IMG/VR virus record: IMGVR_UViG_3300034061_004620
Reading direction: 5' to 3' (one strand)
DNA length: 64,000 nucleotides
DNA from: a virus
Taxonomy: Duplodnaviria; Caudoviricetes
Shown here piece by piece: positions 1 through 64,000 of the stretch (positions are counted from its first letter, which is position 1; the number at the start of each line of letters is the position of its first letter). A program made the position numbers and the translations under genes. The notes under the pieces were generated by a model. The model did not search any database. It was given only the letters and a program-made list of their open reading frames with translations, and was not told the DNA's origin.

Positions 1-1683
1 AATTGTTATGGTATCTGCACCCTACGATTTGCAGGTGCAGATACCATAACAATTAATGGTAGCCCAGTACAAACAGCAGCACAGGCATTCAATGGTGGCA
101 CAGTAGGCTTGGCAACAATCTTTGCTGACAGTACCAATTCAACAGGACTCGGAACTGGTGCAGTAAGAATCGCAGGTGGCTTTAGTGCAAATGGTAACGT
201 TTTCTTTAATAACGTTCATACCATTACTGGTGGTAATATTAGATCAAATATTATAGGTAATGTGTTTACTAATTCACAACCTTTTATCACCAGCTTAGGC
301 ACCCTGACATCCTTAAATGTAAGTGGTCAAAGTACATTTGCTAATCTACTTCCAAATTCCGACAATACACGTTGGCTTGGTACACCGGGTAGTCGTTGGT
401 TGCAAGGGCATTTCTTTTCGCTCACAGCAAGCCAAATCACCGGCGCAGTAAGTTTTAACGGAGTACAAACTTTTGGTTCTAATCTATTAGCCACCAGTGG
501 TACAGATAGCGTTGACAAAACTACTGGTGCTGTGGTCATCACTGGATTTGGCGGGTTGGGTGTAGGCGGCACCGTTCACACTGGCGGCAACATTTATATT
601 GACAATATTGCTGACACAGCAGGCCTTATTTCAACTACCTCAACATCATATCTGTTTAATGAAAATACTCAAGCCGTATACATAGGTGCAGCAGGGCAAA
701 CAATTTTTGCAAATGCTAATCCAGCCTTCACAACAGGAACAGGCGCGGTAAGAATTACCAGCGGCGGTATGAGTATTACTCAAGGTAATCTATACATTGG
801 TGGATCAGCCGGAAATGCAATAGTTGCGACAGGAAATATAAATGCAACTGGTAACTTAGTAACACTGTCAAATGTTTTTGCATCTGGTAATATAGTAGGC
901 GGCACAGAACCTTTCCGTGGCTTTTTGGGTAACTTGTTTGGTTCCCCAGTAACTGGTAATGTTCACGTTGGCACACACATGTTGCCAAATTCAAACATTG
1001 CTTTTAGTTTGGGTGGATTGACTCGTAGATATCAAACTGTCTGGGCTAATGTAACAAATTCGTTATTTGTAGAGTCTGCAAATATTACCACGTCTAACGT
1101 GCTGGCACAGGGCGGAGCATTTACTGGGGTCGTACATACAATTACTGCTCCTGTGTTAACTGCTAATTCAATGATAGCTACAACAGAATTTGTAATTAAT
1201 AACGGCACACCAACAGGAGCATTAATGATGTGGCCAACAGGCGCGGCGCCAGCTGGATGGTTGTTATGTAACGGCCAGGCAGTAAGTAGATCTACCTATG
1301 CAGAATTATTTGCTGTTATTACTACAACTTTTGGAGCAGGAGACAATTCTACTACATTCAATCTACCTGACTATAGAAACAGAATGCCTGTTGGTGCCGG
1401 TACATTATATGGCGTTGGAAGTTCTGGAGGTAATAAGGACGCAATAGTAGTAAGCCATACGCATACTGCAACAGTTAACGACCCAGGACACAATCACCAG
1501 ACTGGTGTAATTACAGTAGACAGCGGTGGATTTGGACTCACCGCGAGGTCAAGTGCCACCACTGCAACACCCACATCGAGTTCATTTACTAACGTAAGTG
1601 TAAGCATAAGTAGCACAGGTTCATCAGGGACGGATGCAAACATGCCTCCGTATTTGGGTATACAATTTATTATAAAAACGTAA
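1..1683 (+). CDS. Tail fibre protein with C-terminal phage tail collar domain (5' partial)
   Basis: Frame is open from base 1. Repeated TTGAV(R/V)I(A/T)GG fibre motifs, then the collar motif GALMMWPTGAAPAGWLLCNGQAVSRSTYAELFAVI...FNLPDYR and a C-terminal NMPPYLGIQFIIKT. Confidence 0.85.
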   Translation, partial: NCYGICTLRFAGADTITINGSPVQTAAQAFNGGTVGLATIFADSTNSTGLGTGAVRIAGGFSANGNVFFNNVHTITGGNIRSNIIGNVFTNSQPFITSLGTLTSLNVSGQSTFANLLPNSDNTRWLGTPGSRWLQGHFFSLTASQITGAVSFNGVQTFGSNLLATSGTDSVDKTTGAVVITGFGGLGVGGTVHTGGNIYIDNIADTAGLISTTSTSYLFNENTQAVYIGAAGQTIFANANPAFTTGTGAVRITSGGMSITQGNLYIGGSAGNAIVATGNINATGNLVTLSNVFASGNIVGGTEPFRGFLGNLFGSPVTGNVHVGTHMLPNSNIAFSLGGLTRRYQTVWANVTNSLFVESANITTSNVLAQGGAFTGVVHTITAPVLTANSMIATTEFVINNGTPTGALMMWPTGAAPAGWLLCNGQAVSRSTYAELFAVITTTFGAGDNSTTFNLPDYRNRMPVGAGTLYGVGSSGGNKDAIVVSHTHTATVNDPGHNHQTGVITVDSGGFGLTARSSATTATPTSSSFTNVSVSISSTGSSGTDANMPPYLGIQFIIKT

Positions 1684-4600
1684 TGAGCACAATAACCTGG
1701 ATCACATCAAAAGGAGATTTAGGCACTGTTCCTGAAGCTCGCTTTTTTTCACAGCAGTTCTCTGCAGTGGACAGTGATGAACAGCCTCTAATTTATAATT
1801 TCATTGCCGGTGAACTTCCGGGAGGTATGTATCTTACACGATCTGGCGAATTACGTGGAGTACCAGTTATACTAAGTCCGGTTGGACAAACTGCTTCGTA
1901 TTCATTTACGATTAGGGCCATTAATCCTCAGGGCAAGGTTGCAGATAGATCATTTTTTATAACAGTAAGCAATGTAGCTGGTCCAGAAATATTTCCAAGA
2001 CCCAATTTGATAGGTGCATTCTTCGATGGAGAATACTTGGAATATCAATTTGACTCTATAAATGCCAATCCTGCTGCTACAGAAACATGGTCATTGTTGG
2101 CTGGTAATATACCTCCAGGTACCAGCCTGTCTGCAGACGGTAAACTATCTGGTTATCTTGATGTTGTAGCATCAAATACTGACCTGCTTGGTTATGAAGC
2201 CACAGGAATTGAATCTGTTGTATATGATGTATTACCTGAAAGTACAGATCGAAATTATAACTTCACTATACAAGTTTCTGATGGTACAAAATACGATACA
2301 TTAAATGTTAGAGTGTTAGTAGTCAGTAAATCAAACTTTACTGGTGACAACGATATAACTTTAATTAACAATACATTCTTAAGCATTGATCAAGACAATA
2401 GATATAGGCCAGTAATTTTAAATGCTCCGGATTCACTACCAGTGCGAGTGTCTGGAGACATGTTTGCATACAAATTTTTAGCGTATGATCCTGAAGACGA
2501 AGATATTTCATGGAAAGTTGATGAATTGGCATTCAGTGGTATGGATGATCTGGACGCAGCCGATGATCAAATCCTGGTAGGAAATGGTACAGCTGGTCCT
2601 TATATTTTAAGTCAACCGGCAGCAGCTAACGAAATCTGCGTAAGAGTAAATGACATATTACTCACAGCTATTGATGATTACACCGTATCAACTCCTAACA
2701 TTTTTAGTTTTACTAATTTTGCTATATCAACTATAGTACGAACCAACGACGAAGTTGTAGTAACCTTGTCAAACCCTCACAGTTACGTGACCGGTGACAT
2801 CATCGATGTATATGGAGTGACTAATATCACGTTTAACGGTCGTTTCACTGTGAGTGAAGTAGTATCTGACACTGTTTTAAAGTACAATCAAGGTGCTACC
2901 GATGCCAGCGACAGCACCGGAACGCTGGCAACAAGAGCTCCAAGTCCAACTGATGTAGTTGAAGTATTGTTTATAAGCAGCGTTACTGGTTTTGACACCA
3001 TACGTTTTGATCAGGGTGCAGAAGGGTTGCCTTTAGGTTTACAGATAAATCAAGCCACCGGTTGGTTATTTGGTACACTGCCTGCACAAACCGAAGACAC
3101 AAAAACTTATGATGTAACAATCAGAGCTTACAGGACACTATTTGTTGATTATTTAAGTGATCCGGTTACGTTTAAACTTACAGTCAAAAGAACCAGAAAC
3201 GAAGAAATTATTTGGAATACACCTACCGATCTGGGCTTCATCGACAATGGATCAATTAGTGAGTTAACAATAAGTGCTACTAATACCGTTGGAAAAGAAT
3301 TAGAATATAGCATTGTTTACCAACCGTATAGAAGAGTTCCACAAGGACTCAAAATGTTGAGATCCGGAAATTTTGTTGGTAAAGTGACTTTTAGATATTT
3401 TAGTCTTGATGGCGCACGTGGGTTTTTACCACTGACTACTACCGATGGTATCGAAGTTGGCATGAGTGTGCAGGGTGTTGGTGTAGCAGCAGGATGTGAA
3501 GTTACAGACATAATTGAAAATAATACCATTGAAATAAGACCGGCAATTTATGTTGTTCAAGGCACACCTTTGACCTTTAGTAATGATACCAATACTATAG
3601 TGGTTTCTACCAGAGCAAATGCAATTTCTACTGTAATTGATGGCGGGGATACAACATTCGATCAAGACGCAAGATTTAGTGTTAAAGCAGAATCAGTAGA
3701 TAAATCAATATCTGCAGTGAAAAACTTTGTTGTTCATATAAGACCAAGAAATTTAGCACCATATGAAAATCTGTATCTGAAAGCATTGCCTAAAGAAGAA
3801 CAACGCTTGGGGTTAAAAAATGTATTAGAAGATCCAAATATAATACCTAAAGAGTTATTATATAGATCCGATGATGCGTTTTTTGGTCTACAAAAAAATT
3901 TAAAATTTTTATTTCTTCCTGGACTAAGTGCCTCGAGAGTTGATACTGTTGTCAATTCCATTGCTTTAAATCATTATACAAAAAATTTAAATTTTGGAGA
4001 AATAAAAACTGCCCGAGCTATAGGCAAAGATGGCAGTATAGATTACGAAGTAGTTTATGCAGATGTTATTGATAGCCAACAGTTTGATACTAAAGGTCCT
4101 CCATTAAGCGTTTCTCTTAATAATAAAAATAAATTTAAGTTCGGTGCGTCTGAATACGACACAATATATCCTAACAGTTTTAACAACATGCAGAATAGAG
4201 TCGAACAAGGTTTAGGCTATACCAATAGAGGAGCATTACCTCGTTGGATGACAAGTGTACAGGAAAACGGATATGTGTTAGGCTTAACAAGAGCAGTAGT
4301 TGTGGCTTACACTAAACCAGGATCTTCAAAACTTGTAGCGTATAGATTAAAAAATAGTGGATTCAAATTAAATTCAATTGACTTTGTAGTGGACAGATAC
4401 CAATGGGATAATTATCTATCCAAGTTTTATGACATTAATGCAGCGAGATTTTTACCAAGTAGAGATACAACATTTGACAAATTTCCAAACTTGGGTGCAG
4501 GAAGTGATGTAATTACAGGATCAATGATTTTTCCGGTAACTAATTCAAATGCTGTTACTATCACAGACAATTTAAAAATTGGTTATGGATGGATTTGCAC

Positions 4601-5435
4601 AGGCATTGATACTTTATCCACTGTGGCAGCAAATACCGTAGTACGTTCTGTGGAATTAACTTCAGTAAACGGAATAAGAGCATTAAACATGGTTCTTAAT
4701 TCTAATATAACAGCATCAGTTGGTGCAGTTTTAAAATTTGATGGTACTGCACGAGTCGACTATGCTGTGTCTGGCCCTTTTAGTCAAATAAATGGAAACA
4801 CTGTTGAAAATTGTAAAAGATTAGGTCTAATTGACGGAGTTACAAATTTTGTAGAGAACGAGCTGATAATATTTGTAAACCAACAAAACTTTGGTCCTGA
4901 ATACGTCAACGACGGGTGGATTTTAACTGACGGTATAACAACGGTGCCCGGATATTTAGAAAAATTATCAGAGCAATCAAATGTTAACCAACGAGGAGGA
5001 GCATGGCAACTCACTTGGGAACCGTTGATACCATTGGGATTTGATAGCGATGAAGCGGGTTTTGATGAAGCCAGCCCGGGATTTGCATATTCAAGGTTTG
5101 AGCAAGGAGAAGATGCAGAAATCAAGCTTGAATTCCAAAACGAAATAAATTTAAATCAAACTGTCAAAGTACGTACTGGTAAAACCTTTCCTGCAAGCAC
5201 CTTACAATATAGATCAAATGCAGGTGAATCAATTCCGAGATATAGAATATTTACAGGATCACTCGCAAGTGAAGAAACTACATTTGACGGAGGCAGTTGC
5301 CAATGTCGCGAAGGGGATCCAGGAAAAGGTGGCGTTCGCGGCGGTACAGCGTTCAGTAACAATAGAGACAAATATATCATTCCAGAATCTGAGGATAAAT
5401 ATATCAAGTTCCCACAAAATGGAGTATTCGTATAA
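1683..5435 (+). CDS. Large virion structural protein, probable baseplate wedge subunit with Ig-like (He_PIG-type) repeats
   Basis: 1250 aa. Repeated GELPGGMYL..SGEL.G / PPGTSLSADGKLSG / LPLGLQIN..TGWLFG Ig-like motifs and repeated TTFD motifs. Lies next to the tail fibre. Confidence 0.7.
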   Translation: MSTITWITSKGDLGTVPEARFFSQQFSAVDSDEQPLIYNFIAGELPGGMYLTRSGELRGVPVILSPVGQTASYSFTIRAINPQGKVADRSFFITVSNVAGPEIFPRPNLIGAFFDGEYLEYQFDSINANPAATETWSLLAGNIPPGTSLSADGKLSGYLDVVASNTDLLGYEATGIESVVYDVLPESTDRNYNFTIQVSDGTKYDTLNVRVLVVSKSNFTGDNDITLINNTFLSIDQDNRYRPVILNAPDSLPVRVSGDMFAYKFLAYDPEDEDISWKVDELAFSGMDDLDAADDQILVGNGTAGPYILSQPAAANEICVRVNDILLTAIDDYTVSTPNIFSFTNFAISTIVRTNDEVVVTLSNPHSYVTGDIIDVYGVTNITFNGRFTVSEVVSDTVLKYNQGATDASDSTGTLATRAPSPTDVVEVLFISSVTGFDTIRFDQGAEGLPLGLQINQATGWLFGTLPAQTEDTKTYDVTIRAYRTLFVDYLSDPVTFKLTVKRTRNEEIIWNTPTDLGFIDNGSISELTISATNTVGKELEYSIVYQPYRRVPQGLKMLRSGNFVGKVTFRYFSLDGARGFLPLTTTDGIEVGMSVQGVGVAAGCEVTDIIENNTIEIRPAIYVVQGTPLTFSNDTNTIVVSTRANAISTVIDGGDTTFDQDARFSVKAESVDKSISAVKNFVVHIRPRNLAPYENLYLKALPKEEQRLGLKNVLEDPNIIPKELLYRSDDAFFGLQKNLKFLFLPGLSASRVDTVVNSIALNHYTKNLNFGEIKTARAIGKDGSIDYEVVYADVIDSQQFDTKGPPLSVSLNNKNKFKFGASEYDTIYPNSFNNMQNRVEQGLGYTNRGALPRWMTSVQENGYVLGLTRAVVVAYTKPGSSKLVAYRLKNSGFKLNSIDFVVDRYQWDNYLSKFYDINAARFLPSRDTTFDKFPNLGAGSDVITGSMIFPVTNSNAVTITDNLKIGYGWICTGIDTLSTVAANTVVRSVELTSVNGIRALNMVLNSNITASVGAVLKFDGTARVDYAVSGPFSQINGNTVENCKRLGLIDGVTNFVENELIIFVNQQNFGPEYVNDGWILTDGITTVPGYLEKLSEQSNVNQRGGAWQLTWEPLIPLGFDSDEAGFDEASPGFAYSRFEQGEDAEIKLEFQNEINLNQTVKVRTGKTFPASTLQYRSNAGESIPRYRIFTGSLASEETTFDGGSCQCREGDPGKGGVRGGTAFSNNRDKYIIPESEDKYIKFPQNGVFV

Positions 5436-6509
5436 ATGACAAGCCAAGTTAATCCAAATAATATTGATGGTACATATCCTGTTGCAGGCCAAGACAATGA
5501 CAGTCAAGGTTTCCGTGATAATTTTACCAACATTCGTAACAATTTTACATATGTAAAAGCTGAATTAGAAGATATTCAAAATAAAGCAGTTTTTAAATCA
5601 GCTCTTACAAACACAACATTAAGTAACGATTTAGCAGGTAACATCATGCTCAATCCGAGCTTTACCGGCTACAGAGAAACATATAACAACATTGGCGCGG
5701 TAAGTGGCTCAATCACTATAGATTTTACAAACGGTAATTTCCAAAAAATAACACTGGCAGGCGCGACCACGCTTGCATTTAATTTTCCAAGTAATGCTGC
5801 TAATCAAAACGCTAAAATTGTAGTTTGGGTCAGTGTTAATAATCCACTTTATACTCTAACTCTGCCCGGTGACGTGTCTCTCGGCGATAAAGATACCATT
5901 GCTGGTCTAAGCGGAAGTGTTGTTACTTTTAGTGCAATAGAACTTGCTAATGCCACTGATTACTTTTTTGAGTTCAGTACCGTGGATTATGGCTCAGCCA
6001 TAGCAATCAAAGACCTAACAAGAAATCGTGCGTTTAACTTTAGTGGTTTAACCGTGTCAGGTGGTAATGTAGTAGCCAACAGCACCACTATAAGTAATTC
6101 AGTTACAACAGGATCATTTGTGGCCAAGGGCGGAGCAGGTATAGCTGGTAATGCATGGATTGGCGGTAACGTGGCACAAGCAGGTGGCACTATCAACTCC
6201 AATTATGCTTATGTCACATTGGTCAATAATCAAGATTTTGCAGCTAATATTCTTTACAATAATCTATTTTTAGATACAGCAAGTTCTGCAACTATTGCTA
6301 ATGCATATGTCACATTACCAAGCGGCGCCGAGGATGGGCGACGAATTACTTTGAGTTTCCTTGCGCCAATAACGACCGTATTTGTAAACAAAGGCGGTGC
6401 CGGAAATGCTGCAAAAGTAAAATGGGTAGCAAATAGTATTGCCAGTACTGGTAATACCGTGGTTCGTTTGACCTGGAGTCAAGCCAACACCAACTGGCTA
6501 TTAAGTTAA
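5436..6509 (+). CDS. Virion structural protein (baseplate/tail associated)
   Basis: N-terminal IDGTYPVAGQDNDSQGFRDNF motif typical of large-myophage structural proteins; beta-rich body with a TTGSFVAKGGAGIAGN fibre-like motif. Confidence 0.6.
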   Translation: MTSQVNPNNIDGTYPVAGQDNDSQGFRDNFTNIRNNFTYVKAELEDIQNKAVFKSALTNTTLSNDLAGNIMLNPSFTGYRETYNNIGAVSGSITIDFTNGNFQKITLAGATTLAFNFPSNAANQNAKIVVWVSVNNPLYTLTLPGDVSLGDKDTIAGLSGSVVTFSAIELANATDYFFEFSTVDYGSAIAIKDLTRNRAFNFSGLTVSGGNVVANSTTISNSVTTGSFVAKGGAGIAGNAWIGGNVAQAGGTINSNYAYVTLVNNQDFAANILYNNLFLDTASSATIANAYVTLPSGAEDGRRITLSFLAPITTVFVNKGGAGNAAKVKWVANSIASTGNTVVRLTWSQANTNWLLS

Positions 6510-6524
6510 AAGAAACAATATTAT

Positions 6525-6553
6525 TTGACTCCTGGCTTTGCATAGTTTATAAT
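6525..6553 (+). promoter_or_regulatory. Sigma70-type promoter
   Basis: TTGACT-17 bp-TATAAT, followed by a GGAG SD and ATG at 6574. Confidence 0.8.
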
Positions 6554-6573
6554 TGTGCAAACCAGGAGTTTTT

Positions 6574-7008
6574 ATGACCATTGATTTGAATCGATACAAA
6601 GAATTTGTAGAAGCAGTAACTTCCAAACCTTCCAATGATTTAACTACTTTCATGTCCCGTTTGGATTATTTAGACGGTAACTTCAACTTTGAAACAGACA
6701 CACATGGCCCAGATATTAATGTACCGCTATTACTAACCGCAGCATTGGGTCTTGCAGCAGAAACTGGCGAGTTTTGTGAAATACCTAAAAAGATATATTT
6801 TCAAGGAAAAGCACTTAGCGAAGAAAATGTATTTCATATGAAACGTGAGCTCGGCGATATTATGTGGTATTGGATCAATGCTTGCAGAGCACTGAGATTA
6901 GATCCTAACGACGTGATTGAGGAAAATGTAAATAAACTTAAAGCTCGCTACCCCGGTGGTGAATTTGACGTACACTTTTCTGAAAACAGAACTGTAGGAG
7001 ACATTTAA
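6574..7008 (+). CDS. mazG: MazG-like NTP pyrophosphohydrolase
   Basis: ALGLAAETGEFCEIPKK...MKRELGDIMWY...NVNKLKARYP all-alpha NTP-PPase motifs; start moved to the SD-preceded ATG at 6574. Confidence 0.85.
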   Translation: MTIDLNRYKEFVEAVTSKPSNDLTTFMSRLDYLDGNFNFETDTHGPDINVPLLLTAALGLAAETGEFCEIPKKIYFQGKALSEENVFHMKRELGDIMWYWINACRALRLDPNDVIEENVNKLKARYPGGEFDVHFSENRTVGDI

Positions 7009-7079
7009 TGAATAGCTGGGTCGACTACTTTCCTCCATTGAATTTATGGAATTGGCCCAGCTTTTTTATAGGAGATATC

Positions 7080-7319
7080 ATGCACCCATTGGTTTCCAAT
7101 CTTTCAGAATTATCCAACGAAGAGTTACACAAAAAATACAACGAACTAACTCAAAAAATGAATCAGGCTCACAGATTCGGACCTACCAGTGTTATTCCAC
7201 AAATGCAAATGATATTAGAAAATTATCGTTACGAAATGGATACTCGTAATAGGAAACTTATGGAAGAAATGGAAGCCAAAAATGACAAGTTTAAAGACTT
7301 GATAGATATCAAAAAATGA
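7080..7319 (+). CDS. Hypothetical protein
   Basis: ORF with a GGAG SD before ATG 7080; coiled-coil-like; overlaps the next gene. Confidence 0.65.
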   Translation: MHPLVSNLSELSNEELHKKYNELTQKMNQAHRFGPTSVIPQMQMILENYRYEMDTRNRKLMEEMEAKNDKFKDLIDIKK

Positions 7320-7834
7320 AGTACGATAATTTTGGGCAAGCCTATATAAGCAGCACAGAATTGTGCGAGGTCTTATATAAAAATCCAGATATTGATTTAA
7401 GTCAATTTTTTGTAGAAGACAGTAATCAATACAATACAGCGGTGAGAACAACTTTTTCTGATTTTGCCCAGGTTAAAGAGTATCGTCCTTATCCAGCAAA
7501 TTATTCAGTCGACATTTTTCATCAAACAAAACAAAAACAATGGCATATGCCAGCCGAATATGCCAACATGAACATTGCACAGTGGCTACTGGATCAATGC
7601 CGAACTCAAGAAGAATTACAGCGAGTAGGCCAAGAATTGTTGCTATATCAAGAACGCGATTTATTTCCTTTGCTTAGGCAACTAAAATATGTGATTGACA
7701 CATGGAGGTCTAACAACATAGTATGGGGTGTAGGTAGAGGATCAAGTGTGGCCAGTTATGTGTTATATTTGATTGGCGTGCATAGAATAAACAGCATGTA
7801 TTATGATTTAGATATAACAGAATTCTTACGATAA
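7316..7834 (+). CDS. Stand-alone fragment of DNA polymerase III alpha (DnaE) NTPase/palm region
   Basis: WGVGRGSSVASYVLYLIGVHRINSMYYDLDITEFLR matches DnaE GxGRGSxxxSLVAYxLxIT.LDP..FDL.FERFL; the ORF stops before the PDxDxD catalytic motif. Confidence 0.75.
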   Translation: MKYDNFGQAYISSTELCEVLYKNPDIDLSQFFVEDSNQYNTAVRTTFSDFAQVKEYRPYPANYSVDIFHQTKQKQWHMPAEYANMNIAQWLLDQCRTQEELQRVGQELLLYQERDLFPLLRQLKYVIDTWRSNNIVWGVGRGSSVASYVLYLIGVHRINSMYYDLDITEFLR

Positions 7835-7856
7835 ATAACCGCACAAGGAGACACAC

Positions 7857-8261
7857 ATGAAAAGAGTGTATACAACAGCGAATGGCAAAAGAGTTAATAT
7901 GGATGCCATTATAGCACAAAACGACGACGCCATTGCAGTAGGCAATATGAAAGTTAATGCTCGTGGAGATCAATTGGGCCCAGGTGGAAAAATAGAAACT
8001 CCAAGAGACCGTATTATGCAGGAACATTATAAATTAAACACACCAATGGCCATTGATCAACCACCACAGCCTCGTCGTAAAGAAGTCAAAAAAGATTTGA
8101 CCGATGAATGGGTAGAACCAATAGTGGCATTTGAATCTACTGCACCAATTGAAGAAGAAATTGCTCAACCCAAACTACGAGGTAGTCTGGCAGATACCGT
8201 TGCAAAAAATCAACCAACGACAAAAACACCTGTTCGAAAAACAGGTCCAACAAGAATTTAA
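7857..8261 (+). CDS. Hypothetical late protein
   Basis: TAAATA at 7832 and an AAGGAG SD; N-terminal YTTANGKRVNMD...GNMKVNARGDQLGPGG. Confidence 0.65.
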   Translation: MKRVYTTANGKRVNMDAIIAQNDDAIAVGNMKVNARGDQLGPGGKIETPRDRIMQEHYKLNTPMAIDQPPQPRRKEVKKDLTDEWVEPIVAFESTAPIEEEIAQPKLRGSLADTVAKNQPTTKTPVRKTGPTRI

Positions 8262-8273
8262 GCGAGGAGAAAG

Positions 8274-8696
8274 ATGGCAGTTACCAATCCGTTTGATCAA
8301 AAACGTGGATATCAATTTGGTGTAGAAATAGATGGCGAAATACGTCCATTAAAAAACAGCATAATTGTTACTGAAATGAGTTTTGAAGGTAGACAATTAA
8401 GTAGCGGTATACTATTATTAGGAGATGATGGAAAAACTGACGGTATTCGTCCACGGTGGGCAAGAGTGTACGCAATTGGACCCGAACAACAAGATGTTCG
8501 GGTCGGACAATGGGTGCTTGTTGAACACGGAAGATGGAGCCGCGGTCTTAAGATAGTCAAGGACGGAGAAGAGATTACTATACGCCGAGCAGATCCCGAA
8601 GCTGTTATTTTCGTATCAGATGATGAACCTGAAAATATAGATACTATTTCAACCGCAGTACATGCTGAGCGTAAAACTCGCGAACAGTACGAATGA
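8274..8696 (+). CDS. groES: GroES/Cpn10-like co-chaperonin
   Basis: IRPLKNSIIV...SSGILL...VYAIGP...VRVGQWVLV fits the Cpn10 pattern; AGGAG SD. Confidence 0.75.
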   Translation: MAVTNPFDQKRGYQFGVEIDGEIRPLKNSIIVTEMSFEGRQLSSGILLLGDDGKTDGIRPRWARVYAIGPEQQDVRVGQWVLVEHGRWSRGLKIVKDGEEITIRRADPEAVIFVSDDEPENIDTISTAVHAERKTREQYE

Positions 8697-8923
8697 TAAA
8701 ACATTGGAATGTTGAAAACATTGTAACTCAACTTCATTCTTGCGGTTATGCCATAACCGATCCAAGAATGGATGGTTTTGTTACGTGGGGTTGTAAACAA
8801 GATCTTTACAATATTAAATTTATTCTTGATGAAATAATTGAAAACGCCCCCACTTACGTAGGCGAGCAAGAATGGCTCAATGAAAGAGCTAAAGAAAAAA
8901 TCTGGAAAATTATATCACGATAA
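8693..8923 (+). CDS. Hypothetical protein
   Basis: ORF coupled to both neighbours by start/stop overlaps. Confidence 0.6.
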   Translation: MIKHWNVENIVTQLHSCGYAITDPRMDGFVTWGCKQDLYNIKFILDEIIENAPTYVGEQEWLNERAKEKIWKIISR

Positions 8924-9711
8924 TGCAAACTTCTGTTAAATTACGCAACGGGTATCAACTTGATTTACCCGGCGGCGAAAGCTGCTATTGGTTTGAAATG
9001 GATCACCCAAGAGAAAAGGTGCCCGACTTTCAAACCATATATGATTACTACATTGAAAAAAACTTTTGGAAGCTGTGGATCAAACCTGGAATGACCTGTA
9101 TTGATATTGGCGGGCATTCAGGAGATACTGCTATTCCCATGATGAGTCGATGTAGAGCCACTGTTCTATCTGTGGAGCCAAATCCTGTAATACTTCCATA
9201 CTTAAAATTCAATTGTAGTGTCAATCAACATCTGGGACGTTTTGTTATTGCCAACGAAGCAGTAACCAATTGTACAGCAGATAATTTAACTTTTAAAGAT
9301 CACCAAAATAGTATGTGCAACGGTGGTCTTGTTGGTGAATCATGGGATGCCGAAACTGCTGCAAGAGTTGCAGGAATGAGCGGGGAAAGTATCACTGTAT
9401 CTGGTATGACTCTACTGGATATGTGCAACAAATATCTTACATTAGAAGAAATAGCCAAAATTGGATTTGTGAAAACAGATACAGAAGGACATGACATAGA
9501 AATCATTAGGAGTTCAAGAGATATTCTTGTAAAATATAAACCTGTGCTTTTTACTGAGTGGTTCGTTGCGTACAGCCAAGCTGATACAAATGAACTATTT
9601 CGAGTAATCGAAGAAGCTGGGTATGTGGCTTTTTATCCAGAAACAATGGAACCAGCGCATCCTGATCAAAGAAGTGAAGATTTAGTTTGTTTACACAAGG
9701 ACAATTTATGA
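8923..9711 (+). CDS. FkbM-family SAM-dependent methyltransferase
   Basis: CIDIGGHSG, VLSVEPNP, FVKTDTEGHDIEII and VLFTE motifs. Confidence 0.85.
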   Translation: MQTSVKLRNGYQLDLPGGESCYWFEMDHPREKVPDFQTIYDYYIEKNFWKLWIKPGMTCIDIGGHSGDTAIPMMSRCRATVLSVEPNPVILPYLKFNCSVNQHLGRFVIANEAVTNCTADNLTFKDHQNSMCNGGLVGESWDAETAARVAGMSGESITVSGMTLLDMCNKYLTLEEIAKIGFVKTDTEGHDIEIIRSSRDILVKYKPVLFTEWFVAYSQADTNELFRVIEEAGYVAFYPETMEPAHPDQRSEDLVCLHKDNL

Positions 9712-9905
9712 AATTAGAACTAAGCAATGTCGACGGATATCATACGTATGGATATTTTGAGCCAATGAATCATCCAGAAGGTTATCATACCTTAAAGTTA
9801 ACAAGTCAATGGGAGACTGCCAAAGACCCAGGAGCAGAGCAGACAAGATTTACTATGATATTGTCTCCTGACGCCCTCAACAATTTACGTACACTAATTA
9901 AATGA
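9708..9905 (+). CDS. Hypothetical protein
   Basis: AAGGA SD before ATG 9708; translationally coupled. Confidence 0.55.
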   Translation: MKLELSNVDGYHTYGYFEPMNHPEGYHTLKLTSQWETAKDPGAEQTRFTMILSPDALNNLRTLIK

Positions 9906-10825
9906 AAGAACTTTGGACTGAAAAGTATCGCCCACAAACCATTGATGGGTACGTGTTTACTGATCCCAACCAGCGAGAACAGATCGAATACTTTGTTAAA
10001 GAAAAAAGTATTCCGCATTTGTTGTTTACAGGTCCAGCTGGCACAGGTAAAACAACTTTGGCTAAAATCCTTGTAAACAGTTTAGAAATTGATCCATACG
10101 ATTTCCTTCAAGTCAATGCCAGCCGAGACAATGGTGTAGATTTTTTAAAAAACAAAATTGAAGGTTTTGTTAGCACAATGCCGTTTGGCGATTTGAAAAT
10201 TGTGTTATTGGATGAGGCAGATTATTTGTCACACAACGCCCAAGCACTATTGCGTGGCTTGATGGAAACCTATCAAAGTCAAGCAAGATTTATTCTCACA
10301 GCCAATCTTGCACACAAAATAATAAACCCATTAAAGAGTCGTTGCACACAAATAGTAATTGACAAGACTGATCAAACTGAATTTACCGGCCGTGCTGCCA
10401 CAGTACTTATAACTGAAGGCGTAGAATTTGAACTTGATACTTTAGATAGTTTTGTCAAAGCCACCTATCCCGACTTGCGTAGCTGTCTAAAACTACTTCA
10501 AGCAAACAGTATCAGTGGTACGTTATCTATGGCTCGAAGTGCATCTAACTCAAGTACCACTGATTACAAATTAGATGCAGTAGAATTATTCAAGCGAGGA
10601 AAAATTAGAGAAGCAAGAACACTGCTATGTTCGCACACTGCCGCCGACGAATGCGAACAACTATTTACATGGATGCATCAAAACTTAGACCTTTGGTCGG
10701 ATACAGTCGAAGGGCAAGATGAAGCAATAAAAATTATTCGCAAAGGTGCAGCAACACACTCATTGGTAGCCGATCATGAAATTAATCTTTCCGCTACCTT
10801 AGTTGAACTTAGTCAAATATCATGA
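9902..10825 (+). CDS. Sliding-clamp loader ATPase (RFC small subunit / T4 gp44-like)
   Basis: LWTEKYRP, Walker A GPAGTGKT, NASRDNG, Walker B LLDEAD, SRC motif. Confidence 0.93.
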   Translation: MKELWTEKYRPQTIDGYVFTDPNQREQIEYFVKEKSIPHLLFTGPAGTGKTTLAKILVNSLEIDPYDFLQVNASRDNGVDFLKNKIEGFVSTMPFGDLKIVLLDEADYLSHNAQALLRGLMETYQSQARFILTANLAHKIINPLKSRCTQIVIDKTDQTEFTGRAATVLITEGVEFELDTLDSFVKATYPDLRSCLKLLQANSISGTLSMARSASNSSTTDYKLDAVELFKRGKIREARTLLCSHTAADECEQLFTWMHQNLDLWSDTVEGQDEAIKIIRKGAATHSLVADHEINLSATLVELSQIS

Positions 10826-11196
10826 AAAAACAAAACATTTATCTGGTAGCACACTATGTAACCAGACCGCGTGATCCTAAAAAAACACATATACCCGGGT
10901 ATATGAAGGATCCAGCCAATCATCAATACGATGAGCAGGTGCAAATAAGTACACGATTACGCAAACAAGATGTTAATGCCAAGATTATTATAAATTTGAG
11001 TGAAAAATGTGTGCAGCAAAACAGTTTCAATGATAAAAAAGACTTTGATGAACTATTTAAATATTTTTTTAAAGGTTATCACAAATACATTACAGAAGTA
11101 ATGGCAAAACTTGATCCTGAGTATTTTAATCAAATTTTGGACGAAATGCAAGCAGAAATAGATAAGGACAAAACCAGTGAAGAAATTTCGGCATAA
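10822..11196 (+). CDS. Hypothetical protein
   Basis: 124 aa ORF coupled to the clamp loader. Confidence 0.65.
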   Translation: MKKQNIYLVAHYVTRPRDPKKTHIPGYMKDPANHQYDEQVQISTRLRKQDVNAKIIINLSEKCVQQNSFNDKKDFDELFKYFFKGYHKYITEVMAKLDPEYFNQILDEMQAEIDKDKTSEEISA

Positions 11197-11500
11197 AGAA
11201 TCAGGTGCACGAGGTTGGTTTATCGGAGACTTTCCGGAAGCAGTAGTAAGAACCAAAGATTTTGAAGTATGCTGGCAATCCAATCAAGCAGGTACTCGTG
11301 ACCGTCCACATATGCATAAAATTATAACTGAAGTGCAATTGATTACTAAAGGCAAAATGGTAATAAATGGGGAGGAATTTGGTCCTGGGGATATTTATGT
11401 AAGTGAGCCCGGAGAAGAGTATCATGCCCACTATGTCGAGGATACCGAAGTTTTAGCCGTTAAATTTCCAAGCATCCCTGATGATAAATATTATGTATGA
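11177..11500 (+). CDS. Cupin-domain protein
   Basis: HMHKIITEVQLITKGKMVINGEEFGPGDIYVSEPGE cupin motifs; GTG start. Confidence 0.7.
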   Translation: MKKFRHKESGARGWFIGDFPEAVVRTKDFEVCWQSNQAGTRDRPHMHKIITEVQLITKGKMVINGEEFGPGDIYVSEPGEEYHAHYVEDTEVLAVKFPSIPDDKYYV

Positions 11501-11733
11501 GTAATATATTCAAAGTAATGAAGGCTAAAAAGAAAAGAGCTGTTAATCCTGACGCTCCTCCTCGCCCTAATTTAATGACACACGATGTAAAAATTCGTGA
11601 GCACGAAAACACTGTACACAGTCTCATGGTATCAGTTGCATATCTTAAAGATAGAGTTCAAAGTTTAGAGTCTAAGTTAAGATATCAAACACAATATCTG
11701 CAACTGTTGCATAATCGAATAAACAAAAAATAA
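11497..11733 (+). CDS. Hypothetical coiled-coil protein
   Basis: ORF coupled to its neighbours. Confidence 0.55.
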   Translation: MSNIFKVMKAKKKRAVNPDAPPRPNLMTHDVKIREHENTVHSLMVSVAYLKDRVQSLESKLRYQTQYLQLLHNRINKK

Positions 11734-11736
11734 ATT

Positions 11737-12240
11737 ATGCCAACTTTGTATTTGGACATGGATGGTGTTGTTGCTGATTTTGATGAATATGCGGCAAGAA
11801 CATTGGGCGTACCACCTTCCGCTGGAATTTATCCTGACGAAGTTTGGTACAAATTGGCCAGTAATGCAAGACTGTATCGAGATCTGTTGAAAACTTCATA
11901 TGCTGACAAATTGGTATTTCAGTGCAGCAGATATGCAAAACAATATGGATACGATTTAAAATTTCTTACTGCTGTGCCCAAGGGTAACGATGTGCCTTGG
12001 GCATTTTTTGATAAAGTAATATGGGCACAGGATTTTTTTCCTGGTATCCCTGTTATGTTTGGTCCTTACAGCAAAGACAAACATGTTCACTGCCGGGCAG
12101 GAGATATTTTAATAGACGATCGTTTAAGTAATATTTCTGAGTGGTTTGCAGCAGGCGGAACAGCCATTCATCATAAAGATTTTAGTACAACAGTAGAACA
12201 GCTTGCTCATTTAATGCCGCAAGTTTCGTTACAAGTATAA
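11737..12240 (+). CDS. HAD-family 5'(3')-deoxyribonucleotidase (NT5C-like)
   Basis: LYLDMDGVVADFD, LTAVP, K...ILIDDR motifs. Confidence 0.85.
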   Translation: MPTLYLDMDGVVADFDEYAARTLGVPPSAGIYPDEVWYKLASNARLYRDLLKTSYADKLVFQCSRYAKQYGYDLKFLTAVPKGNDVPWAFFDKVIWAQDFFPGIPVMFGPYSKDKHVHCRAGDILIDDRLSNISEWFAAGGTAIHHKDFSTTVEQLAHLMPQVSLQV

Positions 12241-13202
12241 ATTTTACCTTCACGCACCGAAGTCTTCGTCCACGACTCTTCGATTTTATTAAACCATTCA
12301 ATGGCTGTTTCCAATCCGTATTCAAGGGCATTATTATTCTTAATGATTGGTCTCAACTGTATGTTACTTGGATTTCCAGTTTCACTTTTGGGATAAAATC
12401 CTAACCAACAGCATGGATACAATTCACCATTCGCAGTAATATATATTTCTTTCTGTTTTTTAGCAAAGCAGTCAATTTTCCTATTAGGGTGATCGGAGTT
12501 CAAAATAGTTATTTCTGGTTTATCTACATAATGAAGATGCTGAGAATATAACTCTTCAAAATTTTTACTACCGTTGTAATTACCTAAACTATGACTGTAG
12601 GTGCCATCTCTTTTGAATACTGGTCCCACATTACGTCCTGCATCTACAATTTGAAATTCTTTAAACCCAAGCTGTTTGGATAGTTCTTTAGCTTGCTCAA
12701 TTTGATGCTCATTGTGATTGAAGAGTATAAAAGCCCATATTGCGTATCCTCCTGCCGCAATAAACTTGGCAGCATTTGCTAAAATGAGATCAAAGTCGGT
12801 GTATTGTCTATACAAATGATGTGTGTCTGCTAAGCCGTCTAATCTAAAATGAACTTTGGTTCTTAATTCCCCCAATTTACTCCAAACGTTAGGTTTGCCA
12901 CTGGCATTAGTGCTGATTTCGATTTCTAAATTTTTATTTTCACTTCTAAAATATTCTACTATTTCTAACCCATCTCGTGCAGTAATAAAATCACCGTAAT
13001 TTCCATTTATCAAAATATGATGAATTTGTTTTAAAAATTGTGGCGAAAATATTTTTTTAGCTTGATCGAGTGACATATCACAGATAGGATAGGCATCAAT
13101 GGTATCAACACCTCTGAAATTTCTTGGGCACTCAGGACACGCAGCGTTACATCTTGTTGAAATTTCCAAGTGAACGCTGCGGATGTCGGTATATTTAAGC
13201 AT
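12207..13202 (-). CDS. Radical SAM protein with C-terminal SPASM/twitch-like domain
   Basis: CNAACPEC; C-terminal CFAK...YPCCW...CNETC; TAAATA on the minus strand at 13207-13212. Confidence 0.85.
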   Translation of the reverse strand: MLKYTDIRSVHLEISTRCNAACPECPRNFRGVDTIDAYPICDMSLDQAKKIFSPQFLKQIHHILINGNYGDFITARDGLEIVEYFRSENKNLEIEISTNASGKPNVWSKLGELRTKVHFRLDGLADTHHLYRQYTDFDLILANAAKFIAAGGYAIWAFILFNHNEHQIEQAKELSKQLGFKEFQIVDAGRNVGPVFKRDGTYSHSLGNYNGSKNFEELYSQHLHYVDKPEITILNSDHPNRKIDCFAKKQKEIYITANGELYPCCWLGFYPKSETGNPSNIQLRPIIKNNNALEYGLETAIEWFNKIEESWTKTSVREGKIYTCNETCGIK

Positions 13203-13218
13203 TCAGTATTTAACTATA

Positions 13219-13935
13219 TCATACCTCCCCGTAAAGTTTAAGAACTTCAGTCACAGCAGGATGTCTACGAACATCTTTAACTGCGAATTCTACGCCAGCA
13301 ATATATTGGCTATCAAAGTTCTTCATGAGGCTTTGAAAGTCCAATAGTCCGTTGTCTTTGGCCCTACGGTCGGCCTGCTGCGTATCACCTGTGATGACCA
13401 TCTTGGAGTTTTCACCTAAACGAGTTAACAGCATTTTCATCTGACTTGGTGTCGCGTTTTGCATTTCGTCTGCAATAATCCACGATTGTTTAAATGTCCG
13501 TCCCCGCATGTATGCCAGTGGAGCAATCTCAATATATTTTTCTTCCAGCAAACGTGCAACCTCCTGTGGTCTATAATACTCCTCTACGATATCAAATATG
13601 GGCCTTGTCCAAGGTTCCATCTTTTGATTTAGTGTGCCTGGCAAAAATCCGTGTTGCTCGTCATCAACGCCTACTGCGGGCCTGGTAATAACAATCTTAG
13701 AGCATTCTCCGGCTCTAAATGCTTTTAGTGCGGCCAACACAGCCAGCATAGTTTTGCCTGTTCCTGCCGGACCTGTGGCATAAACTATTAAACGTTGTGG
13801 ATTTTGTAAAAGATCTATATAAGTTTCTTGATTGAGACTCTTGGGTATTAATTGAATTGTACGGCGTTGTTTTTGGTATGAATCAAATTGCACTACTTGT
13901 AATTGTGTGACTTCGCTTCTACGGCGCTTACTCAA
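13219..13935 (-). CDS. phoH: PhoH-family ATPase
   Basis: GPAGTGKT, ITRPAV, GFLPG, YMRGRTF, IIADEMQN, VITGD..Q; likely TTG start at 13935 after AGGAGG. Confidence 0.93.
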   Translation of the reverse strand: MSKRRRSEVTQLQVVQFDSYQKQRRTIQLIPKSLNQETYIDLLQNPQRLIVYATGPAGTGKTMLAVLAALKAFRAGECSKIVITRPAVGVDDEQHGFLPGTLNQKMEPWTRPIFDIVEEYYRPQEVARLLEEKYIEIAPLAYMRGRTFKQSWIIADEMQNATPSQMKMLLTRLGENSKMVITGDTQQADRRAKDNGLLDFQSLMKNFDSQYIAGVEFAVKDVRRHPAVTEVLKLYGEV

Positions 13936-14163
13936 GACTACCTCCTTTAGAATTGGTGGATCTGTCATAGCCTTTACCCTGAAGTGGGCTTGGCTTTTTT
14001 ATCAAGTCCACGTAATTATTTACACGGCTCAATTGATAGCTAAAACTGTTGTTAATATTGAATTTTCTAAGCTAAGTATTAGACCAGGCAGTTTACACAG
14101 TATCACTTCCTACAATATTCAAGCAAATAATAGGTAAATAACTATTATTGAAATACAATTTCT

Positions 14164-14742
14164 ATGCCAACAAATATAAAAGATGTATTAGAAAACACAA
14201 AAACTATTTCGCTAACAGACAGCGCAGTAAATACTTTGCTGGATTTTGAGCGTGTGATCGATGAGCTTGATGTTTACACGTTTGCCAATTGGAAAAAAGG
14301 CGAGCTTGTTGTAGGTCCAAAATATGAAAAATATTTTGTAACTTGCACATTCATGTGGCCGTATAAATTAATGCCAGACCCAAGAGGCGGACAACGACTC
14401 CTTGATTACGGATGCGAAATCAAGTACAAAAAGGATCATTTACAATATCCTGTCAAGATTAAAGATCCAGAAGATTTTTTACCCGGAACCAAAGTACCAA
14501 AAATGGCAAGAGTTCCGATATGGTTGGTCGAAATAGTCATGCCAAAACAGCTTATGCAAGAAATAAATCAAGGAAGCGTAGAATTAGAAACAGGTAAAGT
14601 TGACGCAGAAGATATTGAACAAAGTTACGAAGAAGGACTTGATGATAACATGTATAAAACAGAAAGCGATGCCCCAACTTCAGCAAGTCAAGGACAAGAA
14701 AATACACCACAAGGACAGCAAAATGGGCCAGCACCATATTAA
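14164..14742 (+). CDS. Hypothetical late protein, possible head component
   Basis: TAAATA upstream at 14135; N-terminus MPTNIKDVLE; acidic Q-rich tail. Confidence 0.65.
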   Translation: MPTNIKDVLENTKTISLTDSAVNTLLDFERVIDELDVYTFANWKKGELVVGPKYEKYFVTCTFMWPYKLMPDPRGGQRLLDYGCEIKYKKDHLQYPVKIKDPEDFLPGTKVPKMARVPIWLVEIVMPKQLMQEINQGSVELETGKVDAEDIEQSYEEGLDDNMYKTESDAPTSASQGQENTPQGQQNGPAPY

Positions 14743-15280
14743 TATTACCGAAGGTTTAGAAAGTAATGATCTGAAACGTTTAGTTCATGATGAATTGCAC
14801 ATTGACGAATACAAAAGTAAAATGGGCAAGGATGAGGACGTTGTGGTTGTCAGTTTTAAAATTATCGGACGCGAACCAGCAGCTGACTTGGTCAACTTTA
14901 TTGAAAAAGGCTACGATTGGGTAATTGATGCAGATATCAGTGCAGGTGAGCTCGACGATGGCGATTTTATAGTTTTTGTAGAAGCAGATAGAATTCCAGA
15001 CTTGGCAGAAAATATCATTCTAATGATGGAAGATATCATGCGATTGACTGATCAAAAATTGACTAATTGGCGTCTAATTGCAAGATCAAATCCTGAAGAA
15101 CATCCTGTTACTGCTGATGCTATAAGATTACTGATACCATTAACCACTGAGGACTATTTACGTAGATACGGTAATAAAGCGTTAGACGAAATGAAATTAG
15201 CAGCAGGGGTATCTGTTAGTACAGTAGCGCCAAAAAATGATCACACCAACTTGGTAAGGACACTGGCAGGAATAATCTAA
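14723..15280 (+). CDS. Hypothetical protein, possible head component
   Basis: AAGGA SD before ATG 14723; N-terminus MGQHHINITE-G. Confidence 0.6.
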   Translation: MGQHHINITEGLESNDLKRLVHDELHIDEYKSKMGKDEDVVVVSFKIIGREPAADLVNFIEKGYDWVIDADISAGELDDGDFIVFVEADRIPDLAENIILMMEDIMRLTDQKLTNWRLIARSNPEEHPVTADAIRLLIPLTTEDYLRRYGNKALDEMKLAAGVSVSTVAPKNDHTNLVRTLAGII

Positions 15281-15287
15281 ATACTTT

Positions 15288-16169
15288 ATGATAGATTTAA
15301 TCACAGTTGTTTATAAACCCGAAGTTCCTCTTATTAAAATACAAGCAAGTTCGTTAGATAAAAATTTTTCGTATGACGATATTAAAACTATCTATATTGT
15401 TGTCAATGATGAAGATAGTGTGACCAATGAGATTGACAAATCTTGGTACGGTAAATTTTCAGATAAGGTGGTAATTTATCCTTATTCAATTTTTGGATAT
15501 GTAAGTCGTATCGAAGGGTGGGAAAATCAACAACTTTGTAAAATTTTAGCTGCTTCGCGCTCTACTTGCGAGTGGACTTTGGTGTTGGATGCTAAAACTT
15601 TCTTTACTAAACCATGTAAAAAAGAATTGCTTTTTGATGCAGAAAATCGAGCTTGTACAAATCTACTCAAACCAGTGCCTGTATTTGACTCAGCTAAAAC
15701 CAGCATTGAAAAATTATACAATGTGGAATTGGACTACGTTATAGGTCCAGGTGGCGTACCATTCTTTTTTCACACTGCCACAGTGTTATCAATGATAAAA
15801 GAAACCGAATCAATTACTGGCAAAAGTTTCATAGATTTTTTCCAGGAGAATGTAAGATTTCCGAATCTTATAACCGAATTTTATCTTTATTCTGGTTATG
15901 TAAAACGTAAGTTTGGCAAGTTTGACGATCTATACGCTCAAAAACAACGCTGGACCTGTGTCAACATTGCAGACTGGGAGATTGATAATTTTGATCAACT
16001 GTTTAACAATATGCAAAAGTTTTTGACTCTTACTGTTTCTATAGCAAGTAAGGCATGGGTTTTGCTTAGACCTGAACAGCAGGACAAATACTTGGAATTC
16101 TTAAAAAATCGTAACTTAATAACCAACATTCAAAATACTCAAAAAGAACTAAATACTGTTATCAATTAA
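15288..16169 (+). CDS. GT-A-like protein (DUF6492-like putative glycosyltransferase)
   Basis: LITVVY..., GWENQQLCKI, TLVLDAKTFF (DxK at the DxD position). Confidence 0.5.
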   Translation: MIDLITVVYKPEVPLIKIQASSLDKNFSYDDIKTIYIVVNDEDSVTNEIDKSWYGKFSDKVVIYPYSIFGYVSRIEGWENQQLCKILAASRSTCEWTLVLDAKTFFTKPCKKELLFDAENRACTNLLKPVPVFDSAKTSIEKLYNVELDYVIGPGGVPFFFHTATVLSMIKETESITGKSFIDFFQENVRFPNLITEFYLYSGYVKRKFGKFDDLYAQKQRWTCVNIADWEIDNFDQLFNNMQKFLTLTVSIASKAWVLLRPEQQDKYLEFLKNRNLITNIQNTQKELNTVIN

Positions 16170-16178
16170 CAGTATTTT

Positions 16179-16691
16179 ATGTGGCTATTACATTTATTAC
16201 CTGACAGCTTAATTCTATTCTTTACCTATTGTTTAATAGGTATTGGCGCCGCTGGGCTTGTAGCAAGCTGGCTTATAACATTCATTCCTTTCCTTAATAT
16301 ATACAGAAAATGGATACAGTTAGCCAGTATCCTACTACTTGTTGCTGGTATATATTGGTATGGTGGTTACAGCAATGAAATGCTATGGCGTGAGCGTGTA
16401 GCAGAAATGGAAGAAAAAGTAAGATTAGCTGAACAAAAATCACAGCAGGCAAACACCGAAATAGAAACACGAGTGGTTGAAAAGACCAAGGTTATTAGAG
16501 AAAAAGGTAAATTACAAATTGAATATGTTAATCGCCTGATCAAAGGTGATACTGTTGAAGTTGTTAAGGACATGAGTGAAGAAGAGCGAAAAGCTTTTCT
16601 TGAGAAACAAAAAGAATTACAAGATGCATTAAAAAATTGTCCTGTACCACGAATTATAGTCCAAGAACACAACAAGGCGGCAGAGAAATAA
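16179..16691 (+). CDS. i-spanin-like (Rz-like) membrane protein
   Basis: Two N-terminal hydrophobic segments, then a long charged coiled coil and a C-terminal CPVP; directly upstream of a lipoprotein in the lysis region. Confidence 0.65.
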   Translation: MWLLHLLPDSLILFFTYCLIGIGAAGLVASWLITFIPFLNIYRKWIQLASILLLVAGIYWYGGYSNEMLWRERVAEMEEKVRLAEQKSQQANTEIETRVVEKTKVIREKGKLQIEYVNRLIKGDTVEVVKDMSEEERKAFLEKQKELQDALKNCPVPRIIVQEHNKAAEK

Positions 16692-16957
16692 TGAAAACTT
16701 ATTCTTTACTATTTGCGATGTTATTAACCGGGTGCTCAACTACTGTACCTGTGGTAATGAAATTTCCCGAAGCACCACCCAGTCTCAAGCAACCATGTGT
16801 AACTCTTAAAAAAATTGAAGGTGATGCTGTTTCTATAGTAGATTTACACAAAACAGTAGTTGAAAACTACACAACTTATTATGAATGTTCTATTAAAGTT
16901 GATGAATGGAATACATGGCACACCAAACAGAAAAAAATATTCGAGGAAGTAAAATAA
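16691..16957 (+). CDS. o-spanin-like (Rz1-like) lipoprotein
   Basis: Lipobox MLLTG-C, Pro-rich KFPEAPPSLKQPC, second Cys in YYEC. Confidence 0.7.
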   Translation: MKTYSLLFAMLLTGCSTTVPVVMKFPEAPPSLKQPCVTLKKIEGDAVSIVDLHKTVVENYTTYYECSIKVDEWNTWHTKQKKIFEEVK

Positions 16958-17323
16958 ATGAAACATCTTGCGATACTATTCTTAATACTTTCTTTATCAG
17001 GTTGTACTACTATTAAAAAGTATTGGCCAAGAGATCATGATCCTGTCATGTTCGATCACTTGGTAGAACTGGATAGAATACTGGAATCCGTTGATTGCAA
17101 CAAAACTGATTGGGGCGATGATTGGAACCTAATGCAAATGGGTTCGGCACATTTAGCAAGATATACTAAATGGAGACAAGATCCACAAGCAGAAAATATT
17201 GAAGGATTGTACGCTCACACTGTGCGTATGGGCAAAGGCGGTAGTAAAACATTTTGTGAATTAGGAACAAAAACTGCGGCACAACGTATACAAGCTGCTC
17301 GATCAGCATGGGAGGGAAGATAA
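16958..17323 (+). CDS. Lipoprotein of unknown function
   Basis: Signal peptide with lipobox LSLSG-C. Confidence 0.7.
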   Translation: MKHLAILFLILSLSGCTTIKKYWPRDHDPVMFDHLVELDRILESVDCNKTDWGDDWNLMQMGSAHLARYTKWRQDPQAENIEGLYAHTVRMGKGGSKTFCELGTKTAAQRIQAARSAWEGR

Positions 17324-17511
17324 TGCATCCACTTGAACAAGAGATACAAGCTCTCAATGAGGCTTACGAAAACGGTGACATCGACCGTAACGAAAGAGAT
17401 TATTTGTTGCTCGAAATTAGAGACATTAGAGCTGCACAAGAATGTGCAGGTAACGAACAATTGGCAAGACATATATATCAGGCTTGCAATGTAGCAATGG
17501 CAGTACTATGA
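17323..17511 (+). CDS. Hypothetical protein
   Basis: GGAGG SD before ATG 17323. Confidence 0.6.
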   Translation: MHPLEQEIQALNEAYENGDIDRNERDYLLLEIRDIRAAQECAGNEQLARHIYQACNVAMAVL

Positions 17512-17520
17512 GGAACAGAT

Positions 17521-17571
17521 ATGCAAGAGCAAGAAGGTTGCCCAATATGTGGCGGAAAACATAACAAATAA
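17521..17571 (+). CDS. 16-aa CxxC mini-ORF (MQEQEGCPICGGKHNK)
   Basis: Translated by hand; GAGG SD 8 nt upstream; fills the gap before the endolysin SD. Confidence 0.4.
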   Translation: MQEQEGCPICGGKHNK

Positions 17572-17581
17572 AGGATCAAAT

Positions 17582-18199
17582 ATGGAATTAACTAAAGACC
17601 AACTCAAACAACTATTGCCTAAAAATCAATACATTGATCATTGGCATAGAGCATTAAGTCAACTATTACCGGATTATGAAATTAATACACCTCAGCGTAT
17701 TGCATCATTTATTGCTCAGTGTGCTCACGAATCTGGTAGTTTTGTTTTCTTAACTGAAAACTTAAATTACAAAGCCGAAAGCCTAATGAAAATATTTCCA
17801 AAATATTTTTCAGAAATGAGTTTAGCAAAGGCATATGAAAAGAAGCCAGAAAAAATTGCAAACAGAATCTACGCCAATCGTATGGGCAACGGCGACGAAG
17901 CGTCAGGCGACGGTTTTCGTTACCGTGGTCGCGGTTTGATTCAATTGACTGGTAAAACAAACTATCAATGGTTTGCTGCCAGTTTAGAAATCACGTCCCA
18001 AGAAGCAGCAGAATATACACAAACATTTGAAGGTGCAGCTCAAAGTGCTTGCTGGTTCTGGGAAACTAACAAGTTGAATGTGGAAGCAGACGCAGGTGAT
18101 ATCAAGAAAATGACCAGAAAAATCAATGGTGGTTACATTGGACTTGAAGATCGCATCAAACATTACAACCATGCATTGCATGTGTTAGGAGTGCATTAA
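17582..18199 (+). CDS. Glycoside hydrolase family 19 endolysin
   Basis: FIAQCAHESG, YRGRGLIQLTGKTNY, SACWFW, TRKINGG...GLEDR; start moved to the AAGGA-preceded ATG. Confidence 0.92.
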   Translation: MELTKDQLKQLLPKNQYIDHWHRALSQLLPDYEINTPQRIASFIAQCAHESGSFVFLTENLNYKAESLMKIFPKYFSEMSLAKAYEKKPEKIANRIYANRMGNGDEASGDGFRYRGRGLIQLTGKTNYQWFAASLEITSQEAAEYTQTFEGAAQSACWFWETNKLNVEADAGDIKKMTRKINGGYIGLEDRIKHYNHALHVLGVH

Positions 18200-18444
18200 T
18201 GAAATATTTGTCACTACTAATATTGTTACCATTATTAGTGGCTTGTACGGAAAACTATCGTTATCCATGTCAAGACCCAGATAATTGGGAAAAGAAAGAA
18301 TGCCAAAAACCCTATTGTAGCGCGAACGGAACTTGTCCCGAAGACTTAACTCCGTATGAAAAGGACAAAGTTGGGCAACTACCAGGAAACGCTTTTGCGC
18401 CATCAGCACCGACACCAGCACCAAGAAAAGGAGATTGTAAATGA
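18199..18444 (+). CDS. Cys-rich lipoprotein
   Basis: Lipobox LLVA-C; YRYPCQDP..W...C..PYC...GTCPE. Confidence 0.7.
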   Translation: MKYLSLLILLPLLVACTENYRYPCQDPDNWEKKECQKPYCSANGTCPEDLTPYEKDKVGQLPGNAFAPSAPTPAPRKGDCK

Positions 18445-18914
18445 TTAATGAACTATGGTCAGGAGAAAGATATACTACAGAAGAATTAAACGCCAGACTT
18501 AAATTCTTCATTGGTATTGTATTAGGTTGTACTTTATTTGGAATTGTATTTGTAGTTCTATACAGCCTTATTTTTGTTACACAACCAATGAACGGAATGA
18601 GCCCGGTGGATAACAAGTTTTTTGAACTCATTATTCCTATCGCTACATTCTTAACTGGTACATTATCGGGTATCATGTTAGCCGGAGATGACAAGGATCT
18701 GAGAGCTAAAGCACTGGATGCCGCTAACAAGCCTTATACGCCTCCACCAGCTCCTTCATTACCACCAAGTGGCGGTTTTAGTGCATCTTTTTCATCTACC
18801 ACTGGAGCAGTAGCAGCCGCACCAATTGGTGATATTCCAAGTTTTGCCGCATCGGTATCGCCTGGATTCGGTGGCAAAGAAGCACCATTTCAGCCTGATC
18901 ATCCGGAACGATAA
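18441..18914 (+). CDS. Two-TM membrane protein with Pro-rich tail (holin/antiholin candidate)
   Basis: Two hydrophobic segments, then a P/A/S-rich tail; lysis context. Confidence 0.55.
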   Translation: MINELWSGERYTTEELNARLKFFIGIVLGCTLFGIVFVVLYSLIFVTQPMNGMSPVDNKFFELIIPIATFLTGTLSGIMLAGDDKDLRAKALDAANKPYTPPPAPSLPPSGGFSASFSSTTGAVAAAPIGDIPSFAASVSPGFGGKEAPFQPDHPER

Positions 18915-19141
18915 TGCACTTTATTGTACGAATGCTTTCAGGCGAAAGCGAGAGTAATCCAAGCAGCAAGAGAGTCATAACATTTTTGGCTTTCTTGCTA
19001 ATAGCAGTAGCATTCTTTTCAGAATTGTTTTTTGAAAAGAAAGTTAGTCAGCAAACATTTGATGCAATAAGTTATATTGTATTGGGTGGATTAGGATTTA
19101 CAGCATCAGAAAAATTTACTAAAAAGGATAATCCAAAATGA
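18914..19141 (+). CDS. Small two-TM protein (holin candidate)
   Basis: SSKRVITFLAFLLIAVAFF and AISYIVLGGLGFT segments with a basic C-terminus. Confidence 0.55.
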   Translation: MHFIVRMLSGESESNPSSKRVITFLAFLLIAVAFFSELFFEKKVSQQTFDAISYIVLGGLGFTASEKFTKKDNPK

Positions 19142-19332
19142 ATTATTTTATAGCATTAATGATTGGTGTATTTGCACTAACCAGTGTTTATGCAGCCGAG
19201 GAGAAAAAGGTTTGTGTTAAGGAATTTGACAACAAGACCAAGAAAGAAAAAGAAGTTTGCAAAACAATCAAGGTGCACAAAAAACTGGAAGGTACCAAAA
19301 TTGATGGCGCAAGCAAAGACGCTAAAAAGTAA
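19138..19332 (+). CDS. Small secreted Lys-rich protein
   Basis: Signal peptide ending VYA-A; two Cys. Confidence 0.6.
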   Translation: MNYFIALMIGVFALTSVYAAEEKKVCVKEFDNKTKKEKEVCKTIKVHKKLEGTKIDGASKDAKK

Positions 19333-19349
19333 TTGAAATTCGTCTAATC

Positions 19350-19384
19350 AAACGGTCAATGCCTTAAAAGTGTTGACCGTTTTT
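19350..19384 (+). terminator. Hairpin, probable intrinsic terminator of the lysis operon
   Basis: Perfect inverted repeat AAACGGTCAA / TTGACCGTTT followed by T residues. Confidence 0.6.
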
Positions 19385-19401
19385 CATTTGTAGTATATAA
19401 T
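19373..19401 (+). promoter_or_regulatory. Sigma70-type promoter of dnaJ-clpA
   Basis: TTGACC-17 bp-TATAAT. Confidence 0.75.
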
Positions 19402-19409
19402 AGCAATCT

Positions 19410-20276
19410 ATGACCCATTACGCAACTTTAGGTGTTAGCGAAACAGCCAGTCAAGACGAAATTAAACGAGCTTATCGCAAGCTCGCCATGCAGCATCATC
19501 CCGATAAAGGTGGTGACACTAATAAATTCCAAGAAATTCAATCAGCTTACGATGTCATAGGTGACGAACAACATCGTGCTCATTATGATGCTGAGCGTAG
19601 ACATGGCGGAATAAGATTTAACATTAATGGCCAAGATTTTGGCGGCGGTATGCCGCCGGGCATGGAGGACATGCTTCGAAACTTTGGATTCGCTTTTGGG
19701 CAAGATTTTGGTGGTACACGAGGGGATCCTTTTGGTGCATTTAGACAACCAAGGCGTAATAAAGATATGCAGGTTGATATTGTTGTACCACTGTCGACTA
19801 CTTTAAACGATCAACAAAAAACAATAAGCATACAAACCACAAATGGTGGTCGACAAGCTGTTGATGTACGTATTCCTAAAGGAGTACGTGCAAACACCAC
19901 AATCAAATATCCCAATCTTGGAGACAACTTTTTTGAAAGTTTACCAAGAGGCGATTTGTTTATCAAAATTCAAGTGGAGAATGATACACTGTTCCAGGTT
20001 GATAATTTAGATTTGATACACACTGTAGAGATTGATTGTGTGCGGGCCATGGTTGGTGAGCACATCACTGTAAATGGCATCGACAATCGACAGTTTGAAT
20101 TAACAATACCACCAGGTACACAAAATGGCACCAAGTTTAGAATAAGCAATCAAGGATTATATGCAATGGACCAAAATATTAGGGGTTCACTCTTGATTTC
20201 TGTTAAAATAACTATTCCAACTCATCTCAATGATGAACAAAAACAAACTCTAAAAAACTTGTTTTCCCTTCACTAA
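19410..20276 (+). CDS. dnaJ: DnaJ/CbpA-type (class II) co-chaperone
   Basis: J-domain with HPD (QHHPDKGGD), G/F-rich linker, C-terminal IPPGTQNG; no zinc finger. Confidence 0.9.
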   Translation: MTHYATLGVSETASQDEIKRAYRKLAMQHHPDKGGDTNKFQEIQSAYDVIGDEQHRAHYDAERRHGGIRFNINGQDFGGGMPPGMEDMLRNFGFAFGQDFGGTRGDPFGAFRQPRRNKDMQVDIVVPLSTTLNDQQKTISIQTTNGGRQAVDVRIPKGVRANTTIKYPNLGDNFFESLPRGDLFIKIQVENDTLFQVDNLDLIHTVEIDCVRAMVGEHITVNGIDNRQFELTIPPGTQNGTKFRISNQGLYAMDQNIRGSLLISVKITIPTHLNDEQKQTLKNLFSLH

Positions 20277-20278
20277 AT

Positions 20279-22573
20279 ATGGATATGTTACAAACTAACT
20301 CAGAAATAGATCATGTCATTGAAGAAGCGACTCAATTGGCAATCAAACTCAGTCACGAGTATGTGACTCTCGAACATGTGTTTTTATCCATGCTTAGATA
20401 TGAACCATTTAGAGATTTACTTGTTAATTACGGTGCCGACGTAGATGCACTGGAAAATGATTTAGATGCTTATCTACTTTCACAAATTGATCTGGTCAGT
20501 GTTGACGGAGAACCAAAAAAAACTCATGCTCTCGAAAGAACTTTCAATCGGGCATTCACGCAGGTGTTGTTCAGTGCCAGAACTCACATAACACTAATTG
20601 ACTTGTTTCTTAGTATCCATGCCGAAAATAATAGTTATGCACACTATTTCATGGTCAAGTATGGGTTAGAACGTGCCAAACTTGTAGAACTTTATAATAA
20701 ATCTTACAAAAGCGATTCCAGTAAAACAATTACTGATACTTCAAGGGCAGATAAAGTACTGGAACACTTTTGCACCAATTTAAATAAATTGGCCACAGAC
20801 GGAAAAATTGATCCAGTTATTGGTAGAAATTATGAAACAAATGAAATAGTAGAAGTATTGGCACGTAGAAACAAAAATAATGTGTTGTTAATCGGAGATC
20901 CTGGTGTTGGTAAAACTGCTATAGCAGAAGGATTGGCGCTGTCGATTACTCTCAAAACAGTACCTTCATATCTACACGACTATACAGTTTACAATCTTGA
21001 CATTGGCACTATACTTGCCGGAAGCAAGTACCGAGGTGACTTTGAAGAAAAGATTCAAGAAATAATCGCAGCTCTTACAGTAAAAGGCAAAGCAATACTA
21101 TTCATTGACGAAGCTCATCAGATGCGCGGTGCTGGATCAGGAAGTAACAGTGGACCTGATTTTAGTAATATGATAAAGCCTGCACTGGCTAAAGGAAAAA
21201 TAAAAGTTATAGCAAGCACCACTTGGGAAGAGTACACAACAACATTCGAAAAAGATCGTGCGCTGATGCGTAGGTTCCAGCGTATTACAGTTGATGAACC
21301 AAGTCCGCAAGTGGCCAAAGATATTTTATACGGACTGAGATCTCATTTTGAGAAATTTCACAACGGAACAATTAGCGACAGTGCCATTGAAGCAGCAGTT
21401 GATTTGAGTGTAAGATATCAAACAGATAAAAAACTTCCAGACAAAGCTCTTGACCTTGTTGACATATGTTGTGCAAAACGTAAACTATCTCAATCAAGTT
21501 GGGTTGTAAATAGATCGGACATAGTTGATGCATTAAGCAAAATGACCAAGATTCCTGCGGAACAAATTGGCAGCACAGAAAACACCAAGGGCATAGAAAA
21601 TCTTGAAGTGAAAATCAAAGATAAACTTTTTGGTCAGGACAATGCAGTAGAATCTGTTTTAGAAAAAATTTATGTAAGTAGAGCAGGTTTAAAATCAATC
21701 AATAAACCAATTGGTAATTTTCTATTTTTAGGACCCACTGGTACAGGTAAAACAGAACTGGCGAAACTTTTAGCGGAAAATTTAGGAATGAAGTTAATAC
21801 GCTACGATATGAGTGAATATCAAGAGCGTCATGCTGTTGCCAAACTTATCGGAGCTCCTCCGGGTTATGTTGGATATGATGATGGTAATTTGGGCGGCGG
21901 ATTGCTTATTTCGGACGTCGAAAAGAATCCTAACTCCATTATCCTAATGGATGAGATTGAAAAAGCACATCCCGATGTTAGTAATATTCTATTGCAAATG
22001 ATGGACGAAGGCACCATTACCAGTAGCAATGGTAAAAAAGCAGATTGTAGAAACTCAATTATTATATTAACAAGTAATCTTGGCGCAGCTGACAATGATA
22101 GAAACACCATTGGATTTACTACTGCATTGGAGCGCGAAGGTGAAGATGACAAAGCTGTTAAAGACTTTTTTAAACCAGAATTTAGAAATAGATTAGACGG
22201 GGTAGTAAAATTTGGTAAACTTGATAATTTGAGTATGAGAAAAATTGTCAATAAGTTTATTAACGAACTTAACGACTTACTACAAGATAAACAATTACGA
22301 GTACGACTGACTGAAAAGGCAGTTGATGAATTGGTAATTAACGGGTTTGATCCTAAAATGGGCGCAAGACCGTTACAACGTAAAATTAACGATGTAATTA
22401 AGGTTCCACTTAGTAAAAAGATTTTATTTGAAAATATTACATCAGGTAGCACTATAATTGTTGATTTTTCCAACAAAGAATTCGTATTTCAAACAGTAGA
22501 AACTTCTAACCTTCACCATAGAATAGACGAAAATGGATATATCGTATTGGAAGAACCTATCTCCAAGTATTGA
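20279..22573 (+). CDS. clpA: ClpA-type Hsp100 AAA+ unfoldase
   Basis: Clp N-domain, GDPGVGKT and GPTGTGKT Walker A motifs, LIGAPPGYVG, IGF ClpP-docking loop. Confidence 0.92.
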   Translation: MDMLQTNSEIDHVIEEATQLAIKLSHEYVTLEHVFLSMLRYEPFRDLLVNYGADVDALENDLDAYLLSQIDLVSVDGEPKKTHALERTFNRAFTQVLFSARTHITLIDLFLSIHAENNSYAHYFMVKYGLERAKLVELYNKSYKSDSSKTITDTSRADKVLEHFCTNLNKLATDGKIDPVIGRNYETNEIVEVLARRNKNNVLLIGDPGVGKTAIAEGLALSITLKTVPSYLHDYTVYNLDIGTILAGSKYRGDFEEKIQEIIAALTVKGKAILFIDEAHQMRGAGSGSNSGPDFSNMIKPALAKGKIKVIASTTWEEYTTTFEKDRALMRRFQRITVDEPSPQVAKDILYGLRSHFEKFHNGTISDSAIEAAVDLSVRYQTDKKLPDKALDLVDICCAKRKLSQSSWVVNRSDIVDALSKMTKIPAEQIGSTENTKGIENLEVKIKDKLFGQDNAVESVLEKIYVSRAGLKSINKPIGNFLFLGPTGTGKTELAKLLAENLGMKLIRYDMSEYQERHAVAKLIGAPPGYVGYDDGNLGGGLLISDVEKNPNSIILMDEIEKAHPDVSNILLQMMDEGTITSSNGKKADCRNSIIILTSNLGAADNDRNTIGFTTALEREGEDDKAVKDFFKPEFRNRLDGVVKFGKLDNLSMRKIVNKFINELNDLLQDKQLRVRLTEKAVDELVINGFDPKMGARPLQRKINDVIKVPLSKKILFENITSGSTIIVDFSNKEFVFQTVETSNLHHRIDENGYIVLEEPISKY

Positions 22574-23255
22574 AGTATTATCATCAACTAAACAATTTTA
22601 CAATCAATATTATTACAGACTGGACATTTATGCTCCAGGTTGCAAGAGTATCAGGTGTAATGATATAGCCATTGACATTGGCAAACGTCTTGGGTGGGTG
22701 CGCGACTATAAAAGACAAGGTTCGTGGCATAACAAGCAATTGTTTAAATACCTCAAAGAAGCAGATGTCGGATTTCTACATAGCCTCAGTAATCTTTACT
22801 ACGAGTACCCCGACGTAAAGATACGTACTGAAGAACCAAAAATATCTGTTTATGCCACAGATGAGTTAATGATCAAATCAGTTGCTCAATCAATTGATCC
22901 GGATAATAGGAGTAAGATAACATCTATTACCGGTCCTGAAAACAACGAAATCAAAGCTATTTTAGATAAACATGTTGTCTTAGTTAAAAAGCCTCCAAAA
23001 TATAAGTATAGAATATGGTTTAAAGAAAAACAGTTCTCATACGATACCAGAACTCAGATTCTATCTTATCTACAAAGTTTGGGAGATCTGGTAAGAATTA
23101 ATCAACACACCACAGAAAGTTTGAGCAGACCTCATGACTGGATTTGGGGTTCGTATTTTTATTCAAATGATCGACATGTGGCTACATTTATTACTCTTAT
23201 TAATCCAGATATAATTAGAGAAGTTTCAGAGCTGGTTTGCTTGGATAATAAATAA
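22533..23255 (+). CDS. Hypothetical protein
   Basis: 240 aa ORF overlapping the clpA end. Confidence 0.65.
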   Translation: MDISYWKNLSPSIEVLSSTKQFYNQYYYRLDIYAPGCKSIRCNDIAIDIGKRLGWVRDYKRQGSWHNKQLFKYLKEADVGFLHSLSNLYYEYPDVKIRTEEPKISVYATDELMIKSVAQSIDPDNRSKITSITGPENNEIKAILDKHVVLVKKPPKYKYRIWFKEKQFSYDTRTQILSYLQSLGDLVRINQHTTESLSRPHDWIWGSYFYSNDRHVATFITLINPDIIREVSELVCLDNK

Positions 23256-23278
23256 TACTATTATTCAAGGAAGCCCAA

Positions 23279-23449
23279 ATGGCAAAAATACATGAAGAGG
23301 TAATTGTTATTACCATAAGCAAATTAGTAAAAGACTCTGATGCCGTAGATGCACCCGATCTTGCCAACAGCGAGATTATTGCAGCTTTAGGATCAGTAGC
23401 AGAAGAATTGTTTGGCAACGGTGTTGTTGTCGAAGTAAACAAAGCCTAA
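23279..23449 (+). CDS. Small hypothetical protein (56 aa, MAKIHEEVIVITISKLVKD...)
   Basis: Translated by hand; TAAATA at 23249 and an AAGGA SD. Confidence 0.7.
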   Translation: MAKIHEEVIVITISKLVKDSDAVDAPDLANSEIIAALGSVAEELFGNGVVVEVNKA

Positions 23450-23475
23450 TCAAAATTTAACCAAGAGAGAAATCA

Positions 23476-24411
23476 ATGACCAAAAAAGTAATTGGAGACA
23501 ATGCATCCACACAAGCCGATGCTGTAGCTGCTATCAAAGCAGCAGCTGAACAAAAACAACAATCAACACCTCAGCAAGATGCTGTGTCGTTAATCAAACA
23601 AGCGGCTGCACAACGTTCTGCCCAACAGGCTCAACCACAAGGACAACCTTTTGATTTTAGTAAATGTCACTTGCATATTGGTATGCCGTGTTATGGTGGC
23701 AACGTAAGTGAACCAACAATGACATCTTTGCTAAGATTTATTCTGATGGCTCAACAAGTTGGTTTAAACTGGTCATTAGACACAATGGTGAACGAGAGTT
23801 TGGTTACCCGAGCACGTAACAATCTTATGGCTAAAATGATGACCAATCAAGCAGCAACACATTTTATGTTCATTGATGCCGATATTAGATTTCAACCTGA
23901 GTCAATACTACAAATGATAGCTTGTGACAAGGATGTAATTGGCGGTCTGTATCCTAAAAAAGCATTACCTGTTAACTATGTAATCAATCTCAAGCCAGAA
24001 ACAAAAGTACAAGGCGACATCTTTACTGTAGACACCATGGGCACAGGTTTCTTGCTGTTCAAGCGGCACGTATACGAAAAGCTTTGTACAGCACATCCTG
24101 AATGCAAATATGTTGATGATGTAGGATTGGGCAAACAGTACGAACCAACCATGTTCAGTATCTTTGATGTAGCCATTGACGAAAAAGGTCACTACTTGAG
24201 TGAAGATTGGCTGTTCTGTCGTAGATGGAGCAAGTTGGGTGGTGAGATTTGGGCACACGGCAAAGTGTTGCTGAATCATATTGGACATTACGAGTTTGTA
24301 GGCGATCTGAGCAAAATGCCGCAATTTGGTCAGCCAGTTACTGATGCTGCCTCTGGCGCACCACGAGCACTTCAAGATGCAATTCAAATGGCTCAAAAAG
24401 TGCCAGGGTAA
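23476..24411 (+). CDS. GT-A fold glycosyltransferase-like protein with Q/A-rich N-terminal extension
   Basis: IGMPCYGG, ESLVTRARN, THFMFIDADIRF (DxD), YLSEDWLFC. Confidence 0.7.
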   Translation: MTKKVIGDNASTQADAVAAIKAAAEQKQQSTPQQDAVSLIKQAAAQRSAQQAQPQGQPFDFSKCHLHIGMPCYGGNVSEPTMTSLLRFILMAQQVGLNWSLDTMVNESLVTRARNNLMAKMMTNQAATHFMFIDADIRFQPESILQMIACDKDVIGGLYPKKALPVNYVINLKPETKVQGDIFTVDTMGTGFLLFKRHVYEKLCTAHPECKYVDDVGLGKQYEPTMFSIFDVAIDEKGHYLSEDWLFCRRWSKLGGEIWAHGKVLLNHIGHYEFVGDLSKMPQFGQPVTDAASGAPRALQDAIQMAQKVPG

Positions 24412-24422
24412 GAGGATATAAT

Positions 24423-24905
24423 ATGCATGATAAAGAAACTTTAAATTTTAAATTTGGACTTAGTGGGTCTTCTACTAAAAAACAACCAGAATTTAAAATA
24501 AGTATCAACGGCAAAAAATTTATACATGAAAAAATTCGCGGCCAAGTAAACGAAACTGAATTTTTTGAATTTGATGCGGAAATCGATCAAGAATCAAATA
24601 CCATAGAGATAGAACTTTTAAACAAAGGGTTTGGCGATACTGTGATCGATTCTGACGGTAATATTATCCAAGATTTACTTCTTAATATAGATACTATTGA
24701 AATTGATCAAATCGAGTTAGGCCCTTTAAAGTGGTCGCTTAGTGAATATTATCCAGAATACCCAGAACGATACAAATCTGACGTATTCCGTAAGGGCGAA
24801 ACGTTGCCGGAATCCGTTAATAACTGTGTTAACTTAGGGTGGAATGGTACTTGGAAATTGCCGTTCACAAGTCCATTCTACATTTGGCTACTCGAAAACA
24901 TTTAA
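24423..24905 (+). CDS. Hypothetical beta-rich protein
   Basis: GAGG SD; acidic beta-sandwich-like pattern. Confidence 0.65.
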   Translation: MHDKETLNFKFGLSGSSTKKQPEFKISINGKKFIHEKIRGQVNETEFFEFDAEIDQESNTIEIELLNKGFGDTVIDSDGNIIQDLLLNIDTIEIDQIELGPLKWSLSEYYPEYPERYKSDVFRKGETLPESVNNCVNLGWNGTWKLPFTSPFYIWLLENI

Positions 24906-24934
24906 GCTAAATACAGCAATATAATGGATTTTCC

Positions 24935-25840
24935 ATGCTCATTGCTGATCTTTTTGAATCTTATGTTGCAGAAGCCGGCCCTCGGTTAGTAGTACTATAT
25001 CCTGGACGTTTTCAACCGTTCCATCTTGGGCATGGAGAAGTATTTCATAGTCTACAGGGTAAGTTTGGTAGAGATAATGTTTTTATAGCTACCAGTAACA
25101 AAGTAGAACTTCCTAAAAGTCCATTTAACTTTTCAGACAAAACAGTATTCATGCATGCGGCTGGTATACCCAGCGATCGTATCATCGAAGTAACAAATCC
25201 GTACAAACTCCCAGAACCTCAGTTCAATCCTGCTAATACTATTTTCATAGCAGCAGTAGGTGCACCAGACCGAGATAGACTTCGTCCTGACAGTGTTAAA
25301 AAAGATGGTAATCCTGGCTACTTCAAAACTTTCGAAAGTTTAGACAAATGCACTACAGCTGACAAGCACGGATATGTGGTCATTGCAGATGAACGTCAAA
25401 AAGTTATTACAATAAACAATCAACCAGTAGATGTTAGTCACGGCACCCCGGCTCGAGCTGCATGGAACGCAGTGAGAAATGACCCCAAAGGCAGATCAGA
25501 ATATTTACTACAAATGTACGGCAGAGATGATGCCGAACTGGGTAGAATCTTAGACAAAATTCCACAAACTGTAAATGAAGAGGCAGCCGGAGTAGGAGTG
25601 GTAAAAAATAGCAAAGATCCGCGTTATGTGATGGCTACCATGGGTGATGATAATGATGTTAATGCCAGTACGTTACCACGTATGATGGCAGGTTATCATC
25701 TTACTAAGAAATATAAAAAACTCAAAGAAGAAATTGATACACTTAAGGAAAAATGGTCAGCCAAATACAAGCGTTCAATCAATTGCAGTAATCCACGAGG
25801 GTTCAGTCAGCGAGCACACTGCCAGGGCAGGAAAAAATAA
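24935..25840 (+). CDS. HIGH-motif nucleotidyltransferase (cytidyltransferase-like) fused to short C-terminal modules
   Basis: YPGRFQPFHLGH; TAAATA at 24908; C-terminal KWSAKYKRSINCSNPRGFSQRAHCQGRKK. Confidence 0.75.
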   Translation: MLIADLFESYVAEAGPRLVVLYPGRFQPFHLGHGEVFHSLQGKFGRDNVFIATSNKVELPKSPFNFSDKTVFMHAAGIPSDRIIEVTNPYKLPEPQFNPANTIFIAAVGAPDRDRLRPDSVKKDGNPGYFKTFESLDKCTTADKHGYVVIADERQKVITINNQPVDVSHGTPARAAWNAVRNDPKGRSEYLLQMYGRDDAELGRILDKIPQTVNEEAAGVGVVKNSKDPRYVMATMGDDNDVNASTLPRMMAGYHLTKKYKKLKEEIDTLKEKWSAKYKRSINCSNPRGFSQRAHCQGRKK

Positions 25841-26148
25841 TGTTTCAAAGGCACATGCGTTTTGATGTATTATGTCATTGGAGCGGGGAGCCACCAATAT
25901 ACAGAATATATGTAGACAACGACATGATAGTAGAACGCACATTTGGTTGGGCCGGTTATGATTATTACATACAAGAAAACATGGTTTGTGATTTAATACC
26001 CGGCGTGCATTGTGTACGAATTGAAAATTGTTCTGACAACGGTAATTTTCAGTTGCAAAGATTGCTTGTGGACAATGTAGAAATGCCAAGACAGCCTGGT
26101 AAAGACGGTTATGAGAACAAACAGTGGACCTTTGCTTGTAACTACTAA
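25840..26148 (+). CDS. Hypothetical beta-rich protein
   Basis: ORF coupled to the upstream gene. Confidence 0.6.
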   Translation: MFQRHMRFDVLCHWSGEPPIYRIYVDNDMIVERTFGWAGYDYYIQENMVCDLIPGVHCVRIENCSDNGNFQLQRLLVDNVEMPRQPGKDGYENKQWTFACNY

Positions 26149-26173
26149 ATATTAAATATGGTAAGGTAAAGTT

Positions 26174-26905
26174 ATGAAAACAACAGAATTTGTAGTAGAA
26201 AGTAGCGTTATTGCACAAGAAGCCGATGACATGCATCGCGATCACGAAGTCCAAATGGCTCGTAGTCAAATGTACAGTGCAGCACAAGCTGCAATTGAAA
26301 TCCATCGCTTGTTAAAAGACATCAGCGAAATGGAAGGTCTCGAAGGGTGGGTTCAAAGCAAACTAACACTTGCCAGTGAGTACTTGGAAAGTGTTCGAGA
26401 TTATATGAAATATGAGGCAGCGAGTGAACAAGCAGAATTAATGCCGTTTGCTGAAAGTGCTGCTAACTATGCTCTTAATCGATTACTCGTAGAAAAAAAA
26501 GTAAAAGAACAAACTACTACAACACCAACTATAGGCGGGATGAGTAAAACTACTGATGCTAAGGCCGGTACAACAACTACTAATTATAATGTGGGCGATC
26601 TCAGTATCTCGCAAACCAAACGCCCAGATCAGAGCACTGTGCAATCTGCGTCGTACGATATGGGTCCTGCAGGTACTGTACGCAGAGATAAAGGTATAGG
26701 ATTTGATGTAACAACCAAGACTCCTTATCAACCAAAAGACGACACAGAACAGGTAAATGAAACAGCCAGTGCAGGAGCGAGTGGCGCAGGCGGTATTGCA
26801 ACAAGTATGGCAGGTCCTGCTGGCAAGCCTGGAACAGGCAAGCCAAAGAAGATTGCTAATGCACACAAGCCAAAAAAAATCAGTGTAGGTAAAGGCGTTT
26901 ACTAA
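26174..26905 (+). CDS. Modular late protein, putative internal head protein
   Basis: Two TAAATA upstream; N-terminus MKTTEFVVE resembles the T4 capsid-targeting sequence. Confidence 0.65.
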   Translation: MKTTEFVVESSVIAQEADDMHRDHEVQMARSQMYSAAQAAIEIHRLLKDISEMEGLEGWVQSKLTLASEYLESVRDYMKYEAASEQAELMPFAESAANYALNRLLVEKKVKEQTTTTPTIGGMSKTTDAKAGTTTTNYNVGDLSISQTKRPDQSTVQSASYDMGPAGTVRRDKGIGFDVTTKTPYQPKDDTEQVNETASAGASGAGGIATSMAGPAGKPGTGKPKKIANAHKPKKISVGKGVY

Positions 26906-27993
26906 TGAGCGACATGCGTCATTTGCTTGAAAAGATGAACAAGTTTGCCGGCGAGAAAGTTGGCCAAAAACCTGGCGACCAAGTACGTGGCAGCGAACCT
27001 ATGCCTCGCAAAGGTACAAAGAAGCACCCTTATGCAGGTAGATTGGTTGGCGCTAACGAAAGCTCAGACAATCTTCTTAAAGAACTAACACAGACAATAA
27101 ACAAAGATCCTGTTAAAAGAGATTTGTTTGTTGAATGGCACGAGTACAAAGAAGGGTTTGACAGCACATTAAAATCAGCAACCGACAAAATTGTTTCTGC
27201 TGGCGGTGCTACACGAGATGCAATTGCTGGTGCAATAGATTCTATTCCGAGACCATTTGATGAAAAAGAAGTAGCCAAAGATCTGTCGCAAGTGCAACGC
27301 ACACAACCTGAATCCAACTGGCGTAAGACAGAAAAAAAAGTACAAGAAGCTGATGACGACTATGAAGAAGTTGATGTAATAATGCGTGGGCCAGCTGGAG
27401 TAACTGATTACGATAAAATTGAATTCACGCATAGATATAAGGACGGAAGAGAAGTACCGGTACCAGTAGGTTCATATTATCATGACAAGTGGTATAGAGC
27501 ATTTACTGGAAAAGAAACACCAATGACACAGGAACTGATCCGAGGCATGCAAGCTCCTGTCAGGCGTGGTAAAGAATTCGTTCCAAAGGAACCCAACACA
27601 GTGCAAGATGTTAAGATTCCCGGCCAAGACAAAGGAAGATATCGCGCACCATTGCCCAATTGGGCAGAAACAGATAGTCCTATTTCAGAATGGGGTGCAG
27701 CAGGAACGGCGGTGGGACCAGGCAACGATGATGCTGACCCGGTTGAAATTGCTGCACAACGAGCACAACAAGTGGCCGGCAAACGAGATCAACAAAATCA
27801 AATTGCTGGATTGATAGCCCAAGTTAACGGCGCTCGAGCAGAATTGGCAGGTCTGAACAGGCAGTTCCCTCAAGGTGCCAATCCTGTAGAGAAAACAATG
27901 AGTATGCAACAGATGCAAGGACAAAAAGTAGCGTTAGGCAGACAAATAGAAGACCTTATGCGACAGGTAGCAGGACTAAGAGGGCAAGCGTAA
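26905..27993 (+). CDS. Modular late protein, putative internal head protein
   Basis: N-terminus MSDMRHLLE; segments bounded by V/I-x-E. Confidence 0.6.
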   Translation: MSDMRHLLEKMNKFAGEKVGQKPGDQVRGSEPMPRKGTKKHPYAGRLVGANESSDNLLKELTQTINKDPVKRDLFVEWHEYKEGFDSTLKSATDKIVSAGGATRDAIAGAIDSIPRPFDEKEVAKDLSQVQRTQPESNWRKTEKKVQEADDDYEEVDVIMRGPAGVTDYDKIEFTHRYKDGREVPVPVGSYYHDKWYRAFTGKETPMTQELIRGMQAPVRRGKEFVPKEPNTVQDVKIPGQDKGRYRAPLPNWAETDSPISEWGAAGTAVGPGNDDADPVEIAAQRAQQVAGKRDQQNQIAGLIAQVNGARAELAGLNRQFPQGANPVEKTMSMQQMQGQKVALGRQIEDLMRQVAGLRGQA

Positions 27994-27994
27994 A

Positions 27995-30421
27995 ATGTTT
28001 ATAAACGATATATTTGGCGATAACAAAAAAAAGTTAGACGAAGTTGGTGATGAATTGTTGTCTGGTTATAAAAAAACTAACATCAAAGAACAAGCTCCAC
28101 AATATAATCCAAAAGGAGTTCCATTAAAACAACAACCAGCGCCACTTAATGTACCACAAGGATGGGAAGCAAAAACACAACCAGATGGTAGCACCCGCAT
28201 ATCCAAACAAGGCAGTATGTCCAGTGCCGAATACAAACAGAACATGGCAGACTATAAGGCCAAAAACTGGACTCCAGAAAAAATGGCCGATTATTCTCAA
28301 AGAATGGCGTCCGGACAGGGATATACTGATGCAGAGCGGCAAGCAAATTTACAACAACAGCAACAGCACTTTGGCAAATATGCAGATACTGGTGATCTTC
28401 AAGAAACGTTTGCAGTTGGTGATCAACCGCAAATAGACAGCATAACAAAAGGTGATGAACAGTACTGGGCAGATTTTGATAAACGTGCAGTTGCTCAAGG
28501 TGATGCAAGACAAAGACTCAAGTCAACTTATGTTGATCCTGTAGATAAAACCATACAACCCACCATTGGTCGCACTTGGCAAGAAAGAGGAGTCAAGTTA
28601 GATAAGTGGAGTAAAGAAACCTACAAGCATCAACCTGAATTTTATCAGGACTTGGATAAAATAAATGCTCAACTAAAAGCAGGAGAAAAAATTACAGACC
28701 CTAACCTAATGAAGTTGATGCCGAGTTATAGAGAAGTGCAACAGACAAATCCTAAAGGTGTTCCTATAGGAAAAAAAGCAACTTACGAACAATCTGGTGC
28801 AAACACCAAAGAAACAGAACTAACAACCAATCAGCCGCGCACAGGTCTTTCTGCTGAACAAAAAGCACAGCTACGCAAAGATGTAGATGCAGTTGATTAC
28901 AACAAACAACAGCAGCCTCCTGCAGCTCCTTCCCGTGAACAAAAAGCAGGCATAAGACAAGCAGTATCAGATTACAACAAAGATAAAAAAGTTGATGAGG
29001 CTGGTCCATTCAGCTACGGTACTAAGAAGCCACGCCGAGGTAGTGTGGCAGATCTTGCTGCAAAGAAACGCAAAGAACAAGAGCGTGGTCAGCAGCCTAT
29101 AGAGCCTAAAGATCAACGGGTTGGCGTTGCTAAAGTTGTTAAAGAATTTGCACCCAGTGGTGGTGGCGGTGGCCGTTGGTACAGTGATGACCAACTGTAC
29201 GAAATCATTGGTGAAGATTGGTTAGAAGCTTTTGATGTCAGCGGCGATCAAGGCAACATTGATCTCAATGGCGAACGAGCAAGATTGTTCTTGGCACAAG
29301 AAGCCGAAGCGTGGTTAATAGATCGTGGGTATAGAGTAAATGTACTTGATGTTAGAGATGACGGAGATTCATTGAGTTGGTATATCCAAGGACCTTTGTA
29401 CCAAGGTTTGGCGGAAGGCTTGTTTGGTATTGAAGATAAAATCAAAGGCCGTATACAAAATGTTGTTAGTGATTTGAGTGACATTCCAGGCATGTGGGAT
29501 CACAAGGCACAGACATTTACTGACGCCGGTATGGAAAAACTACAGTCTGTATTAAAGAACAATCCTAAGTATATCAAATATGCTCTTAACCTTACCTACA
29601 AAGATTATGAGGCGGAAGATGTGGCGGAAGGTGGATTTGATATTCCTGAAATTCCCAGAGCACCACAACCAAGACCGGAACCCAAGAATAAAACAGTAGG
29701 TGAAGGCTCAGTACAAGATAAACTGTACCGGCGTCAACAAGAGCTACGTAAAAAGCGTGGTGCTCCGGATCCCGAATACTACAGAGAATTAAAGGCTACA
29801 TTCGATCTGCCTGATGAAGAGCGTTTTGCAAAAGCAGCAGAACTAAAGAAGAAATACAAAGTAAGTGAAGCACGCAAGGCCGAAGCCAATTTTGATGTGG
29901 AGGATCTAAAGCGTTTAGAACAAATTCGCGATCTTCCTACACTCAAAGCACAAGCAATGGCACTTATTTCTAAGCCAAGCGAAAGACCCATGAAGCCAGA
30001 AAAAGTTGCCTGGTTTGATGCTGCATTAGATCGTATGGACAACAGAATGGCCATTATCAAACTCATGTATGATCTATTACTAAGTGGCGAAGGTCATCAA
30101 GTGATTGGTAGCAAGCGTAGCATGAACCCCAACAGCTACCGTAGCAAATTTGGTGAATCAACCATTACTAACGAAGACGTAGAAAAATATGTAGAAGAAC
30201 TTGAACGTGCTGGGTACGAGATTGTTAATGAAAAACGTATGACCTGCCCTGAATGTGGCGGTGCTGCATATGCAGACGAGATGCTGGCAGAGAAACAAGA
30301 TGCTTGCTATCACAAAGTAAAAAGTCGCTACAAAGTGTGGCCCAGTGCCTATGCGTCGGGTGCCTTAGTACGCTGCCGTAAGAAGGGTGCTAAAAACTGG
30401 GGCAACAAGAGCAAGAAATAA
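27995..30421 (+). CDS. 808-aa modular polyprotein-like protein, putative internal head protein
   Basis: Unrelated segments separated by LDE, LQE, VDE, VKE, LAE, VAE, VGE, VSE, VNE and LAE; Cys-pair C-terminal module. Confidence 0.65.
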   Translation: MFINDIFGDNKKKLDEVGDELLSGYKKTNIKEQAPQYNPKGVPLKQQPAPLNVPQGWEAKTQPDGSTRISKQGSMSSAEYKQNMADYKAKNWTPEKMADYSQRMASGQGYTDAERQANLQQQQQHFGKYADTGDLQETFAVGDQPQIDSITKGDEQYWADFDKRAVAQGDARQRLKSTYVDPVDKTIQPTIGRTWQERGVKLDKWSKETYKHQPEFYQDLDKINAQLKAGEKITDPNLMKLMPSYREVQQTNPKGVPIGKKATYEQSGANTKETELTTNQPRTGLSAEQKAQLRKDVDAVDYNKQQQPPAAPSREQKAGIRQAVSDYNKDKKVDEAGPFSYGTKKPRRGSVADLAAKKRKEQERGQQPIEPKDQRVGVAKVVKEFAPSGGGGGRWYSDDQLYEIIGEDWLEAFDVSGDQGNIDLNGERARLFLAQEAEAWLIDRGYRVNVLDVRDDGDSLSWYIQGPLYQGLAEGLFGIEDKIKGRIQNVVSDLSDIPGMWDHKAQTFTDAGMEKLQSVLKNNPKYIKYALNLTYKDYEAEDVAEGGFDIPEIPRAPQPRPEPKNKTVGEGSVQDKLYRRQQELRKKRGAPDPEYYRELKATFDLPDEERFAKAAELKKKYKVSEARKAEANFDVEDLKRLEQIRDLPTLKAQAMALISKPSERPMKPEKVAWFDAALDRMDNRMAIIKLMYDLLLSGEGHQVIGSKRSMNPNSYRSKFGESTITNEDVEKYVEELERAGYEIVNEKRMTCPECGGAAYADEMLAEKQDACYHKVKSRYKVWPSAYASGALVRCRKKGAKNWGNKSKK
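29402..29631 (+). repeat. Three copies of GGCGGAAG at module junctions
   Basis: Copies at 29410, 29611 and 29623 encode Ala-Glu (QGLAEG, EAEDVAEG). Confidence 0.6.
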
Positions 30422-30431
30422 GGGAAATAAA

Positions 30432-30881
30432 ATGGACCCAAGATTTTTTAGAAGATATTTAGATATAATCAATGAGAGATGTGTTGAAGATCCAGCAACA
30501 GGAGAACTTGATTGTCCTGGTGGGGCTTCTTATCCAATATCTGAACCAGACTATGCACCAGGCAGCGAAGCCTGGGATATTCAGCGAGAACTACAACAAA
30601 GAGGGCTGGACGATGATAGTGTAACTCGTGATGTTAGAGCCGCCGACCCTTGGTATAAAGATCAAAACTTTAATATGGGTAGCGGAAAGTATTCAAAGTT
30701 CGAATACTCAAGACCAAAGGTGCCACATACTGTTGACAAATATAGCCCAAAAGGTGGCGGGTACAATTGGGGCGATGTGAAATATATGGTAGATCAACCC
30801 CCAGATACTCCACAGGTCACACCACAAAGTACAAAAAGTAACACCACATTAAAACAACCAGTTACAAGAGTAAAAAAATAA
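30432..30881 (+). CDS. Hypothetical protein, putative internal head protein
   Basis: ATG 30432 after an AGGGA SD; N-terminus MDPRFFRRYLDIINE. Confidence 0.6.
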   Translation: MDPRFFRRYLDIINERCVEDPATGELDCPGGASYPISEPDYAPGSEAWDIQRELQQRGLDDDSVTRDVRAADPWYKDQNFNMGSGKYSKFEYSRPKVPHTVDKYSPKGGGYNWGDVKYMVDQPPDTPQVTPQSTKSNTTLKQPVTRVKK

Positions 30882-31550
30882 ATGAAATATAGAGAACTTT
30901 TAGAAGCTTGCTGGAACGGATACCAACAGCGCGGTATGAAGAAAAAAGGTGATCGTATGGTCCCTAACTGCGTTAAGATGACCGAACAGGAATTAGAAGA
31001 AGATCTCAAAAAGTGGTTTCGTGAAAAATGGGTAAGATTTGGTCCGGACGGCAAGATCCGCGGTGAGTGTGGTGGCAGAGATGACTCAGAAGGTAAGCCA
31101 AAATGTTTACCGTCCAGCAAAGCACACTCATTAGGAAAAAAAGGTCGTAAAACAGCAGCAGCAAAAAAACGCAGAGAAGATCCCAATCCTGAGCGTCGTG
31201 GCTCAGCAATCAATGTTGCTACCAAGCCAAAAAGAAAAATGGACGAGTACGGTGCAGCCAATGGTCCTCCTAATTTAACCAAGTCAGACATCAAGCGCAT
31301 GATGCCGCCAGAACCAGTGGCTGAACAAATTCCAACTATCACAGACACCGGTCCAAGAGAACAACCACACCCAGCAGCACAAGCTTTAGGTGCTCTTCGT
31401 GTAGGCACAAACTTGTCAAAAGTTGATCGTTACGATGTTGAAAATGCAATCAATCAAGAACTAATGAATATAGTACGTGGTGGCCAAGATGCCAGTAGTG
31501 GGAACGTAGGTATACTCAATCGTTTGTTTGGTAGAGATAAAAATCGATAA
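30882..31550 (+). CDS. Modular basic protein with two Cys-pair modules
   Basis: MKYRELLE-ACWNGY...VPNCVK; DLKKWFREKWV...ECG...PKCLP. Confidence 0.7.
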   Translation: MKYRELLEACWNGYQQRGMKKKGDRMVPNCVKMTEQELEEDLKKWFREKWVRFGPDGKIRGECGGRDDSEGKPKCLPSSKAHSLGKKGRKTAAAKKRREDPNPERRGSAINVATKPKRKMDEYGAANGPPNLTKSDIKRMMPPEPVAEQIPTITDTGPREQPHPAAQALGALRVGTNLSKVDRYDVENAINQELMNIVRGGQDASSGNVGILNRLFGRDKNR

Positions 31551-31556
31551 AACTTA

Positions 31557-32240
31557 ATGGCATTCCTAACTCACAACCTACCACCTGTACACTGTTATAT
31601 TCGTAAAGAATTTTTATATGATTTTCAAAAAGGACATGGAGAATATGAGCCATGTATATGGGTAACATTAAAAAGCATAAGAGGACAGGCATTTAGAATT
31701 GAAGCATACTTACCAAATTATGGCGCACTTTATGACAAGTTACCTCTGCATGCGTTTGTATCACGCACAGAAGATCTTAATCCATCACAGTTTTTATCTT
31801 TAGACACATTGCAAATTTGGGATTGTTTTGATTATGATTTTACCATTATACAAAAATCTTTTCTTAAAAATCTAAGTTGCAAATTCTATGCCAAAAACAA
31901 AAACATGTATTCAGGAAATTATCTTTTTACAGCAGATCATGCTCATCCTGATTCTTCTACAATAGATACTGGATACAGTGAATGGCCTGAAGATCATAAG
32001 AGTTTTAATTTTATAGAATTAGATAATGGACAATATGCAGCACAACCAAATAATCGTTGTCTATTCTTTGATGCAGCAAGTAACCCTACAGATATGAAAT
32101 TTCCAGACTTTAAAGTCTGTACTCGAAAGTATGTAGTTGAACAAAATCCTAAATGGCGATTGGGTGACACTGATACAGTCATGTATGAAAAATCTCAACC
32201 CAACGACGAATATTACGGAAAAAGCCAAAAATTCAAATAA
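31557..32240 (+). CDS. Conserved hypothetical phage protein
   Basis: 227 aa; GALYDKLPLHAF and GQYAAQPNNR motifs recalled from T4-like aquatic phages. Confidence 0.7.
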   Translation: MAFLTHNLPPVHCYIRKEFLYDFQKGHGEYEPCIWVTLKSIRGQAFRIEAYLPNYGALYDKLPLHAFVSRTEDLNPSQFLSLDTLQIWDCFDYDFTIIQKSFLKNLSCKFYAKNKNMYSGNYLFTADHAHPDSSTIDTGYSEWPEDHKSFNFIELDNGQYAAQPNNRCLFFDAASNPTDMKFPDFKVCTRKYVVEQNPKWRLGDTDTVMYEKSQPNDEYYGKSQKFK

Positions 32241-32258
32241 TTATTCAAGGAGAAACAA

Positions 32259-32405
32259 ATGGCAAAACCATCAACATCATCAAATAGAAAAACAATTAAA
32301 CACGTAGTCAAACTCACCAGTCAAGGTGGTCGCAAAGCCAAAACCAGCGCACTAAACAAAAGTGAGAAGCGATCACACAAGGCCTATCGCGGACAGGGCA
32401 GATAA
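32259..32405 (+). CDS. 48-aa highly basic protein ending KRSHKAYRGQGR
   Basis: Translated by hand; AAGGAG SD. Confidence 0.75.
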   Translation: MAKPSTSSNRKTIKHVVKLTSQGGRKAKTSALNKSEKRSHKAYRGQGR

Positions 32406-32422
32406 ATACTCTTATTAGGGTA

Positions 32423-32863
32423 ATGATTATGGATGAATTACAACGAGCACTTAAGATAGCATTCGCAAGTGAATATGCTTTTTACTTGAAAGCACACTAC
32501 TTTCATTGGAATGTAGAAGGACCAAGTTTTCCACAATTACATGAACTTTTTGGTAAAATTTATGAAGAAGTTTATGGAAGCATAGACACTTTTGCTGAAG
32601 AAATTAGAGCAACTCGTACTTATACACCAGGATCATTTACCAAGTTCAGTATTTTAAGTTTAATAGACGACGATGTTGAAGTTCTTCCTGCTGAATCCAT
32701 GCTTTTTGAATTATTACAAGACAGTGAAAAAATGGAAGAAATGTTCAAAATTGTATTCAGAGCCGCAGAAGAACTGGGCATGCACGGATTAAGTGACTTC
32801 TTGGCCAGCCGACAAGATGCTCATGCAAAACATTCTTGGATGTTACGCAGTACACTTAAATAG
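32423..32863 (+). CDS. dps: Dps/ferritin-like protein
   Basis: YLKAHYFHWNVEGPSFPQLHELFGKIYEE...DTFAEEIR...KHSWMLRS. Confidence 0.88.
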   Translation: MIMDELQRALKIAFASEYAFYLKAHYFHWNVEGPSFPQLHELFGKIYEEVYGSIDTFAEEIRATRTYTPGSFTKFSILSLIDDDVEVLPAESMLFELLQDSEKMEEMFKIVFRAAEELGMHGLSDFLASRQDAHAKHSWMLRSTLK

Positions 32864-32866
32864 TGT

Positions 32867-34021
32867 ATGTCTTATAAACTTCACTCAGAAATTGGAAAAA
32901 ATTTCTGCTATGCTCCATGGACAAATATCCATATTAACACAACAGGAACATATAAAACCTGTTGTGCAGGTACAGAAGAAATTGGTGATTTAAGAATAAT
33001 ACCAATTAACGATCTGCTACAAAACCGCAAACTATCAAATATTAAAGATTCTGTTCACAATAACTTGGAACACAGCAATTGTAACATATGCCTACGACAA
33101 GAAAAACATAGCTCAGTAAGTGAACGTACATGGTACAACAACATTGCAGAGCATGAAATCATTGAAGTTAAAGATATCAATGCCACTAATCTACAAAATT
33201 TAGACATCCGTTGGTCAAATACTTGTAATTTAAGCTGTGTATATTGTGATCACGAAGCAAGCAGTCAATGGGCTATGTTGAAACAACAGCCAGTGCCAAG
33301 ACTTGATTATTCAAATACACTCCCAAGTATTTTAAATCTAATAGAAAATAACAAGTCAACAATAAAAAACTTAGCTTTATTAGGCGGCGAGCCATTATTA
33401 CAAAAAGAAAATGACAGTCTATTAGATGTCATTGGAGATCATGTTAATATCAATGTGATTACAAATTTAAGTGTACCATTGGAAAATAACAAAATCTTTA
33501 ATAAACTATTAGAAAAACATAATGTCATGTGGGATATTAGTTTCGAGACTGTAGAAGATCGTTTTGAATATGTGCGTAGAGGCAGTAGTTGGGATTTAAT
33601 TAGAAAAAATATCAAATATCTTATTGAGCTAACAAAAAACACCAAACATAATATTGGTATTACCAGTCAATATAGTGTTTATAATGCATTAAATTTATCC
33701 GAGTTACATCAATATTTTGCAGACAATAACTTACCATCTATTAGATGGAGTGAACTACATTATCCAGAAATTCTTAGCGTTTCAAGTTTGCCCCAATCGT
33801 ATATCAATAAGGCTATCGAAGAATTAAAACTTTCAGAATCGTATCATAATTCAATGCCTGTACAAAAACAATTTTTACAAGATATGGCAAATAGTTTAAA
33901 AAATTTAAAACCAACAAAGCTTAATTGTGATGATCTCAACAAATGGCACTTGGATCAAGAAACAAAGTATTGGCCAAACAGTCCACTCAAATTTTCCAAA
34001 CTTTGGCCGGAGTATTCGTAA
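32867..34021 (+). CDS. Radical SAM protein with N-terminal SPASM/twitch-like domain
   Basis: CYAPW...TCC...CNIC, then CNLSCVYC and GGEP. Confidence 0.85.
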   Translation: MSYKLHSEIGKNFCYAPWTNIHINTTGTYKTCCAGTEEIGDLRIIPINDLLQNRKLSNIKDSVHNNLEHSNCNICLRQEKHSSVSERTWYNNIAEHEIIEVKDINATNLQNLDIRWSNTCNLSCVYCDHEASSQWAMLKQQPVPRLDYSNTLPSILNLIENNKSTIKNLALLGGEPLLQKENDSLLDVIGDHVNINVITNLSVPLENNKIFNKLLEKHNVMWDISFETVEDRFEYVRRGSSWDLIRKNIKYLIELTKNTKHNIGITSQYSVYNALNLSELHQYFADNNLPSIRWSELHYPEILSVSSLPQSYINKAIEELKLSESYHNSMPVQKQFLQDMANSLKNLKPTKLNCDDLNKWHLDQETKYWPNSPLKFSKLWPEYS

Positions 34022-34596
34022 TGACACAGTTAGTTTATATACATGGAGCTAATGCCACAAGTGAAAGCTTTAATTATCTTAGAGAACATATTGACGGAAA
34101 TGATTTAGTTATAAATTATGACAGCAGAAATGGATTCCAACACAACTTAGACGATATGTACAATCAATTAAAAGATATTCAAAATATATTTTTTATTTGT
34201 CATAGTCTTGGTGGTATATATGCTTTACATTTAGCCAATCGTATACCAAAAAATGTATTAGGCGCCGTTACAATTAGTACTCCGTATGGCGGTGCAGAAG
34301 TTGCAGATGTGGCAAAATATTTTTTACCATACAGTAGATTACTTAAAGATATAGGACCAAACAGTTGGGCAATGAGAGAGGCAAACAAAATCAAAGTAAA
34401 ACACCCGTGGTGTAATATTGTAACTATTAACGGAGACACGCCCTGGGTGATGGGAAAAAATGACGGGGTGGTTACAATTGCAAGTCAAAAACATCATGGC
34501 GAGGATATGGATTTAATTGAAGTTGCATATAATCATTATGAAGTGGTTCTGAGTGATCAAGTAATTAAAATTATTCAAGGAAGATTACCAAAATGA
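34021..34596 (+). CDS. Alpha/beta hydrolase (lipase/esterase-like)
   Basis: YIHG oxyanion motif, CHSLGG nucleophile elbow, STPYGG, NDGVV, His near the C-terminus. Confidence 0.8.
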   Translation: MTQLVYIHGANATSESFNYLREHIDGNDLVINYDSRNGFQHNLDDMYNQLKDIQNIFFICHSLGGIYALHLANRIPKNVLGAVTISTPYGGAEVADVAKYFLPYSRLLKDIGPNSWAMREANKIKVKHPWCNIVTINGDTPWVMGKNDGVVTIASQKHHGEDMDLIEVAYNHYEVVLSDQVIKIIQGRLPK

Positions 34597-34772
34597 TAGG
34601 AGAAATATTGGTCTGGGGCTTTTTTAGTGCAATGGGTTGGATGGCAGCTAACTGGACTGTAGATCAAGTGTTGCCAGAAAAAACAGAAACACAGGTATGT
34701 ACGGAGTGGCGAGAAGAGCGTCAACCAGATGGCACTATGCAAAGAACCAGGACCTGTGAGCCCAAAAAATAA
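34593..34772 (+). CDS. Small membrane-anchored protein (59 aa)
   Basis: Translated by hand: hydrophobic N-terminus, two Cys. Confidence 0.6.
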   Translation: MIGEILVWGFFSAMGWMAANWTVDQVLPEKTETQVCTEWREERQPDGTMQRTRTCEPKK

Positions 34773-34774
34773 GT

Positions 34775-34847
34775 CTTCACCTTAGGACCGTGAAGGCGCG
34801 GCTGCTGCGCTATCCAAAGGAGTCGTGCCCAGAGGATTAAAGTGAGC
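34775..34847 (+). ncRNA. Candidate structured RNA of unknown class
   Basis: GC-rich intergenic island with pairable segments GCGCG/TGCGC, TCC/GGA and terminal TTCAC/GTGAG. Confidence 0.4.
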
Positions 34848-34856
34848 AAAGTTTTC

Positions 34857-34885
34857 TTGCAATTCTAAATATATTCATATACAAT
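34857..34885 (+). promoter_or_regulatory. Sigma70-type promoter with nested TAAATA
   Basis: TTGCAA-17 bp-TACAAT; TAAATA at 34866. Confidence 0.65.
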
Positions 34886-34910
34886 AGTATTTTTACACAT
34901 AGGAGATTTT

Positions 34911-35171
34911 ATGAGCTCACGTATGTTCTCTTCCGAACAAAAAGCTAAACTTACACAAATTATCAACGAAGGTATGACTATTATGCAAGAAGTCGAAGAC
35001 CTCAACGCTGGATTGAGTGACACAATTAAGGCTGTAGCAGAGGAAATGGAGATTAAACCTTCTATTCTTAAAAAAGCTATTCGTACTGCATTCAAATCAA
35101 AACTTGGTGAAGAGAACGCTGATAATGAAGAACTAAATACCATTCTTCAAACAGTAGGCAAAACTCTTTGA
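34911..35171 (+). CDS. T4 DsbA-like dsDNA-binding protein
   Basis: 86 aa, helical; pattern and size resemble T4 DsbA (AKLTQIINE...IKAVAEEMEIK..ILKKAIRTAFK); upstream of the polymerase. Confidence 0.6.
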   Translation: MSSRMFSSEQKAKLTQIINEGMTIMQEVEDLNAGLSDTIKAVAEEMEIKPSILKKAIRTAFKSKLGEENADNEELNTILQTVGKTL

Positions 35172-35461
35172 TAGATTCTGTATCTGGAATAGCTACTTGG
35201 ATACGAGATGATTGGCGTAGTCATCCTTTGCGCTTTGTTGCCGAGCTGGTTGCTTGGGCTATTAGTCTTGGGTGTAGCGTTATCATGGCTGTCACCGTAC
35301 CAGACCCTCCCTTCATGGTTCTTTACCCTATGTGGATTACTGGCTGCGCTATCTATAGTTGGGCAGCTTATAGTCGTGGTAGTTTTGGCATGCTGGCTAA
35401 CTACCTCTTGCTTACTACCATTGACGCTTTAGGTTATATAAGAATACTTGCCAATGCTTAA
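35168..35461 (+). CDS. Three-TM membrane protein
   Basis: Three hydrophobic helices; TTG start overlapping the upstream stop. Confidence 0.65.
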   Translation: MIDSVSGIATWIRDDWRSHPLRFVAELVAWAISLGCSVIMAVTVPDPPFMVLYPMWITGCAIYSWAAYSRGSFGMLANYLLLTTIDALGYIRILANA

Positions 35462-35588
35462 TATCTTTTTATCTATACTTGGCTATTGGATAGGTATGGG
35501 GGTGTTTATTGCTGGTTTAATGTGGTTGGCGCTACGATTTGCAATTGTTTGCGAGCAAATAATTGACTTACTTTTTTATAAAAAATAA
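35454..35588 (+). CDS. Small membrane peptide (44 aa)
   Basis: Translated by hand; a single hydrophobic stretch. Confidence 0.45.
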   Translation: MLNIFLSILGYWIGMGVFIAGLMWLALRFAIVCEQIIDLLFYKK

Positions 35589-35591
35589 AAT
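35563..35591 (+). promoter_or_regulatory. Sigma70-type promoter of the DNA polymerase gene
   Basis: TTGACT-17 bp-TAAAAT. Confidence 0.7.
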
Positions 35592-35597
35592 ACACAC

Positions 35598-38258
35598 ATG
35601 AGTTATGTTGATGCATTATATGACCGGGGTCAGGATCGTATTCACATTGTTGAACGTGTCGGTAGTGAACGTGTATACAAGGAATATCCCGCGACCTATA
35701 TCTTTTACTACGATGACCCGCGTGGTAAATTTCGTACTGTGTATGGTACTCCTGTTAGCAGGTTTTCGAGTCGTTCGCAGAAAGAATTTCAAAAAGAACT
35801 ACGTATCAATTCTAACAAACGACTTTGGGAGTCGGATATTAATCCGGTATTTCGCTGTCTCGAAGAAAACTATCTGGGGGCAACATCTCCCCAGTTACAT
35901 ACTGCGTTTTTCGACATTGAGGTTGACTTTGATCCAGTAAGGGGCTTTAGTCGACCTGAAGATCCATTTAATCCAATTACTGCTATTAGTGTCTATCTTG
36001 ACTGGATGGACAAAATGGTCACGCTTGTTGTCCCTCCAAAAAGTTATAGTTGGGAGACTGCACAAGAAATTTGCAATCAATATGATAACTGTTTCTTGTT
36101 TGAACGCGAAGAAGATCTACTTAACACTTTCCTTGACATAATCGACGACGCAGACATACTAAGCGGTTGGAACTCAGAGGGTTTTGATATTCCTTACATG
36201 GTCATGCGTATTACTAAAGTATTAAGCAAAGACGATACACGTAGATTTTGTCTTTGGGGGCAACTGCCCAAGCAAAGAACATTTGAACGCTTTGGTGCAG
36301 AAAACTTGACTTTCGACTTGATTGGCCGAGTGCATATGGACTATATGCAACTGTATCGCAAATACACTTATGAAGAACGACACAGCTATAGTCTGGATGC
36401 CATTGGCGAATACGAACTCGATGAGCGTAAAACACAATATGAAGGTACGCTGGATCAACTATACAACAAAGACTTTCCTAAGTTCATTGATTACAACAGG
36501 CAGGATACCATGCTTGTTGCCAAATTGGATAAGAAATTAAGATTTTTAGATTTGGCCAATGAACTGGCACATGATAATACTGTATTGCTTCCTACTACAA
36601 TGGGAGCGGTAGCTGTAACCGAGCAGGCGATTATTAATGAAGCACATCAACGAGGTATGGTTGTACCTAATAGGAAAGGAAGAGATGACCAAGGAGACAC
36701 ACAAGCAGCAGGTGCCTATGTTGCTTTCCCCAAGAAAGGCATGCACGACTGGATCGGCGCAATTGACATCAACTCGCTCTACCCGTCAGCAATCCGCGCT
36801 CTTAACATGGCACAAGAGTCGATTATTGGACAACTCAGACCGATAATGACCGACAGATATATTCAAGACAAAATGGCCTCGGGCAGTAGCTTTGCAGATG
36901 CCTGGGAAAACATGTTTGGTAGTCTTGAATATACTGCTGTGATGAACGGCGAACCCGGAACAGAAATTACCATCGACTGGGAAGCCGGCGGCAGTGATGT
37001 CATGAGTGCAGCTGACATTTGGCGTATGGTATTTGACAGCAATCAACCTTGGATGATAAGTGCCAATGGTACAATTTTTAGTTATGAACAAAAGGCTGTA
37101 GTACCTGGATTGTTAGAGAGGTGGTATGCAGAACGCAAGGAATTGCAAGCCAAGAAAAAAGAAGCTACTACTAAAGAGGATCAAGCTTTCTGGGATAAAA
37201 GACAGCTGGTCAAAAAGATTAATCTTAACAGTCTCTACGGAGCAATTCTCAATCCAGGTTGTAGATTTTTTGACAAAAGAATTGGTCAAAGTACTACTCT
37301 CACCGGGCGTATTATTGCCCGACACATGGATGCGTATATCAATGAGTGCATATTCGGAGAATACGATCATGTCGGCAAATCCATCATCTATGGTGACACT
37401 GACTCATGCTATTTCACAGCTTGGCCTGCAGTTAGAAGCGAGGTTGAAGCGGGTAGAATGGAATGGAACAAAGACATCTGTGCCCAACTATATGATAGCA
37501 TCGCGGATCAAGTCAATGATTCCTTTCCTGCCTTTATGGAGCGAGCTTGTCATGTACCAAGATCAATGGGTACGCTCATCAAAGGAGGACGGGAACTTGT
37601 TGCTTCTAAGGGATTATTCATAAAGAAAAAACGCTATGCTGTGTTGATTTACGATCTCGAAGGCAATAGACTGGATACACATGGTAAGCCAGGCAAAGTC
37701 AAGGCCATGGGTCTCGATCTCAAGCGTTCTGATACTCCTAAAGTTGTGCAAGATTTTTTGAGCGAATTGTTACATGATGTACTGACCGGATCAGGACAAG
37801 AACATATATATGACAAAGTACGTGAATTTAAATTGTCTTTTCAGGATAGACCGGCATGGGAAAAAGGAACACCCAAGCGGGTCAACAATTTAACAAAGTA
37901 CACCAAGGAAGAAGAACGACTGGGTCGTGCAAATATGCCCGGTCATGTACGAGCTGCAATGAATTGGAATAACTTGCGTCGTATGCATGGCGACAACTAC
38001 AGTATGGCTATTGTGGACGGCATGAAAACTATTGTGTGCAAGCTTAAAGATAATCCACTGGGGTACACAAGCGTAGGATATCCCACAGACGAAAGTCATA
38101 TTCCTGCATGGTTCAAAGAATTGCCATTTGATGATTCAGAAATGGAGGCCACTATTGTTGACCAAAAAGTAGAAAACTTGTTAGGGGTATTGGAGTGGGA
38201 CATTCCAAATCATACAGATATTAAAACAACTTTTGATACGCTATTCACCTTTGAATAA
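35598..38258 (+). CDS. Family B DNA polymerase (T4 gp43-like)
   Basis: Exonuclease FFDIE, GWNSEGFD and YNRQD; polymerase DINSLYPS, KINLNSLYG, YGDTDS, KKRYA. Confidence 0.97.
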   Translation: MSYVDALYDRGQDRIHIVERVGSERVYKEYPATYIFYYDDPRGKFRTVYGTPVSRFSSRSQKEFQKELRINSNKRLWESDINPVFRCLEENYLGATSPQLHTAFFDIEVDFDPVRGFSRPEDPFNPITAISVYLDWMDKMVTLVVPPKSYSWETAQEICNQYDNCFLFEREEDLLNTFLDIIDDADILSGWNSEGFDIPYMVMRITKVLSKDDTRRFCLWGQLPKQRTFERFGAENLTFDLIGRVHMDYMQLYRKYTYEERHSYSLDAIGEYELDERKTQYEGTLDQLYNKDFPKFIDYNRQDTMLVAKLDKKLRFLDLANELAHDNTVLLPTTMGAVAVTEQAIINEAHQRGMVVPNRKGRDDQGDTQAAGAYVAFPKKGMHDWIGAIDINSLYPSAIRALNMAQESIIGQLRPIMTDRYIQDKMASGSSFADAWENMFGSLEYTAVMNGEPGTEITIDWEAGGSDVMSAADIWRMVFDSNQPWMISANGTIFSYEQKAVVPGLLERWYAERKELQAKKKEATTKEDQAFWDKRQLVKKINLNSLYGAILNPGCRFFDKRIGQSTTLTGRIIARHMDAYINECIFGEYDHVGKSIIYGDTDSCYFTAWPAVRSEVEAGRMEWNKDICAQLYDSIADQVNDSFPAFMERACHVPRSMGTLIKGGRELVASKGLFIKKKRYAVLIYDLEGNRLDTHGKPGKVKAMGLDLKRSDTPKVVQDFLSELLHDVLTGSGQEHIYDKVREFKLSFQDRPAWEKGTPKRVNNLTKYTKEEERLGRANMPGHVRAAMNWNNLRRMHGDNYSMAIVDGMKTIVCKLKDNPLGYTSVGYPTDESHIPAWFKELPFDDSEMEATIVDQKVENLLGVLEWDIPNHTDIKTTFDTLFTFE

Positions 38259-38280
38259 ATATCCAAAATGGTGATAATCA

Positions 38281-39237
38281 ATGAAGTTACATGAACTTAT
38301 CAATTTCAGAAACAGCTTACAAACAGCGATTGATTTAGAGTCTATGGCTTATGTTATCGAAAAAAACAAACAAAATCTTAAAACAGTTTCATATGGTGTA
38401 AATGAAGAATATCAAAAATCCATAGACAACATTATTAGTAAATATGATCAGATTCAAAAAGATTTATCTACCCCGTTAATTGATGCCAAAATATTGTTAG
38501 ACGAAATACAAAAAAAGATAACAGAATTAAGTTCTAAATTTTTTGAAAAAAACTATGATCTTGAAATGAGTTTTCCTGATAACGACATGTTACCACAAAA
38601 CATCAGAAACTATAGACACTGGCGTCGTATTAGAATGGACATCGACGACAGCCCTGATAAACACTTACTAAGTAGAATATATTTACACAGTAACTTTAAA
38701 TACCCTGCTCTTGAAATTGGTTGCAGAGATGGTGAATACACTCAATATTTAATTGCCAGTGATCCACTCTACATTGCTGACGTACATCAAGAATTTTTGG
38801 CATCAGCTGTAGAACATTATCACGATCAATACAAATCGCGTGTGAGGAAATATTTGATTAAAGATAATAAAATTGACAATTTGCCTTTTAATCAATTTAA
38901 CTTTATTTTTAGCTACAATTTTTTTAACTATTTAAGTTTTGATAGTATCAAGCAGTGGATGCTATCTGCGTATCAATGGTTACGACCAGGCGGAGTAATT
39001 CTTTTTACTTACAATAACTCCGACATCGGTGTTGGAGCGGCCTATGCCGAAAGTTGCTTCATGAGTTACGTGCCTCGAAGCATGTTGGTACCCATGTGTG
39101 AAAGTATTGGATTTGAGTTGATTGATCATCGCGATTACGATCCAAACATATCCTGGGTAGAATTTAGAAAACCCGGCGAACTGAAAACTATCAAAGCTTC
39201 ACAGGCACTTGGCGAAATAAAAAATATCAACCATTGA
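38281..39237 (+). CDS. Class I SAM-dependent methyltransferase with N-terminal coiled coil
   Basis: ALEIGCRDG, FNFIFSYNFFNY, WLRPGG. Confidence 0.75.
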   Translation: MKLHELINFRNSLQTAIDLESMAYVIEKNKQNLKTVSYGVNEEYQKSIDNIISKYDQIQKDLSTPLIDAKILLDEIQKKITELSSKFFEKNYDLEMSFPDNDMLPQNIRNYRHWRRIRMDIDDSPDKHLLSRIYLHSNFKYPALEIGCRDGEYTQYLIASDPLYIADVHQEFLASAVEHYHDQYKSRVRKYLIKDNKIDNLPFNQFNFIFSYNFFNYLSFDSIKQWMLSAYQWLRPGGVILFTYNNSDIGVGAAYAESCFMSYVPRSMLVPMCESIGFELIDHRDYDPNISWVEFRKPGELKTIKASQALGEIKNINH

Positions 39238-39262
39238 CAAATCTAAATAGATTTGTTATATT
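39234..39262 (+). promoter_or_regulatory. Sigma70-type promoter with palindromic spacer and nested TAAATA
   Basis: TTGACA-17 bp-TATATT; inverted repeat ACAAATCTA-aa-TAGATTTGT at 39237-39256. Confidence 0.75.
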
Positions 39263-39285
39263 AACAACTATTATTGGAGAAACAC

Positions 39286-40008
39286 ATGAAAGATTATTTA
39301 CACGATATCGTACAACACACTCACGGTCTTGGTTTTATTGATTTGATTAAAATTACCGGCACAGACTCTACAACAACTATTGATGCAGTTAGCGAAGATA
39401 GAATTGCCATTATTCAGGCTCAATTTCACAATCCTGTTCCAGAATTCATTGGCACATTTGGCATGCCAAACTTGGGTAAACTGAATACCATTCTCAACAT
39501 TCCTGAATACAAAGAAGATGCCTCTATTGTAATGACTCAAAAGAATGATGGCGAACCTGACGGAATTTCATTTAAAAATAAAAATGGTGATTTTAAAAAT
39601 GATTATCGACTGATGACTGCCAATGTAGTTAACGATAAATTAAAGACCGTAAAATTCAAAGGTGTCAAGTGGGGAGTAGAAATTGAACCAAGTGTAGCTG
39701 CCATTCAAAGATTAAAATTTCAAGCACAAGCAAACAGCGAAGAAACAACTTTTATTGCCAAAATTGAAAACAACAACTTGATATTTTATTTTGGTGATCA
39801 TAGTAGTCATGCTGGTAATTTTGTGTTTGCACACGATGTAGCAGGATCGCTAACCAAAGCATGGAATTGGCCGGTAGCTGCGGTAATTAGTATTTTAAGT
39901 CTACCAGGAGATAAAATGATTCGTTTCAGTGACGAAGGTGCTGCACAAATCACTGTTGATTCAGGTCTTGCGATCTACAATTATATTTTGCCAGCACAGA
40001 CTAAGTGA
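39286..40008 (+). CDS. Sliding clamp (T4 gp45-like)
   Basis: About 240 aa with two alpha/beta halves; near the polymerase; a clamp loader is present in the window. Confidence 0.6.
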   Translation: MKDYLHDIVQHTHGLGFIDLIKITGTDSTTTIDAVSEDRIAIIQAQFHNPVPEFIGTFGMPNLGKLNTILNIPEYKEDASIVMTQKNDGEPDGISFKNKNGDFKNDYRLMTANVVNDKLKTVKFKGVKWGVEIEPSVAAIQRLKFQAQANSEETTFIAKIENNNLIFYFGDHSSHAGNFVFAHDVAGSLTKAWNWPVAAVISILSLPGDKMIRFSDEGAAQITVDSGLAIYNYILPAQTK

Positions 40009-40670
40009 TAGTACATCCGTTACGTAATAATTATTGGACCCGAAGAGGTTACGTAACTGGTACGTGTATGTATCACAGTGAACTTAAACAGTGCTATATT
40101 AACATTCCAAAAAATGCAAGTAGTTTTTTAAGGGAAGTGTTTAAAGATACCGGTTGGAAACACATGCATCTTGGAATGACTATGGATATAGAAAACTACA
40201 TAGTAATATTACGTGATCCGGTTGAAAGATGGATTACGGGAATAGCGCAACATATCACAACCAACATCTTAGGTGAAAATTTTGGTAGTACACATTATCT
40301 TGAACAAAGTAATGAATTAGTCGATCGTTTGATTTTTGATCAAATAGTATTTGATGATCATACTGAACAGCAATCATGGTTTTTAGAACCATTTGATCTT
40401 AAAGATGGTGTATTTTTTTATTGTGATGCAAATCTCAATCAAAATCTTGATAGTTATTTTGATTATAAATTTAAATTCGCCAATAGGCCTTATGTGAATA
40501 CAAGTGCATCGCAGTTTGATAATCAGAACTTAGTTGCTTATTTCAAGAAGCTTGTATACAATAACAAAACATATTATAATAGAATTAAATCCTACTTTCT
40601 CAGAGATTACGACTTAATAAACTCTGTAAACTTCTATGACTCAAGACAATCTTACAGCCAAACAAAATGA
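40005..40670 (+). CDS. Sulfotransferase-family protein
   Basis: PAPS-binding motifs YINIPKNASS and ILRDPVERWITG. Confidence 0.75.
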   Translation: MIVHPLRNNYWTRRGYVTGTCMYHSELKQCYINIPKNASSFLREVFKDTGWKHMHLGMTMDIENYIVILRDPVERWITGIAQHITTNILGENFGSTHYLEQSNELVDRLIFDQIVFDDHTEQQSWFLEPFDLKDGVFFYCDANLNQNLDSYFDYKFKFANRPYVNTSASQFDNQNLVAYFKKLVYNNKTYYNRIKSYFLRDYDLINSVNFYDSRQSYSQTK

Positions 40671-42201
40671 CTATGCAGTGTTTTTGCCTGCTATATCTGG
40701 ATTCTATGCAACTTTTATAGGAAAACAACGTGTTAACAATGACTATGTTGATCCTGCTCGTATGCCGCAGGCATTACAAGACATGGAGCAATTCAACTGG
40801 CTTAACAGCCATCACGCTCTCTTTCCGTACCGATGGAGTCTTTACTCCGGAGGACACGCCAACCTTGATCTAACCAAAGAAGACCCTTCGGAAGATATGG
40901 TTCGTAAGCGAGAACCAGGTACTTTTATGTTAGGTGACTCTGGCGGGTTCCAAATTGCCAAAGGCTTGTGGGAGGGCGACTGGAAAGCCAACTCAGGATG
41001 TCCTCGGGCACAAAAGAAAAGAGAATTAGTACTTAAATGGTTGGATGGTATTGCAGACTATGGAATGATTTTAGATATTCCAACTTGGGTAATTCACGAC
41101 AAAAAGGCAAGTATCGCATGTGGAATAACTACATTACACGAAGCCGTTGCTGCAACCAAATACAATAATCAATATTTTATGCAGCATCGCAAAGGTAAGA
41201 ACAATGGCGGAGCAAGATTTTTAAACGTGCTGCAAGGCGATAATCATACATCAGCCGACGAGTGGTATCAAGAAATGAAAGAGTTTTGTGATCCTAATAA
41301 ATACCCAGACACACACTTTGATGGGTGGGCCATGGGCGGACAGAACATGTGTGATGTTCATCTTGTTCTAAAACGATTGGTAGAACTTAGATATGACAAC
41401 CTGTTACAAGAAGGAGTGCATGATTGGATGCACTTTTTAGGCACAAGTAAACTTGAATGGGCAGTGTTGCTTACTGTAATACAGCGGTCAGTACGTAAAT
41501 ATGTCAATCCAAAATTTACCATTTCATTTGATTGTGCAAGTCCTTTTCTGGCTACTGCCAACGGTCAAGTTTACCACCACATCGATTTACCTCACAATGG
41601 TAAATGGTGCTACCGTATGAGCCCTATAGTAGATGATAAAAAATATGCTACTGATACCAGACTATATGGCCAAGCTGTGCTGGCAGATGGACTTATTGAT
41701 ATTTTTGATGAAAGTCCTATTAGTAAAAATATGATGATGAAGGATGTGTGTGTTTACAAACCTGGAGATCTGAACAAGAATGGCAAAGAAGGTCGAACCA
41801 GCTGGGATAGTTTTAGTTACATGCTGCTCATGGGGCATAATGTTTGGACCCACATAGAAGCAGTTCAACGAGCCAACAGAGAATTTGATGCTGGATTTCA
41901 TCCTGCCATGATGCGACATGATCATATCGAAGCAGAATATTTTGAAGATATCGTAGAACGTATATTTGCAGCGCCAACAAAGCAAACTGCATTAGATATA
42001 GTCAATGCCGACAAATATGCCAGACCAAAAGGTTATTGGGAACAGATTGTCGGCACAAGAGGTTTCAAAGGAGAAAAAACTACTAATTCTTTCACAATGG
42101 CAAATCATCATTTAGAGATAGAAGGATCAGTTAAAGTGGATAAAGTTAAAAAAGAACAACCAAAACCAATTTTATTGCCTAATTTATTTGAGGAGACCTA
42201 A
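40636..42201 (+). CDS. dpdA: tRNA-guanine-transglycosylase-like protein, probable DNA base-exchange enzyme (DpdA-like)
   Basis: TGT signature LGDSGGFQ, plus LDIP, VLQG, GWAMGG, HFLG and SFDCASP; clustered with folE/queD/queE. Confidence 0.75.
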   Translation: MTQDNLTAKQNDYAVFLPAISGFYATFIGKQRVNNDYVDPARMPQALQDMEQFNWLNSHHALFPYRWSLYSGGHANLDLTKEDPSEDMVRKREPGTFMLGDSGGFQIAKGLWEGDWKANSGCPRAQKKRELVLKWLDGIADYGMILDIPTWVIHDKKASIACGITTLHEAVAATKYNNQYFMQHRKGKNNGGARFLNVLQGDNHTSADEWYQEMKEFCDPNKYPDTHFDGWAMGGQNMCDVHLVLKRLVELRYDNLLQEGVHDWMHFLGTSKLEWAVLLTVIQRSVRKYVNPKFTISFDCASPFLATANGQVYHHIDLPHNGKWCYRMSPIVDDKKYATDTRLYGQAVLADGLIDIFDESPISKNMMMKDVCVYKPGDLNKNGKEGRTSWDSFSYMLLMGHNVWTHIEAVQRANREFDAGFHPAMMRHDHIEAEYFEDIVERIFAAPTKQTALDIVNADKYARPKGYWEQIVGTRGFKGEKTTNSFTMANHHLEIEGSVKVDKVKKEQPKPILLPNLFEET

Positions 42202-42414
42202 ATGTCATATAAGGGAAAAATCAAACATCTTGAAGAAATGCATCGTTTACTTGATAAACAGATTAACGAAATGCAAACCAATCATCCAGGAGTAGAAGTT
42301 GAACATCTTGCTGAATTAAAAAAGAAAAAATTGCTTTATAAAGATGAAATCAGTAGACTTAATAAATTACAATGGGAAGAAGAAAATGAACGAGTGGGCT
42401 ACGGCGACCAATAA
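42202..42414 (+). CDS. DUF465/YdcH-like coiled-coil protein
   Basis: HLEEMHRLLDKQI...LAELKKKKLLYKDEI. Confidence 0.7.
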   Translation: MSYKGKIKHLEEMHRLLDKQINEMQTNHPGVEVEHLAELKKKKLLYKDEISRLNKLQWEEENERVGYGDQ

Positions 42415-42420
42415 TCTTAA

Positions 42421-43968
42421 ATGACCAAAGTTGTAATATTAAGCGTCCCATGGTGTGAAGCTTTTCCTTTGGTAGCGCCTGCATTATTAAGTAAATGTCT
42501 ACAACAGGCAGGCATTGACTCAGCTGGATTAGATTTAAATATAAAATTTATTCAAGAATTTTATAATAAACCCTATTGGAGTAATTTAAAGATTTTTTTG
42601 TCAAATGGATATGTAGATAAACAACTAAATTATCGTAGAATGATAATTGATTTATTTAAATTTATAAAAAGAGAACTTTTGGCAATTAATTTAGAACATA
42701 ACCCAACTCATTTAGGTTTGTCTATCTTTACAAACGAAAGTATTAACTTTAGCTATCTTTTAATTCATTATATCCGAAAATATCTCCCCCATGTAAAAAT
42801 TATTGTAGGCGGACGAGGTATAGAATCTGATTGCTCTTTAGAAAAAAAACCGCATTACCAGAAATATTTTGATCACGGTCTGGCAGATTTGATAGTAGTT
42901 GGTGATGCCGAAACAGCCATAATTGAATCTATTAAATCCAATCATGATGGCATATATTTTTCTAAAAAACAAAATCAACAAGACCTTGATAATATTCCGG
43001 CTCCGGACTGGAGTCACTATAATTTTTCTTTATATAGTACGCTTACAGACGAATTTGCACCTGCTGATAGATTAGCCGCCACATTTAATCCACAGGCTAT
43101 ATCTATTACTGCAAGTAAAGGATGTGTAAGAAAATGTACATTTTGTGATGTTGCCAATTATTGGCCAAACTACATTTATCGAGACGGTGCAAATGTAGCA
43201 AGAGATATAATAACCACTTACAGAACAACTGGAATTAAAAATTTTGAATTTACAGATAATTTGATAAATGGTAGTATCTCTCACTACAGAAAAATGAACA
43301 CTATCTTGGCAGAAACTATTCCAAGAGAAATTGCCTATAGTGGGTATGCGATTTTTAGACAAAAAGAATCAATGCCGGCCGAGGATTTTAGGTTAGCCTC
43401 ATTAGCAGGATGCGAAGCATGGGGAGTTGGTGTTGAATCAGGAAGCGAAACTGTTAGATACCACATGCGGAAAAAATTCAATAACGACGACTTAGATTTT
43501 GGAGTCAAACAATTACACAAAAACAATATAAGACAAACTTGGTGTTTAATGGTTGGATATCCAACTGAAACTGAGGATGATTTTAAAGAAACACTAAATT
43601 TATTACGTAGATACAAGAATTATAATAACAACGGTATGATTTCATTAAATATTACACAACCGTTTCAATTAAATCAAAATACTCCTTTGATGCAAGAAGA
43701 AGAATTTACATCAACACTTAATTGGGCACACGAAGGAGATAGTAATCACCATGAAAGATTTTTTTGGGTCACTCCTGGAAATCCTGGTAACAATTTCTTA
43801 TCACGATATAAAAGATGGCACCAGCTTATTGATTTATCCGAAGAATTAGGTTATTCTTACCATATGCGAATGGCTCTGTTATTTTCAAAATGGCGAGACG
43901 AACTTGAAAGTTTAAAACAAATTTATGAACAATCAAATAAAAAAATTTTCTTTTTCAGTCGAGCTTAA
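42421..43968 (+). CDS. B12-binding-domain radical SAM protein
   Basis: N-terminal cobalamin-binding-like domain (GLSIF, IVGG, VVGDAE), SKGCVRKCTFC, GVESGS, LMVGYPTET. Confidence 0.85.
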   Translation: MTKVVILSVPWCEAFPLVAPALLSKCLQQAGIDSAGLDLNIKFIQEFYNKPYWSNLKIFLSNGYVDKQLNYRRMIIDLFKFIKRELLAINLEHNPTHLGLSIFTNESINFSYLLIHYIRKYLPHVKIIVGGRGIESDCSLEKKPHYQKYFDHGLADLIVVGDAETAIIESIKSNHDGIYFSKKQNQQDLDNIPAPDWSHYNFSLYSTLTDEFAPADRLAATFNPQAISITASKGCVRKCTFCDVANYWPNYIYRDGANVARDIITTYRTTGIKNFEFTDNLINGSISHYRKMNTILAETIPREIAYSGYAIFRQKESMPAEDFRLASLAGCEAWGVGVESGSETVRYHMRKKFNNDDLDFGVKQLHKNNIRQTWCLMVGYPTETEDDFKETLNLLRRYKNYNNNGMISLNITQPFQLNQNTPLMQEEEFTSTLNWAHEGDSNHHERFFWVTPGNPGNNFLSRYKRWHQLIDLSEELGYSYHMRMALLFSKWRDELESLKQIYEQSNKKIFFFSRA

Positions 43969-44308
43969 TAATCTTTGCGACAGGTATGTTATAACTGTAA
44001 ACGAACAATTAATTCCAGTCACAAATGAAGCCATAAATTATTATGAATTAGATTTAGATATAACAAAACGCAATATAATCAAAGTAACCTACCTTGAAAA
44101 GAATAAAGATTCATTTTTACACATCAAACAACTTGAATTTAATAAAATACCATTGTATAATTTAGACATATTTTCAACTTATCGCGTAAAAAACACAGTT
44201 AAAAAAACTTACGGATGGATGGATGAACTTGGTACATATACAATAAATCTTCACAGCAATGCAGTTACTCAAAATTTACTAACTTTTTTATTATCAAAGA
44301 AAGAATAA
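43925..44308 (+). CDS. Hypothetical beta-rich protein
   Basis: ORF overlapping the radical SAM end; pattern similar to the 24423 protein. Confidence 0.55.
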   Translation: MNNQIKKFSFSVELNNLCDRYVITVNEQLIPVTNEAINYYELDLDITKRNIIKVTYLEKNKDSFLHIKQLEFNKIPLYNLDIFSTYRVKNTVKKTYGWMDELGTYTINLHSNAVTQNLLTFLLSKKE

Positions 44309-44309
44309 A

Positions 44310-44822
44310 ATGAACAGAAATGGTCATACTAACACAAAATTATTTGTAGGACAAGAAGTGGAACATACCCCTGCACATGGTCAAAAAACTTTGTTTGTTG
44401 TAGGAATTCAGGATAAAGACTTGATCGAAGCTGCCGCGGTTGCTCATAAATGTACACATGTGTATTTTGGTGCCAATCAAAGCTTTCCTAAAATTAATAC
44501 TAATAGTGCAGAGTGGACTCGTTGGGAGAATATGATATTTCCTTTTCTTGGCCAAGGCTATTGGTGTACATTGGATATTGATGTAAATCAAGTTGAAGGT
44601 TTATTGGAAAGTGGACTCACCGAACATTATAAATTTATTCCCATGATATCGGTAAAATTACCCTATTTACAACAATTAGGATATAATGCTACAATTAAAC
44701 TTGATGACAAAGATTTTGCTGCAACTAATCCTGGTGTATGGTGTCATCAAGTTCATGACTTAGCAAGTAGAAGAAAGTTTACCGATTGGTCAAAATATAC
44801 AAGTGACGAGATTATAAGATGA
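44310..44822 (+). CDS. Hypothetical protein within the deazaguanine cluster
   Basis: 170 aa; FVGQEVEHTPAHGQKTLFVVG and HVYFGANQSF. Confidence 0.7.
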   Translation: MNRNGHTNTKLFVGQEVEHTPAHGQKTLFVVGIQDKDLIEAAAVAHKCTHVYFGANQSFPKINTNSAEWTRWENMIFPFLGQGYWCTLDIDVNQVEGLLESGLTEHYKFIPMISVKLPYLQQLGYNATIKLDDKDFAATNPGVWCHQVHDLASRRKFTDWSKYTSDEIIR

Positions 44823-45253
44823 ATCAAACACAAAGAGAATCAGCGGATAGAATTATGCAATTTGCCGCAAGACAAATATGGGTAACCTTCCAAAAAGAAG
44901 GTATTCATAAATACCCGGCAGCATTGGAGGATCCCGGTCTTGCGGATGTTAATTTTCTTGGTTACCCTCACCGTCACATCTTTCACTTCAGGGTGTCAAT
45001 TGATGTGTTCCACAATGATCGGGACATCGAGTTCATCCAATTCAAACGATGGCTGGAAAGCCTGTATAATAGTGGGAACCCGGTTTTAGAACTGGATTAT
45101 AAAAGCTGTGAAATGATAGCTGACGATTTATACGTCCAAATAGCTAACAGATATCCCAACAGAAATGTTACAATAAGCGTAAGTGAAGACAATGAAAATG
45201 GTTGTACGATTACTTACGCCACTCATCAACCCTCTCTATCAATAAAAATTTAA
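44819..45253 (+). CDS. QueD-paralogous T-fold protein (DpdL-like candidate)
   Basis: GIHKYP...GYPHRHIFHF metal-binding His pattern, DIEFIQFKR, SCEMIA, VSEDNENG; this is a 6-PTPS/QueD-like layout. Confidence 0.65.
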   Translation: MNQTQRESADRIMQFAARQIWVTFQKEGIHKYPAALEDPGLADVNFLGYPHRHIFHFRVSIDVFHNDRDIEFIQFKRWLESLYNSGNPVLELDYKSCEMIADDLYVQIANRYPNRNVTISVSEDNENGCTITYATHQPSLSIKI

Positions 45254-45263
45254 GGAGAACAAA

Positions 45264-45482
45264 ATGGCCGCAAAATGGCTAAAAAAATATCTGGTAATGA
45301 AGCCGGAAGTGTCAACTATCTTTGACGATCTTGATCGTTATCGAGAATTTTGTGTCAAATACGGACATCCATTTGATGAGCGTCATTTATACAATGAGCG
45401 TAGTCCGTGGGGCGAATTTCAGAGGAGTTTACGAGGTCGCGAACCACGTAATATGTGGTATGTTAAAAAAGAACGTACATGA
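45264..45482 (+). CDS. Hypothetical protein
   Basis: AAGGAG SD. Confidence 0.65.
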   Translation: MAAKWLKKYLVMKPEVSTIFDDLDRYREFCVKYGHPFDERHLYNERSPWGEFQRSLRGREPRNMWYVKKERT

Positions 45483-45742
45483 CATTAGTTCTTAACTTTA
45501 TTAAAAATCACATTCCGGCATTTGAAATGCTGGGTGTGATTATGCGTATCATAAGTTTTACATTAGTATCATGGTTAGGGTCTGCAAGTCCGTTTATGTT
45601 TGTTTGGATATTTAATACAGTTGATGCCGTACTATTAACTTATTGTGCTATGCTTAAACAAGATCGTGCATACACCTTACTAAACGCTTTTTGGATTGTG
45701 GTTGGTATCATTGGCATTGCAAGAGCAGGAGGATGGTTATGA
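45479..45742 (+). CDS. Three-TM membrane protein
   Basis: Three hydrophobic helices. Confidence 0.65.
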   Translation: MTLVLNFIKNHIPAFEMLGVIMRIISFTLVSWLGSASPFMFVWIFNTVDAVLLTYCAMLKQDRAYTLLNAFWIVVGIIGIARAGGWL

Positions 45743-46203
45743 GTGGTGCACTGAGAGAAAAAGACGCGGCCGATTTTGATTTAGAACAATTTACAGAAAT
45801 GTTTGATCGGGCTATAACCAGTGATGATCCCAGGGTAAAGAACGCCTTACGTCAACTGATGATGATGGTTATTCTTACCGATACCGATGATCACGAAGGC
45901 AAGCAAAGAGCCAGTCATGGTCCTCTGCGTAGAATGCAACAAGACATGCGTGACCAGTTCAGATGGATTCAGCGACTTGAAAATGACTTAGAGAGTTTAA
46001 AAAAACAAATGGCGTACAACGAAACACAAATTAAAGTACAAAGTGAACCTGGATTTAAAGCCCAAGGCGTCTCTCCCAGTGAATATTGGCAAAAGGCTAT
46101 AGCACAAACAAACATGCTAAAGCCACAAGGATTAGAAAATATTTCTAACAACGCATTACAAGGTCTAAATATCAAGGTCGCCGCAGATACAGGAGAAAAA
46201 TAA
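45739..46203 (+). CDS. Hypothetical coiled-coil protein
   Basis: AGGAGG SD before ATG 45739. Confidence 0.65.
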   Translation: MSGALREKDAADFDLEQFTEMFDRAITSDDPRVKNALRQLMMMVILTDTDDHEGKQRASHGPLRRMQQDMRDQFRWIQRLENDLESLKKQMAYNETQIKVQSEPGFKAQGVSPSEYWQKAIAQTNMLKPQGLENISNNALQGLNIKVAADTGEK

Positions 46204-47399
46204 TGCGTAAGTTATGGTACATGGGCTTAGAGCCTTACAAAGCAAGATACACCCTGCAACTACAAGAATGGAATCGTGCTGTATTTGAACGTAGAGGTAT
46301 TGACTATGAGATTGTGCCTGGCGAAACGCTTAGTAATGATCAGGCTATTGTAACCGGCCAAGTGTTAGATGCACATGGTCGTACATATTTTGGCATGAGT
46401 CAGTTAATGAATCTCATTCGTCTAATGAAAGCAGGAGAAGTTACCAATGAAGATGTTATCTACTTTGAAGACATGTTTCAACCCGGCATCGAGAGCTTAC
46501 CTTACATTCTTGATCAAGTGTCTGCTAACATGCGTCCTCGCATTGCCGTTCGTTGTCTTGCACAAACTATTGACCCAGATGACTTTGTTCATGTCTGGGG
46601 CATGCAGGAATGGATGGGGCATTATGAAAAGATGGTAGATAGCTTTGCCGACATTGTGTTAGCTACCAATGAAGAAATGGTCATGCACATGAAAGTGGCA
46701 GGATGGAAGGCTCCCGTCTATAACATCTCAGGACTGGCATTTGGTAAGGATGAAGTTCGCAGTCGAGTGCCAGGAATGCTAAAACCTTTTGTAGAAAGAG
46801 CATTTCGTGTAGGCTTTGCTGCTCGTTGGGATCAAGAGAAACAGCCCGACTTCTACATGGATCTAATTGAAGAATATTATAAACTGCAAGCACTACCGTA
46901 TAACGATTGGCCTCAAGTAGAATTCTGTGTGTTTAGTGGCAGCAAGTTGCGTTCCAATAATAGTTCGTATATGGAACGTACACGTAGACTACAAGCAGAA
47001 GGTAAACTGACTGTATATGAAGATCTTGAAAAGAATGACTACTACGCTTTACTCAACGATACGCGAGTGCTTTTTAATTGTGCTCTTCAGGATTGGGTGT
47101 CAAATACTGCCAGCGAGGCGGACGCTCTTGGGGCTAATATCTTATACCCCGCATACCGTAGCTTTCCCGAAGCTTTTGCAAATGATCCTGAACGACTTTA
47201 TGTCCCGTGGTCGTTACGAGATGCTGTACAAAAACTTGTCCCCCTCCTCCAGCGTCCGCATGCAAACATGGGTAAATTTAGTGCGTGGAATGATGGTACC
47301 ATTGATCGTGTCTGTGACATAATCGAAGGCAAAGGCGAACAGTGGTTGCGTATGACCACCGATTATAGAAAACATACGCATGAATCAAAATACTACTAA
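46203..47399 (+). CDS. GT-B fold glycosyltransferase
   Basis: VGFAARWDQEKQP, YYALLNDTRVLFNCALQDWVSNTASEADALG..LYPAYRSFPE; a GT4-like C-terminal domain. Confidence 0.8.
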   Translation: MRKLWYMGLEPYKARYTLQLQEWNRAVFERRGIDYEIVPGETLSNDQAIVTGQVLDAHGRTYFGMSQLMNLIRLMKAGEVTNEDVIYFEDMFQPGIESLPYILDQVSANMRPRIAVRCLAQTIDPDDFVHVWGMQEWMGHYEKMVDSFADIVLATNEEMVMHMKVAGWKAPVYNISGLAFGKDEVRSRVPGMLKPFVERAFRVGFAARWDQEKQPDFYMDLIEEYYKLQALPYNDWPQVEFCVFSGSKLRSNNSSYMERTRRLQAEGKLTVYEDLEKNDYYALLNDTRVLFNCALQDWVSNTASEADALGANILYPAYRSFPEAFANDPERLYVPWSLRDAVQKLVPLLQRPHANMGKFSAWNDGTIDRVCDIIEGKGEQWLRMTTDYRKHTHESKYY

Positions 47400-47409
47400 G
47401 GAGATAGAA

Positions 47410-47601
47410 ATGTTAAAAATTAAAGACAAACTTGAAAAAATTAATGATAATTTTAATGTATACATGTACGATAATGGATACATGATGGAAATTAGTGGTC
47501 GCGACGATAACGGAGATTGGGCTACCGCAAAAATTATCTGTAACACGTTAGATGATTTAGTTACTTTAATTAAAGAAACATCAACATTAGAGCGCGATTA
47601 A
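47410..47601 (+). CDS. Hypothetical protein
   Basis: AAGGAG SD before ATG 47410. Confidence 0.65.
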   Translation: MLKIKDKLEKINDNFNVYMYDNGYMMEISGRDDNGDWATAKIICNTLDDLVTLIKETSTLERD

Positions 47602-47604
47602 TAA

Positions 47605-48570
47605 ATGAAAGTGGTAGTTACTGGAGGATGTGGCTACATTGGTAGTCATATCGCTCGTTATCTCAAACAACACAATGAAAATTGTAGTGTGTACGTTATT
47701 GATCGTGAGCGTAGAGACCATACCTTAAAGAATGTTGATGGTTTCTTACATACCGATTATGTTTCTCGACAGACTTTATTGTGGTTAGATGAACTACAAC
47801 CAGACGTCATTGTTCATTGTGCCGGCGACATATCTGTTAGAGAAAGTGTAGAAGATCCTGCGAAATATTATGACAACAATGTTGCAAGGACAATTACCTT
47901 TTTAAATCATGTTAAAAATTATAAAAAGAAACCGCAAATTCTTTTTAGTAGCAGTGCCAGTGTGTACGGCAATCCTGATCGCGTTCCATTGGTTGAAACA
48001 GATCGGATAAAACCAATTAGTCCATATGGACACACTAAAGATATAATAGAACAAGTTTTATTAAATTATAATCAAGCATACGGATTACCAGCAGTTTGTT
48101 TCAGATATTTTAATGCAGCAGGTGCGGAACCCAATAACTATGATTTAGGTCAAGCTGCAGGAGCGGGACATATCATTGCAAGACTGTTAGAATCAAAAAT
48201 ACGTGACGAGTATTTCACATTAAATGGTGTAGATTTCAATACTGCTGACAGAACTTGCGTACGAGATTATATTCATGTGTGGGATCTTGCTGACGCACAT
48301 AATCGAGCTATACATTGGAACAAGAACCAACAATTTGCAGTATTCAATTTAGGTACTAATAGTGGCATCAGCAATCAGCAAATTATAGATTACATCTCTA
48401 TAAATTATGGTCCGTTAAAAATACACGTAGGCCCTCGCAGACCAGGGGATCCTGATCAATTGATAGCTGATGCTGCGCTGGCAAATAACGTTCTTGGATG
48501 GCAACCAAATCATTCAACCTTGAATCAAATCGTTGATTCAGCCTACAAATGGTACACTCGTGGCATTTGA
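47605..48570 (+). CDS. galE: UDP-glucose 4-epimerase-like extended SDR
   Basis: TGGCGYIGSH, FSSSASVYG, YGHTK, RYFNAAG, RDYIHVWDLADAH, RRPGDP. Confidence 0.9.
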   Translation: MKVVVTGGCGYIGSHIARYLKQHNENCSVYVIDRERRDHTLKNVDGFLHTDYVSRQTLLWLDELQPDVIVHCAGDISVRESVEDPAKYYDNNVARTITFLNHVKNYKKKPQILFSSSASVYGNPDRVPLVETDRIKPISPYGHTKDIIEQVLLNYNQAYGLPAVCFRYFNAAGAEPNNYDLGQAAGAGHIIARLLESKIRDEYFTLNGVDFNTADRTCVRDYIHVWDLADAHNRAIHWNKNQQFAVFNLGTNSGISNQQIIDYISINYGPLKIHVGPRRPGDPDQLIADAALANNVLGWQPNHSTLNQIVDSAYKWYTRGI

Positions 48571-49147
48571 AGAAATTGCACAATTTGAACAACTATTAGC
48601 AAAGAAAACTGGGGCACCTTATGCCATCATGACCGATTGTTGCACTCATGCAATAGAGCTTTGCTTGAGATATCAACGTGTGAATCAAGTGGCCTTTACA
48701 GCCTATACCTATTTGAGTATTCCCATGCTCATGCACAAATTAGGTATCATGTACATGCACACCGATGAAGCATGGATTGGCGAATATCAATTCCACGGAA
48801 CCAACATATGGGATAGTGCCAGAAGATTAGAAAACAACATGTATAGACCTGGTATGATGCAATGTTTGAGTTTTGGTCATAACAAGCCTTTACAAATAGG
48901 CCATGGTGGTGCTATACTATTAGATGACAAAGAGGCATATGATGTTTTATTACAACAGAGATATGATGGACGGAACCTTAGTATCCAACCATGGCAAGCC
49001 CAGCAGGTTTTCAAGGTGGGTTACCATTATAGGCCAACTATTGAAGATGCAAGGATCGGTTTAGAAAAATTGTATTTTGTTAACGAACCGCCTAAATATC
49101 ACGACTATCCAGATCTTAGAAACATACAAATTATTGGAGACACTTAA
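48560..49147 (+). CDS. Short DegT/DnrJ-family PLP aminotransferase
   Basis: CCTHAIEL, WDSA, SFGHNKPL (PLP Lys), GHGGAIL; only about 195 aa; likely GTG start. Confidence 0.75.
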   Translation: MAFEEIAQFEQLLAKKTGAPYAIMTDCCTHAIELCLRYQRVNQVAFTAYTYLSIPMLMHKLGIMYMHTDEAWIGEYQFHGTNIWDSARRLENNMYRPGMMQCLSFGHNKPLQIGHGGAILLDDKEAYDVLLQQRYDGRNLSIQPWQAQQVFKVGYHYRPTIEDARIGLEKLYFVNEPPKYHDYPDLRNIQIIGDT

Positions 49148-49911
49148 TGGTTTATAACAAAGTATACGAAAGCAATGACGAAACAGGATTAGATGCAATG
49201 GCCGGTGACGGTGGTTACAAAGAATCAACATTGTCAGCTGCTATTCGTGCCAGAATGAAACGTGACGGTAAAAGGTATTGGGCCGGAGACAACATTAGTG
49301 ATTACTTACACGAAAGCGATCGAGAACATTTGATCAATGAGGCTACCGAAGCATTTGAGAAGGTGTTAGACACGCTACTAATTGATAGAGAAACAGATCC
49401 TAACAGCCAAGGTACTGCACGCCGACTTGCAAAAATGTACTTCAATGAATTGATGGCAGGAAGATATGACCCAACACCTAACGCAACTGCGTTTCCAAAT
49501 GACACCGAAGGAGCATACGACGGCATGCTCGTCGTCCGTTCTGAGCTTAAGAGTGTTTGCAGCCATCATCACCAACCTGTTACAGGCGTTGCATATATTG
49601 GCATTATTGCTGGTCCCAAACTCATTGGGCTTTCTAAATACACCCGAATTGCCCAATGGTGCGCTCGTCGTGGAACGCTACAAGAAGAACTTTGCATGGA
49701 CATTGCACGAGAAATTGAATTTGCAACTGGAAGTAAGGATGTGGCTGTATATATCCAGGCGACGCACGGATGCTGCGAGAATAGAGGAATTATGGCACAC
49801 AGTAGTCTTACCCAGACCACAGTGTTAAGAGGTGCGTTTAAGGATGATCAAAGCACCAAGAAAGAGTTCTTTGACAACATTAAACTACAACAGGAGTTTG
49901 CTCCGCGATGA
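49147..49911 (+). CDS. folE: GTP cyclohydrolase I
   Basis: SVCSHHHQP, GLSKYTRI, LQEEL, HGCCENRG. Confidence 0.95.
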   Translation: MVYNKVYESNDETGLDAMAGDGGYKESTLSAAIRARMKRDGKRYWAGDNISDYLHESDREHLINEATEAFEKVLDTLLIDRETDPNSQGTARRLAKMYFNELMAGRYDPTPNATAFPNDTEGAYDGMLVVRSELKSVCSHHHQPVTGVAYIGIIAGPKLIGLSKYTRIAQWCARRGTLQEELCMDIAREIEFATGSKDVAVYIQATHGCCENRGIMAHSSLTQTTVLRGAFKDDQSTKKEFFDNIKLQQEFAPR

Positions 49912-50156
49912 AATGTATCACTTGCGATCGAGAATACTCAACGACCTGCGACTGGAATCAAGGTCGTTGCCCCCATCATCCGCCATTGCTAAACGTACAA
50001 CCAAAAGATACCAGTAGAGGACATTTTTATGTTAGTCTTGCAAAAAGTGCTATTAGAATATTTGCAGGCGGCGTACTAATGGCCGGTAACATTTGGTTAG
50101 CTGGTTTATGTATTGTGTTAGCCGAATTATTAGGTGTTATTGAAGAGATTGTTTAA
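49908..50156 (+). CDS. Hypothetical protein with Cys motif and C-terminal TM segments
   Basis: CITC...C....RCPHH followed by a hydrophobic tail. Confidence 0.6.
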   Translation: MKCITCDREYSTTCDWNQGRCPHHPPLLNVQPKDTSRGHFYVSLAKSAIRIFAGGVLMAGNIWLAGLCIVLAELLGVIEEIV

Positions 50157-50181
50157 GATAATTATTAATAGGAGACAACAA

Positions 50182-50859
50182 ATGGAATACGCATTGCCTT
50201 ATAGAACAGCCACCGAAATCAACAGTGCCATGGGTCGTGTATACGGTAATATGGCTTTAGCAGTTATTACCAGTATGATTGTTAGTATGTTTGTGGCATC
50301 TAACGCAGACTTAATGGCTTTCTTTTTTACCGGAATTGTAAAATGGATCGTGATCTTTGCTCCACTGGCGGCAATTTTTGCAGTAGGTTATGTGTTAGGA
50401 AATAATCCAAGCAAAGTTACCGCTCAACTATGTTTGCACGGCTTTGCGGCACTTATGGGCCTTAGTTTTGCAACTATTTTTGTAATCTATACAACAGCAA
50501 GTATTGTGAACGCATTTCTTGGTGCAGCAGTATTGTTTAGTACAATGAGTTTCTATGGCTATTTTACTAAAAAAAGTTTAGATAGTTTTGGAAAATATTT
50601 GATAGTAGGACTTATTGCAATTATTATAGTTAGCATTATTAATATTTTTATCGGATCGTCTGCATTGCAGATGTTCATCAGTGCCGCAGCAGTCTTAATC
50701 TTTTTAGGGTTAACTGCCTACGACACACAAAAAATTCGAGAGCAAATTATGGAAAGTTCAAGCCCGGCCATTGAAGCGATGGGCGCATTAACATTGTATT
50801 TAGACTTTATTAATTTGTTCTTGAGTCTATTACAATTATTCGGAGGTAGGAGAGAATAA
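50182..50859 (+). CDS. Bax inhibitor-1/YccA family membrane protein
   Basis: Seven TM segments; AYDTQKIR and GALTLYLDFINLFLSLLQL. Confidence 0.9.
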   Translation: MEYALPYRTATEINSAMGRVYGNMALAVITSMIVSMFVASNADLMAFFFTGIVKWIVIFAPLAAIFAVGYVLGNNPSKVTAQLCLHGFAALMGLSFATIFVIYTTASIVNAFLGAAVLFSTMSFYGYFTKKSLDSFGKYLIVGLIAIIIVSIINIFIGSSALQMFISAAAVLIFLGLTAYDTQKIREQIMESSSPAIEAMGALTLYLDFINLFLSLLQLFGGRRE

Positions 50860-50865
50860 TAATAA

Positions 50866-51114
50866 ATGTCAGATAATAATAATAACAATAATAATGACGA
50901 CAACGATGTCAAAGCAAATTTAAAAAAGTTTAAACCTAAAAAACCAAAAATTACGGTTCCGGAAGAGTTTTTAAAAGGAGCCAACAGTTACGATGATAAA
51001 CTTATGTTAGTAAAATACCTAACTGAAAAGGAAAAAGGTCGAGTATTACTAATTTTTAAAAAAATGATAGCTCAAGGTATGGCAGAATCGAAGAAAAAGA
51101 AGGGTTTGAAATAA
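50866..51114 (+). CDS. Hypothetical basic protein with N-terminal poly-Asn
   Basis: MSDNNNNNNNDDND from AAT/AAC repeats. Confidence 0.6.
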   Translation: MSDNNNNNNNDDNDVKANLKKFKPKKPKITVPEEFLKGANSYDDKLMLVKYLTEKEKGRVLLIFKKMIAQGMAESKKKKGLK

Positions 51115-52200
51115 TTAATCAAAGGGCATCAAAAGTTCATTAAGAATTTCTTGATGCCAATTTGTTTCCAGAAAATGATGCAAGTTATAATCCAAAATAT
51201 TTTGCAATTGAGCATAAACAAGTGTAGGATCTTTACTGCATAATTGTTCAACTTGATTCCATGCCATTTGCCATCTTACCCTGTCGTTGGGCTCATCATC
51301 ATATGATTCGTCAATAACAGTCTTTCCATCAATATCTATAACATCACCAAAAGTCTTAAATCCTAAGGATCTTAAATTACGTAGATAATATTGTCCACAA
51401 AAAGCTACAAAAGGACGACGGGCCAATATTGGTTTTATCACTTTTTCAGTGTATTGATTATAACTATTAAACGCTGTTGTTTCTGCCACAATTGAATAGT
51501 ATGAATCGTTATAGATATAATACGGAATTATTGCATATAGAGACATACCAACGACGCCACCATAGTTTATGTCTGGTACAAATCTATATAGATTGTTAAA
51601 TGTGTTTTTTTTATCATAATAATCTCCCCATGATCCCTGTGCGGGATCATCTTTGTAGTATGTAAAATAAACTTTGTTTTTGTAAATACTCTTGAGATAT
51701 AAATTGTGTACGATGTCCCTGTGATTTTTACGAGATCCAAGAAGACAATCAAACATGTAAGATCTTGGTTGCCAAGATCTTGGTAACTCTATTTTGGTAG
51801 TTAAGTCTTTGGCCCATTGATATTGGGCATAATAATTGCGAGAATCAACAAACCAAGAAATTTTAGTTTTAAAGTTATCACTGTTTTCGTCGTTGGTTAC
51901 TATATCAGTAAAAATTTTAATTTTTTTATTAGATATAATATTAATAAATTTTAGGATATAAGGATCAGTAGGTTCGGAGATGTTTAACAGCAATTTTTTT
52001 GTTTTTGGTAACAACTTATCTATTATAGGCAAGTACGAAGCATAAAAATTGGTGTAAAAACTGATACCAATAGCATCACAATCATCTGGTAAAGTTTCTA
52101 TCCAATTGGTTAGATTGTATTGACAATAATTTGAAATCTTGTTGTGATCATGATCAACAAAAATTTCACTAAAAAAGTGTTCGAGAAAAATCTTTGACAT
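51115..52200 (-). CDS. Putative glycosyltransferase-like protein (GT10-like C-terminus)
   Basis: YSIVAETT...YTEKVIKPI...PF...LRSLGFKTF resembles the GT10 F.L.FEN...Y.TEK motif. Confidence 0.5.
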   Translation of the reverse strand: MSKIFLEHFFSEIFVDHDHNKISNYCQYNLTNWIETLPDDCDAIGISFYTNFYASYLPIIDKLLPKTKKLLLNISEPTDPYILKFINIISNKKIKIFTDIVTNDENSDNFKTKISWFVDSRNYYAQYQWAKDLTTKIELPRSWQPRSYMFDCLLGSRKNHRDIVHNLYLKSIYKNKVYFTYYKDDPAQGSWGDYYDKKNTFNNLYRFVPDINYGGVVGMSLYAIIPYYIYNDSYYSIVAETTAFNSYNQYTEKVIKPILARRPFVAFCGQYYLRNLRSLGFKTFGDVIDIDGKTVIDESYDDEPNDRVRWQMAWNQVEQLCSKDPTLVYAQLQNILDYNLHHFLETNWHQEILNELLMPFD

Positions 52201-52222
52201 TTAAATAATAATGCTTTAATAT
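52194..52222 (+). promoter_or_regulatory. Sigma70-type promoter with nested TAAATA; divergent TAAATA on the minus strand at 52228-52237
   Basis: TTGACA-17 bp-TAATAT; TAAATA at 52202. Confidence 0.65.
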
Positions 52223-52245
52223 ATAGGTATTTATTTAGGAAAATT

Positions 52246-53037
52246 ATGAACATAGGTATAGTCGGAATGGGCTATGTTGGGCGGGCAGTTCAGGCATCGT
52301 GGTTGGGCTCTCAACACAAAGTGAAATATTATGATCCTGCTGTGGACGGATCGGTGAGTGATTTACAAGAATTAGTTAGTGGTAATCCGTCGGCGATTTT
52401 TATATGCGTACCTACACCTTCTATAGATACTGGCGAATGTGATCTTAGTATTATAATAACAACATTAGATCAAATAAAAACAACGTATTCAGGTATGATT
52501 GTTATCAAAAGCACAGTACCACCAGATTTTTGGCAGGCTTATATCGCACATGATAACATCTTTCATGTGCCTGAATTTTTAGTAGCAAGTCGGGCCATTC
52601 AAGATTATCTTAATCCTGAATTTATTTTTATTGGTGGAAATAAAAGTCAGACTCATAAAGTTTCACAATTACTTGCTTCAAGTGCCGTTAACACAGCCGT
52701 TCCTATATATTATACAGATCTAATCACTGCAAGTCTTGTGAAATATTTTATGAATACCTTTTTAGCTACCAAAGTAACAGTACTAAACCAGTTCAGTCAA
52801 CTGAGCAACGCAATTGGTGCCAATTGGGATGATTTTACTCAAATGATTGAAATAGATAATAGAATGGGATCGAGTCATACTCAAGTTCCCGGTCCAGACG
52901 GCAAATACGGATACGGAGGTGCTTGCTTTCCCAAGGATGTTCGTGCTATAATACATTCCATGCAAAAGCACAATGTAAGTGCAGGCATAATCGAAGCAGT
53001 TGACGCTGCTAACACACAATTCAGAGGTAAAGAATGA
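52246..53037 (+). CDS. UDP-glucose/GDP-mannose dehydrogenase-family protein (short form)
   Basis: GIVGMGYVG, FICVPTP, VIKSTVPP, PEFL, KYFMNTFLATKV, GYGGACFPKD. Confidence 0.85.
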   Translation: MNIGIVGMGYVGRAVQASWLGSQHKVKYYDPAVDGSVSDLQELVSGNPSAIFICVPTPSIDTGECDLSIIITTLDQIKTTYSGMIVIKSTVPPDFWQAYIAHDNIFHVPEFLVASRAIQDYLNPEFIFIGGNKSQTHKVSQLLASSAVNTAVPIYYTDLITASLVKYFMNTFLATKVTVLNQFSQLSNAIGANWDDFTQMIEIDNRMGSSHTQVPGPDGKYGYGGACFPKDVRAIIHSMQKHNVSAGIIEAVDAANTQFRGKE

Positions 53038-53585
53038 GCAAAGTATACTACACCAATAAACACGTTAGATCGTGGATACACTCTATCGTAAGAGAAATGA
53101 CGAATCAAAATTGGCGTCCAGATTATGTTGTAGGCTTGACCCGTGGTGGCCTTATACCTGCCGTCCTTATTAGTCAATATTTAGGCGTTCCTATGCATAC
53201 CCTGAATGTTAGTTTAAGAGATAGTAATTTAGGCCCAGAAAGCAATTTATGGATGGCCGAAGAAGCGTTTGGATATGTACCCGACGACGAAAGAAATGGT
53301 AGTGATACCAAAGTTGATCCAGCATATAGAAAAAAAATCTTAATCGTAGATGATATCAATGATACTGGTGCCACTCTCGAATGGATAAAAAATGATTGGA
53401 CCAGTGGATGTTTGCCCAACCACAGTGCGTGGGATAGCGTTTGGAATAAAACAACGCGATTTGCTGTGTTAGTGAACAACGAAGTAAGTAATTTTAAAGA
53501 CGTTGATTATGTTGGAACATCTATAAACAAACATGAAAATCCTATGTGGGCAGTATTTCCTTGGGAAGCGTGGTGGGAGAGATGA
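53034..53585 (+). CDS. Purine phosphoribosyltransferase (Gpt-like)
   Basis: VVGLTRGGLIPA, PRPP-binding ILIVDDINDTGATL, WAVFPWE. Confidence 0.85.
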   Translation: MSKVYYTNKHVRSWIHSIVREMTNQNWRPDYVVGLTRGGLIPAVLISQYLGVPMHTLNVSLRDSNLGPESNLWMAEEAFGYVPDDERNGSDTKVDPAYRKKILIVDDINDTGATLEWIKNDWTSGCLPNHSAWDSVWNKTTRFAVLVNNEVSNFKDVDYVGTSINKHENPMWAVFPWEAWWER

Positions 53586-53920
53586 TCGCCCTGCCGCCTG
53601 GTTGTACAGTAACTTATGCTGTCTGGGTTGATGTAGATAAACTTACAGACGAAATGGTAGAGTGGTATCGTCTAATAGATGGCGAAGTATATCAAGACCG
53701 ATGGTACGATACTCGAGGTCGAGAACAATCAGTGTATTATGTAAGTTACGGTAAAGGTAAAAGATGTCACCACCATCAAAACGGCGCAGGTGGTACTAAA
53801 TTACATTTTCATGGCGACGATGCCAGTGCTGCCAGTATGTTTATTATGAAATTTTTTGAACATGTAACAAATAGCAATTTGAGAGAACAAATGGAACGGT
53901 ATAGTCGTGAAATAGCATAA
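53582..53920 (+). CDS. Hypothetical protein
   Basis: ATG 53582 overlapping the upstream stop. Confidence 0.6.
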   Translation: MIALPPGCTVTYAVWVDVDKLTDEMVEWYRLIDGEVYQDRWYDTRGREQSVYYVSYGKGKRCHHHQNGAGGTKLHFHGDDASAASMFIMKFFEHVTNSNLREQMERYSREIA

Positions 53921-53927
53921 ATAGTTT

Positions 53928-54104
53928 ATGTGGTCCTTAATTATAATGTTACATGCTGTTTCTCCAAACGTTCCGCCATCAAAGGGTTCAATTAGTTTTG
54001 CTACACAAAATTTTGAAGAATGTCAAAAAGTGAGAGATCAGGTAATAAAATCATGGGCATCTGACCGGTATCGTGTTACAGCAAATTGTATCCCTAACAA
54101 ATAA
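53928..54104 (+). CDS. Small exported protein (58 aa)
   Basis: Translated by hand; TAAATA at 53918; hydrophobic N-terminus; two Cys. Confidence 0.6.
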   Translation: MWSLIIMLHAVSPNVPPSKGSISFATQNFEECQKVRDQVIKSWASDRYRVTANCIPNK

Positions 54105-54128
54105 AATAAAATAAATATTTTTCCACAC

Positions 54129-54196
54129 AGCGGCCTTTCTGGCATTCATCCCGCTTTACAAATTCTGCAAGCCTATGTTAATATTAATATAGGAGA
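54129..54196 (+). promoter_or_regulatory. Structured 5' leader of queD (riboswitch-like stem-loop plus SD-sequestering hairpin)
   Basis: AGCGG/CCGCT stem, 17-nt loop, A-rich tail, then the 9-bp hairpin CCTATGTTA-atat-TAATATAGG covering the SD. Confidence 0.5.
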
Positions 54197-54202
54197 ATCA
54201 AA

Positions 54203-54718
54203 TTGGCAAAGTTTTACTCAACAAAAACATATGGTAATGACCGAGGACTGTCATGTTGTTTTAGACAATGGCGTGCCACACACAGTCATTGTTCAACATT
54301 ACATGGCTACTCAATTGGCATTAAATTGATCTTTGAATGCGATACACTGGATGACAAAAACTGGTGTATGGACTTTGGTGGACTCAAAGAATTCAAAGCA
54401 TGGGCTGATCACATGTTTGATCACACCTTGATAGTCGCCGAAGATGATCCGATGTTGGATTTTTTTAAACACATGAACGAAATAGTAGATATTGATAGCA
54501 AAGATCATTTAAGTAAATTTCCATATGCACGTGGCGCATTATGTGATTTACGTATTGTGCCGGGTGTAGGATGCGAAATGTTTGCCAAACTATGCTATGA
54601 CAAAATGGCTGAACTATTAGCATCGGGAGAAATGCGTTATCCAATCAATCCAACAGTGCGTGTTAAATCAGTAGAAGTATTTGAACACGGTGCTAACTCA
54701 GCCACATACGAAGGTTAA
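54203..54718 (+). CDS. queD: 6-carboxy-5,6,7,8-tetrahydropterin synthase
   Basis: HCSTLHGYS, WCMDFGGLK, FDHTL, GCEMFA, VEVFEHGANSATY; TTG start. Confidence 0.88.
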   Translation: MAKFYSTKTYGNDRGLSCCFRQWRATHSHCSTLHGYSIGIKLIFECDTLDDKNWCMDFGGLKEFKAWADHMFDHTLIVAEDDPMLDFFKHMNEIVDIDSKDHLSKFPYARGALCDLRIVPGVGCEMFAKLCYDKMAELLASGEMRYPINPTVRVKSVEVFEHGANSATYEG

Positions 54719-54720
54719 CA

Positions 54721-55584
54721 ATGAGCAAAATTAAAGTAGCAGAACTGTTTTACAGCATACAAGGTGAAGGACGCTACATGGGTGTTCCCAGTGTGTTCTT
54801 GCGTACATTTGGATGTAATTTTAAATGTGCAGGCTTTGGTATGCCACGTGGCGAAATCAGTATTGAAGCAGATGATGTTGCATACACACATGCAAATATT
54901 GAATACTTTCACAAATATGAAGAACTTCCGTTAGTTAAAACTGGTTGTGATAGTTATGCCAGTTGGCACCCGGCATTCAAGGATCTTAGTCCGGTAATAG
55001 ATTCTGACGGTATTGTAGAGCGCATCATGCAAATTCTTCCGCACGGAAAATGGAAGGATGAACATCTGGTAATCACTGGTGGTGAACCTCTGTTAGGATG
55101 GCAGCGTAGTTATCCAGACTTGCTCAACCACCCACGTATGCGTAAGTTAAAAGAAATTACTTTTGAAACTAACGGTACTCAAGAGTTAACTGCTGATTTT
55201 GCAGATTATCTTGTACAATGGCAAATGCCTGGTCCTAATTTTTCTCGCGAGGTAACTTTTAGTGTAAGTGCAAAGTTACCAGCCAGTGGAGAATCGTGGA
55301 TCGAGGCTATTCGTCCAGAGATTGTACGTCAATATCAGACTATTGGACATACATATCTTAAGTTTGTTGTAGCCACAGATGAAGATGTAAAGGATGCGCT
55401 AAAGGCAGTTGAACAATATCGCAATGCCGGCTTTCATGGATCTGTTTATCTAATGCCCGTAGGTGGAGTAGAAAGTGTTTATTCATTAAATAATAGGCGA
55501 GTGGCAGAATTAGCTATGCGACATGGATTACGTTATAGTGATAGATTGCAAGTACCATTATTCAAGAACGAATGGGGAACGTAA
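54721..55584 (+). CDS. queE: 7-carboxy-7-deazaguanine synthase (radical SAM)
   Basis: ELFYSIQGEG, VFLRTFGCNFKC, CDS, ITGGEPLL, FETNGT. Confidence 0.9.
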   Translation: MSKIKVAELFYSIQGEGRYMGVPSVFLRTFGCNFKCAGFGMPRGEISIEADDVAYTHANIEYFHKYEELPLVKTGCDSYASWHPAFKDLSPVIDSDGIVERIMQILPHGKWKDEHLVITGGEPLLGWQRSYPDLLNHPRMRKLKEITFETNGTQELTADFADYLVQWQMPGPNFSREVTFSVSAKLPASGESWIEAIRPEIVRQYQTIGHTYLKFVVATDEDVKDALKAVEQYRNAGFHGSVYLMPVGGVESVYSLNNRRVAELAMRHGLRYSDRLQVPLFKNEWGT

Positions 55585-55748
55585 CTTCGCCTTGCAATAA
55601 TATTTGCAAATTAAATACAAATGATATTTGTACAGGATGCTTTAGAACAATTGCCGAAATAAGCAACTGGGCCAAATATACTGATGAAGAAAAAAGTGCA
55701 ATAATTAGACAATTACAAAACAGAATTCAAGGAGATTCTTATGTTTGA
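55572..55748 (+). CDS. DUF1289-like Cys-rich protein (58 aa)
   Basis: Translated by hand: SPCNNICKL...ICTGCFRTIAEISNW. Confidence 0.75.
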   Translation: MGNVTSPCNNICKLNTNDICTGCFRTIAEISNWAKYTDEEKSAIIRQLQNRIQGDSYV

Positions 55749-56127
55749 TTGGTTAAAGAAAAAGCCAGAAATAAAACAAGAAAAACCAAAAGTTAAAGTT
55801 AAAGCTAAAACGGCTAAAGAGATGGCTACAGAAGCCGGCGAACCGTATATCAGTGTAGTAAGTGTTGAGCTTGATCCTGATGATGTAGGCAACGGTGCAT
55901 TTGAGTTAGACTGGAATGAGGTATTTGTTGCAAGACTGGTCAAAGCAGGTTATATGCAAAAAAAAGATGATTCTGATGCTGAAATAGTGGACCGTTGGTT
56001 TCAGAGCATTTGCCGTAACATACTAAACGAAAATTTTGAGCAATGGGAAGCTAATCAGCCCATTGATTCAAGACCAAGAAGAGTAGATAGGAACGATCTT
56101 GGCAATGGAAGAGCCGAAATATCGTGA
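55741..56127 (+). CDS. Hypothetical protein
   Basis: AAGGAG SD. Confidence 0.7.
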   Translation: MFDWLKKKPEIKQEKPKVKVKAKTAKEMATEAGEPYISVVSVELDPDDVGNGAFELDWNEVFVARLVKAGYMQKKDDSDAEIVDRWFQSICRNILNENFEQWEANQPIDSRPRRVDRNDLGNGRAEIS

Positions 56128-56807
56128 TTCTATATGTAAATGGCGATAGTCATAGTGCAGGAGCAGAAGCTGTAAATAATTATTGTTTTGCTCAAGATGA
56201 TCCGTTATACAAAAATTTAGGCCGAATTCCGCACCCAGAAAATGAACGTGCCAGTTACGGTTGTTTGCTTGCTAATGAATTAAATGCTATATTTCACTGT
56301 GATGCCGAAGCCGCCAGCAGTAATGATAGAATAATTAGGACAACCAGACAATATATAAAAGAAACCGGCTCCCCCGATTTTATAGTAATAGGATGGAGCA
56401 CATGGGAAAGAGAAGAATGGTTTTTGGATGGTGTCTGGTGGCAAGTAAATGCCGGCGGTGTAGGTCATGACTGGCCCGAAGCAATTATAACTCGATACAA
56501 AAATTACGTGTTGAATATTAATAGAGAGGCATGTGAACGAAAAGCACACGAGTTGATTTATAATTTTCACAATGAACTTGAAAACCTTAAAATACCTCAC
56601 CTATTTTTTAACACTTACAGCGATTTTGTAAATCAACCGATGGTTGATTGGAAAAACAGTTATATTGAACCATACGACCCAGATATGACATATTGGCAAT
56701 GGTTAACCAATAATGGCTTTATCAGTTTACCAAGCTATCATTTTCGAGCAGATGCCCACAGAAAATGGGCAGAATTTCTTTTACCGCACTTGACACGGTT
56801 GTTATAA
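56124..56807 (+). CDS. SGNH/GDSL-like hydrolase-fold protein
   Basis: YVNGDSHSAG, SSNDRIIR, C-terminal YHFRADAH. Confidence 0.55.
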   Translation: MILYVNGDSHSAGAEAVNNYCFAQDDPLYKNLGRIPHPENERASYGCLLANELNAIFHCDAEAASSNDRIIRTTRQYIKETGSPDFIVIGWSTWEREEWFLDGVWWQVNAGGVGHDWPEAIITRYKNYVLNINREACERKAHELIYNFHNELENLKIPHLFFNTYSDFVNQPMVDWKNSYIEPYDPDMTYWQWLTNNGFISLPSYHFRADAHRKWAEFLLPHLTRLL

Positions 56808-56818
56808 TATGCTAATAT
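56790..56818 (+). promoter_or_regulatory. Sigma70-type promoter
   Basis: TTGACA-17 bp-TAATAT. Confidence 0.65.
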
Positions 56819-56824
56819 TACTGC

Positions 56825-57814
56825 ATGAGATATCTAATTGTAGACACCGCAAACACATTCTTTCGTGCTCGTCATTCAGCTCACCGTCAATCGGACACCT
56901 GGGATAAATTAGGATTCGCTATCCATGTTACCCTTGGTTCGGTTAATAAGGCTTGGCGGGATCAGAAAGCCGATCACGTGGTATTTTGTTTGGAAGGACG
57001 GTCATGGCGAAAAGATTATTACGAGCCGTACAAAAAGAATCGTGCAGTCGCTCGTGCGGCCCTCACTGAATCAGAGCAGGAAGAGGACAAACTATTTTGG
57101 GAAGCGTTTGATAACCTTAAAACGTTCCTCGCAGAAAAGACTAATTGCACAGTTCTTCAACACCCGGAACTTGAAGCAGATGATCTTATTGCCGGCTTTA
57201 TACAAGCCCACCCCAATGACGACCATGTTATCATATCCTCAGACACTGACTTCTATCAACTTCTTGCGCCGAACGTCCAGCAATATAACGGTGTTGCCGA
57301 CGAACTCCACACGTTAGAGGGCATTCTTGACAAGAAAGGTAAGCCAGTAATTGATAAAAAGACTAAGGAACCCAAGCGTATCCCTGATCCGCAGTGGATC
57401 CTGTTTGAGAAGTGTATGCGCGGCGATCCAACAGATAATATCTTTTCCGCTTATCCGGGTGTTAGGACCAAGGGTAGCAAGAACAAAATTGGTCTCACTG
57501 AAGCTTTTGCTGACCAACATAAAAAAGGATATGCTTGGAATAACCTTATGCTTCAGCGATGGACAGACCATAACGGTGTGGAACATCGAGTGTTAGATGA
57601 CTACGAACGTAATAGAGTGCTTGTTGATCTCTCTGCACAACCTGCAGAGATTAAAGCAAAAATCGCAGAGACTATAGCAGTAGGTGCAGTCAAGCAAAGT
57701 AGACCAATGGTAGGTGCTCAATTCTTGAAGTTCTGCGGCAAATATGAACTAAACAGACTTAGTGAACATAGTTCAAACTACGCTGAACTATTGGGCGCGG
57801 AATATCCCGGATGA
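56825..57814 (+). CDS. rnh: T4 RNase H-like 5'-3' exonuclease
   Basis: LIVDTAN, YKKNR, LEADDLIA, IISSDTDFYQL, GDPTDNI. Confidence 0.9.
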   Translation: MRYLIVDTANTFFRARHSAHRQSDTWDKLGFAIHVTLGSVNKAWRDQKADHVVFCLEGRSWRKDYYEPYKKNRAVARAALTESEQEEDKLFWEAFDNLKTFLAEKTNCTVLQHPELEADDLIAGFIQAHPNDDHVIISSDTDFYQLLAPNVQQYNGVADELHTLEGILDKKGKPVIDKKTKEPKRIPDPQWILFEKCMRGDPTDNIFSAYPGVRTKGSKNKIGLTEAFADQHKKGYAWNNLMLQRWTDHNGVEHRVLDDYERNRVLVDLSAQPAEIKAKIAETIAVGAVKQSRPMVGAQFLKFCGKYELNRLSEHSSNYAELLGAEYPG

Positions 57815-58185
57815 CAACATGGCTCATATTGGCCTTGTTGTTTGTAAAACATTTCTTGGCAGACTTTTGCTGGCAAAGCGATAGAATGCTCAAGGACAAA
57901 GGACACTTTGGTAGACTGGGCGGATTGCAACATGCTGGTCTACATGGTGCTTTAACTTATGTGATCCTTATGCATTTTTTGGGGTTGCAAGCCTGCGTTA
58001 TGTTAGCAGTATTTGATGCTGTAATTCACTATACAGTAGATTTAGCACATCGTAGAGTAACAGTTAGATTATCCACTGATGCAGATGCTTTTTGGTTCTG
58101 GATTGGTGTGGATCAATTGATTCACGCTATCACTTATCTACTTATTGGATTTGTGGTTGCAATTTTGTTAGCAGAATACATATGA
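57811..58185 (+). CDS. DUF3307-like membrane protein
   Basis: KHFLADF...Q, HAGLHG, HYTVD, GVDQLIH. Confidence 0.75.
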   Translation: MTTWLILALLFVKHFLADFCWQSDRMLKDKGHFGRLGGLQHAGLHGALTYVILMHFLGLQACVMLAVFDAVIHYTVDLAHRRVTVRLSTDADAFWFWIGVDQLIHAITYLLIGFVVAILLAEYI

Positions 58186-58526
58186 TAAAAAATATTCATA
58201 GTAGTAGTAATCATATACAAATTGGCGCTGGCTACAGTAATGTACCTCCAATGAGTCCAGGTGCACAAAGTGCCGGGATGTTGCGGTACAATACCAGCTC
58301 GAATACCATGGAAGTGTATAATGGAGTGGCATGGTTCTCTGTTGAAACTACCGCCGATATCTTGTTGAGTCCAATGGCACAACAAGCCATGGATTGGTCT
58401 ATTAAAAAAATGGAAGAAGAATCACGATTACAATCACTAATGGCCAGACACCCTGGACTAAAAGAATTAAATGACAAGTTTGAAATGATGAAGGTATTGT
58501 GTCAACAACAGGAAAATAAACAATGA
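58182..58526 (+). CDS. Hypothetical protein
   Basis: ATG 58182 overlapping the upstream stop; GMLRYNT motif. Confidence 0.6.
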   Translation: MIKNIHSSSNHIQIGAGYSNVPPMSPGAQSAGMLRYNTSSNTMEVYNGVAWFSVETTADILLSPMAQQAMDWSIKKMEEESRLQSLMARHPGLKELNDKFEMMKVLCQQQENKQ

Positions 58527-58792
58527 ATTGGTTACGACGAATCATACGCAATTGGTTGCAACAAGAAGAACCTATAATGCTTAAAGAAACAGTAGTATCA
58601 TCAAGAGATCATTTAAGAAATGAGGGATTAAACTTTACATTGCATCGAGCAGTAGGCGGTCACATTTTTGAATCAAGAAAATACAACGAAAAAACAGATA
58701 GACACGAAAATACCTTGTACATGATTCACGAAGACCAAGACTTTGCAAAACAAGTAGCACAGGCAATCATGTTGGAACAAATGAAGATATGA
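58523..58792 (+). CDS. Hypothetical protein
   Basis: Coupled ORF. Confidence 0.6.
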   Translation: MNWLRRIIRNWLQQEEPIMLKETVVSSRDHLRNEGLNFTLHRAVGGHIFESRKYNEKTDRHENTLYMIHEDQDFAKQVAQAIMLEQMKI

Positions 58793-59070
58793 GCACATAC
58801 ACCATGGCAGGATCATCGGCAGCAACTTTAGGTCCTTTAAGTATAGGACAAATATCACAAATTGATTTAGGTGCGGGTGCATACGGAATAGATAAAAAAT
58901 TACCAAACAAAAAAATATCCTTTGATGTACATACCGCCCATGGCGGATATGTGATTAGGGTATCGCAAGGTTACGGCAACGAGGATGATATGTATGTTAT
59001 AGGAGACAGTCAGGATCTCGGTCAAGAATTAGGAAAAATTGTAACACATCATACATTAGCAAAAAAATGA
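58789..59070 (+). CDS. Hypothetical protein
   Basis: Coupled ORF. Confidence 0.6.
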   Translation: MSTYTMAGSSAATLGPLSIGQISQIDLGAGAYGIDKKLPNKKISFDVHTAHGGYVIRVSQGYGNEDDMYVIGDSQDLGQELGKIVTHHTLAKK

Positions 59071-59543
59071 CCACCCCAATCGCCAAACCAGTAGTTAAAA
59101 ATAAATTTTGGGTAGTTGAAAACCAAGGTGAAAAAATAGCAACCATACAGGCAGTTAATCATGGTGGTGTTGTTTACGTTCACAATGAACAAAGAGAATT
59201 TTTCCCGAGTGTTAAAGTTCTAAAACAAAAATATAATATAAAATTTTCATCAACAGCCAAATCACAAAAAAATAGTACCAGTAAAGTTTACGGATTTCCT
59301 ATCTCAGGTAAAAGTTATAACGTGGTTTATGATGTTAAAAATCGTATACCCATTTATACAAAAACAGAAAAAAGTAAGAGTCAATATTGTGCCGGTTATT
59401 ACTTGATACTTTCTAATAACGTATGGAGCAAACATTTTTGTCCAAAACGTATCACTATCACCAGATATCAATTTTGTGGACCTTATCAAAACGAAGAAGA
59501 CATAACGATCAAACTCAAGGAACTGACCAATGCAGAAACTTAG
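59067..59543 (+). CDS. Hypothetical protein
   Basis: Coupled ORF; CAGYY and KHFCPK motifs. Confidence 0.65.
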   Translation: MTTPIAKPVVKNKFWVVENQGEKIATIQAVNHGGVVYVHNEQREFFPSVKVLKQKYNIKFSSTAKSQKNSTSKVYGFPISGKSYNVVYDVKNRIPIYTKTEKSKSQYCAGYYLILSNNVWSKHFCPKRITITRYQFCGPYQNEEDITIKLKELTNAET

Positions 59544-59742
59544 TCTGGCATTTCGAAATTTCAACAACAAAGTGCAACAAATGAATCAAACCGGCGCCAA
59601 GCAATTGGTGCTTAATGCAGATGAGGCAAGAAATCTACATGCCGACATTTATATACTTTTGGCAAACTTGGCTGAAACGCAAGCCGAATCAGAACCCGTA
59701 GCAAATGCCCAAACGTTTATGGACGGTGGCGGCTTTAAATAA
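59530..59742 (+). CDS. Hypothetical protein
   Basis: AAGGA SD; overlaps the upstream gene. Confidence 0.6.
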   Translation: MQKLSLAFRNFNNKVQQMNQTGAKQLVLNADEARNLHADIYILLANLAETQAESEPVANAQTFMDGGGFK

Positions 59743-59786
59743 AATACGCCGTTTACTATGATAAATACATAATCAAGGATCAAGCA

Positions 59787-60074
59787 ATGGCAAGACCCAA
59801 ACCAACTGTGTTGTTAGAGCATGTAAATAAAACTAACTACAAGAGTGACCAAGTGCTGAGCTCAGAAGGTATTTGGGCAGTTTTTTACGACAATGCGCCT
59901 ATCAATTTAAAAACACATCACACCTTATTACACTATCCAGGACCAAAATACAAGAAGGTTTCGTTTAGCAATAGTGGACATGCTATTAATCTTTGCAAAA
60001 AACTTAACACCCTTTTTAAAACGGACAAATTCACTGTGGTCCTAATGAAACAAGGTGATCAAATCTACCCGTAA
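59787..60074 (+). CDS. Hypothetical late protein
   Basis: TAAATA at 59762 and an AAGGA SD. Confidence 0.7.
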   Translation: MARPKPTVLLEHVNKTNYKSDQVLSSEGIWAVFYDNAPINLKTHHTLLHYPGPKYKKVSFSNSGHAINLCKKLNTLFKTDKFTVVLMKQGDQIYP

Positions 60075-60420
60075 TCAACAAAGTTACACCGAAGGTATAC
60101 TACAAGCAGGTGATCATAGTGCCACCGAATATCCACAGTATATCAAAGTTTGGTGGTGGAACCCCACCGATCCAAACAGTTTACGACTAAGCAAATCTGG
60201 TTGGCAATTTATTAAGAAGTTTACAAAAATTCCTTTATACGAATGCAGTTTAAGCGAACCTTTGCGTAATCGTACCCTTATACAACTAAGCCGGCTATTT
60301 ACTTGTCCCTATTATATTGAAAAACCAGATAAATTAATTCTATTGGGCGAGCAAGAAACTGTACTGCTTAAATTGCACGCCGACAATCTTCAACAATACC
60401 TGGACAACTTACAACTTTAA
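60055..60420 (+). CDS. Hypothetical protein
   Basis: GTG start overlapping the upstream gene. Confidence 0.6.
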   Translation: MIKSTRNQQSYTEGILQAGDHSATEYPQYIKVWWWNPTDPNSLRLSKSGWQFIKKFTKIPLYECSLSEPLRNRTLIQLSRLFTCPYYIEKPDKLILLGEQETVLLKLHADNLQQYLDNLQL

Positions 60421-60426
60421 CAACCG

Positions 60427-60455
60427 TTGCACATAATTCGCGTTTTGCATATAAT
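60427..60455 (+). promoter_or_regulatory. Sigma70-type early promoter
   Basis: TTGCAC-17 bp-TATAAT; AGGAGG SD downstream. Confidence 0.75.
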
Positions 60456-60481
60456 GTACAGTCTCGTTAAAAGGAGGCTAT

Positions 60482-60829
60482 ATGCAAGCTCGTACATATA
60501 TTACAAAATATGCAACTCGCAATAGCAATAAAGCAATAGTTCAATATTACAAAATACCCGCTACAACAAAATGGGTAGAGTACATGTTAGACAAGCATGA
60601 TGTTAACAAAATACTAATGGATAGCGATTTTGCAACAAAAATGGACTTGTTAGAAGTTTTGCAAGTTTTAGAGCGCAAAATTGACTATATGTATAAGCAT
60701 CCAAATTTTAATTTTAAAAAAGCAACAGATTTGTTCCATATTATGAAAAATGCAACAAAAGTTGCACCTTTAGCAACACCCACAAATGTTGCTAAAAAGC
60801 AACAAAAAAAGAAGCTCAAAAAACGGTAG
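60482..60829 (+). CDS. Hypothetical early protein
   Basis: Strong SD; basic tail. Confidence 0.65.
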   Translation: MQARTYITKYATRNSNKAIVQYYKIPATTKWVEYMLDKHDVNKILMDSDFATKMDLLEVLQVLERKIDYMYKHPNFNFKKATDLFHIMKNATKVAPLATPTNVAKKQQKKKLKKR

Positions 60830-60855
60830 ACTAAAAAGACCCATTTTGCTATACT
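60827..60855 (+). promoter_or_regulatory. Sigma70-type early promoter
   Basis: TAGACT-17 bp-TATACT. Confidence 0.65.
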
Positions 60856-60901
60856 GTATGTGTTGTGTAGTTAATTTAACCCGTAATTTATAGGAGAGTA
60901 C

Positions 60902-61297
60902 ATGTCTAAGACTTTTACTTTTGCAGGCACTTGCGTTGAGAATGGTGCTGTTGTTTACAAATTTGCTAACGACGCTAATCGTGCTAAGGCACTTGAGCGT
61001 TTTGGTTGCACTGAGATTAACATTGTTGCACTACCCAATGCAATGGACAAGGATGCTGCCGTTGCATACTTGGCTACGGTGGGTATGACTGCTACTAAAC
61101 CGGCTCGTGCTGCTAAGGCTGCAAAGCCTGCTGTTGTCAAGGTTAAGGCTGCTAAGACTACTAAAGTAGTCGCAACCAAAGCCAAGCGAGTGCCAGCTGA
61201 ATTGAAGCCTGGCATGGATGCTGCCAAGTTCTTTGATGCATGGATGGCTGACAAGGCTGTTAAAGCAGATGAATGGCGCGAGAAGAACGGTCTGTAA
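60902..61297 (+). CDS. Early protein with histone-H1-like Ala/Lys/Pro-rich segment
   Basis: KPARAAKAAKPAVVKVKAAKTTKVVATKAK; AGGAG SD. Confidence 0.7.
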   Translation: MSKTFTFAGTCVENGAVVYKFANDANRAKALERFGCTEINIVALPNAMDKDAAVAYLATVGMTATKPARAAKAAKPAVVKVKAAKTTKVVATKAKRVPAELKPGMDAAKFFDAWMADKAVKADEWREKNGL

Positions 61298-61300
61298 TAA

Positions 61301-61338
61301 AATGAGCGTCTGTTGTGTAAAAGCGACAGACGCTTATT
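61301..61338 (+). terminator. Strong hairpin after the H1-like gene
   Basis: AATGAGCGTCTGTTG / CGACAGACGCTTATT, a 15-bp stem with two G-U pairs. Confidence 0.6.
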
Positions 61339-61386
61339 CGCGATTGTACTATAATATTGTTTCACACGTTGACAAGGAGAATATAA

Positions 61387-62490
61387 ATGGCAGTTACAGA
61401 AACCCGTACGGTTACGCCCGAAGAGGCTCGTAGTCGTATCCTAAGGTCGTTTAAACACAAACGACCTATGTTCCTTTGGGGACCACCAGGTGTTGGTAAA
61501 AGCGAGGTAATCGCTGACATTTGTCGCGAGCTCGGCGGGTACATGATTGACCTGCGTCTTTCGCAGATGGAACCTACAGACATGCGCGGCATTCCATTCT
61601 ATAACAAAGACAAGGGTCTTATGGATTGGGCACCGCCAATTGACTTGCCTGATGAAGAACTTGCGGCACAGTATCCGATTGTAGTATTACTCCTGGATGA
61701 GATGAATTCGGCTGCACCCGCAGTGCAAGCCGCAGCATATCAACTAATTTTGAATCGTCGTATTGGCAAGTATCGATTGCCAGACAATGTCGTAATGGTT
61801 GCAGCGGGTAATAGAGATTCGGACAAAGGCGTTACATATCGTATGCCAAGTCCACTTGCCAATCGCTTTGTACACTTGGAGGTCCGTCCAGACTTTGAAT
61901 CCTGGCAGACATGGGCTGTTAAGAACAAAATCCATGCGGATGTTGTTGGTTATCTGTCGTTCGCTAAGAGTGACATGTTTGACTTTGATCCGCGTAGTAA
62001 CAGTCGTTCGTTTGCTACACCGCGTTCGTGGACCTTTGCAAGTGACTTTTGCAAAGACACAGACATGCCCGCGTCAGAACTAACGGATCTTGTTGCAGGC
62101 TGCGTAGGCGAGGGTATTGCACACAAGTTTATGGCTCATCGCAAAGTGGCTGGTTCGCTGCCAAAGCCCGAAGACATTCTTGCAGGCAAGGTTAAAGAAC
62201 TCAAGACCAAAGAAGTGTCGGCTATGTATTCGCTGACCACCAGTATGTGCTACGAGTTACAAGACTTTCACACCAAGAATAAAGACAAGATCGCCGAGTT
62301 CCATAAGATGGCCGACAACTTCCTGCGGTTCATGATGGATAACTTTACTACCGAAGTCACTGTCATGGGTGCGCGAGTTGCGTTGACTACATACAATCTG
62401 CCAATGGTTCCAGGCAAGATGCCAAGCTTCGATGAGTTCCATCAGCGTTACGGCAAGTATGTTCTTGCAGCAGCCGGTTCGTCTAAATAA
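61387..62490 (+). CDS. MoxR-like AAA+ ATPase
   Basis: WGPPGVGKS, LLLDEMN, AAGNR, PLANRF, TPRSW. Confidence 0.85.
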   Translation: MAVTETRTVTPEEARSRILRSFKHKRPMFLWGPPGVGKSEVIADICRELGGYMIDLRLSQMEPTDMRGIPFYNKDKGLMDWAPPIDLPDEELAAQYPIVVLLLDEMNSAAPAVQAAAYQLILNRRIGKYRLPDNVVMVAAGNRDSDKGVTYRMPSPLANRFVHLEVRPDFESWQTWAVKNKIHADVVGYLSFAKSDMFDFDPRSNSRSFATPRSWTFASDFCKDTDMPASELTDLVAGCVGEGIAHKFMAHRKVAGSLPKPEDILAGKVKELKTKEVSAMYSLTTSMCYELQDFHTKNKDKIAEFHKMADNFLRFMMDNFTTEVTVMGARVALTTYNLPMVPGKMPSFDEFHQRYGKYVLAAAGSSK

Positions 62491-62509
62491 TTGAGTCGCG
62501 TGTGAGGCA

Positions 62510-62543
62510 GGGGCAGGACTTGGTCCGTAAGACCCCTTTTTTT
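62510..62543 (+). terminator. Intrinsic terminator
   Basis: GGGG...GGAC-TTG-GTCC...CCCC followed by T7. Confidence 0.65.
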
Positions 62544-62546
62544 ATT

Positions 62547-62867
62547 ATGAAATATTTTGTTGAACAATTAGACAAGAGACATACAGGGCATTATCTGTGG
62601 CGTTATCGTTTGCGTATACAAGTCAATTTTGATCTTAACAGATCTCATTATAGAAATTTTCATGTGCTAAGATCTTGGATGATTGAGCAGTACGGTGTAA
62701 GTTGCGAACGAGATTTATATGGTAGCACCGCAATCAGTTGTAAAGGATATGAACCATTCAATCCGCCATGGTGTTGGCATGTGGATAAAGGTTATCCAAA
62801 CCATCAATACATATATGTTAAAGATGACACGGTCCTTAGTAACGTCACTCTTAAATGGATCGTTTGA
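62547..62867 (+). CDS. Hypothetical protein
   Basis: ATG 62547; AT-rich insert between two higher-GC genes. Confidence 0.55.
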   Translation: MKYFVEQLDKRHTGHYLWRYRLRIQVNFDLNRSHYRNFHVLRSWMIEQYGVSCERDLYGSTAISCKGYEPFNPPWCWHVDKGYPNHQYIYVKDDTVLSNVTLKWIV

Positions 62868-62892
62868 CTATAAATCCAGAACACGCTATAAT
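62864..62892 (+). promoter_or_regulatory. Sigma70-type early promoter
   Basis: TTGACT-17 bp-TATAAT; AAGGAG SD. Confidence 0.8.
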
Positions 62893-62919
62893 AATACATA
62901 TAGTTAAGGAGCATAACAC

Positions 62920-64000
62920 ATGACAGCATCTACTGTAATTGACAAAGAAAAAGTTGTAACTGTAACCGATCCGCGCACTGATGCTGCGGCTCGTGAGAAA
63001 CTGACTACTGCTCGTATTGGCTTGCTACTAAAGGCGCCGTTTTTTGGACAGTTAGCTACCCGTATGACGCTAACTAATGCAGATGAATGGTGCGGAACCG
63101 CTGCAACTGACGGGCGTAAGTTCTATTATAATAGTGAGTTTGTAAACAAGATGCCGCTAAAACAGCTCGAATTTCTTGTGGGGCACGAGATCTTGCATGC
63201 GGTTTATGATCACATGGGACGGCGTGGCGACCGTATGCCACGACTGAGTAATATTGCTGCCGACTACTGCGTTAATCAAGACTTGGTCGAACAACGTATT
63301 GGTGAAAAAATCAGTGTGGTACCAATCTTGTTTGATAATAAATTTAAAGGTTGGAGCTACGAAGAAGTTTATAATTACCTATATGAGAATTCAGACAAGA
63401 TAGACATTAGTCAATTGGAGAAAATGATCCTCGACGACCATCTTGAAGAAGATGGTGACGGTGATAACGAAGATGGTTCGGGTAAGCCTAAACTAAGCAA
63501 GGAAGAAGCACAGGCTATCCGCGATGAAATCAAAGGAGCAGTGATTAGTGCTGCACAGGCGGCGGGTGCGGGCAATTTGCCTTCGGGTGTTAAGCGTCTG
63601 CTCAAAGACATCACTGAACCAGTTATTGGTTGGAAGGAACTGCTGCAACAACAGATTACAGCCGTAATTAAAAATGACTACACTTGGGCTCGACCAAGTC
63701 GTAGAGGTTGGCATATGGATGCTATCATGCCTGGACTCAAGCCCGGAGACATGATTGACATCTGTATTGCCATGGATCAATCCGGATCCATTAGTGAAGA
63801 AGATAGCAAGGCATTCTTGGGCGAGATTAAAGGCATCATGGAGGCGTTCGACGAGTACAAGATTACACTGTGGTGCTTTGATACCGAAGTGTACAATGTA
63901 AAGACTTATACTTCAGACAATATAGATGACATTATGACTTACGAACCCCAAGGTGGCGGAGGTACAGACTTTGAAGTCAATTGGGAATTCATGAAACAAG
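62920..64000 (+). CDS. DUF2201-type metallopeptidase plus VWA domain protein (3' partial; absent from the ORF track)
   Basis: Translated by hand: TAATDG, HEILH (HExxH), AMDQSGSIS (MIDAS), GGGGTDF. Confidence 0.88.
   Translation, partial: MTASTVIDKEKVVTVTDPRTDAAAREKLTTARIGLLLKAPFFGQLATRMTLTNADEWCGTAATDGRKFYYNSEFVNKMPLKQLEFLVGHEILHAVYDHMGRRGDRMPRLSNIAADYCVNQDLVEQRIGEKISVVPILFDNKFKGWSYEEVYNYLYENSDKIDISQLEKMILDDHLEEDGDGDNEDGSGKPKLSKEEAQAIRDEIKGAVISAAQAAGAGNLPSGVKRLLKDITEPVIGWKELLQQQITAVIKNDYTWARPSRRGWHMDAIMPGLKPGDMIDICIAMDQSGSISEEDSKAFLGEIKGIMEAFDEYKITLWCFDTEVYNVKTYTSDNIDDIMTYEPQGGGGTDFEVNWEFMKQ

Follow-up and report, generated by a model that had tools for sequence, protein, structure and literature searches.

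The 64-kb window analysed here (the whole stretch of DNA under study), from an uncultured jumbo phage of fresh lake water whose relatives measure ~350 kb, probably encodes a DpdL-type, QueC-less 7-deazaguanine DNA-modification module to which a dedicated glycosyltransferase (GT) has been added. Because this enzyme always accompanies the deazaguanine gene set, the phage DNA may bear a sugar-carrying purine, the sugar sitting on the deazapurine. We found no paper describing such a base; if it exists, phage DNA would contain a purine bearing a sugar, beyond the 2'-deoxy-7-deazaguanosine (dDG) of phage phiST. A first-pass annotation of the same DNA had proposed a glycosylated deazaguanine, and its interpretation is partly supported. 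All the genes that it listed are present on the + strand, as judged by Pfam, NCBIfam, PHROG and fold models.

The cluster sits within the phage replication module and starts just 3' of the replicase. The following genes make up its setting:

35598..38258, + strand: Family B DNA polymerase (Pfam DNA_pol_B 4.9e-32; exonuclease domain 8.9e-19)
38281..39237, + strand: class I SAM-dependent methyltransferase, a lineage-specific neighbour (Pfam Methyltransf_12 1.9e-11)
39274..40008, + strand: sliding-clamp-like protein (phrog_12062 8.6e-38)
42202..42414, + strand: DUF465 small protein (Pfam DUF465 9e-11)
42421..43968, + strand: B12-binding radical SAM enzyme, methyltransferase-like, accessory (Pfam Radical_SAM 1.1e-12 plus B12-binding)
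44310..44822, + strand: 170-aa protein without family, overlapping the dpdL start by 4 bp
53546..53920, + strand: 124-aa protein without family, between the phosphoribosyltransferase gene and queD
56825..57814, + strand: RNase H / 5'-3' exonuclease, at the end of the replication module (Pfam 5_3_exonuc_N 2.3e-20)

The gene order of the cluster is kept in 80 related viral contigs, which is far from chance, and tight start/stop overlaps between its genes suggest co-expression. The DNA polymerase also neighbours the cluster in PA5oct, ACP17, Phosso and BUDD, as does RNase H in the first three, and the clamp-like protein groups with PA5oct EST35_0314 and with a Phosso gene annotated as sliding clamp. 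The methyltransferase gene occurs in 61 of 81 loci and the radical SAM gene in only 7 of 81, the latter protein matching the NCBIfam PhpK-family at 3.5e-35, far under the model cut-off. The DUF465 gene was found in 39 related loci and that of the 124-aa protein, which has no family or PDB match, in 13. The 170-aa protein is encoded in 75 of the 81 loci; it matched nothing in Pfam, PHROG, NCBIfam or PDB and has no counterpart among the other compared lineages.

Five genes would make and insert the modified base:

40636..42201, + strand: divergent TGT-superfamily transglycosylase, DpdA-like, 521 aa (fold, motifs, HH)
44819..45253, + strand: DpdL homologue, a QueD-paralogue T-fold protein and proposed CDG decarboxylase (motif, tblastn)
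49147..49911, + strand: GTP cyclohydrolase I, FolE (Pfam 4.4e-39; NCBIfam FolE 3.7e-40)
54203..54718, + strand: 6-carboxytetrahydropterin synthase, QueD (Pfam PTPS 3.2e-16; TIGR03367 6.4e-9, below cut-off)
54721..55584, + strand: 7-carboxy-7-deazaguanine synthase, QueE (phrog_2076 QueE-like 2.3e-50)

FolE, QueD and QueE belong to established enzyme families and together would convert GTP to 7-carboxy-7-deazaguanine (CDG). QueD keeps the C-x3-H-G-Y motif, and QueE, which is common to all ten compared lineages, matches the NCBIfam QueE models at 1e-10 to 4e-14, under their cut-offs. The cluster had been described as lacking QueC, and this is confirmed: when every sizeable ORF in the 64-kb window of this ~350-kb genome was compared with Pfam, no QueC or QueF family turned up, and neither was found in the complete relative G002, in PA5oct or in BUCT-ZZ01. 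Relative G001 has a single QueC-like ORF of sporadic occurrence (5 viral contigs vs 585 for DpdA), and another phage contig carries a canonical QueC two genes from a 47%-identical member of the same DpdA clade. The layout is not new, since phiST makes dDG by the same QueC-less, DpdL-type pathway (PMC10516641).

The DpdA-like protein has no Pfam match, and the TGT and DpdA models miss E 0.01. Its AlphaFold model (pLDDT 89.6) nevertheless matches tRNA-guanine transglycosylases with a Foldseek probability of 1.0 and a VIA Z of 19-20 across ~300 residues. It carries a DSGG motif, and across 60 diverse homologues the aspartates of DSGG, LD-x-P and FDCASP vary little or not at all. The HH probability is 96.6% to the DpdA of ACP17 and 94% to a 416-aa protein of BUCT-ZZ01, and identity to PA5oct EST35_0316 is 34%. 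Fold, motifs and context point to an enzyme that would exchange guanine in phage DNA for the deazabase. That it acts instead on phage or host tRNA is highly improbable: the closest solved structures are all tRNA-guanine transglycosylases, but the Pfam TGT model gives no match, the 64-kb window holds no tRNA gene, in several lineages the gene is placed between those for DNA polymerase, clamp and RNase H, and the genomic G of relatives sharing the gene set is modified.

The second T-fold protein carries the sequence LGYPHRHIF, which fits the published DpdL signature L-x3-HRH-x-F. It is 37% identical to phiST gp040 (tblastn, 6e-12), 58.6% to its ACP17 homologue and 57% to that of PA5oct, and its His and Glu residues are invariant across ten lineages. 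It would strip the carboxyl group from CDG to give 7-deazaguanine, a step proposed for phiST; reconstitution of this decarboxylase activity in E. coli failed (PMC10516641). The base had been put forward as either CDG or 7-deazaguanine. Since the second T-fold protein is a DpdL homologue, 7-deazaguanine is the more likely expectation and CDG the less likely one.

The remaining genes of the cluster concern sugar transfer, sugar nucleotides and purine metabolism:

46203..47399, + strand: GT4-like GT-B glycosyltransferase, 398 aa (model, Foldseek, D-x7-E motif)
47605..48570, + strand: UDP-glucose 4-epimerase GalE (TIGR01179, 285 bits vs cut-off 262.3)
48533..49147, + strand: short DegT-family protein, 204 aa (Pfam DegT 1.9e-13, 50.8 bits, above cut-off)
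52246..53037, + strand: short NDP-sugar dehydrogenase (UGDH-like), 263 aa (Pfam central domain 2.1e-21, N-terminal domain 8.4e-16)
53034..53585, + strand: purine (xanthine/guanine-type) phosphoribosyltransferase, PRT (Pfam Pribosyltran 2.2e-12; NCBIfam XPRT 5e-8)

On the glycosyltransferase, Pfam Glycos_transf_1 did not reach E 0.01. The best PDB matches of its model (pLDDT 80.7) are retaining GT4/GT20 enzymes, with MshA, sucrose-phosphate synthase, OtsA and BshA at the top of the Foldseek results, and distant structural matches include a cyanophage 'DNA alpha-GT'. The D297-x7-E305 motif is intact and invariant in the family, which is acidic (pI 5.3-6.2).

Of special interest is its distribution. 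DpdL, the glycosyltransferase and GalE are present together in 39 of 39 related loci, counting those that reach at least 7 kb past the DpdA gene. The glycosyltransferase also stands beside DpdL in at least ten other lineages, including PA5oct, ACP17, BUCT-ZZ01, BUDD/X1, Phosso and BCSR5, whose hosts comprise cyanobacteria, Pseudomonas, Acidovorax, Xanthomonas, Burkholderia and Sinorhizobium. Of 50,697 phage records searched, 28 bear DpdL, and all eight with a match to the glycosyltransferase belong to this group. The DpdL linkage recurred in Phosso, BCSR5 and four IMG/VR lineages, located through the glycosyltransferase alone, and a member of this glycosyltransferase family without an adjoining DpdL was never found in the phage records, the relatives or the IMG/VR lineages. 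The linkage of this enzyme to the deazaguanine cluster, a check that had been proposed earlier, is genuine. No thymidylate-synthase-family gene occurs in G002, BUCT-ZZ01 or ACP17, three of five GT-bearing genomes, so no hydroxymethyl-pyrimidine route is expected there.

These patterns suggest that the glycosyltransferase is a working part of the module, with UDP-hexose supplied by GalE. It would most likely put a sugar on the deazapurine, either as the free base before insertion or in DNA, and on this ground we infer glycosylation of the base. Two points speak against it: 7-deazaguanine has no evident hydroxyl for an O-glycoside, and the closest structures of the enzyme act on small molecules, not DNA. 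It is conceivable, though we judge it rather unlikely, that the phage carries plain dDG as phiST does, and that the glycosyltransferase, GalE and the short DegT- and UGDH-like proteins serve host envelope glycans or protein glycosylation, merely sharing the same early/replication operon. phiST attains full dDG substitution although it lacks the glycosyltransferase, so this enzyme is not required to make or insert the base. GalE and the two short sugar genes, DegT-like and UGDH-like, are restricted to the lineage, and the acidic glycosyltransferase has structural kin that use small molecules. Sugar-nucleotide genes are also frequent auxiliary genes of large aquatic phages. Against this stands the restriction of the glycosyltransferase to the neighbourhood of DpdL in all the relatives and other lineages; an envelope function would not be expected to track DpdL over such different hosts.

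The nature of the sugar had been suggested to be amino or uronic. This idea is weakened, since the DegT-like and UGDH-like proteins on which it rests are lineage-specific short forms. The former keeps its N-terminus and the SF-x3-K lysine motif but misses the C-terminal part, a short form conserved among relatives (193-224 aa, 28 loci). The latter has GxGxxG and the catalytic GGACFPKD but no C-terminal UDP-binding domain, and scores 152.9 bits against TIGR03026, under the 189.8 cut-off. It is thus quite doubtful that CDG itself is inserted and then receives an amino sugar or uronic acid from these two enzymes, even though QueC is absent, the carboxylate would be open to esterification or amidation, and the lysine motif and catalytic cysteine are retained. 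The conserved DpdL argues for carboxyl loss, each of the two proteins lacks a domain, and neither gene was found in the other GT-bearing lineages compared. The cluster encodes no keto-sugar-making enzyme (4,6-dehydratase or decarboxylase), and the epimerase, from its TIGR01179 score, is a genuine GalE.

The purine PRT matches PDB 1vdm, a purine PRT, at 7e-9 and carries the PRPP motif VDDINDTGAT. It may salvage freed guanine to GMP/GTP, or ribosylate a deazapurine. The second role would suit a pre-replicative route, in which the PRT joins CDG or 7-deazaguanine to PRPP, the polymerase incorporates the nucleotide after reduction and phosphorylation, and the TGT-like protein has a secondary or different role. 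PRPP coupling has precedents in ToyH and TubE of toyocamycin and tubercidin biosynthesis. PRT homologues lie directly beside QueE/QueD in this window and adjoin QueE in BUCT-ZZ01, PA5oct and L092; a Pfam scan detected MazG and deoxynucleotidase families in the window, and in phiST the FolE and DpdA3 genes flank MazG and a kinase-like gene. We nonetheless consider this route unlikely, as every lineage examined retains a TGT-fold enzyme whose catalytic aspartates are intact, no PRT lies near the cluster in ACP17, BUDD, Phosso or BCSR5, and guanine salvage after transglycosylation accounts for the PRT equally well.

Among known systems, those making preQ0, dADG or dG+ (DpdA1/DpdA2, phage 9g etc.; PMC6884629) share the TGT-family exchange and the FolE-QueD-QueE feed, but need QueC (plus Gat-QueC or QueF), absent here. 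The T4 alpha- and beta-glucosyltransferases and further DNA-glycosylating phage enzymes likewise have a GT-B fold and decorate phage DNA from UDP-sugars, but their acceptors are 5-hydroxymethylpyrimidines rather than a purine analogue, and the present enzyme has no close sequence or structural relation to them. QTMAN and QTGAL glycosylate queuosine, a 7-deazaguanine, in tRNA, and offer a parallel in that a GT4-type enzyme there modifies a 7-deazaguanine derivative within a nucleic acid; their acceptor is the cyclopentenediol of queuosine, which the present pathway cannot make. Separately, a feature-based language model gave a weak lead, without alignment, to a QTMAN-like cluster.

The closest described pathway is that of the Cellulophaga phage phiST, where FolE, QueD, QueE, DpdL and DpdA3 lead to dDG replacing all G (PMC10516641; Cui, Hutinet et al., NAR 2023). 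Both have FolE, QueD and QueE, the T-fold paralogue DpdL and an enzyme of the TGT superfamily, all beside the replicase, and no QueC. phiST differs in having MazG and a small kinase-like protein and in being without the GT4 glycosyltransferase, GalE and purine PRT, and its 259-aa DpdA3 shows no more than marginal similarity to the 521-aa protein found here (HH probability 49%). The Acidovorax phage ACP17 and the T4-like Synechococcus phage BUCT-ZZ01 have adjacent DpdA-type, glycosyltransferase and DpdL genes plus FolE, QueD and QueE, with a DpdA from a shorter clade (~420 aa); in ACP17 the glycosyltransferase gene lies between dpdA and dpdL, the only two genes that the E. coli dDG attempt is described as using (PMC10516641), and BUCT-ZZ01 also has the PRT and a 63.5% identical glycosyltransferase. 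The DNA of the Pseudomonas jumbo phage PA5oct (Wroclawvirus) is reported to contain a modified G, whose chemical identity is not given; the phage resists cleavage at G-containing restriction sites and is attacked by nucleases sensing modified G (PMC12191111). Its host is different and its cluster is without GalE, DegT-like and UGDH-like genes, but it keeps the same order of PolB, clamp-like protein, DpdA-like protein, glycosyltransferase, DpdL, PRT, QueE and RNase H, with DpdA, glycosyltransferase and DpdL in a row.

The window is phage DNA: there are no tRNA genes in its 64 kb, its genes are densely packed on a single strand, and its content is of phage type, with a family B polymerase, a clamp-like protein, RNase H, PhoH, MazG and tail-collar proteins. 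A Megablast search with the 15-kb region found no match among 50,697 phage records. For either of the two key proteins, metagenomes contain more than 7,000 close homologues, on contigs of up to ~350 kb, and the transglycosylase is encoded on 585 viral contigs. Two complete genomes of relatives, G001 and G002, measure 353-355 kb and have terminal repeats. The stretch is present in lake-water and freshwater runs from at least 14 studies beyond the possible source samples; among the runs listed as carrying it, there is no RNA run and no Nanopore run. The lineage is common.

A TGT-like gene, folE, queD, queE, a second T-fold gene, a GT-B glycosyltransferase, a GalE-like epimerase, a DegT aminotransferase and a sugar dehydrogenase had been described by the first-pass annotation, and all lie at 40636-55584 on the plus strand. 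The features discussed below are:

40636-42201, plus strand: TGT-like protein of 521 aa, with a TGT fold and a DSGG motif
44819-45253, plus strand: DpdL homologue of 144 aa, with LGYPHRHIF at residues 47-55
46203-47399, plus strand: GT4-like GT-B glycosyltransferase (GT), from its fold and a D-x7-E motif
48533-49147, plus strand: DegT-like protein of 204 aa, with a Pfam score above the cut-off and the N-terminal part alone aligning
50134-50859: Bax-inhibitor-1/YccA membrane protein (Pfam 1.4e-50), inserted in the cluster
51115-52200, minus strand: 361-aa gene with a GC content of 0.33 and homologues in phages only
52246-53037, plus strand: UGDH-like protein of 263 aa, with N-terminal and central domains (152.9 bits against a cut-off of 189.8)

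Gene order is conserved across related loci. The 5' part runs PolB, (methyltransferase), clamp-like protein, DpdA, DUF465, a 170-aa unknown, DpdL, small ORFs, GT and GalE; the 3' part runs (DegT-like), FolE and, further on, (UGDH-like), a purine phosphoribosyltransferase (PRT), a 124-aa unknown, QueD and QueE. FolE, QueD and QueE are ordinary family members by profile match, and the 170-aa and 124-aa proteins have no family and no PDB match. No Rfam family reached its gathering score in the whole window, nor was a preQ1-like RNA detected in 53800-54400 at E up to 10. The minus-strand 361-aa gene, for which there is a sub-threshold GT10-like lead (0.80), and the Bax-inhibitor-1/YccA gene occur in part of the relatives and seem to be passengers.

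The second T-fold gene is, judging from its sequence, DpdL, the proposed decarboxylase of 7-carboxy-7-deazaguanine (CDG). The DpdL signature is L-x3-HRH-x-F, in place of the C-x3-HGH of QueD (PMC10516641). In the ten lineages compared L47, H51, H53 and F55 are invariant, as are further His, Glu and Cys positions. By tblastn the window protein is 37% identical (E 6e-12) to gp040/CGPG_00067 of Cellulophaga phage phiST, the founding DpdL, 58.6% identical to a protein of Acidovorax phage ACP17 and 57% to one of Pseudomonas phage PA5oct. The DpdL profile is only weakly similar to QueD (HH E 6e-4, probability 28%), and against the PDB PTPS homologue 2dj6 E was 0.65, so the assignment to DpdL is based on the motif and on homology to the published family. 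In phiST, FolE, QueD, QueE, DpdL and DpdA3 accompany the complete replacement of dG by 2'-deoxy-7-deazaguanosine (dDG); CDG decarboxylation by DpdL is a proposal, and its reconstitution in E. coli failed (PMC10516641).

Since the second T-fold gene is assigned to DpdL, the QueC-less layout is one already described for phiST. The idea that it lies outside the described set is thus given up, a phiST-type DpdL pathway being known (PMC10516641) and the window protein homologous to gp040. CDG or 7-deazaguanine had been put forward as the inserted base; with DpdL present by motif and homology, 7-deazaguanine is the more likely of the two.

What stands of the earlier interpretation is a deazaguanine cluster without QueC, together with the linkage of the GT. 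Neither QueC nor QueF turned up when all sizeable ORFs of the window were scanned with Pfam. Beyond the window, the QueC model (PF06508) gave no match for PA5oct, Synechococcus phage BUCT-ZZ01 or the complete relative G002. In G001, an ORF of 218 aa at L083:1057-1713, ~46 kb from the cluster, encodes a PP-loop protein with a 29.7-bit partial match to PF06508, an SGG-x-DS motif and a QueC-like Cys cluster. It has no counterpart in the window, is absent from G002 and is sporadic, being carried by five viral contigs, compared with the 585 that encode the transglycosylase. Because of this QueC-like protein, some members of the lineage may make a different deazaguanine.

The 521-aa TGT-like protein is predicted to have the TIM-barrel TGT fold. 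Its model (pLDDT 89.6) retrieved TGTs as all of the top 50 Foldseek matches (probability 1.0) and superposes on tRNA-guanine transglycosylases over ~300 residues (VIA Z 19-20, rmsd 4.2-4.5). In 60 homologues of 26-59% identity, no change is seen at D101, S102, G104, H266 or D299 (in FDCASP), and hardly any at D147; mapping by motif, we take the conserved Asp residues to be those of TGT catalysis (DSGG, substrate Asp, FDC-type nucleophile). No match was obtained in Pfam, PHROG, NCBIfam or PDB sequences (phmmer for PDB); Pfam TGT (PF01702) and DpdA (PF23859) gave none at E up to 0.01 and came up as feature-based leads only.

Profile comparison indicates that the protein is clearly related to the DpdA-type proteins (~420 aa) of ACP17 (HH probability 96.6%, E 6.6e-10) and BUCT-ZZ01 (94%), and marginally to phiST DpdA3 (259 aa, CGPG_00065; 49%, E 1.8e-4, 81 columns); the DpdA1-4 clades can be aligned at profile level only. 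Its own clade comprises 865 clusters (50% identity, E up to 0.001) and includes EST35_0316 of PA5oct, 34% identical to it; the distant homologues P0265 and P0303 are on short contigs with uninformative contexts. Another member, P0246 (47% identical), is encoded on a different phage contig, where an intein-split PolB precedes it and a canonical QueC follows two genes later. From this neighborhood the clade appears to serve QueC-type and DpdL-type pathways alike, so that the substrate is not readable from clade membership. The context of replication module and deazaguanine genes, and the modified G of the related phages phiST and PA5oct, suggest that the enzyme swaps guanine in DNA for 7-deazaguanine.

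Linkage of the GT to deazaguanine genes was examined against DpdL, and it is strict. DpdL, GT and GalE occur together in 39 of 39 related loci that reach at least 7 kb past DpdA, the GT starting 230-2,111 bp after DpdL. With the GT as query, tblastn found eight phage records (BUCT-ZZ01, ACP17, PA5oct-type, Xanthomonas BUDD and X1), all eight of which are among the 28 DpdL-bearing records of the 50,697, with GT and DpdL within ~2 kb. The GT also directly follows DpdL in Sinorhizobium phage Phosso (HH probability 96.3%), and Burkholderia phage BCSR5 has a GT as well (hmmsearch 4.7e-70). The BUDD GT alone as query brought in four more metagenomic lineages. DpdL adjoins the GT in all four; FolE and a DpdA-type gene are present in three, and in one there is QueE-PRT-FolE too; a related-locus search with the ACP17 GT alone returned only that GT itself. 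In ACP17 (L084:12721-15404) the GT lies between dpdA and dpdL, overlapping dpdA by 4 bp, and dpdL begins directly after its stop.

In phiST, Rhizobium phage RHph_I1_18 and Aeromonas phage Ahp1, DpdL has no GT nearby. DpdL loci without the GT thus exist, whereas the GT was never met without DpdL; it is an optional add-on. This strict linkage says that the GT should work in the deazaguanine pathway. The usual acceptor of phage DNA glycosyltransferases is a hydroxymethylpyrimidine; three of five genomes with the GT lack any thymidylate-synthase-family gene, which makes such an acceptor unlikely here.

The GT model (pLDDT 80.7, pTM 0.80) predicts a GT-B fold of two Rossmann domains, and its nearest structures are retaining GT4/GT20 enzymes: MshA (TM 0.66), sucrose-phosphate synthase, OtsA and BshA (probability 1.0). 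In its C-terminal domain D297-x7-E305, a variant of E-x7-E, is invariant in 26 relatives; the motif is E-x7-E in ACP17, PA5oct and Phosso. The GT falls in no Pfam (Glycos_transf_1 included), PHROG or NCBIfam family, and the UniProt name of the ACP17 homologue is family 1 domain protein. The family is acidic (pI 5.3-6.2) and its closest structures glycosylate small molecules, which is no less compatible with action on a free base or a nucleotide than with action on DNA. The neighboring GalE, with 285 bits against the TIGR01179 equivalog cut-off of 262.3, suggests a UDP-hexose as donor.

Decoration with an amino- or uronic sugar, as first envisaged, is a weak proposal. A full-length fold-type I DegT/DnrJ/EryC1 aminotransferase has ~360-380 aa and a PLP lysine; the DegT-like protein keeps the SF-x3-K motif and little else, and its short form is conserved in 28 relatives. 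The UGDH-like protein keeps GxGxxG and the catalytic Cys motif GGACFPKD and is missing the C-terminal UDP-binding domain, hence is not a three-domain NDP-sugar dehydrogenase. Both are real family members in domain-reduced form, and since their short lengths are conserved in relatives they are not fresh pseudogenes. They are lineage-specific, being absent from PA5oct, ACP17, BUCT-ZZ01, BUDD, Phosso and BCSR5. An aminotransferase needs a keto-sugar substrate, and the cluster contains no 4,6-dehydratase or decarboxylase for a keto-sugar.

The PRT (53034-53585) matches Pfam Pribosyltran with 47 bits against a cut-off of 26.3 and the PDB purine PRT 1vdm at 7e-9, and carries the PRPP motif VDDINDTGAT, features indicative of a type I purine PRT. 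In four lineages it is a neighbor of QueE or QueD. One possible role is to recycle guanine freed by base exchange to GTP, the precursor of the pathway. Alternatively, it may ribosylate the deazapurine, as happens in toyocamycin and tubercidin biosynthesis, and so open a pre-replicative route. Pfam families detected upstream, at 1-20276 of the window, are MazG pyrophosphohydrolase, NT5C deoxynucleotidase, a DNA_pol3_alpha-like domain, PhoH, DnaJ, FkbM methyltransferase and another radical SAM protein; MazG and NT5C could have a bearing on a nucleotide-pool route.

Directly after dpdA and DUF465, at 42421-44308, we found a B12-binding radical SAM enzyme and a 127-aa ORF, present in 7 and 2 of 81 related loci, respectively. 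The enzyme is of the PhpK-like methyltransferase class, with a score far under any equivalog cut-off. This B12-binding class methylates unactivated carbons; that it could methylate the deazapurine in a sub-lineage is pure speculation.

Taken together, the cluster is a deazaguanine system of DpdL type to which a dedicated GT4-like enzyme and, in many cases, a purine PRT are added. FolE, QueD and QueE would convert GTP to CDG, a step established for these families; DpdL would convert CDG to 7-deazaguanine, and the TGT-fold enzyme would put this base into DNA and take guanine out. 7-Deazaguanine has no hydroxyl, so a sugar would have to go onto the exocyclic amine, an electron-rich pyrrole carbon or, if some CDG escapes decarboxylation, the carboxyl. 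That phages with both GT and DpdL (among them the lake jumbo phages, PA5oct, ACP17 and BUCT-ZZ01) replace guanine in their DNA by a sugar-bearing 7-deazapurine is a tentative proposal, and we consider it less likely than not. The GT4-type enzyme would then act either on DNA itself or on the free base, ahead of its insertion by a roomy DpdA; the sugar might be held by an unusual C- or N-glycosidic bond, with the exocyclic amine or the electron-rich pyrrole ring as the site of attachment.

To our knowledge, the sugar-decorated DNA bases described so far are all pyrimidines. A glycosylated deazapurine would, if true, be the first sugar-bearing purine analogue of any genome and a new class of DNA hypermodification, and would matter for evasion of restriction and CRISPR, for defence nucleases that sense modified DNA and for the sequencing of environmental phage DNA. 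Cultured phages that bear the GT, in which this can be tested directly, are PA5oct, ACP17, BUCT-ZZ01, BUDD, X1, Phosso and BCSR5.

In the literature we found no report of a glycosylated deazaguanine in DNA, nor of the DNA chemistry of ACP17. dDG was not obtained in E. coli from dpdA and dpdL of either phiST or ACP17, and the authors considered that other enzymes were perhaps needed (PMC10516641). The genes described as expressed do not include the conserved one that separates dpdA from dpdL in ACP17, which suggests that omission of the GT could be the reason for the failed ACP17 reconstitution. Among known systems, phiST lacks the GT and has plain dDG in its DNA (PMC10516641). PA5oct, which resists cleavage at G-containing restriction sites, is a target of END nucleases and is reported to contain a modified G of a chemical nature not given (PMC12191111), has DpdA, GT and DpdL in a row.

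Follow-up and report, generated by a model that had tools for sequence, protein, structure and literature searches.

A candidate RNA switch built on an H-type pseudoknot in the queD leaders of uncultured phages

Described RNA switches and the queD leader

Several described leaders regulate translation by giving one RNA strand a choice of partners. In the add adenine riboswitch of Vibrio vulnificus, a translational ON switch, the ligand-stabilised aptamer helix shares a strand with the helix that hides the Shine–Dalgarno (SD) sequence or the start codon. Among phages, the T4 gene 32 leader is a precedent for a pseudoknot at the 5′ end of a message. The rpsO/S15 operator of Escherichia coli is an established precedent for an equilibrium between a pseudoknot and a hairpin (PMC3985624). 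The class that most resembles the RNA described here is preQ1-I, an H-type pseudoknot with a 5-bp P1 stem and an A-rich tail, whose specificity is set by a C directly 5′ of the P1 3′ strand; this C is preceded by U in type I and by A in types II and III (PMC11625349). Every described preQ1 riboswitch represses (PMC11625349). Riboswitches have seldom been reported in phages (PMC9004378), and the literature that we searched yielded neither a riboswitch for phage 7-deazaguanine DNA-modification genes nor a published description of the motif presented below.

The leader that we have analysed is approximately 75 bases long (about 54129-54202) and precedes queD and queE genes in a stretch of 64,000 nucleotides from IMG/VR record IMGVR_UViG_3300034061_004620, which we refer to as the window (Table 1). 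A promoter box, a stem with its loop and tail, a hairpin over the SD sequence, a weak start codon and a mini-ORF had been picked out here in a sequence-only reading, and all of these elements are present where they had been placed. The P1 stem of the window encloses the 17-nucleotide loop CCTTTCTGGCATTCATC and is followed by the tail TTACAAATTCTGCAAG. Loop and tail can pair in a second helix, P2, which consists of G41-C73, G42-C72, C43-G71 and T45-A69 with an A44×A70 mismatch (the numbers are the last two digits of the positions). The minimum free energy (MFE) of the leader is -17.3 kcal/mol, versus -15.2 ± 3.0 for shuffled sequences (z -0.70). The folding of the single sequence is thus unremarkable, and the structural case rests on comparison. 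Given the comparisons that follow, we favour with moderate confidence the view that the queD leader is a cis-acting RNA switch on an H-type pseudoknot, which a ligand would lock and thereby turn ON.

Table 1. Features of the queD leader and related genes in the window
Feature	Position	Strand	Remarks
ATAAATA box, putative phage late-type promoter element	54111..54117	+	11 nt upstream of P1; promoter function presumed
P1 5′ strand AGCGG	54129..54133	+	pairs with 54151-54155
L1 CCTTTCT, begins N-C-U	54134..54140	+	length differs among relatives
P2 5′ strand GGCAT	54141..54145	+	pairs with 54169-54173
L2 TCATC, last C near-invariant	54146..54150	+	directly before P1 3′ strand
P1 3′ strand CCGCT	54151..54155	+	covariation with 54129-54133
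L3 tail TTACAAATTCTGC, A-rich, then near-invariant UCUGC	54156..54168	+	conservation in alignments
P2 3′ strand (switch strand) AAGCC	54169..54173	+	CC also part of SD hairpin
SD-sequestering hairpin, 9 bp, loop ATAT	54172..54193 (arms 54172-54180 / 54185-54193)	+	3′ arm covers A-G-G of SD
Putative embedded sigma-70-like promoter: TTTACA 54155-60, 18 nt, TAATAT 54179-84, TG 54176-77	54155..54184	+	consensus scan; function presumed
Mini-ORF ATG..TAG, five codons (MLILI)	54175-54192	+	read from sequence
Shine–Dalgarno AGGAG	54191..54195	+	7 nt before TTG start
queD-like gene (PTPS / T-fold family), TTG start	54203..54718	+	Pfam PTPS 3.2e-16
queE-like radical SAM gene	54721..55584	+	starts 3 nt after queD; PHROG 2076 'QueE-like radical SAM' 2.3e-50
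FolE	49147-49911		profile match
Purine-type phosphoribosyltransferase-like gene	53034-53585		profile match

Is the leader simply a divergent preQ1-I riboswitch, one that binds preQ1 or preQ0, favours the SD-sequestering hairpin and represses queD-queE? Much of the layout is shared. Both RNAs are H-type pseudoknots with a 5-bp P1, in which the 3′ end of an A-rich tail pairs back to the loop; in both, the P1 3′ strand follows a C, which in the phage leaders mostly has U or A before it; and both stand before genes of 7-deazaguanine synthesis, the gene context that preQ1-I controls in bacteria. The details of the aptamer differ, however. Whereas preQ1-I has UU or UC atop P1 and a short L1, L1 of the phage leader starts with N-C-U and measures 3-10 nt. 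Its P2 is longer (4-7 bp), as is its L3 of 13 nt, whose invariant terminal UCUGC is without counterpart in preQ1-I, where the A-rich tail passes directly into the P2 3′ strand. Unlike preQ1-I, the motif is found almost only in phage contigs.

At E≤10, Rfam 15 contains no credible family for the window (scans of 1.3 kb and 101 nt) or for two of its relatives, L224 and L008 (101-121-nt scans). The sequence-only reading had proposed the three preQ1 models as a check, and none of them gives a credible match. For RF00522 (preQ1-I) there is no alignment at E≤10 on any of the three representatives, let alone one that reaches the gathering cut-off of 39 bits. When this model was run on five phage records it missed the queD leaders, except for one alignment of 9.3 bits (E 6.9), although control genomes did yield matches. 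Matches of 16-20 bits elsewhere in related phage records proved to be coding or A-rich sequence rather than leaders. RF01054 (preQ1-II) aligned insignificantly with L008 (14.1 bits at E 5.5, against a cut-off of 47) and not at all with the window or L224, and RF02680 (preQ1-III) matched none of the three; these two families have an HLout pseudoknot of about double the size. We conclude that the leader is preQ1-I-like in layout and working principle, and is not a member of the family.

L008 also aligned weakly with the FTHFS (RF02981, 13.9 bits, E 4.4) and freshwater-2 (RF02980, 14.8 bits, E 2.7) families, at scores far under the respective cut-offs of 72.6 and 49.9. In these RNAs alike, a TATAAT-like box lies under a hairpin; a second hairpin, UGCGG..CCGCA, and an AAGGAG site come after it. 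RF02981 is absent from the five phage records, and a scan with consensus words produced chance matches and no true FTHFS. The resemblance is unproven.

Conservation and covariation of the two helices

An INPHARED megablast search found no near relative among cultured phages; the relatives, hundreds of them in IMG/VR, are uncultured. The same leader is present in 75 of the 80 loci gathered with the window QueD (77-95% identity) and in most of the 80 marine loci of a second set, gathered with a marine QueD. Approximately 100-170 distinct leaders of lake and marine phage queD genes share P1 and the loop-tail helix P2 and, judging from their sequences, the two helices together are an H-type pseudoknot.

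Covariation was measured in two alignments: A1, a MAFFT alignment of 53 sequences anchored on QueD, and A2, a model-based alignment of 100 sequences whose model was fitted to P1 alone. P1 is 99.6% paired in A1 and 99.8% in A2; the corresponding values for P2 are 84.0% and 84.3%. The covariation score is 0.418 in A1 and 0.419 in A2, against shuffle means of 0.153 and 0.147. None of 500 shuffles reached the observed score in either alignment, and registers that were slid out of place scored 0.02-0.11 (A1) and 0.04-0.08 (A2). Two-sided changes are found in nine of the ten pairs in both alignments. All five P2 pairs are among them, as are four of the five pairs of the AGCGG/CCGCU stem, so the stem on which the sequence-only reading depended is both kept and covarying. 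The same reading had envisaged a small H-type pseudoknot with a preQ1-I-like layout before phage queD-queE, and the covariation of both helices bears this out.

The variation within the helices is considerable. Pair variants of P1 in A2 include AU87/UA11, CG64/AU28/UA7 and GC96/CG3, and the stem occurs as AGCGG/CCGCU, AGAGG/CCUCU, UGCGG/CCGCA, AGUGG/CCACU, AGUCG/CGACU, ACCGG/CCGGU and AUCGG/CCGAU. In P2 the register is constant, the nucleotides just 5′ of the loop UCAHC pairing with those just 3′ of the tail UGC, while more than 40 distinct helix types occur across the relatives (e.g. GGCAU/AUGCC, GACGC/GUGUC, GACUU/AAGUC, GGCG/CGCC, GGCAA/UUGCU, AACG/CGUU, GGUG/CACC and AUGGCAU/AUGUCAU). Contiguous P2 has a mean length of 4.22, versus 2.81 ± 0.11 after loops and tails are swapped between sequences. 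Three ways of pairing the tail with the loop had originally been considered for the window. One of these, GGC/GCC, is (with the additional U-A pair) the covarying P2. The other two fell away: pairing amounts to 49% for CUU/AAG and, without any two-sided change, to 75% for GCA/UGC, and the covariation of neither is above that of shuffles.

The single-stranded parts are conserved as well. The loop varies from 13 to 19 nt among the relatives, and the variation sits in L1 (3-10 nt); the insertions and deletions there are not multiples of three, therefore the region is not coding. L1 starts with N-C-U, the C and U being present in 151/151 distinct aptamers, a count that is partly imposed by the search pattern; N-C-U is also present in the QueD-anchored set. 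The L2 consensus is U-C-A-H-C, with the final C in 149 of the 151 aptamers and the base before it U in 115, A in 15 and C in 21 (T54149-C54150 in the window); these counts, too, come partly from sequences selected by pattern. In A1 the C before the P1 3′ strand (C27) is invariant, as are A35, A37, A39, T41, C42, G44 and C45 in L3, which is A-rich for about 7 nt and then reads an invariant YUCUGC. The UGC of L3 does not covary with the loop, thus its conservation is not explained by pairing. These unpaired bases are kept across different promoters, platforms and types of phage. In the folded pseudoknot the three conserved pieces (N-C-U, U-C-A-H-C and the A-rich tail to UCUGC) would meet at the junction of P1 and P2, the site at which preQ1-I accommodates its ligand.

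Expression platforms and the predicted direction of switching

At least four types of expression platform follow the aptamer, and all of them put the P2 3′ strand inside a helix that covers the SD sequence or the start codon. In lake platforms the continuation of this switch strand is GUCAUUG or GUCAUC, its partner at the start codon being CAAUGGC or GAUGGC, and in the MFE structure of the marine platform AAGUCAUC pairs with GAUGACUU. In the window-type platform the CC that ends P2 opens a CCUAUG/CAUAGG hairpin holding the GG of the SD sequence, and CCTATG/CATAGG is kept within this type. The SD sequence lies 15-40 nt downstream of the P2 3′ strand. The P2 5′ strand, in turn, mimics the start region: it reads AUGGCA in lake leaders and GACUU in marine ones, where the start reads AUGACUU. 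The first codons co-vary with this strand (MAK.. versus MTY..). That loop, switch strand and start codon all correspond illustrates how the opening codons of a gene can co-evolve with a regulatory RNA.

Of 164 leaders, 157 have a pseudoknot-free MFE structure in which two or more of the five nucleotides of the P2 3′ strand are base-paired to the SD or start region. The longest complementary run has a mean of 6.9, compared with 4.5 for shuffled strands. In thermodynamic modelling, which leaves pseudoknot and tertiary energies out of account, the probability that the AUG is unpaired rises from 0.22 to 0.45 across the 164 leaders once the P2 strands are blocked; 83 of 123 closed leaders open by more than 0.2, and 12/164 go the opposite way. 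For the window, the same kind of modelling puts the hairpin at -7.3 kcal/mol when intact and at -1.4 kcal/mol once deprived of the two C-G pairs that would go to P2. Before engagement G54192-G54193 are 0.0 unpaired (A-G, 0.79/0.78), whereas with P2 and L3 engaged all four bases of GGAG are 0.94-0.96 unpaired. If P2 alone is blocked the UUCU of L3 re-pairs with the SD sequence, so opening of the site needs L3 to be engaged too.

These observations suggest how the switch may work. Two mutually exclusive partners are open to the P2 3′ strand, the aptamer loop in the pseudoknot and the ribosome-binding region, the latter being represented in the window by the GG of AGGAG through the hairpin at 54172-93. 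A small molecule with a guanine-like face, such as a 7-deazaguanine or a pterin of the FolE-QueD-QueE route, might bind at the P1-P2 junction and lock the pseudoknot. The anti-SD strand would then be removed and ribosomes could start on queD-queE. The sequence-only reading had proposed feedback control, here taken as repressing. The arrangement of the strands speaks against this: it is with the anti-SD or anti-start strand, not with the SD sequence itself, that the P2 3′ strand coincides, hence a folded aptamer should free the ribosome site. In preQ1-I, by contrast, the P2 3′ strand holds part of the SD sequence or precedes a terminator, which makes it an OFF switch. Our modelling thus suggests that formation of the pseudoknot switches translation ON, the opposite of feedback-off. 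That said, an activating switch for a biosynthetic gene would be unusual. A repressing preQ1-I relative would have P2 contain the SD sequence rather than compete with the sequestering helix and, together with the RF00522 searches and the longer L1, P2 and L3, this makes it in our judgement the least probable of the readings considered here.

As in add, one strand is shared between the aptamer helix and the helix that hides the SD sequence or start codon. The two RNAs are otherwise unrelated in sequence and fold: add has a purine-class three-way junction, while in the phage leader it is a pseudoknot helix that contributes the shared strand. Like the rpsO/S15 and T4 gene 32 leaders, the queD leader can alternate between a pseudoknot and hairpins beside the start codon. 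Those two are bound and repressed by their own gene products, whereas in the queD leader, known to us from sequence, the pseudoknot would expose the start. The general traits of riboswitches are present: a covarying aptamer, conserved unpaired bases, varied platforms and mutually exclusive pairing.

The five-codon mini-ORF (MLILI) had been listed as a further element of the leader, a role that its relatives do not support, as the frame and the length differ among them. We regard it as a by-product of the CCUAUG hairpin arm; the relatives read ATG-CTA-TAA or run into the SD sequence.

Promoter sequences vary along with the platforms. A TAAATA box occurs up to 30 nt upstream of P1 in 39/57 window-type leaders versus 24/112 others. 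In the window, ATAAATA has 13 copies, fewer than the 26.6 expected by chance; 11 of the 13 read along the + strand, and an ORF starts 11-92 nt downstream of at least six. Among the ORFs preceded in this way, queD has the longest leader. The pattern TT[TG]ACA-N16-18-TAnnWT is found in 28/57 window-type leaders as opposed to 1/112 others, and TGnTAnnWT in 47 of the 57. Transcripts from the embedded promoter would be without the aptamer and the anti-SD arm, which suggests a regulated long mRNA alongside an unregulated short one. An internal sigma-70-like start could in this way yield transcripts that escape the switch.

Could the leader then be a two-state device without a ligand, in which temperature, Mg2+, polyamines, translation of the upstream ORF or the choice of promoter times queD during infection? 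Promoter type does covary with platform type, an internal promoter would bypass the aptamer, and in marine leaders no more than about 10 nt lie between the stop codon of the ORF before it and P1, all of which would suit such a device. A thermometer or coupling device, however, needs no near-invariant unpaired bases in three loops, and the strict link to queD-type genes described below argues for a signal specific to the pathway. We therefore consider a ligand-free leader quite unlikely, and retain the ligand-locked pseudoknot as the preferred reading.

Gene association, possible effector and significance

The window QueD scores 36 bits with the NCBIfam QueD model, under the cut-off of 89, and is 45-48% identical to annotated phage QueD proteins over residues 1-171. 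The alignments with these homologues begin at residue 1, and an ATG stands at the same place in most relatives, which supports the TTG start at 54203. The NCBIfam QueE models likewise score under their cut-offs on the queE-like gene. A tblastn search with proteins of phage Iggy found neither QueC nor DpdA in the 64-kb window. In five related phage records Pfam TGT is absent, and QueC is weak or partial by Pfam. The ORF at 40636-42201 matches nothing in Pfam or PHROGs.

How widely is the motif distributed? A first, loose pattern gave mostly chance matches on genome contigs and was replaced by a stricter one. The strict pattern has three matches in 185,579 species (one genome each), on 4-8 kb contigs of metagenome-assembled genomes (MAGs) that resemble mis-binned phage, and at least 120 matches in IMG/VR. 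At one extreme the carriers are complete 355-kb jumbo phages, at the other small marine contigs. Runs of at least 16 lake-water metagenome studies (2020-2025) contain the window's own stretch.

The association with queD is nearly complete. Among the matches listed, 118 of 122 motif copies in viral contigs precede a QueD-like gene. Of the four exceptions among these matches, two are queD operons with a gene inserted before queD-queE (a cupin in one, a weakly methyltransferase-like ORF in the other), a third precedes a double PTPS-like gene and the fourth has no ORF before the contig ends. In two loci, L057 and L058, a radical SAM gene is preceded by a second copy of the motif. Unrelated genes (UvdE, DAHP-synthase family) come after queD in many loci, thus queD itself appears to be the regulated unit.

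A constant neighbour may also be an effector. With queD, or a PTPS-like gene, as the sole constant companion of the motif, the pseudoknot could be a protein-binding operator that involves no small molecule, either for autoregulation by QueD, the most plausible candidate, or for a translational regulator of the phage. Conserved loops are as compatible with binding by a protein as with a ligand pocket, and the pseudoknot/hairpin alternation of rpsO is a precedent (PMC3985624). Against this, carriers as different as 350-kb lake jumbo phages and small marine contigs keep the motif, behind different promoters, a diversity of carriers that makes a common trans-factor other than QueD unlikely. Autoregulators usually repress, whereas the conserved fold of the queD leader would expose the start. 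Furthermore, the topology implies that the conserved bases cluster at the helix junction, as they do in the pockets of preQ1-I. On balance we regard a protein operator as unlikely.

For a leader locked by a small molecule, the invariant C suggests a ligand with a guanine-like face, a feature common to pterins and 7-deazaguanines. The farthest-reaching form of this proposal is a virus-only class of riboswitch, preQ1-I-like and with an enlarged junction pocket, which would sense a metabolite of the pathway, either a pterin (e.g. dihydroneopterin triphosphate or CPH4) or a 7-deazaguanine (e.g. CDG or preQ0), and turn the queD operon ON. We put this forward tentatively, at a little short of an even chance.

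The motif is abundant, shows clear covariation and has a size that suits direct biochemistry. Ligand binding, if it occurs, would make it a new deazapurine or pterin aptamer and, among relatives of the preQ1-I fold, the first that activates, and phages would be regulating the 7-deazaguanine pathway by metabolite sensing. If the class is indeed a virus-only riboswitch, the phage would tie its synthesis of 7-deazapurines to the metabolic state of the infected cell.

Putative promoters in and around the queD leader

The loop of the SD hairpin, which is predicted to sequester the Shine–Dalgarno sequence, contains the -10 element of a sigma-70-like promoter. This promoter is conserved together with the window-type platform, i.e. 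the CCUAUG/CAUAGG hairpin arrangement downstream of the aptamer: it is found in 28 of the 57 leaders of this type, compared with 1 of 112 others. A short transcript could start from it, inside the leader, and escape the switch.

The ATAAATA box is rarer than chance across the window (13 copies, 26.6 expected), and 11 of the 13 lie on the coding strand. The six copies near ORF starts resemble the late promoter box of the T4 type.

In five related phage loci (L008, L011, L015, L046 and L047, at approximately 2895-2925 in their own coordinates) a short hairpin overlaps the -10 of an upstream TTGAC..TATAAT promoter. This hairpin shows compensating changes, e.g. UACGC/GCGUA, CACU/AGUG and ACACU/AGUGU. 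Rfam models align weakly to this arrangement of promoter and hairpin (FTHFS, 13.9 bits; freshwater-2, 14.8 bits).

Features of the window
Feature	Position	Strand	Details
ATAAATA copies	5395, 7831, 32402, 38255, 53917, 54111	+	11-92 nt upstream of ORF starts
521-aa ORF	40636-42201		no match in Pfam or PHROG
B12-binding radical SAM protein	42421-43968		515 aa; next ORF after the 521-aa ORF
FolE	49147-49911
Xanthine/hypoxanthine-type phosphoribosyltransferase-like gene	53034-53585
Sigma-70-like promoter within queD leader	54155-54184		TTTACA, 18 nt, TAATAT; TG upstream
QueD-like and QueE-like genes	54203-55584
DUF1289 protein	55572-55748		58 aa; match 3.1e-20

Further copies of the leader and its occurrence in lakes

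Some relatives carry more than one copy of the leader. In the loci L057 and L058 the motif occurs a second time in full (1341-1396, 52.5 bits), in front of a 312-aa radical SAM ORF and 1.6 kb 5′ of the copy that precedes queD; the platform of this second copy keeps the hairpin, without an obvious AGGAG. Four other loci (L061, L063, L071 and L073, approximately 2250-2903) host a duplicated promoter and a truncated leader copy, consisting of P1 and the loop only (21 bits), before an ORF of 183 aa that contains a NUMOD3 motif. The arrangement resembles the insertion of a homing endonuclease immediately 5′ of the intact queD leader.

Between 50 and 99% of sampled words from window positions 53900-55000 were found in metagenome runs of lake water, which come from 16 or more studies dated 2020-2025; in three lake metatranscriptome runs the figure was only 4-7%.

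Gene neighbourhood and a candidate 7-deazapurine route

The DUF1289 ORF shares 13 nt with the queE-like gene, namely the last 13 at that gene's 3′ end. The FolE, phosphoribosyltransferase-like, QueD-like and QueE-like genes are syntenic in the window and in three related loci (L057, L469 and L481). Neither QueC nor DpdA/TGT was found within the 64-kb window, and the Pfam TGT family is absent from five related records. Speculatively, this gene set could point to a 7-deazapurine route that operates at the nucleotide level, as in toyocamycin biosynthesis, rather than by base exchange in DNA.
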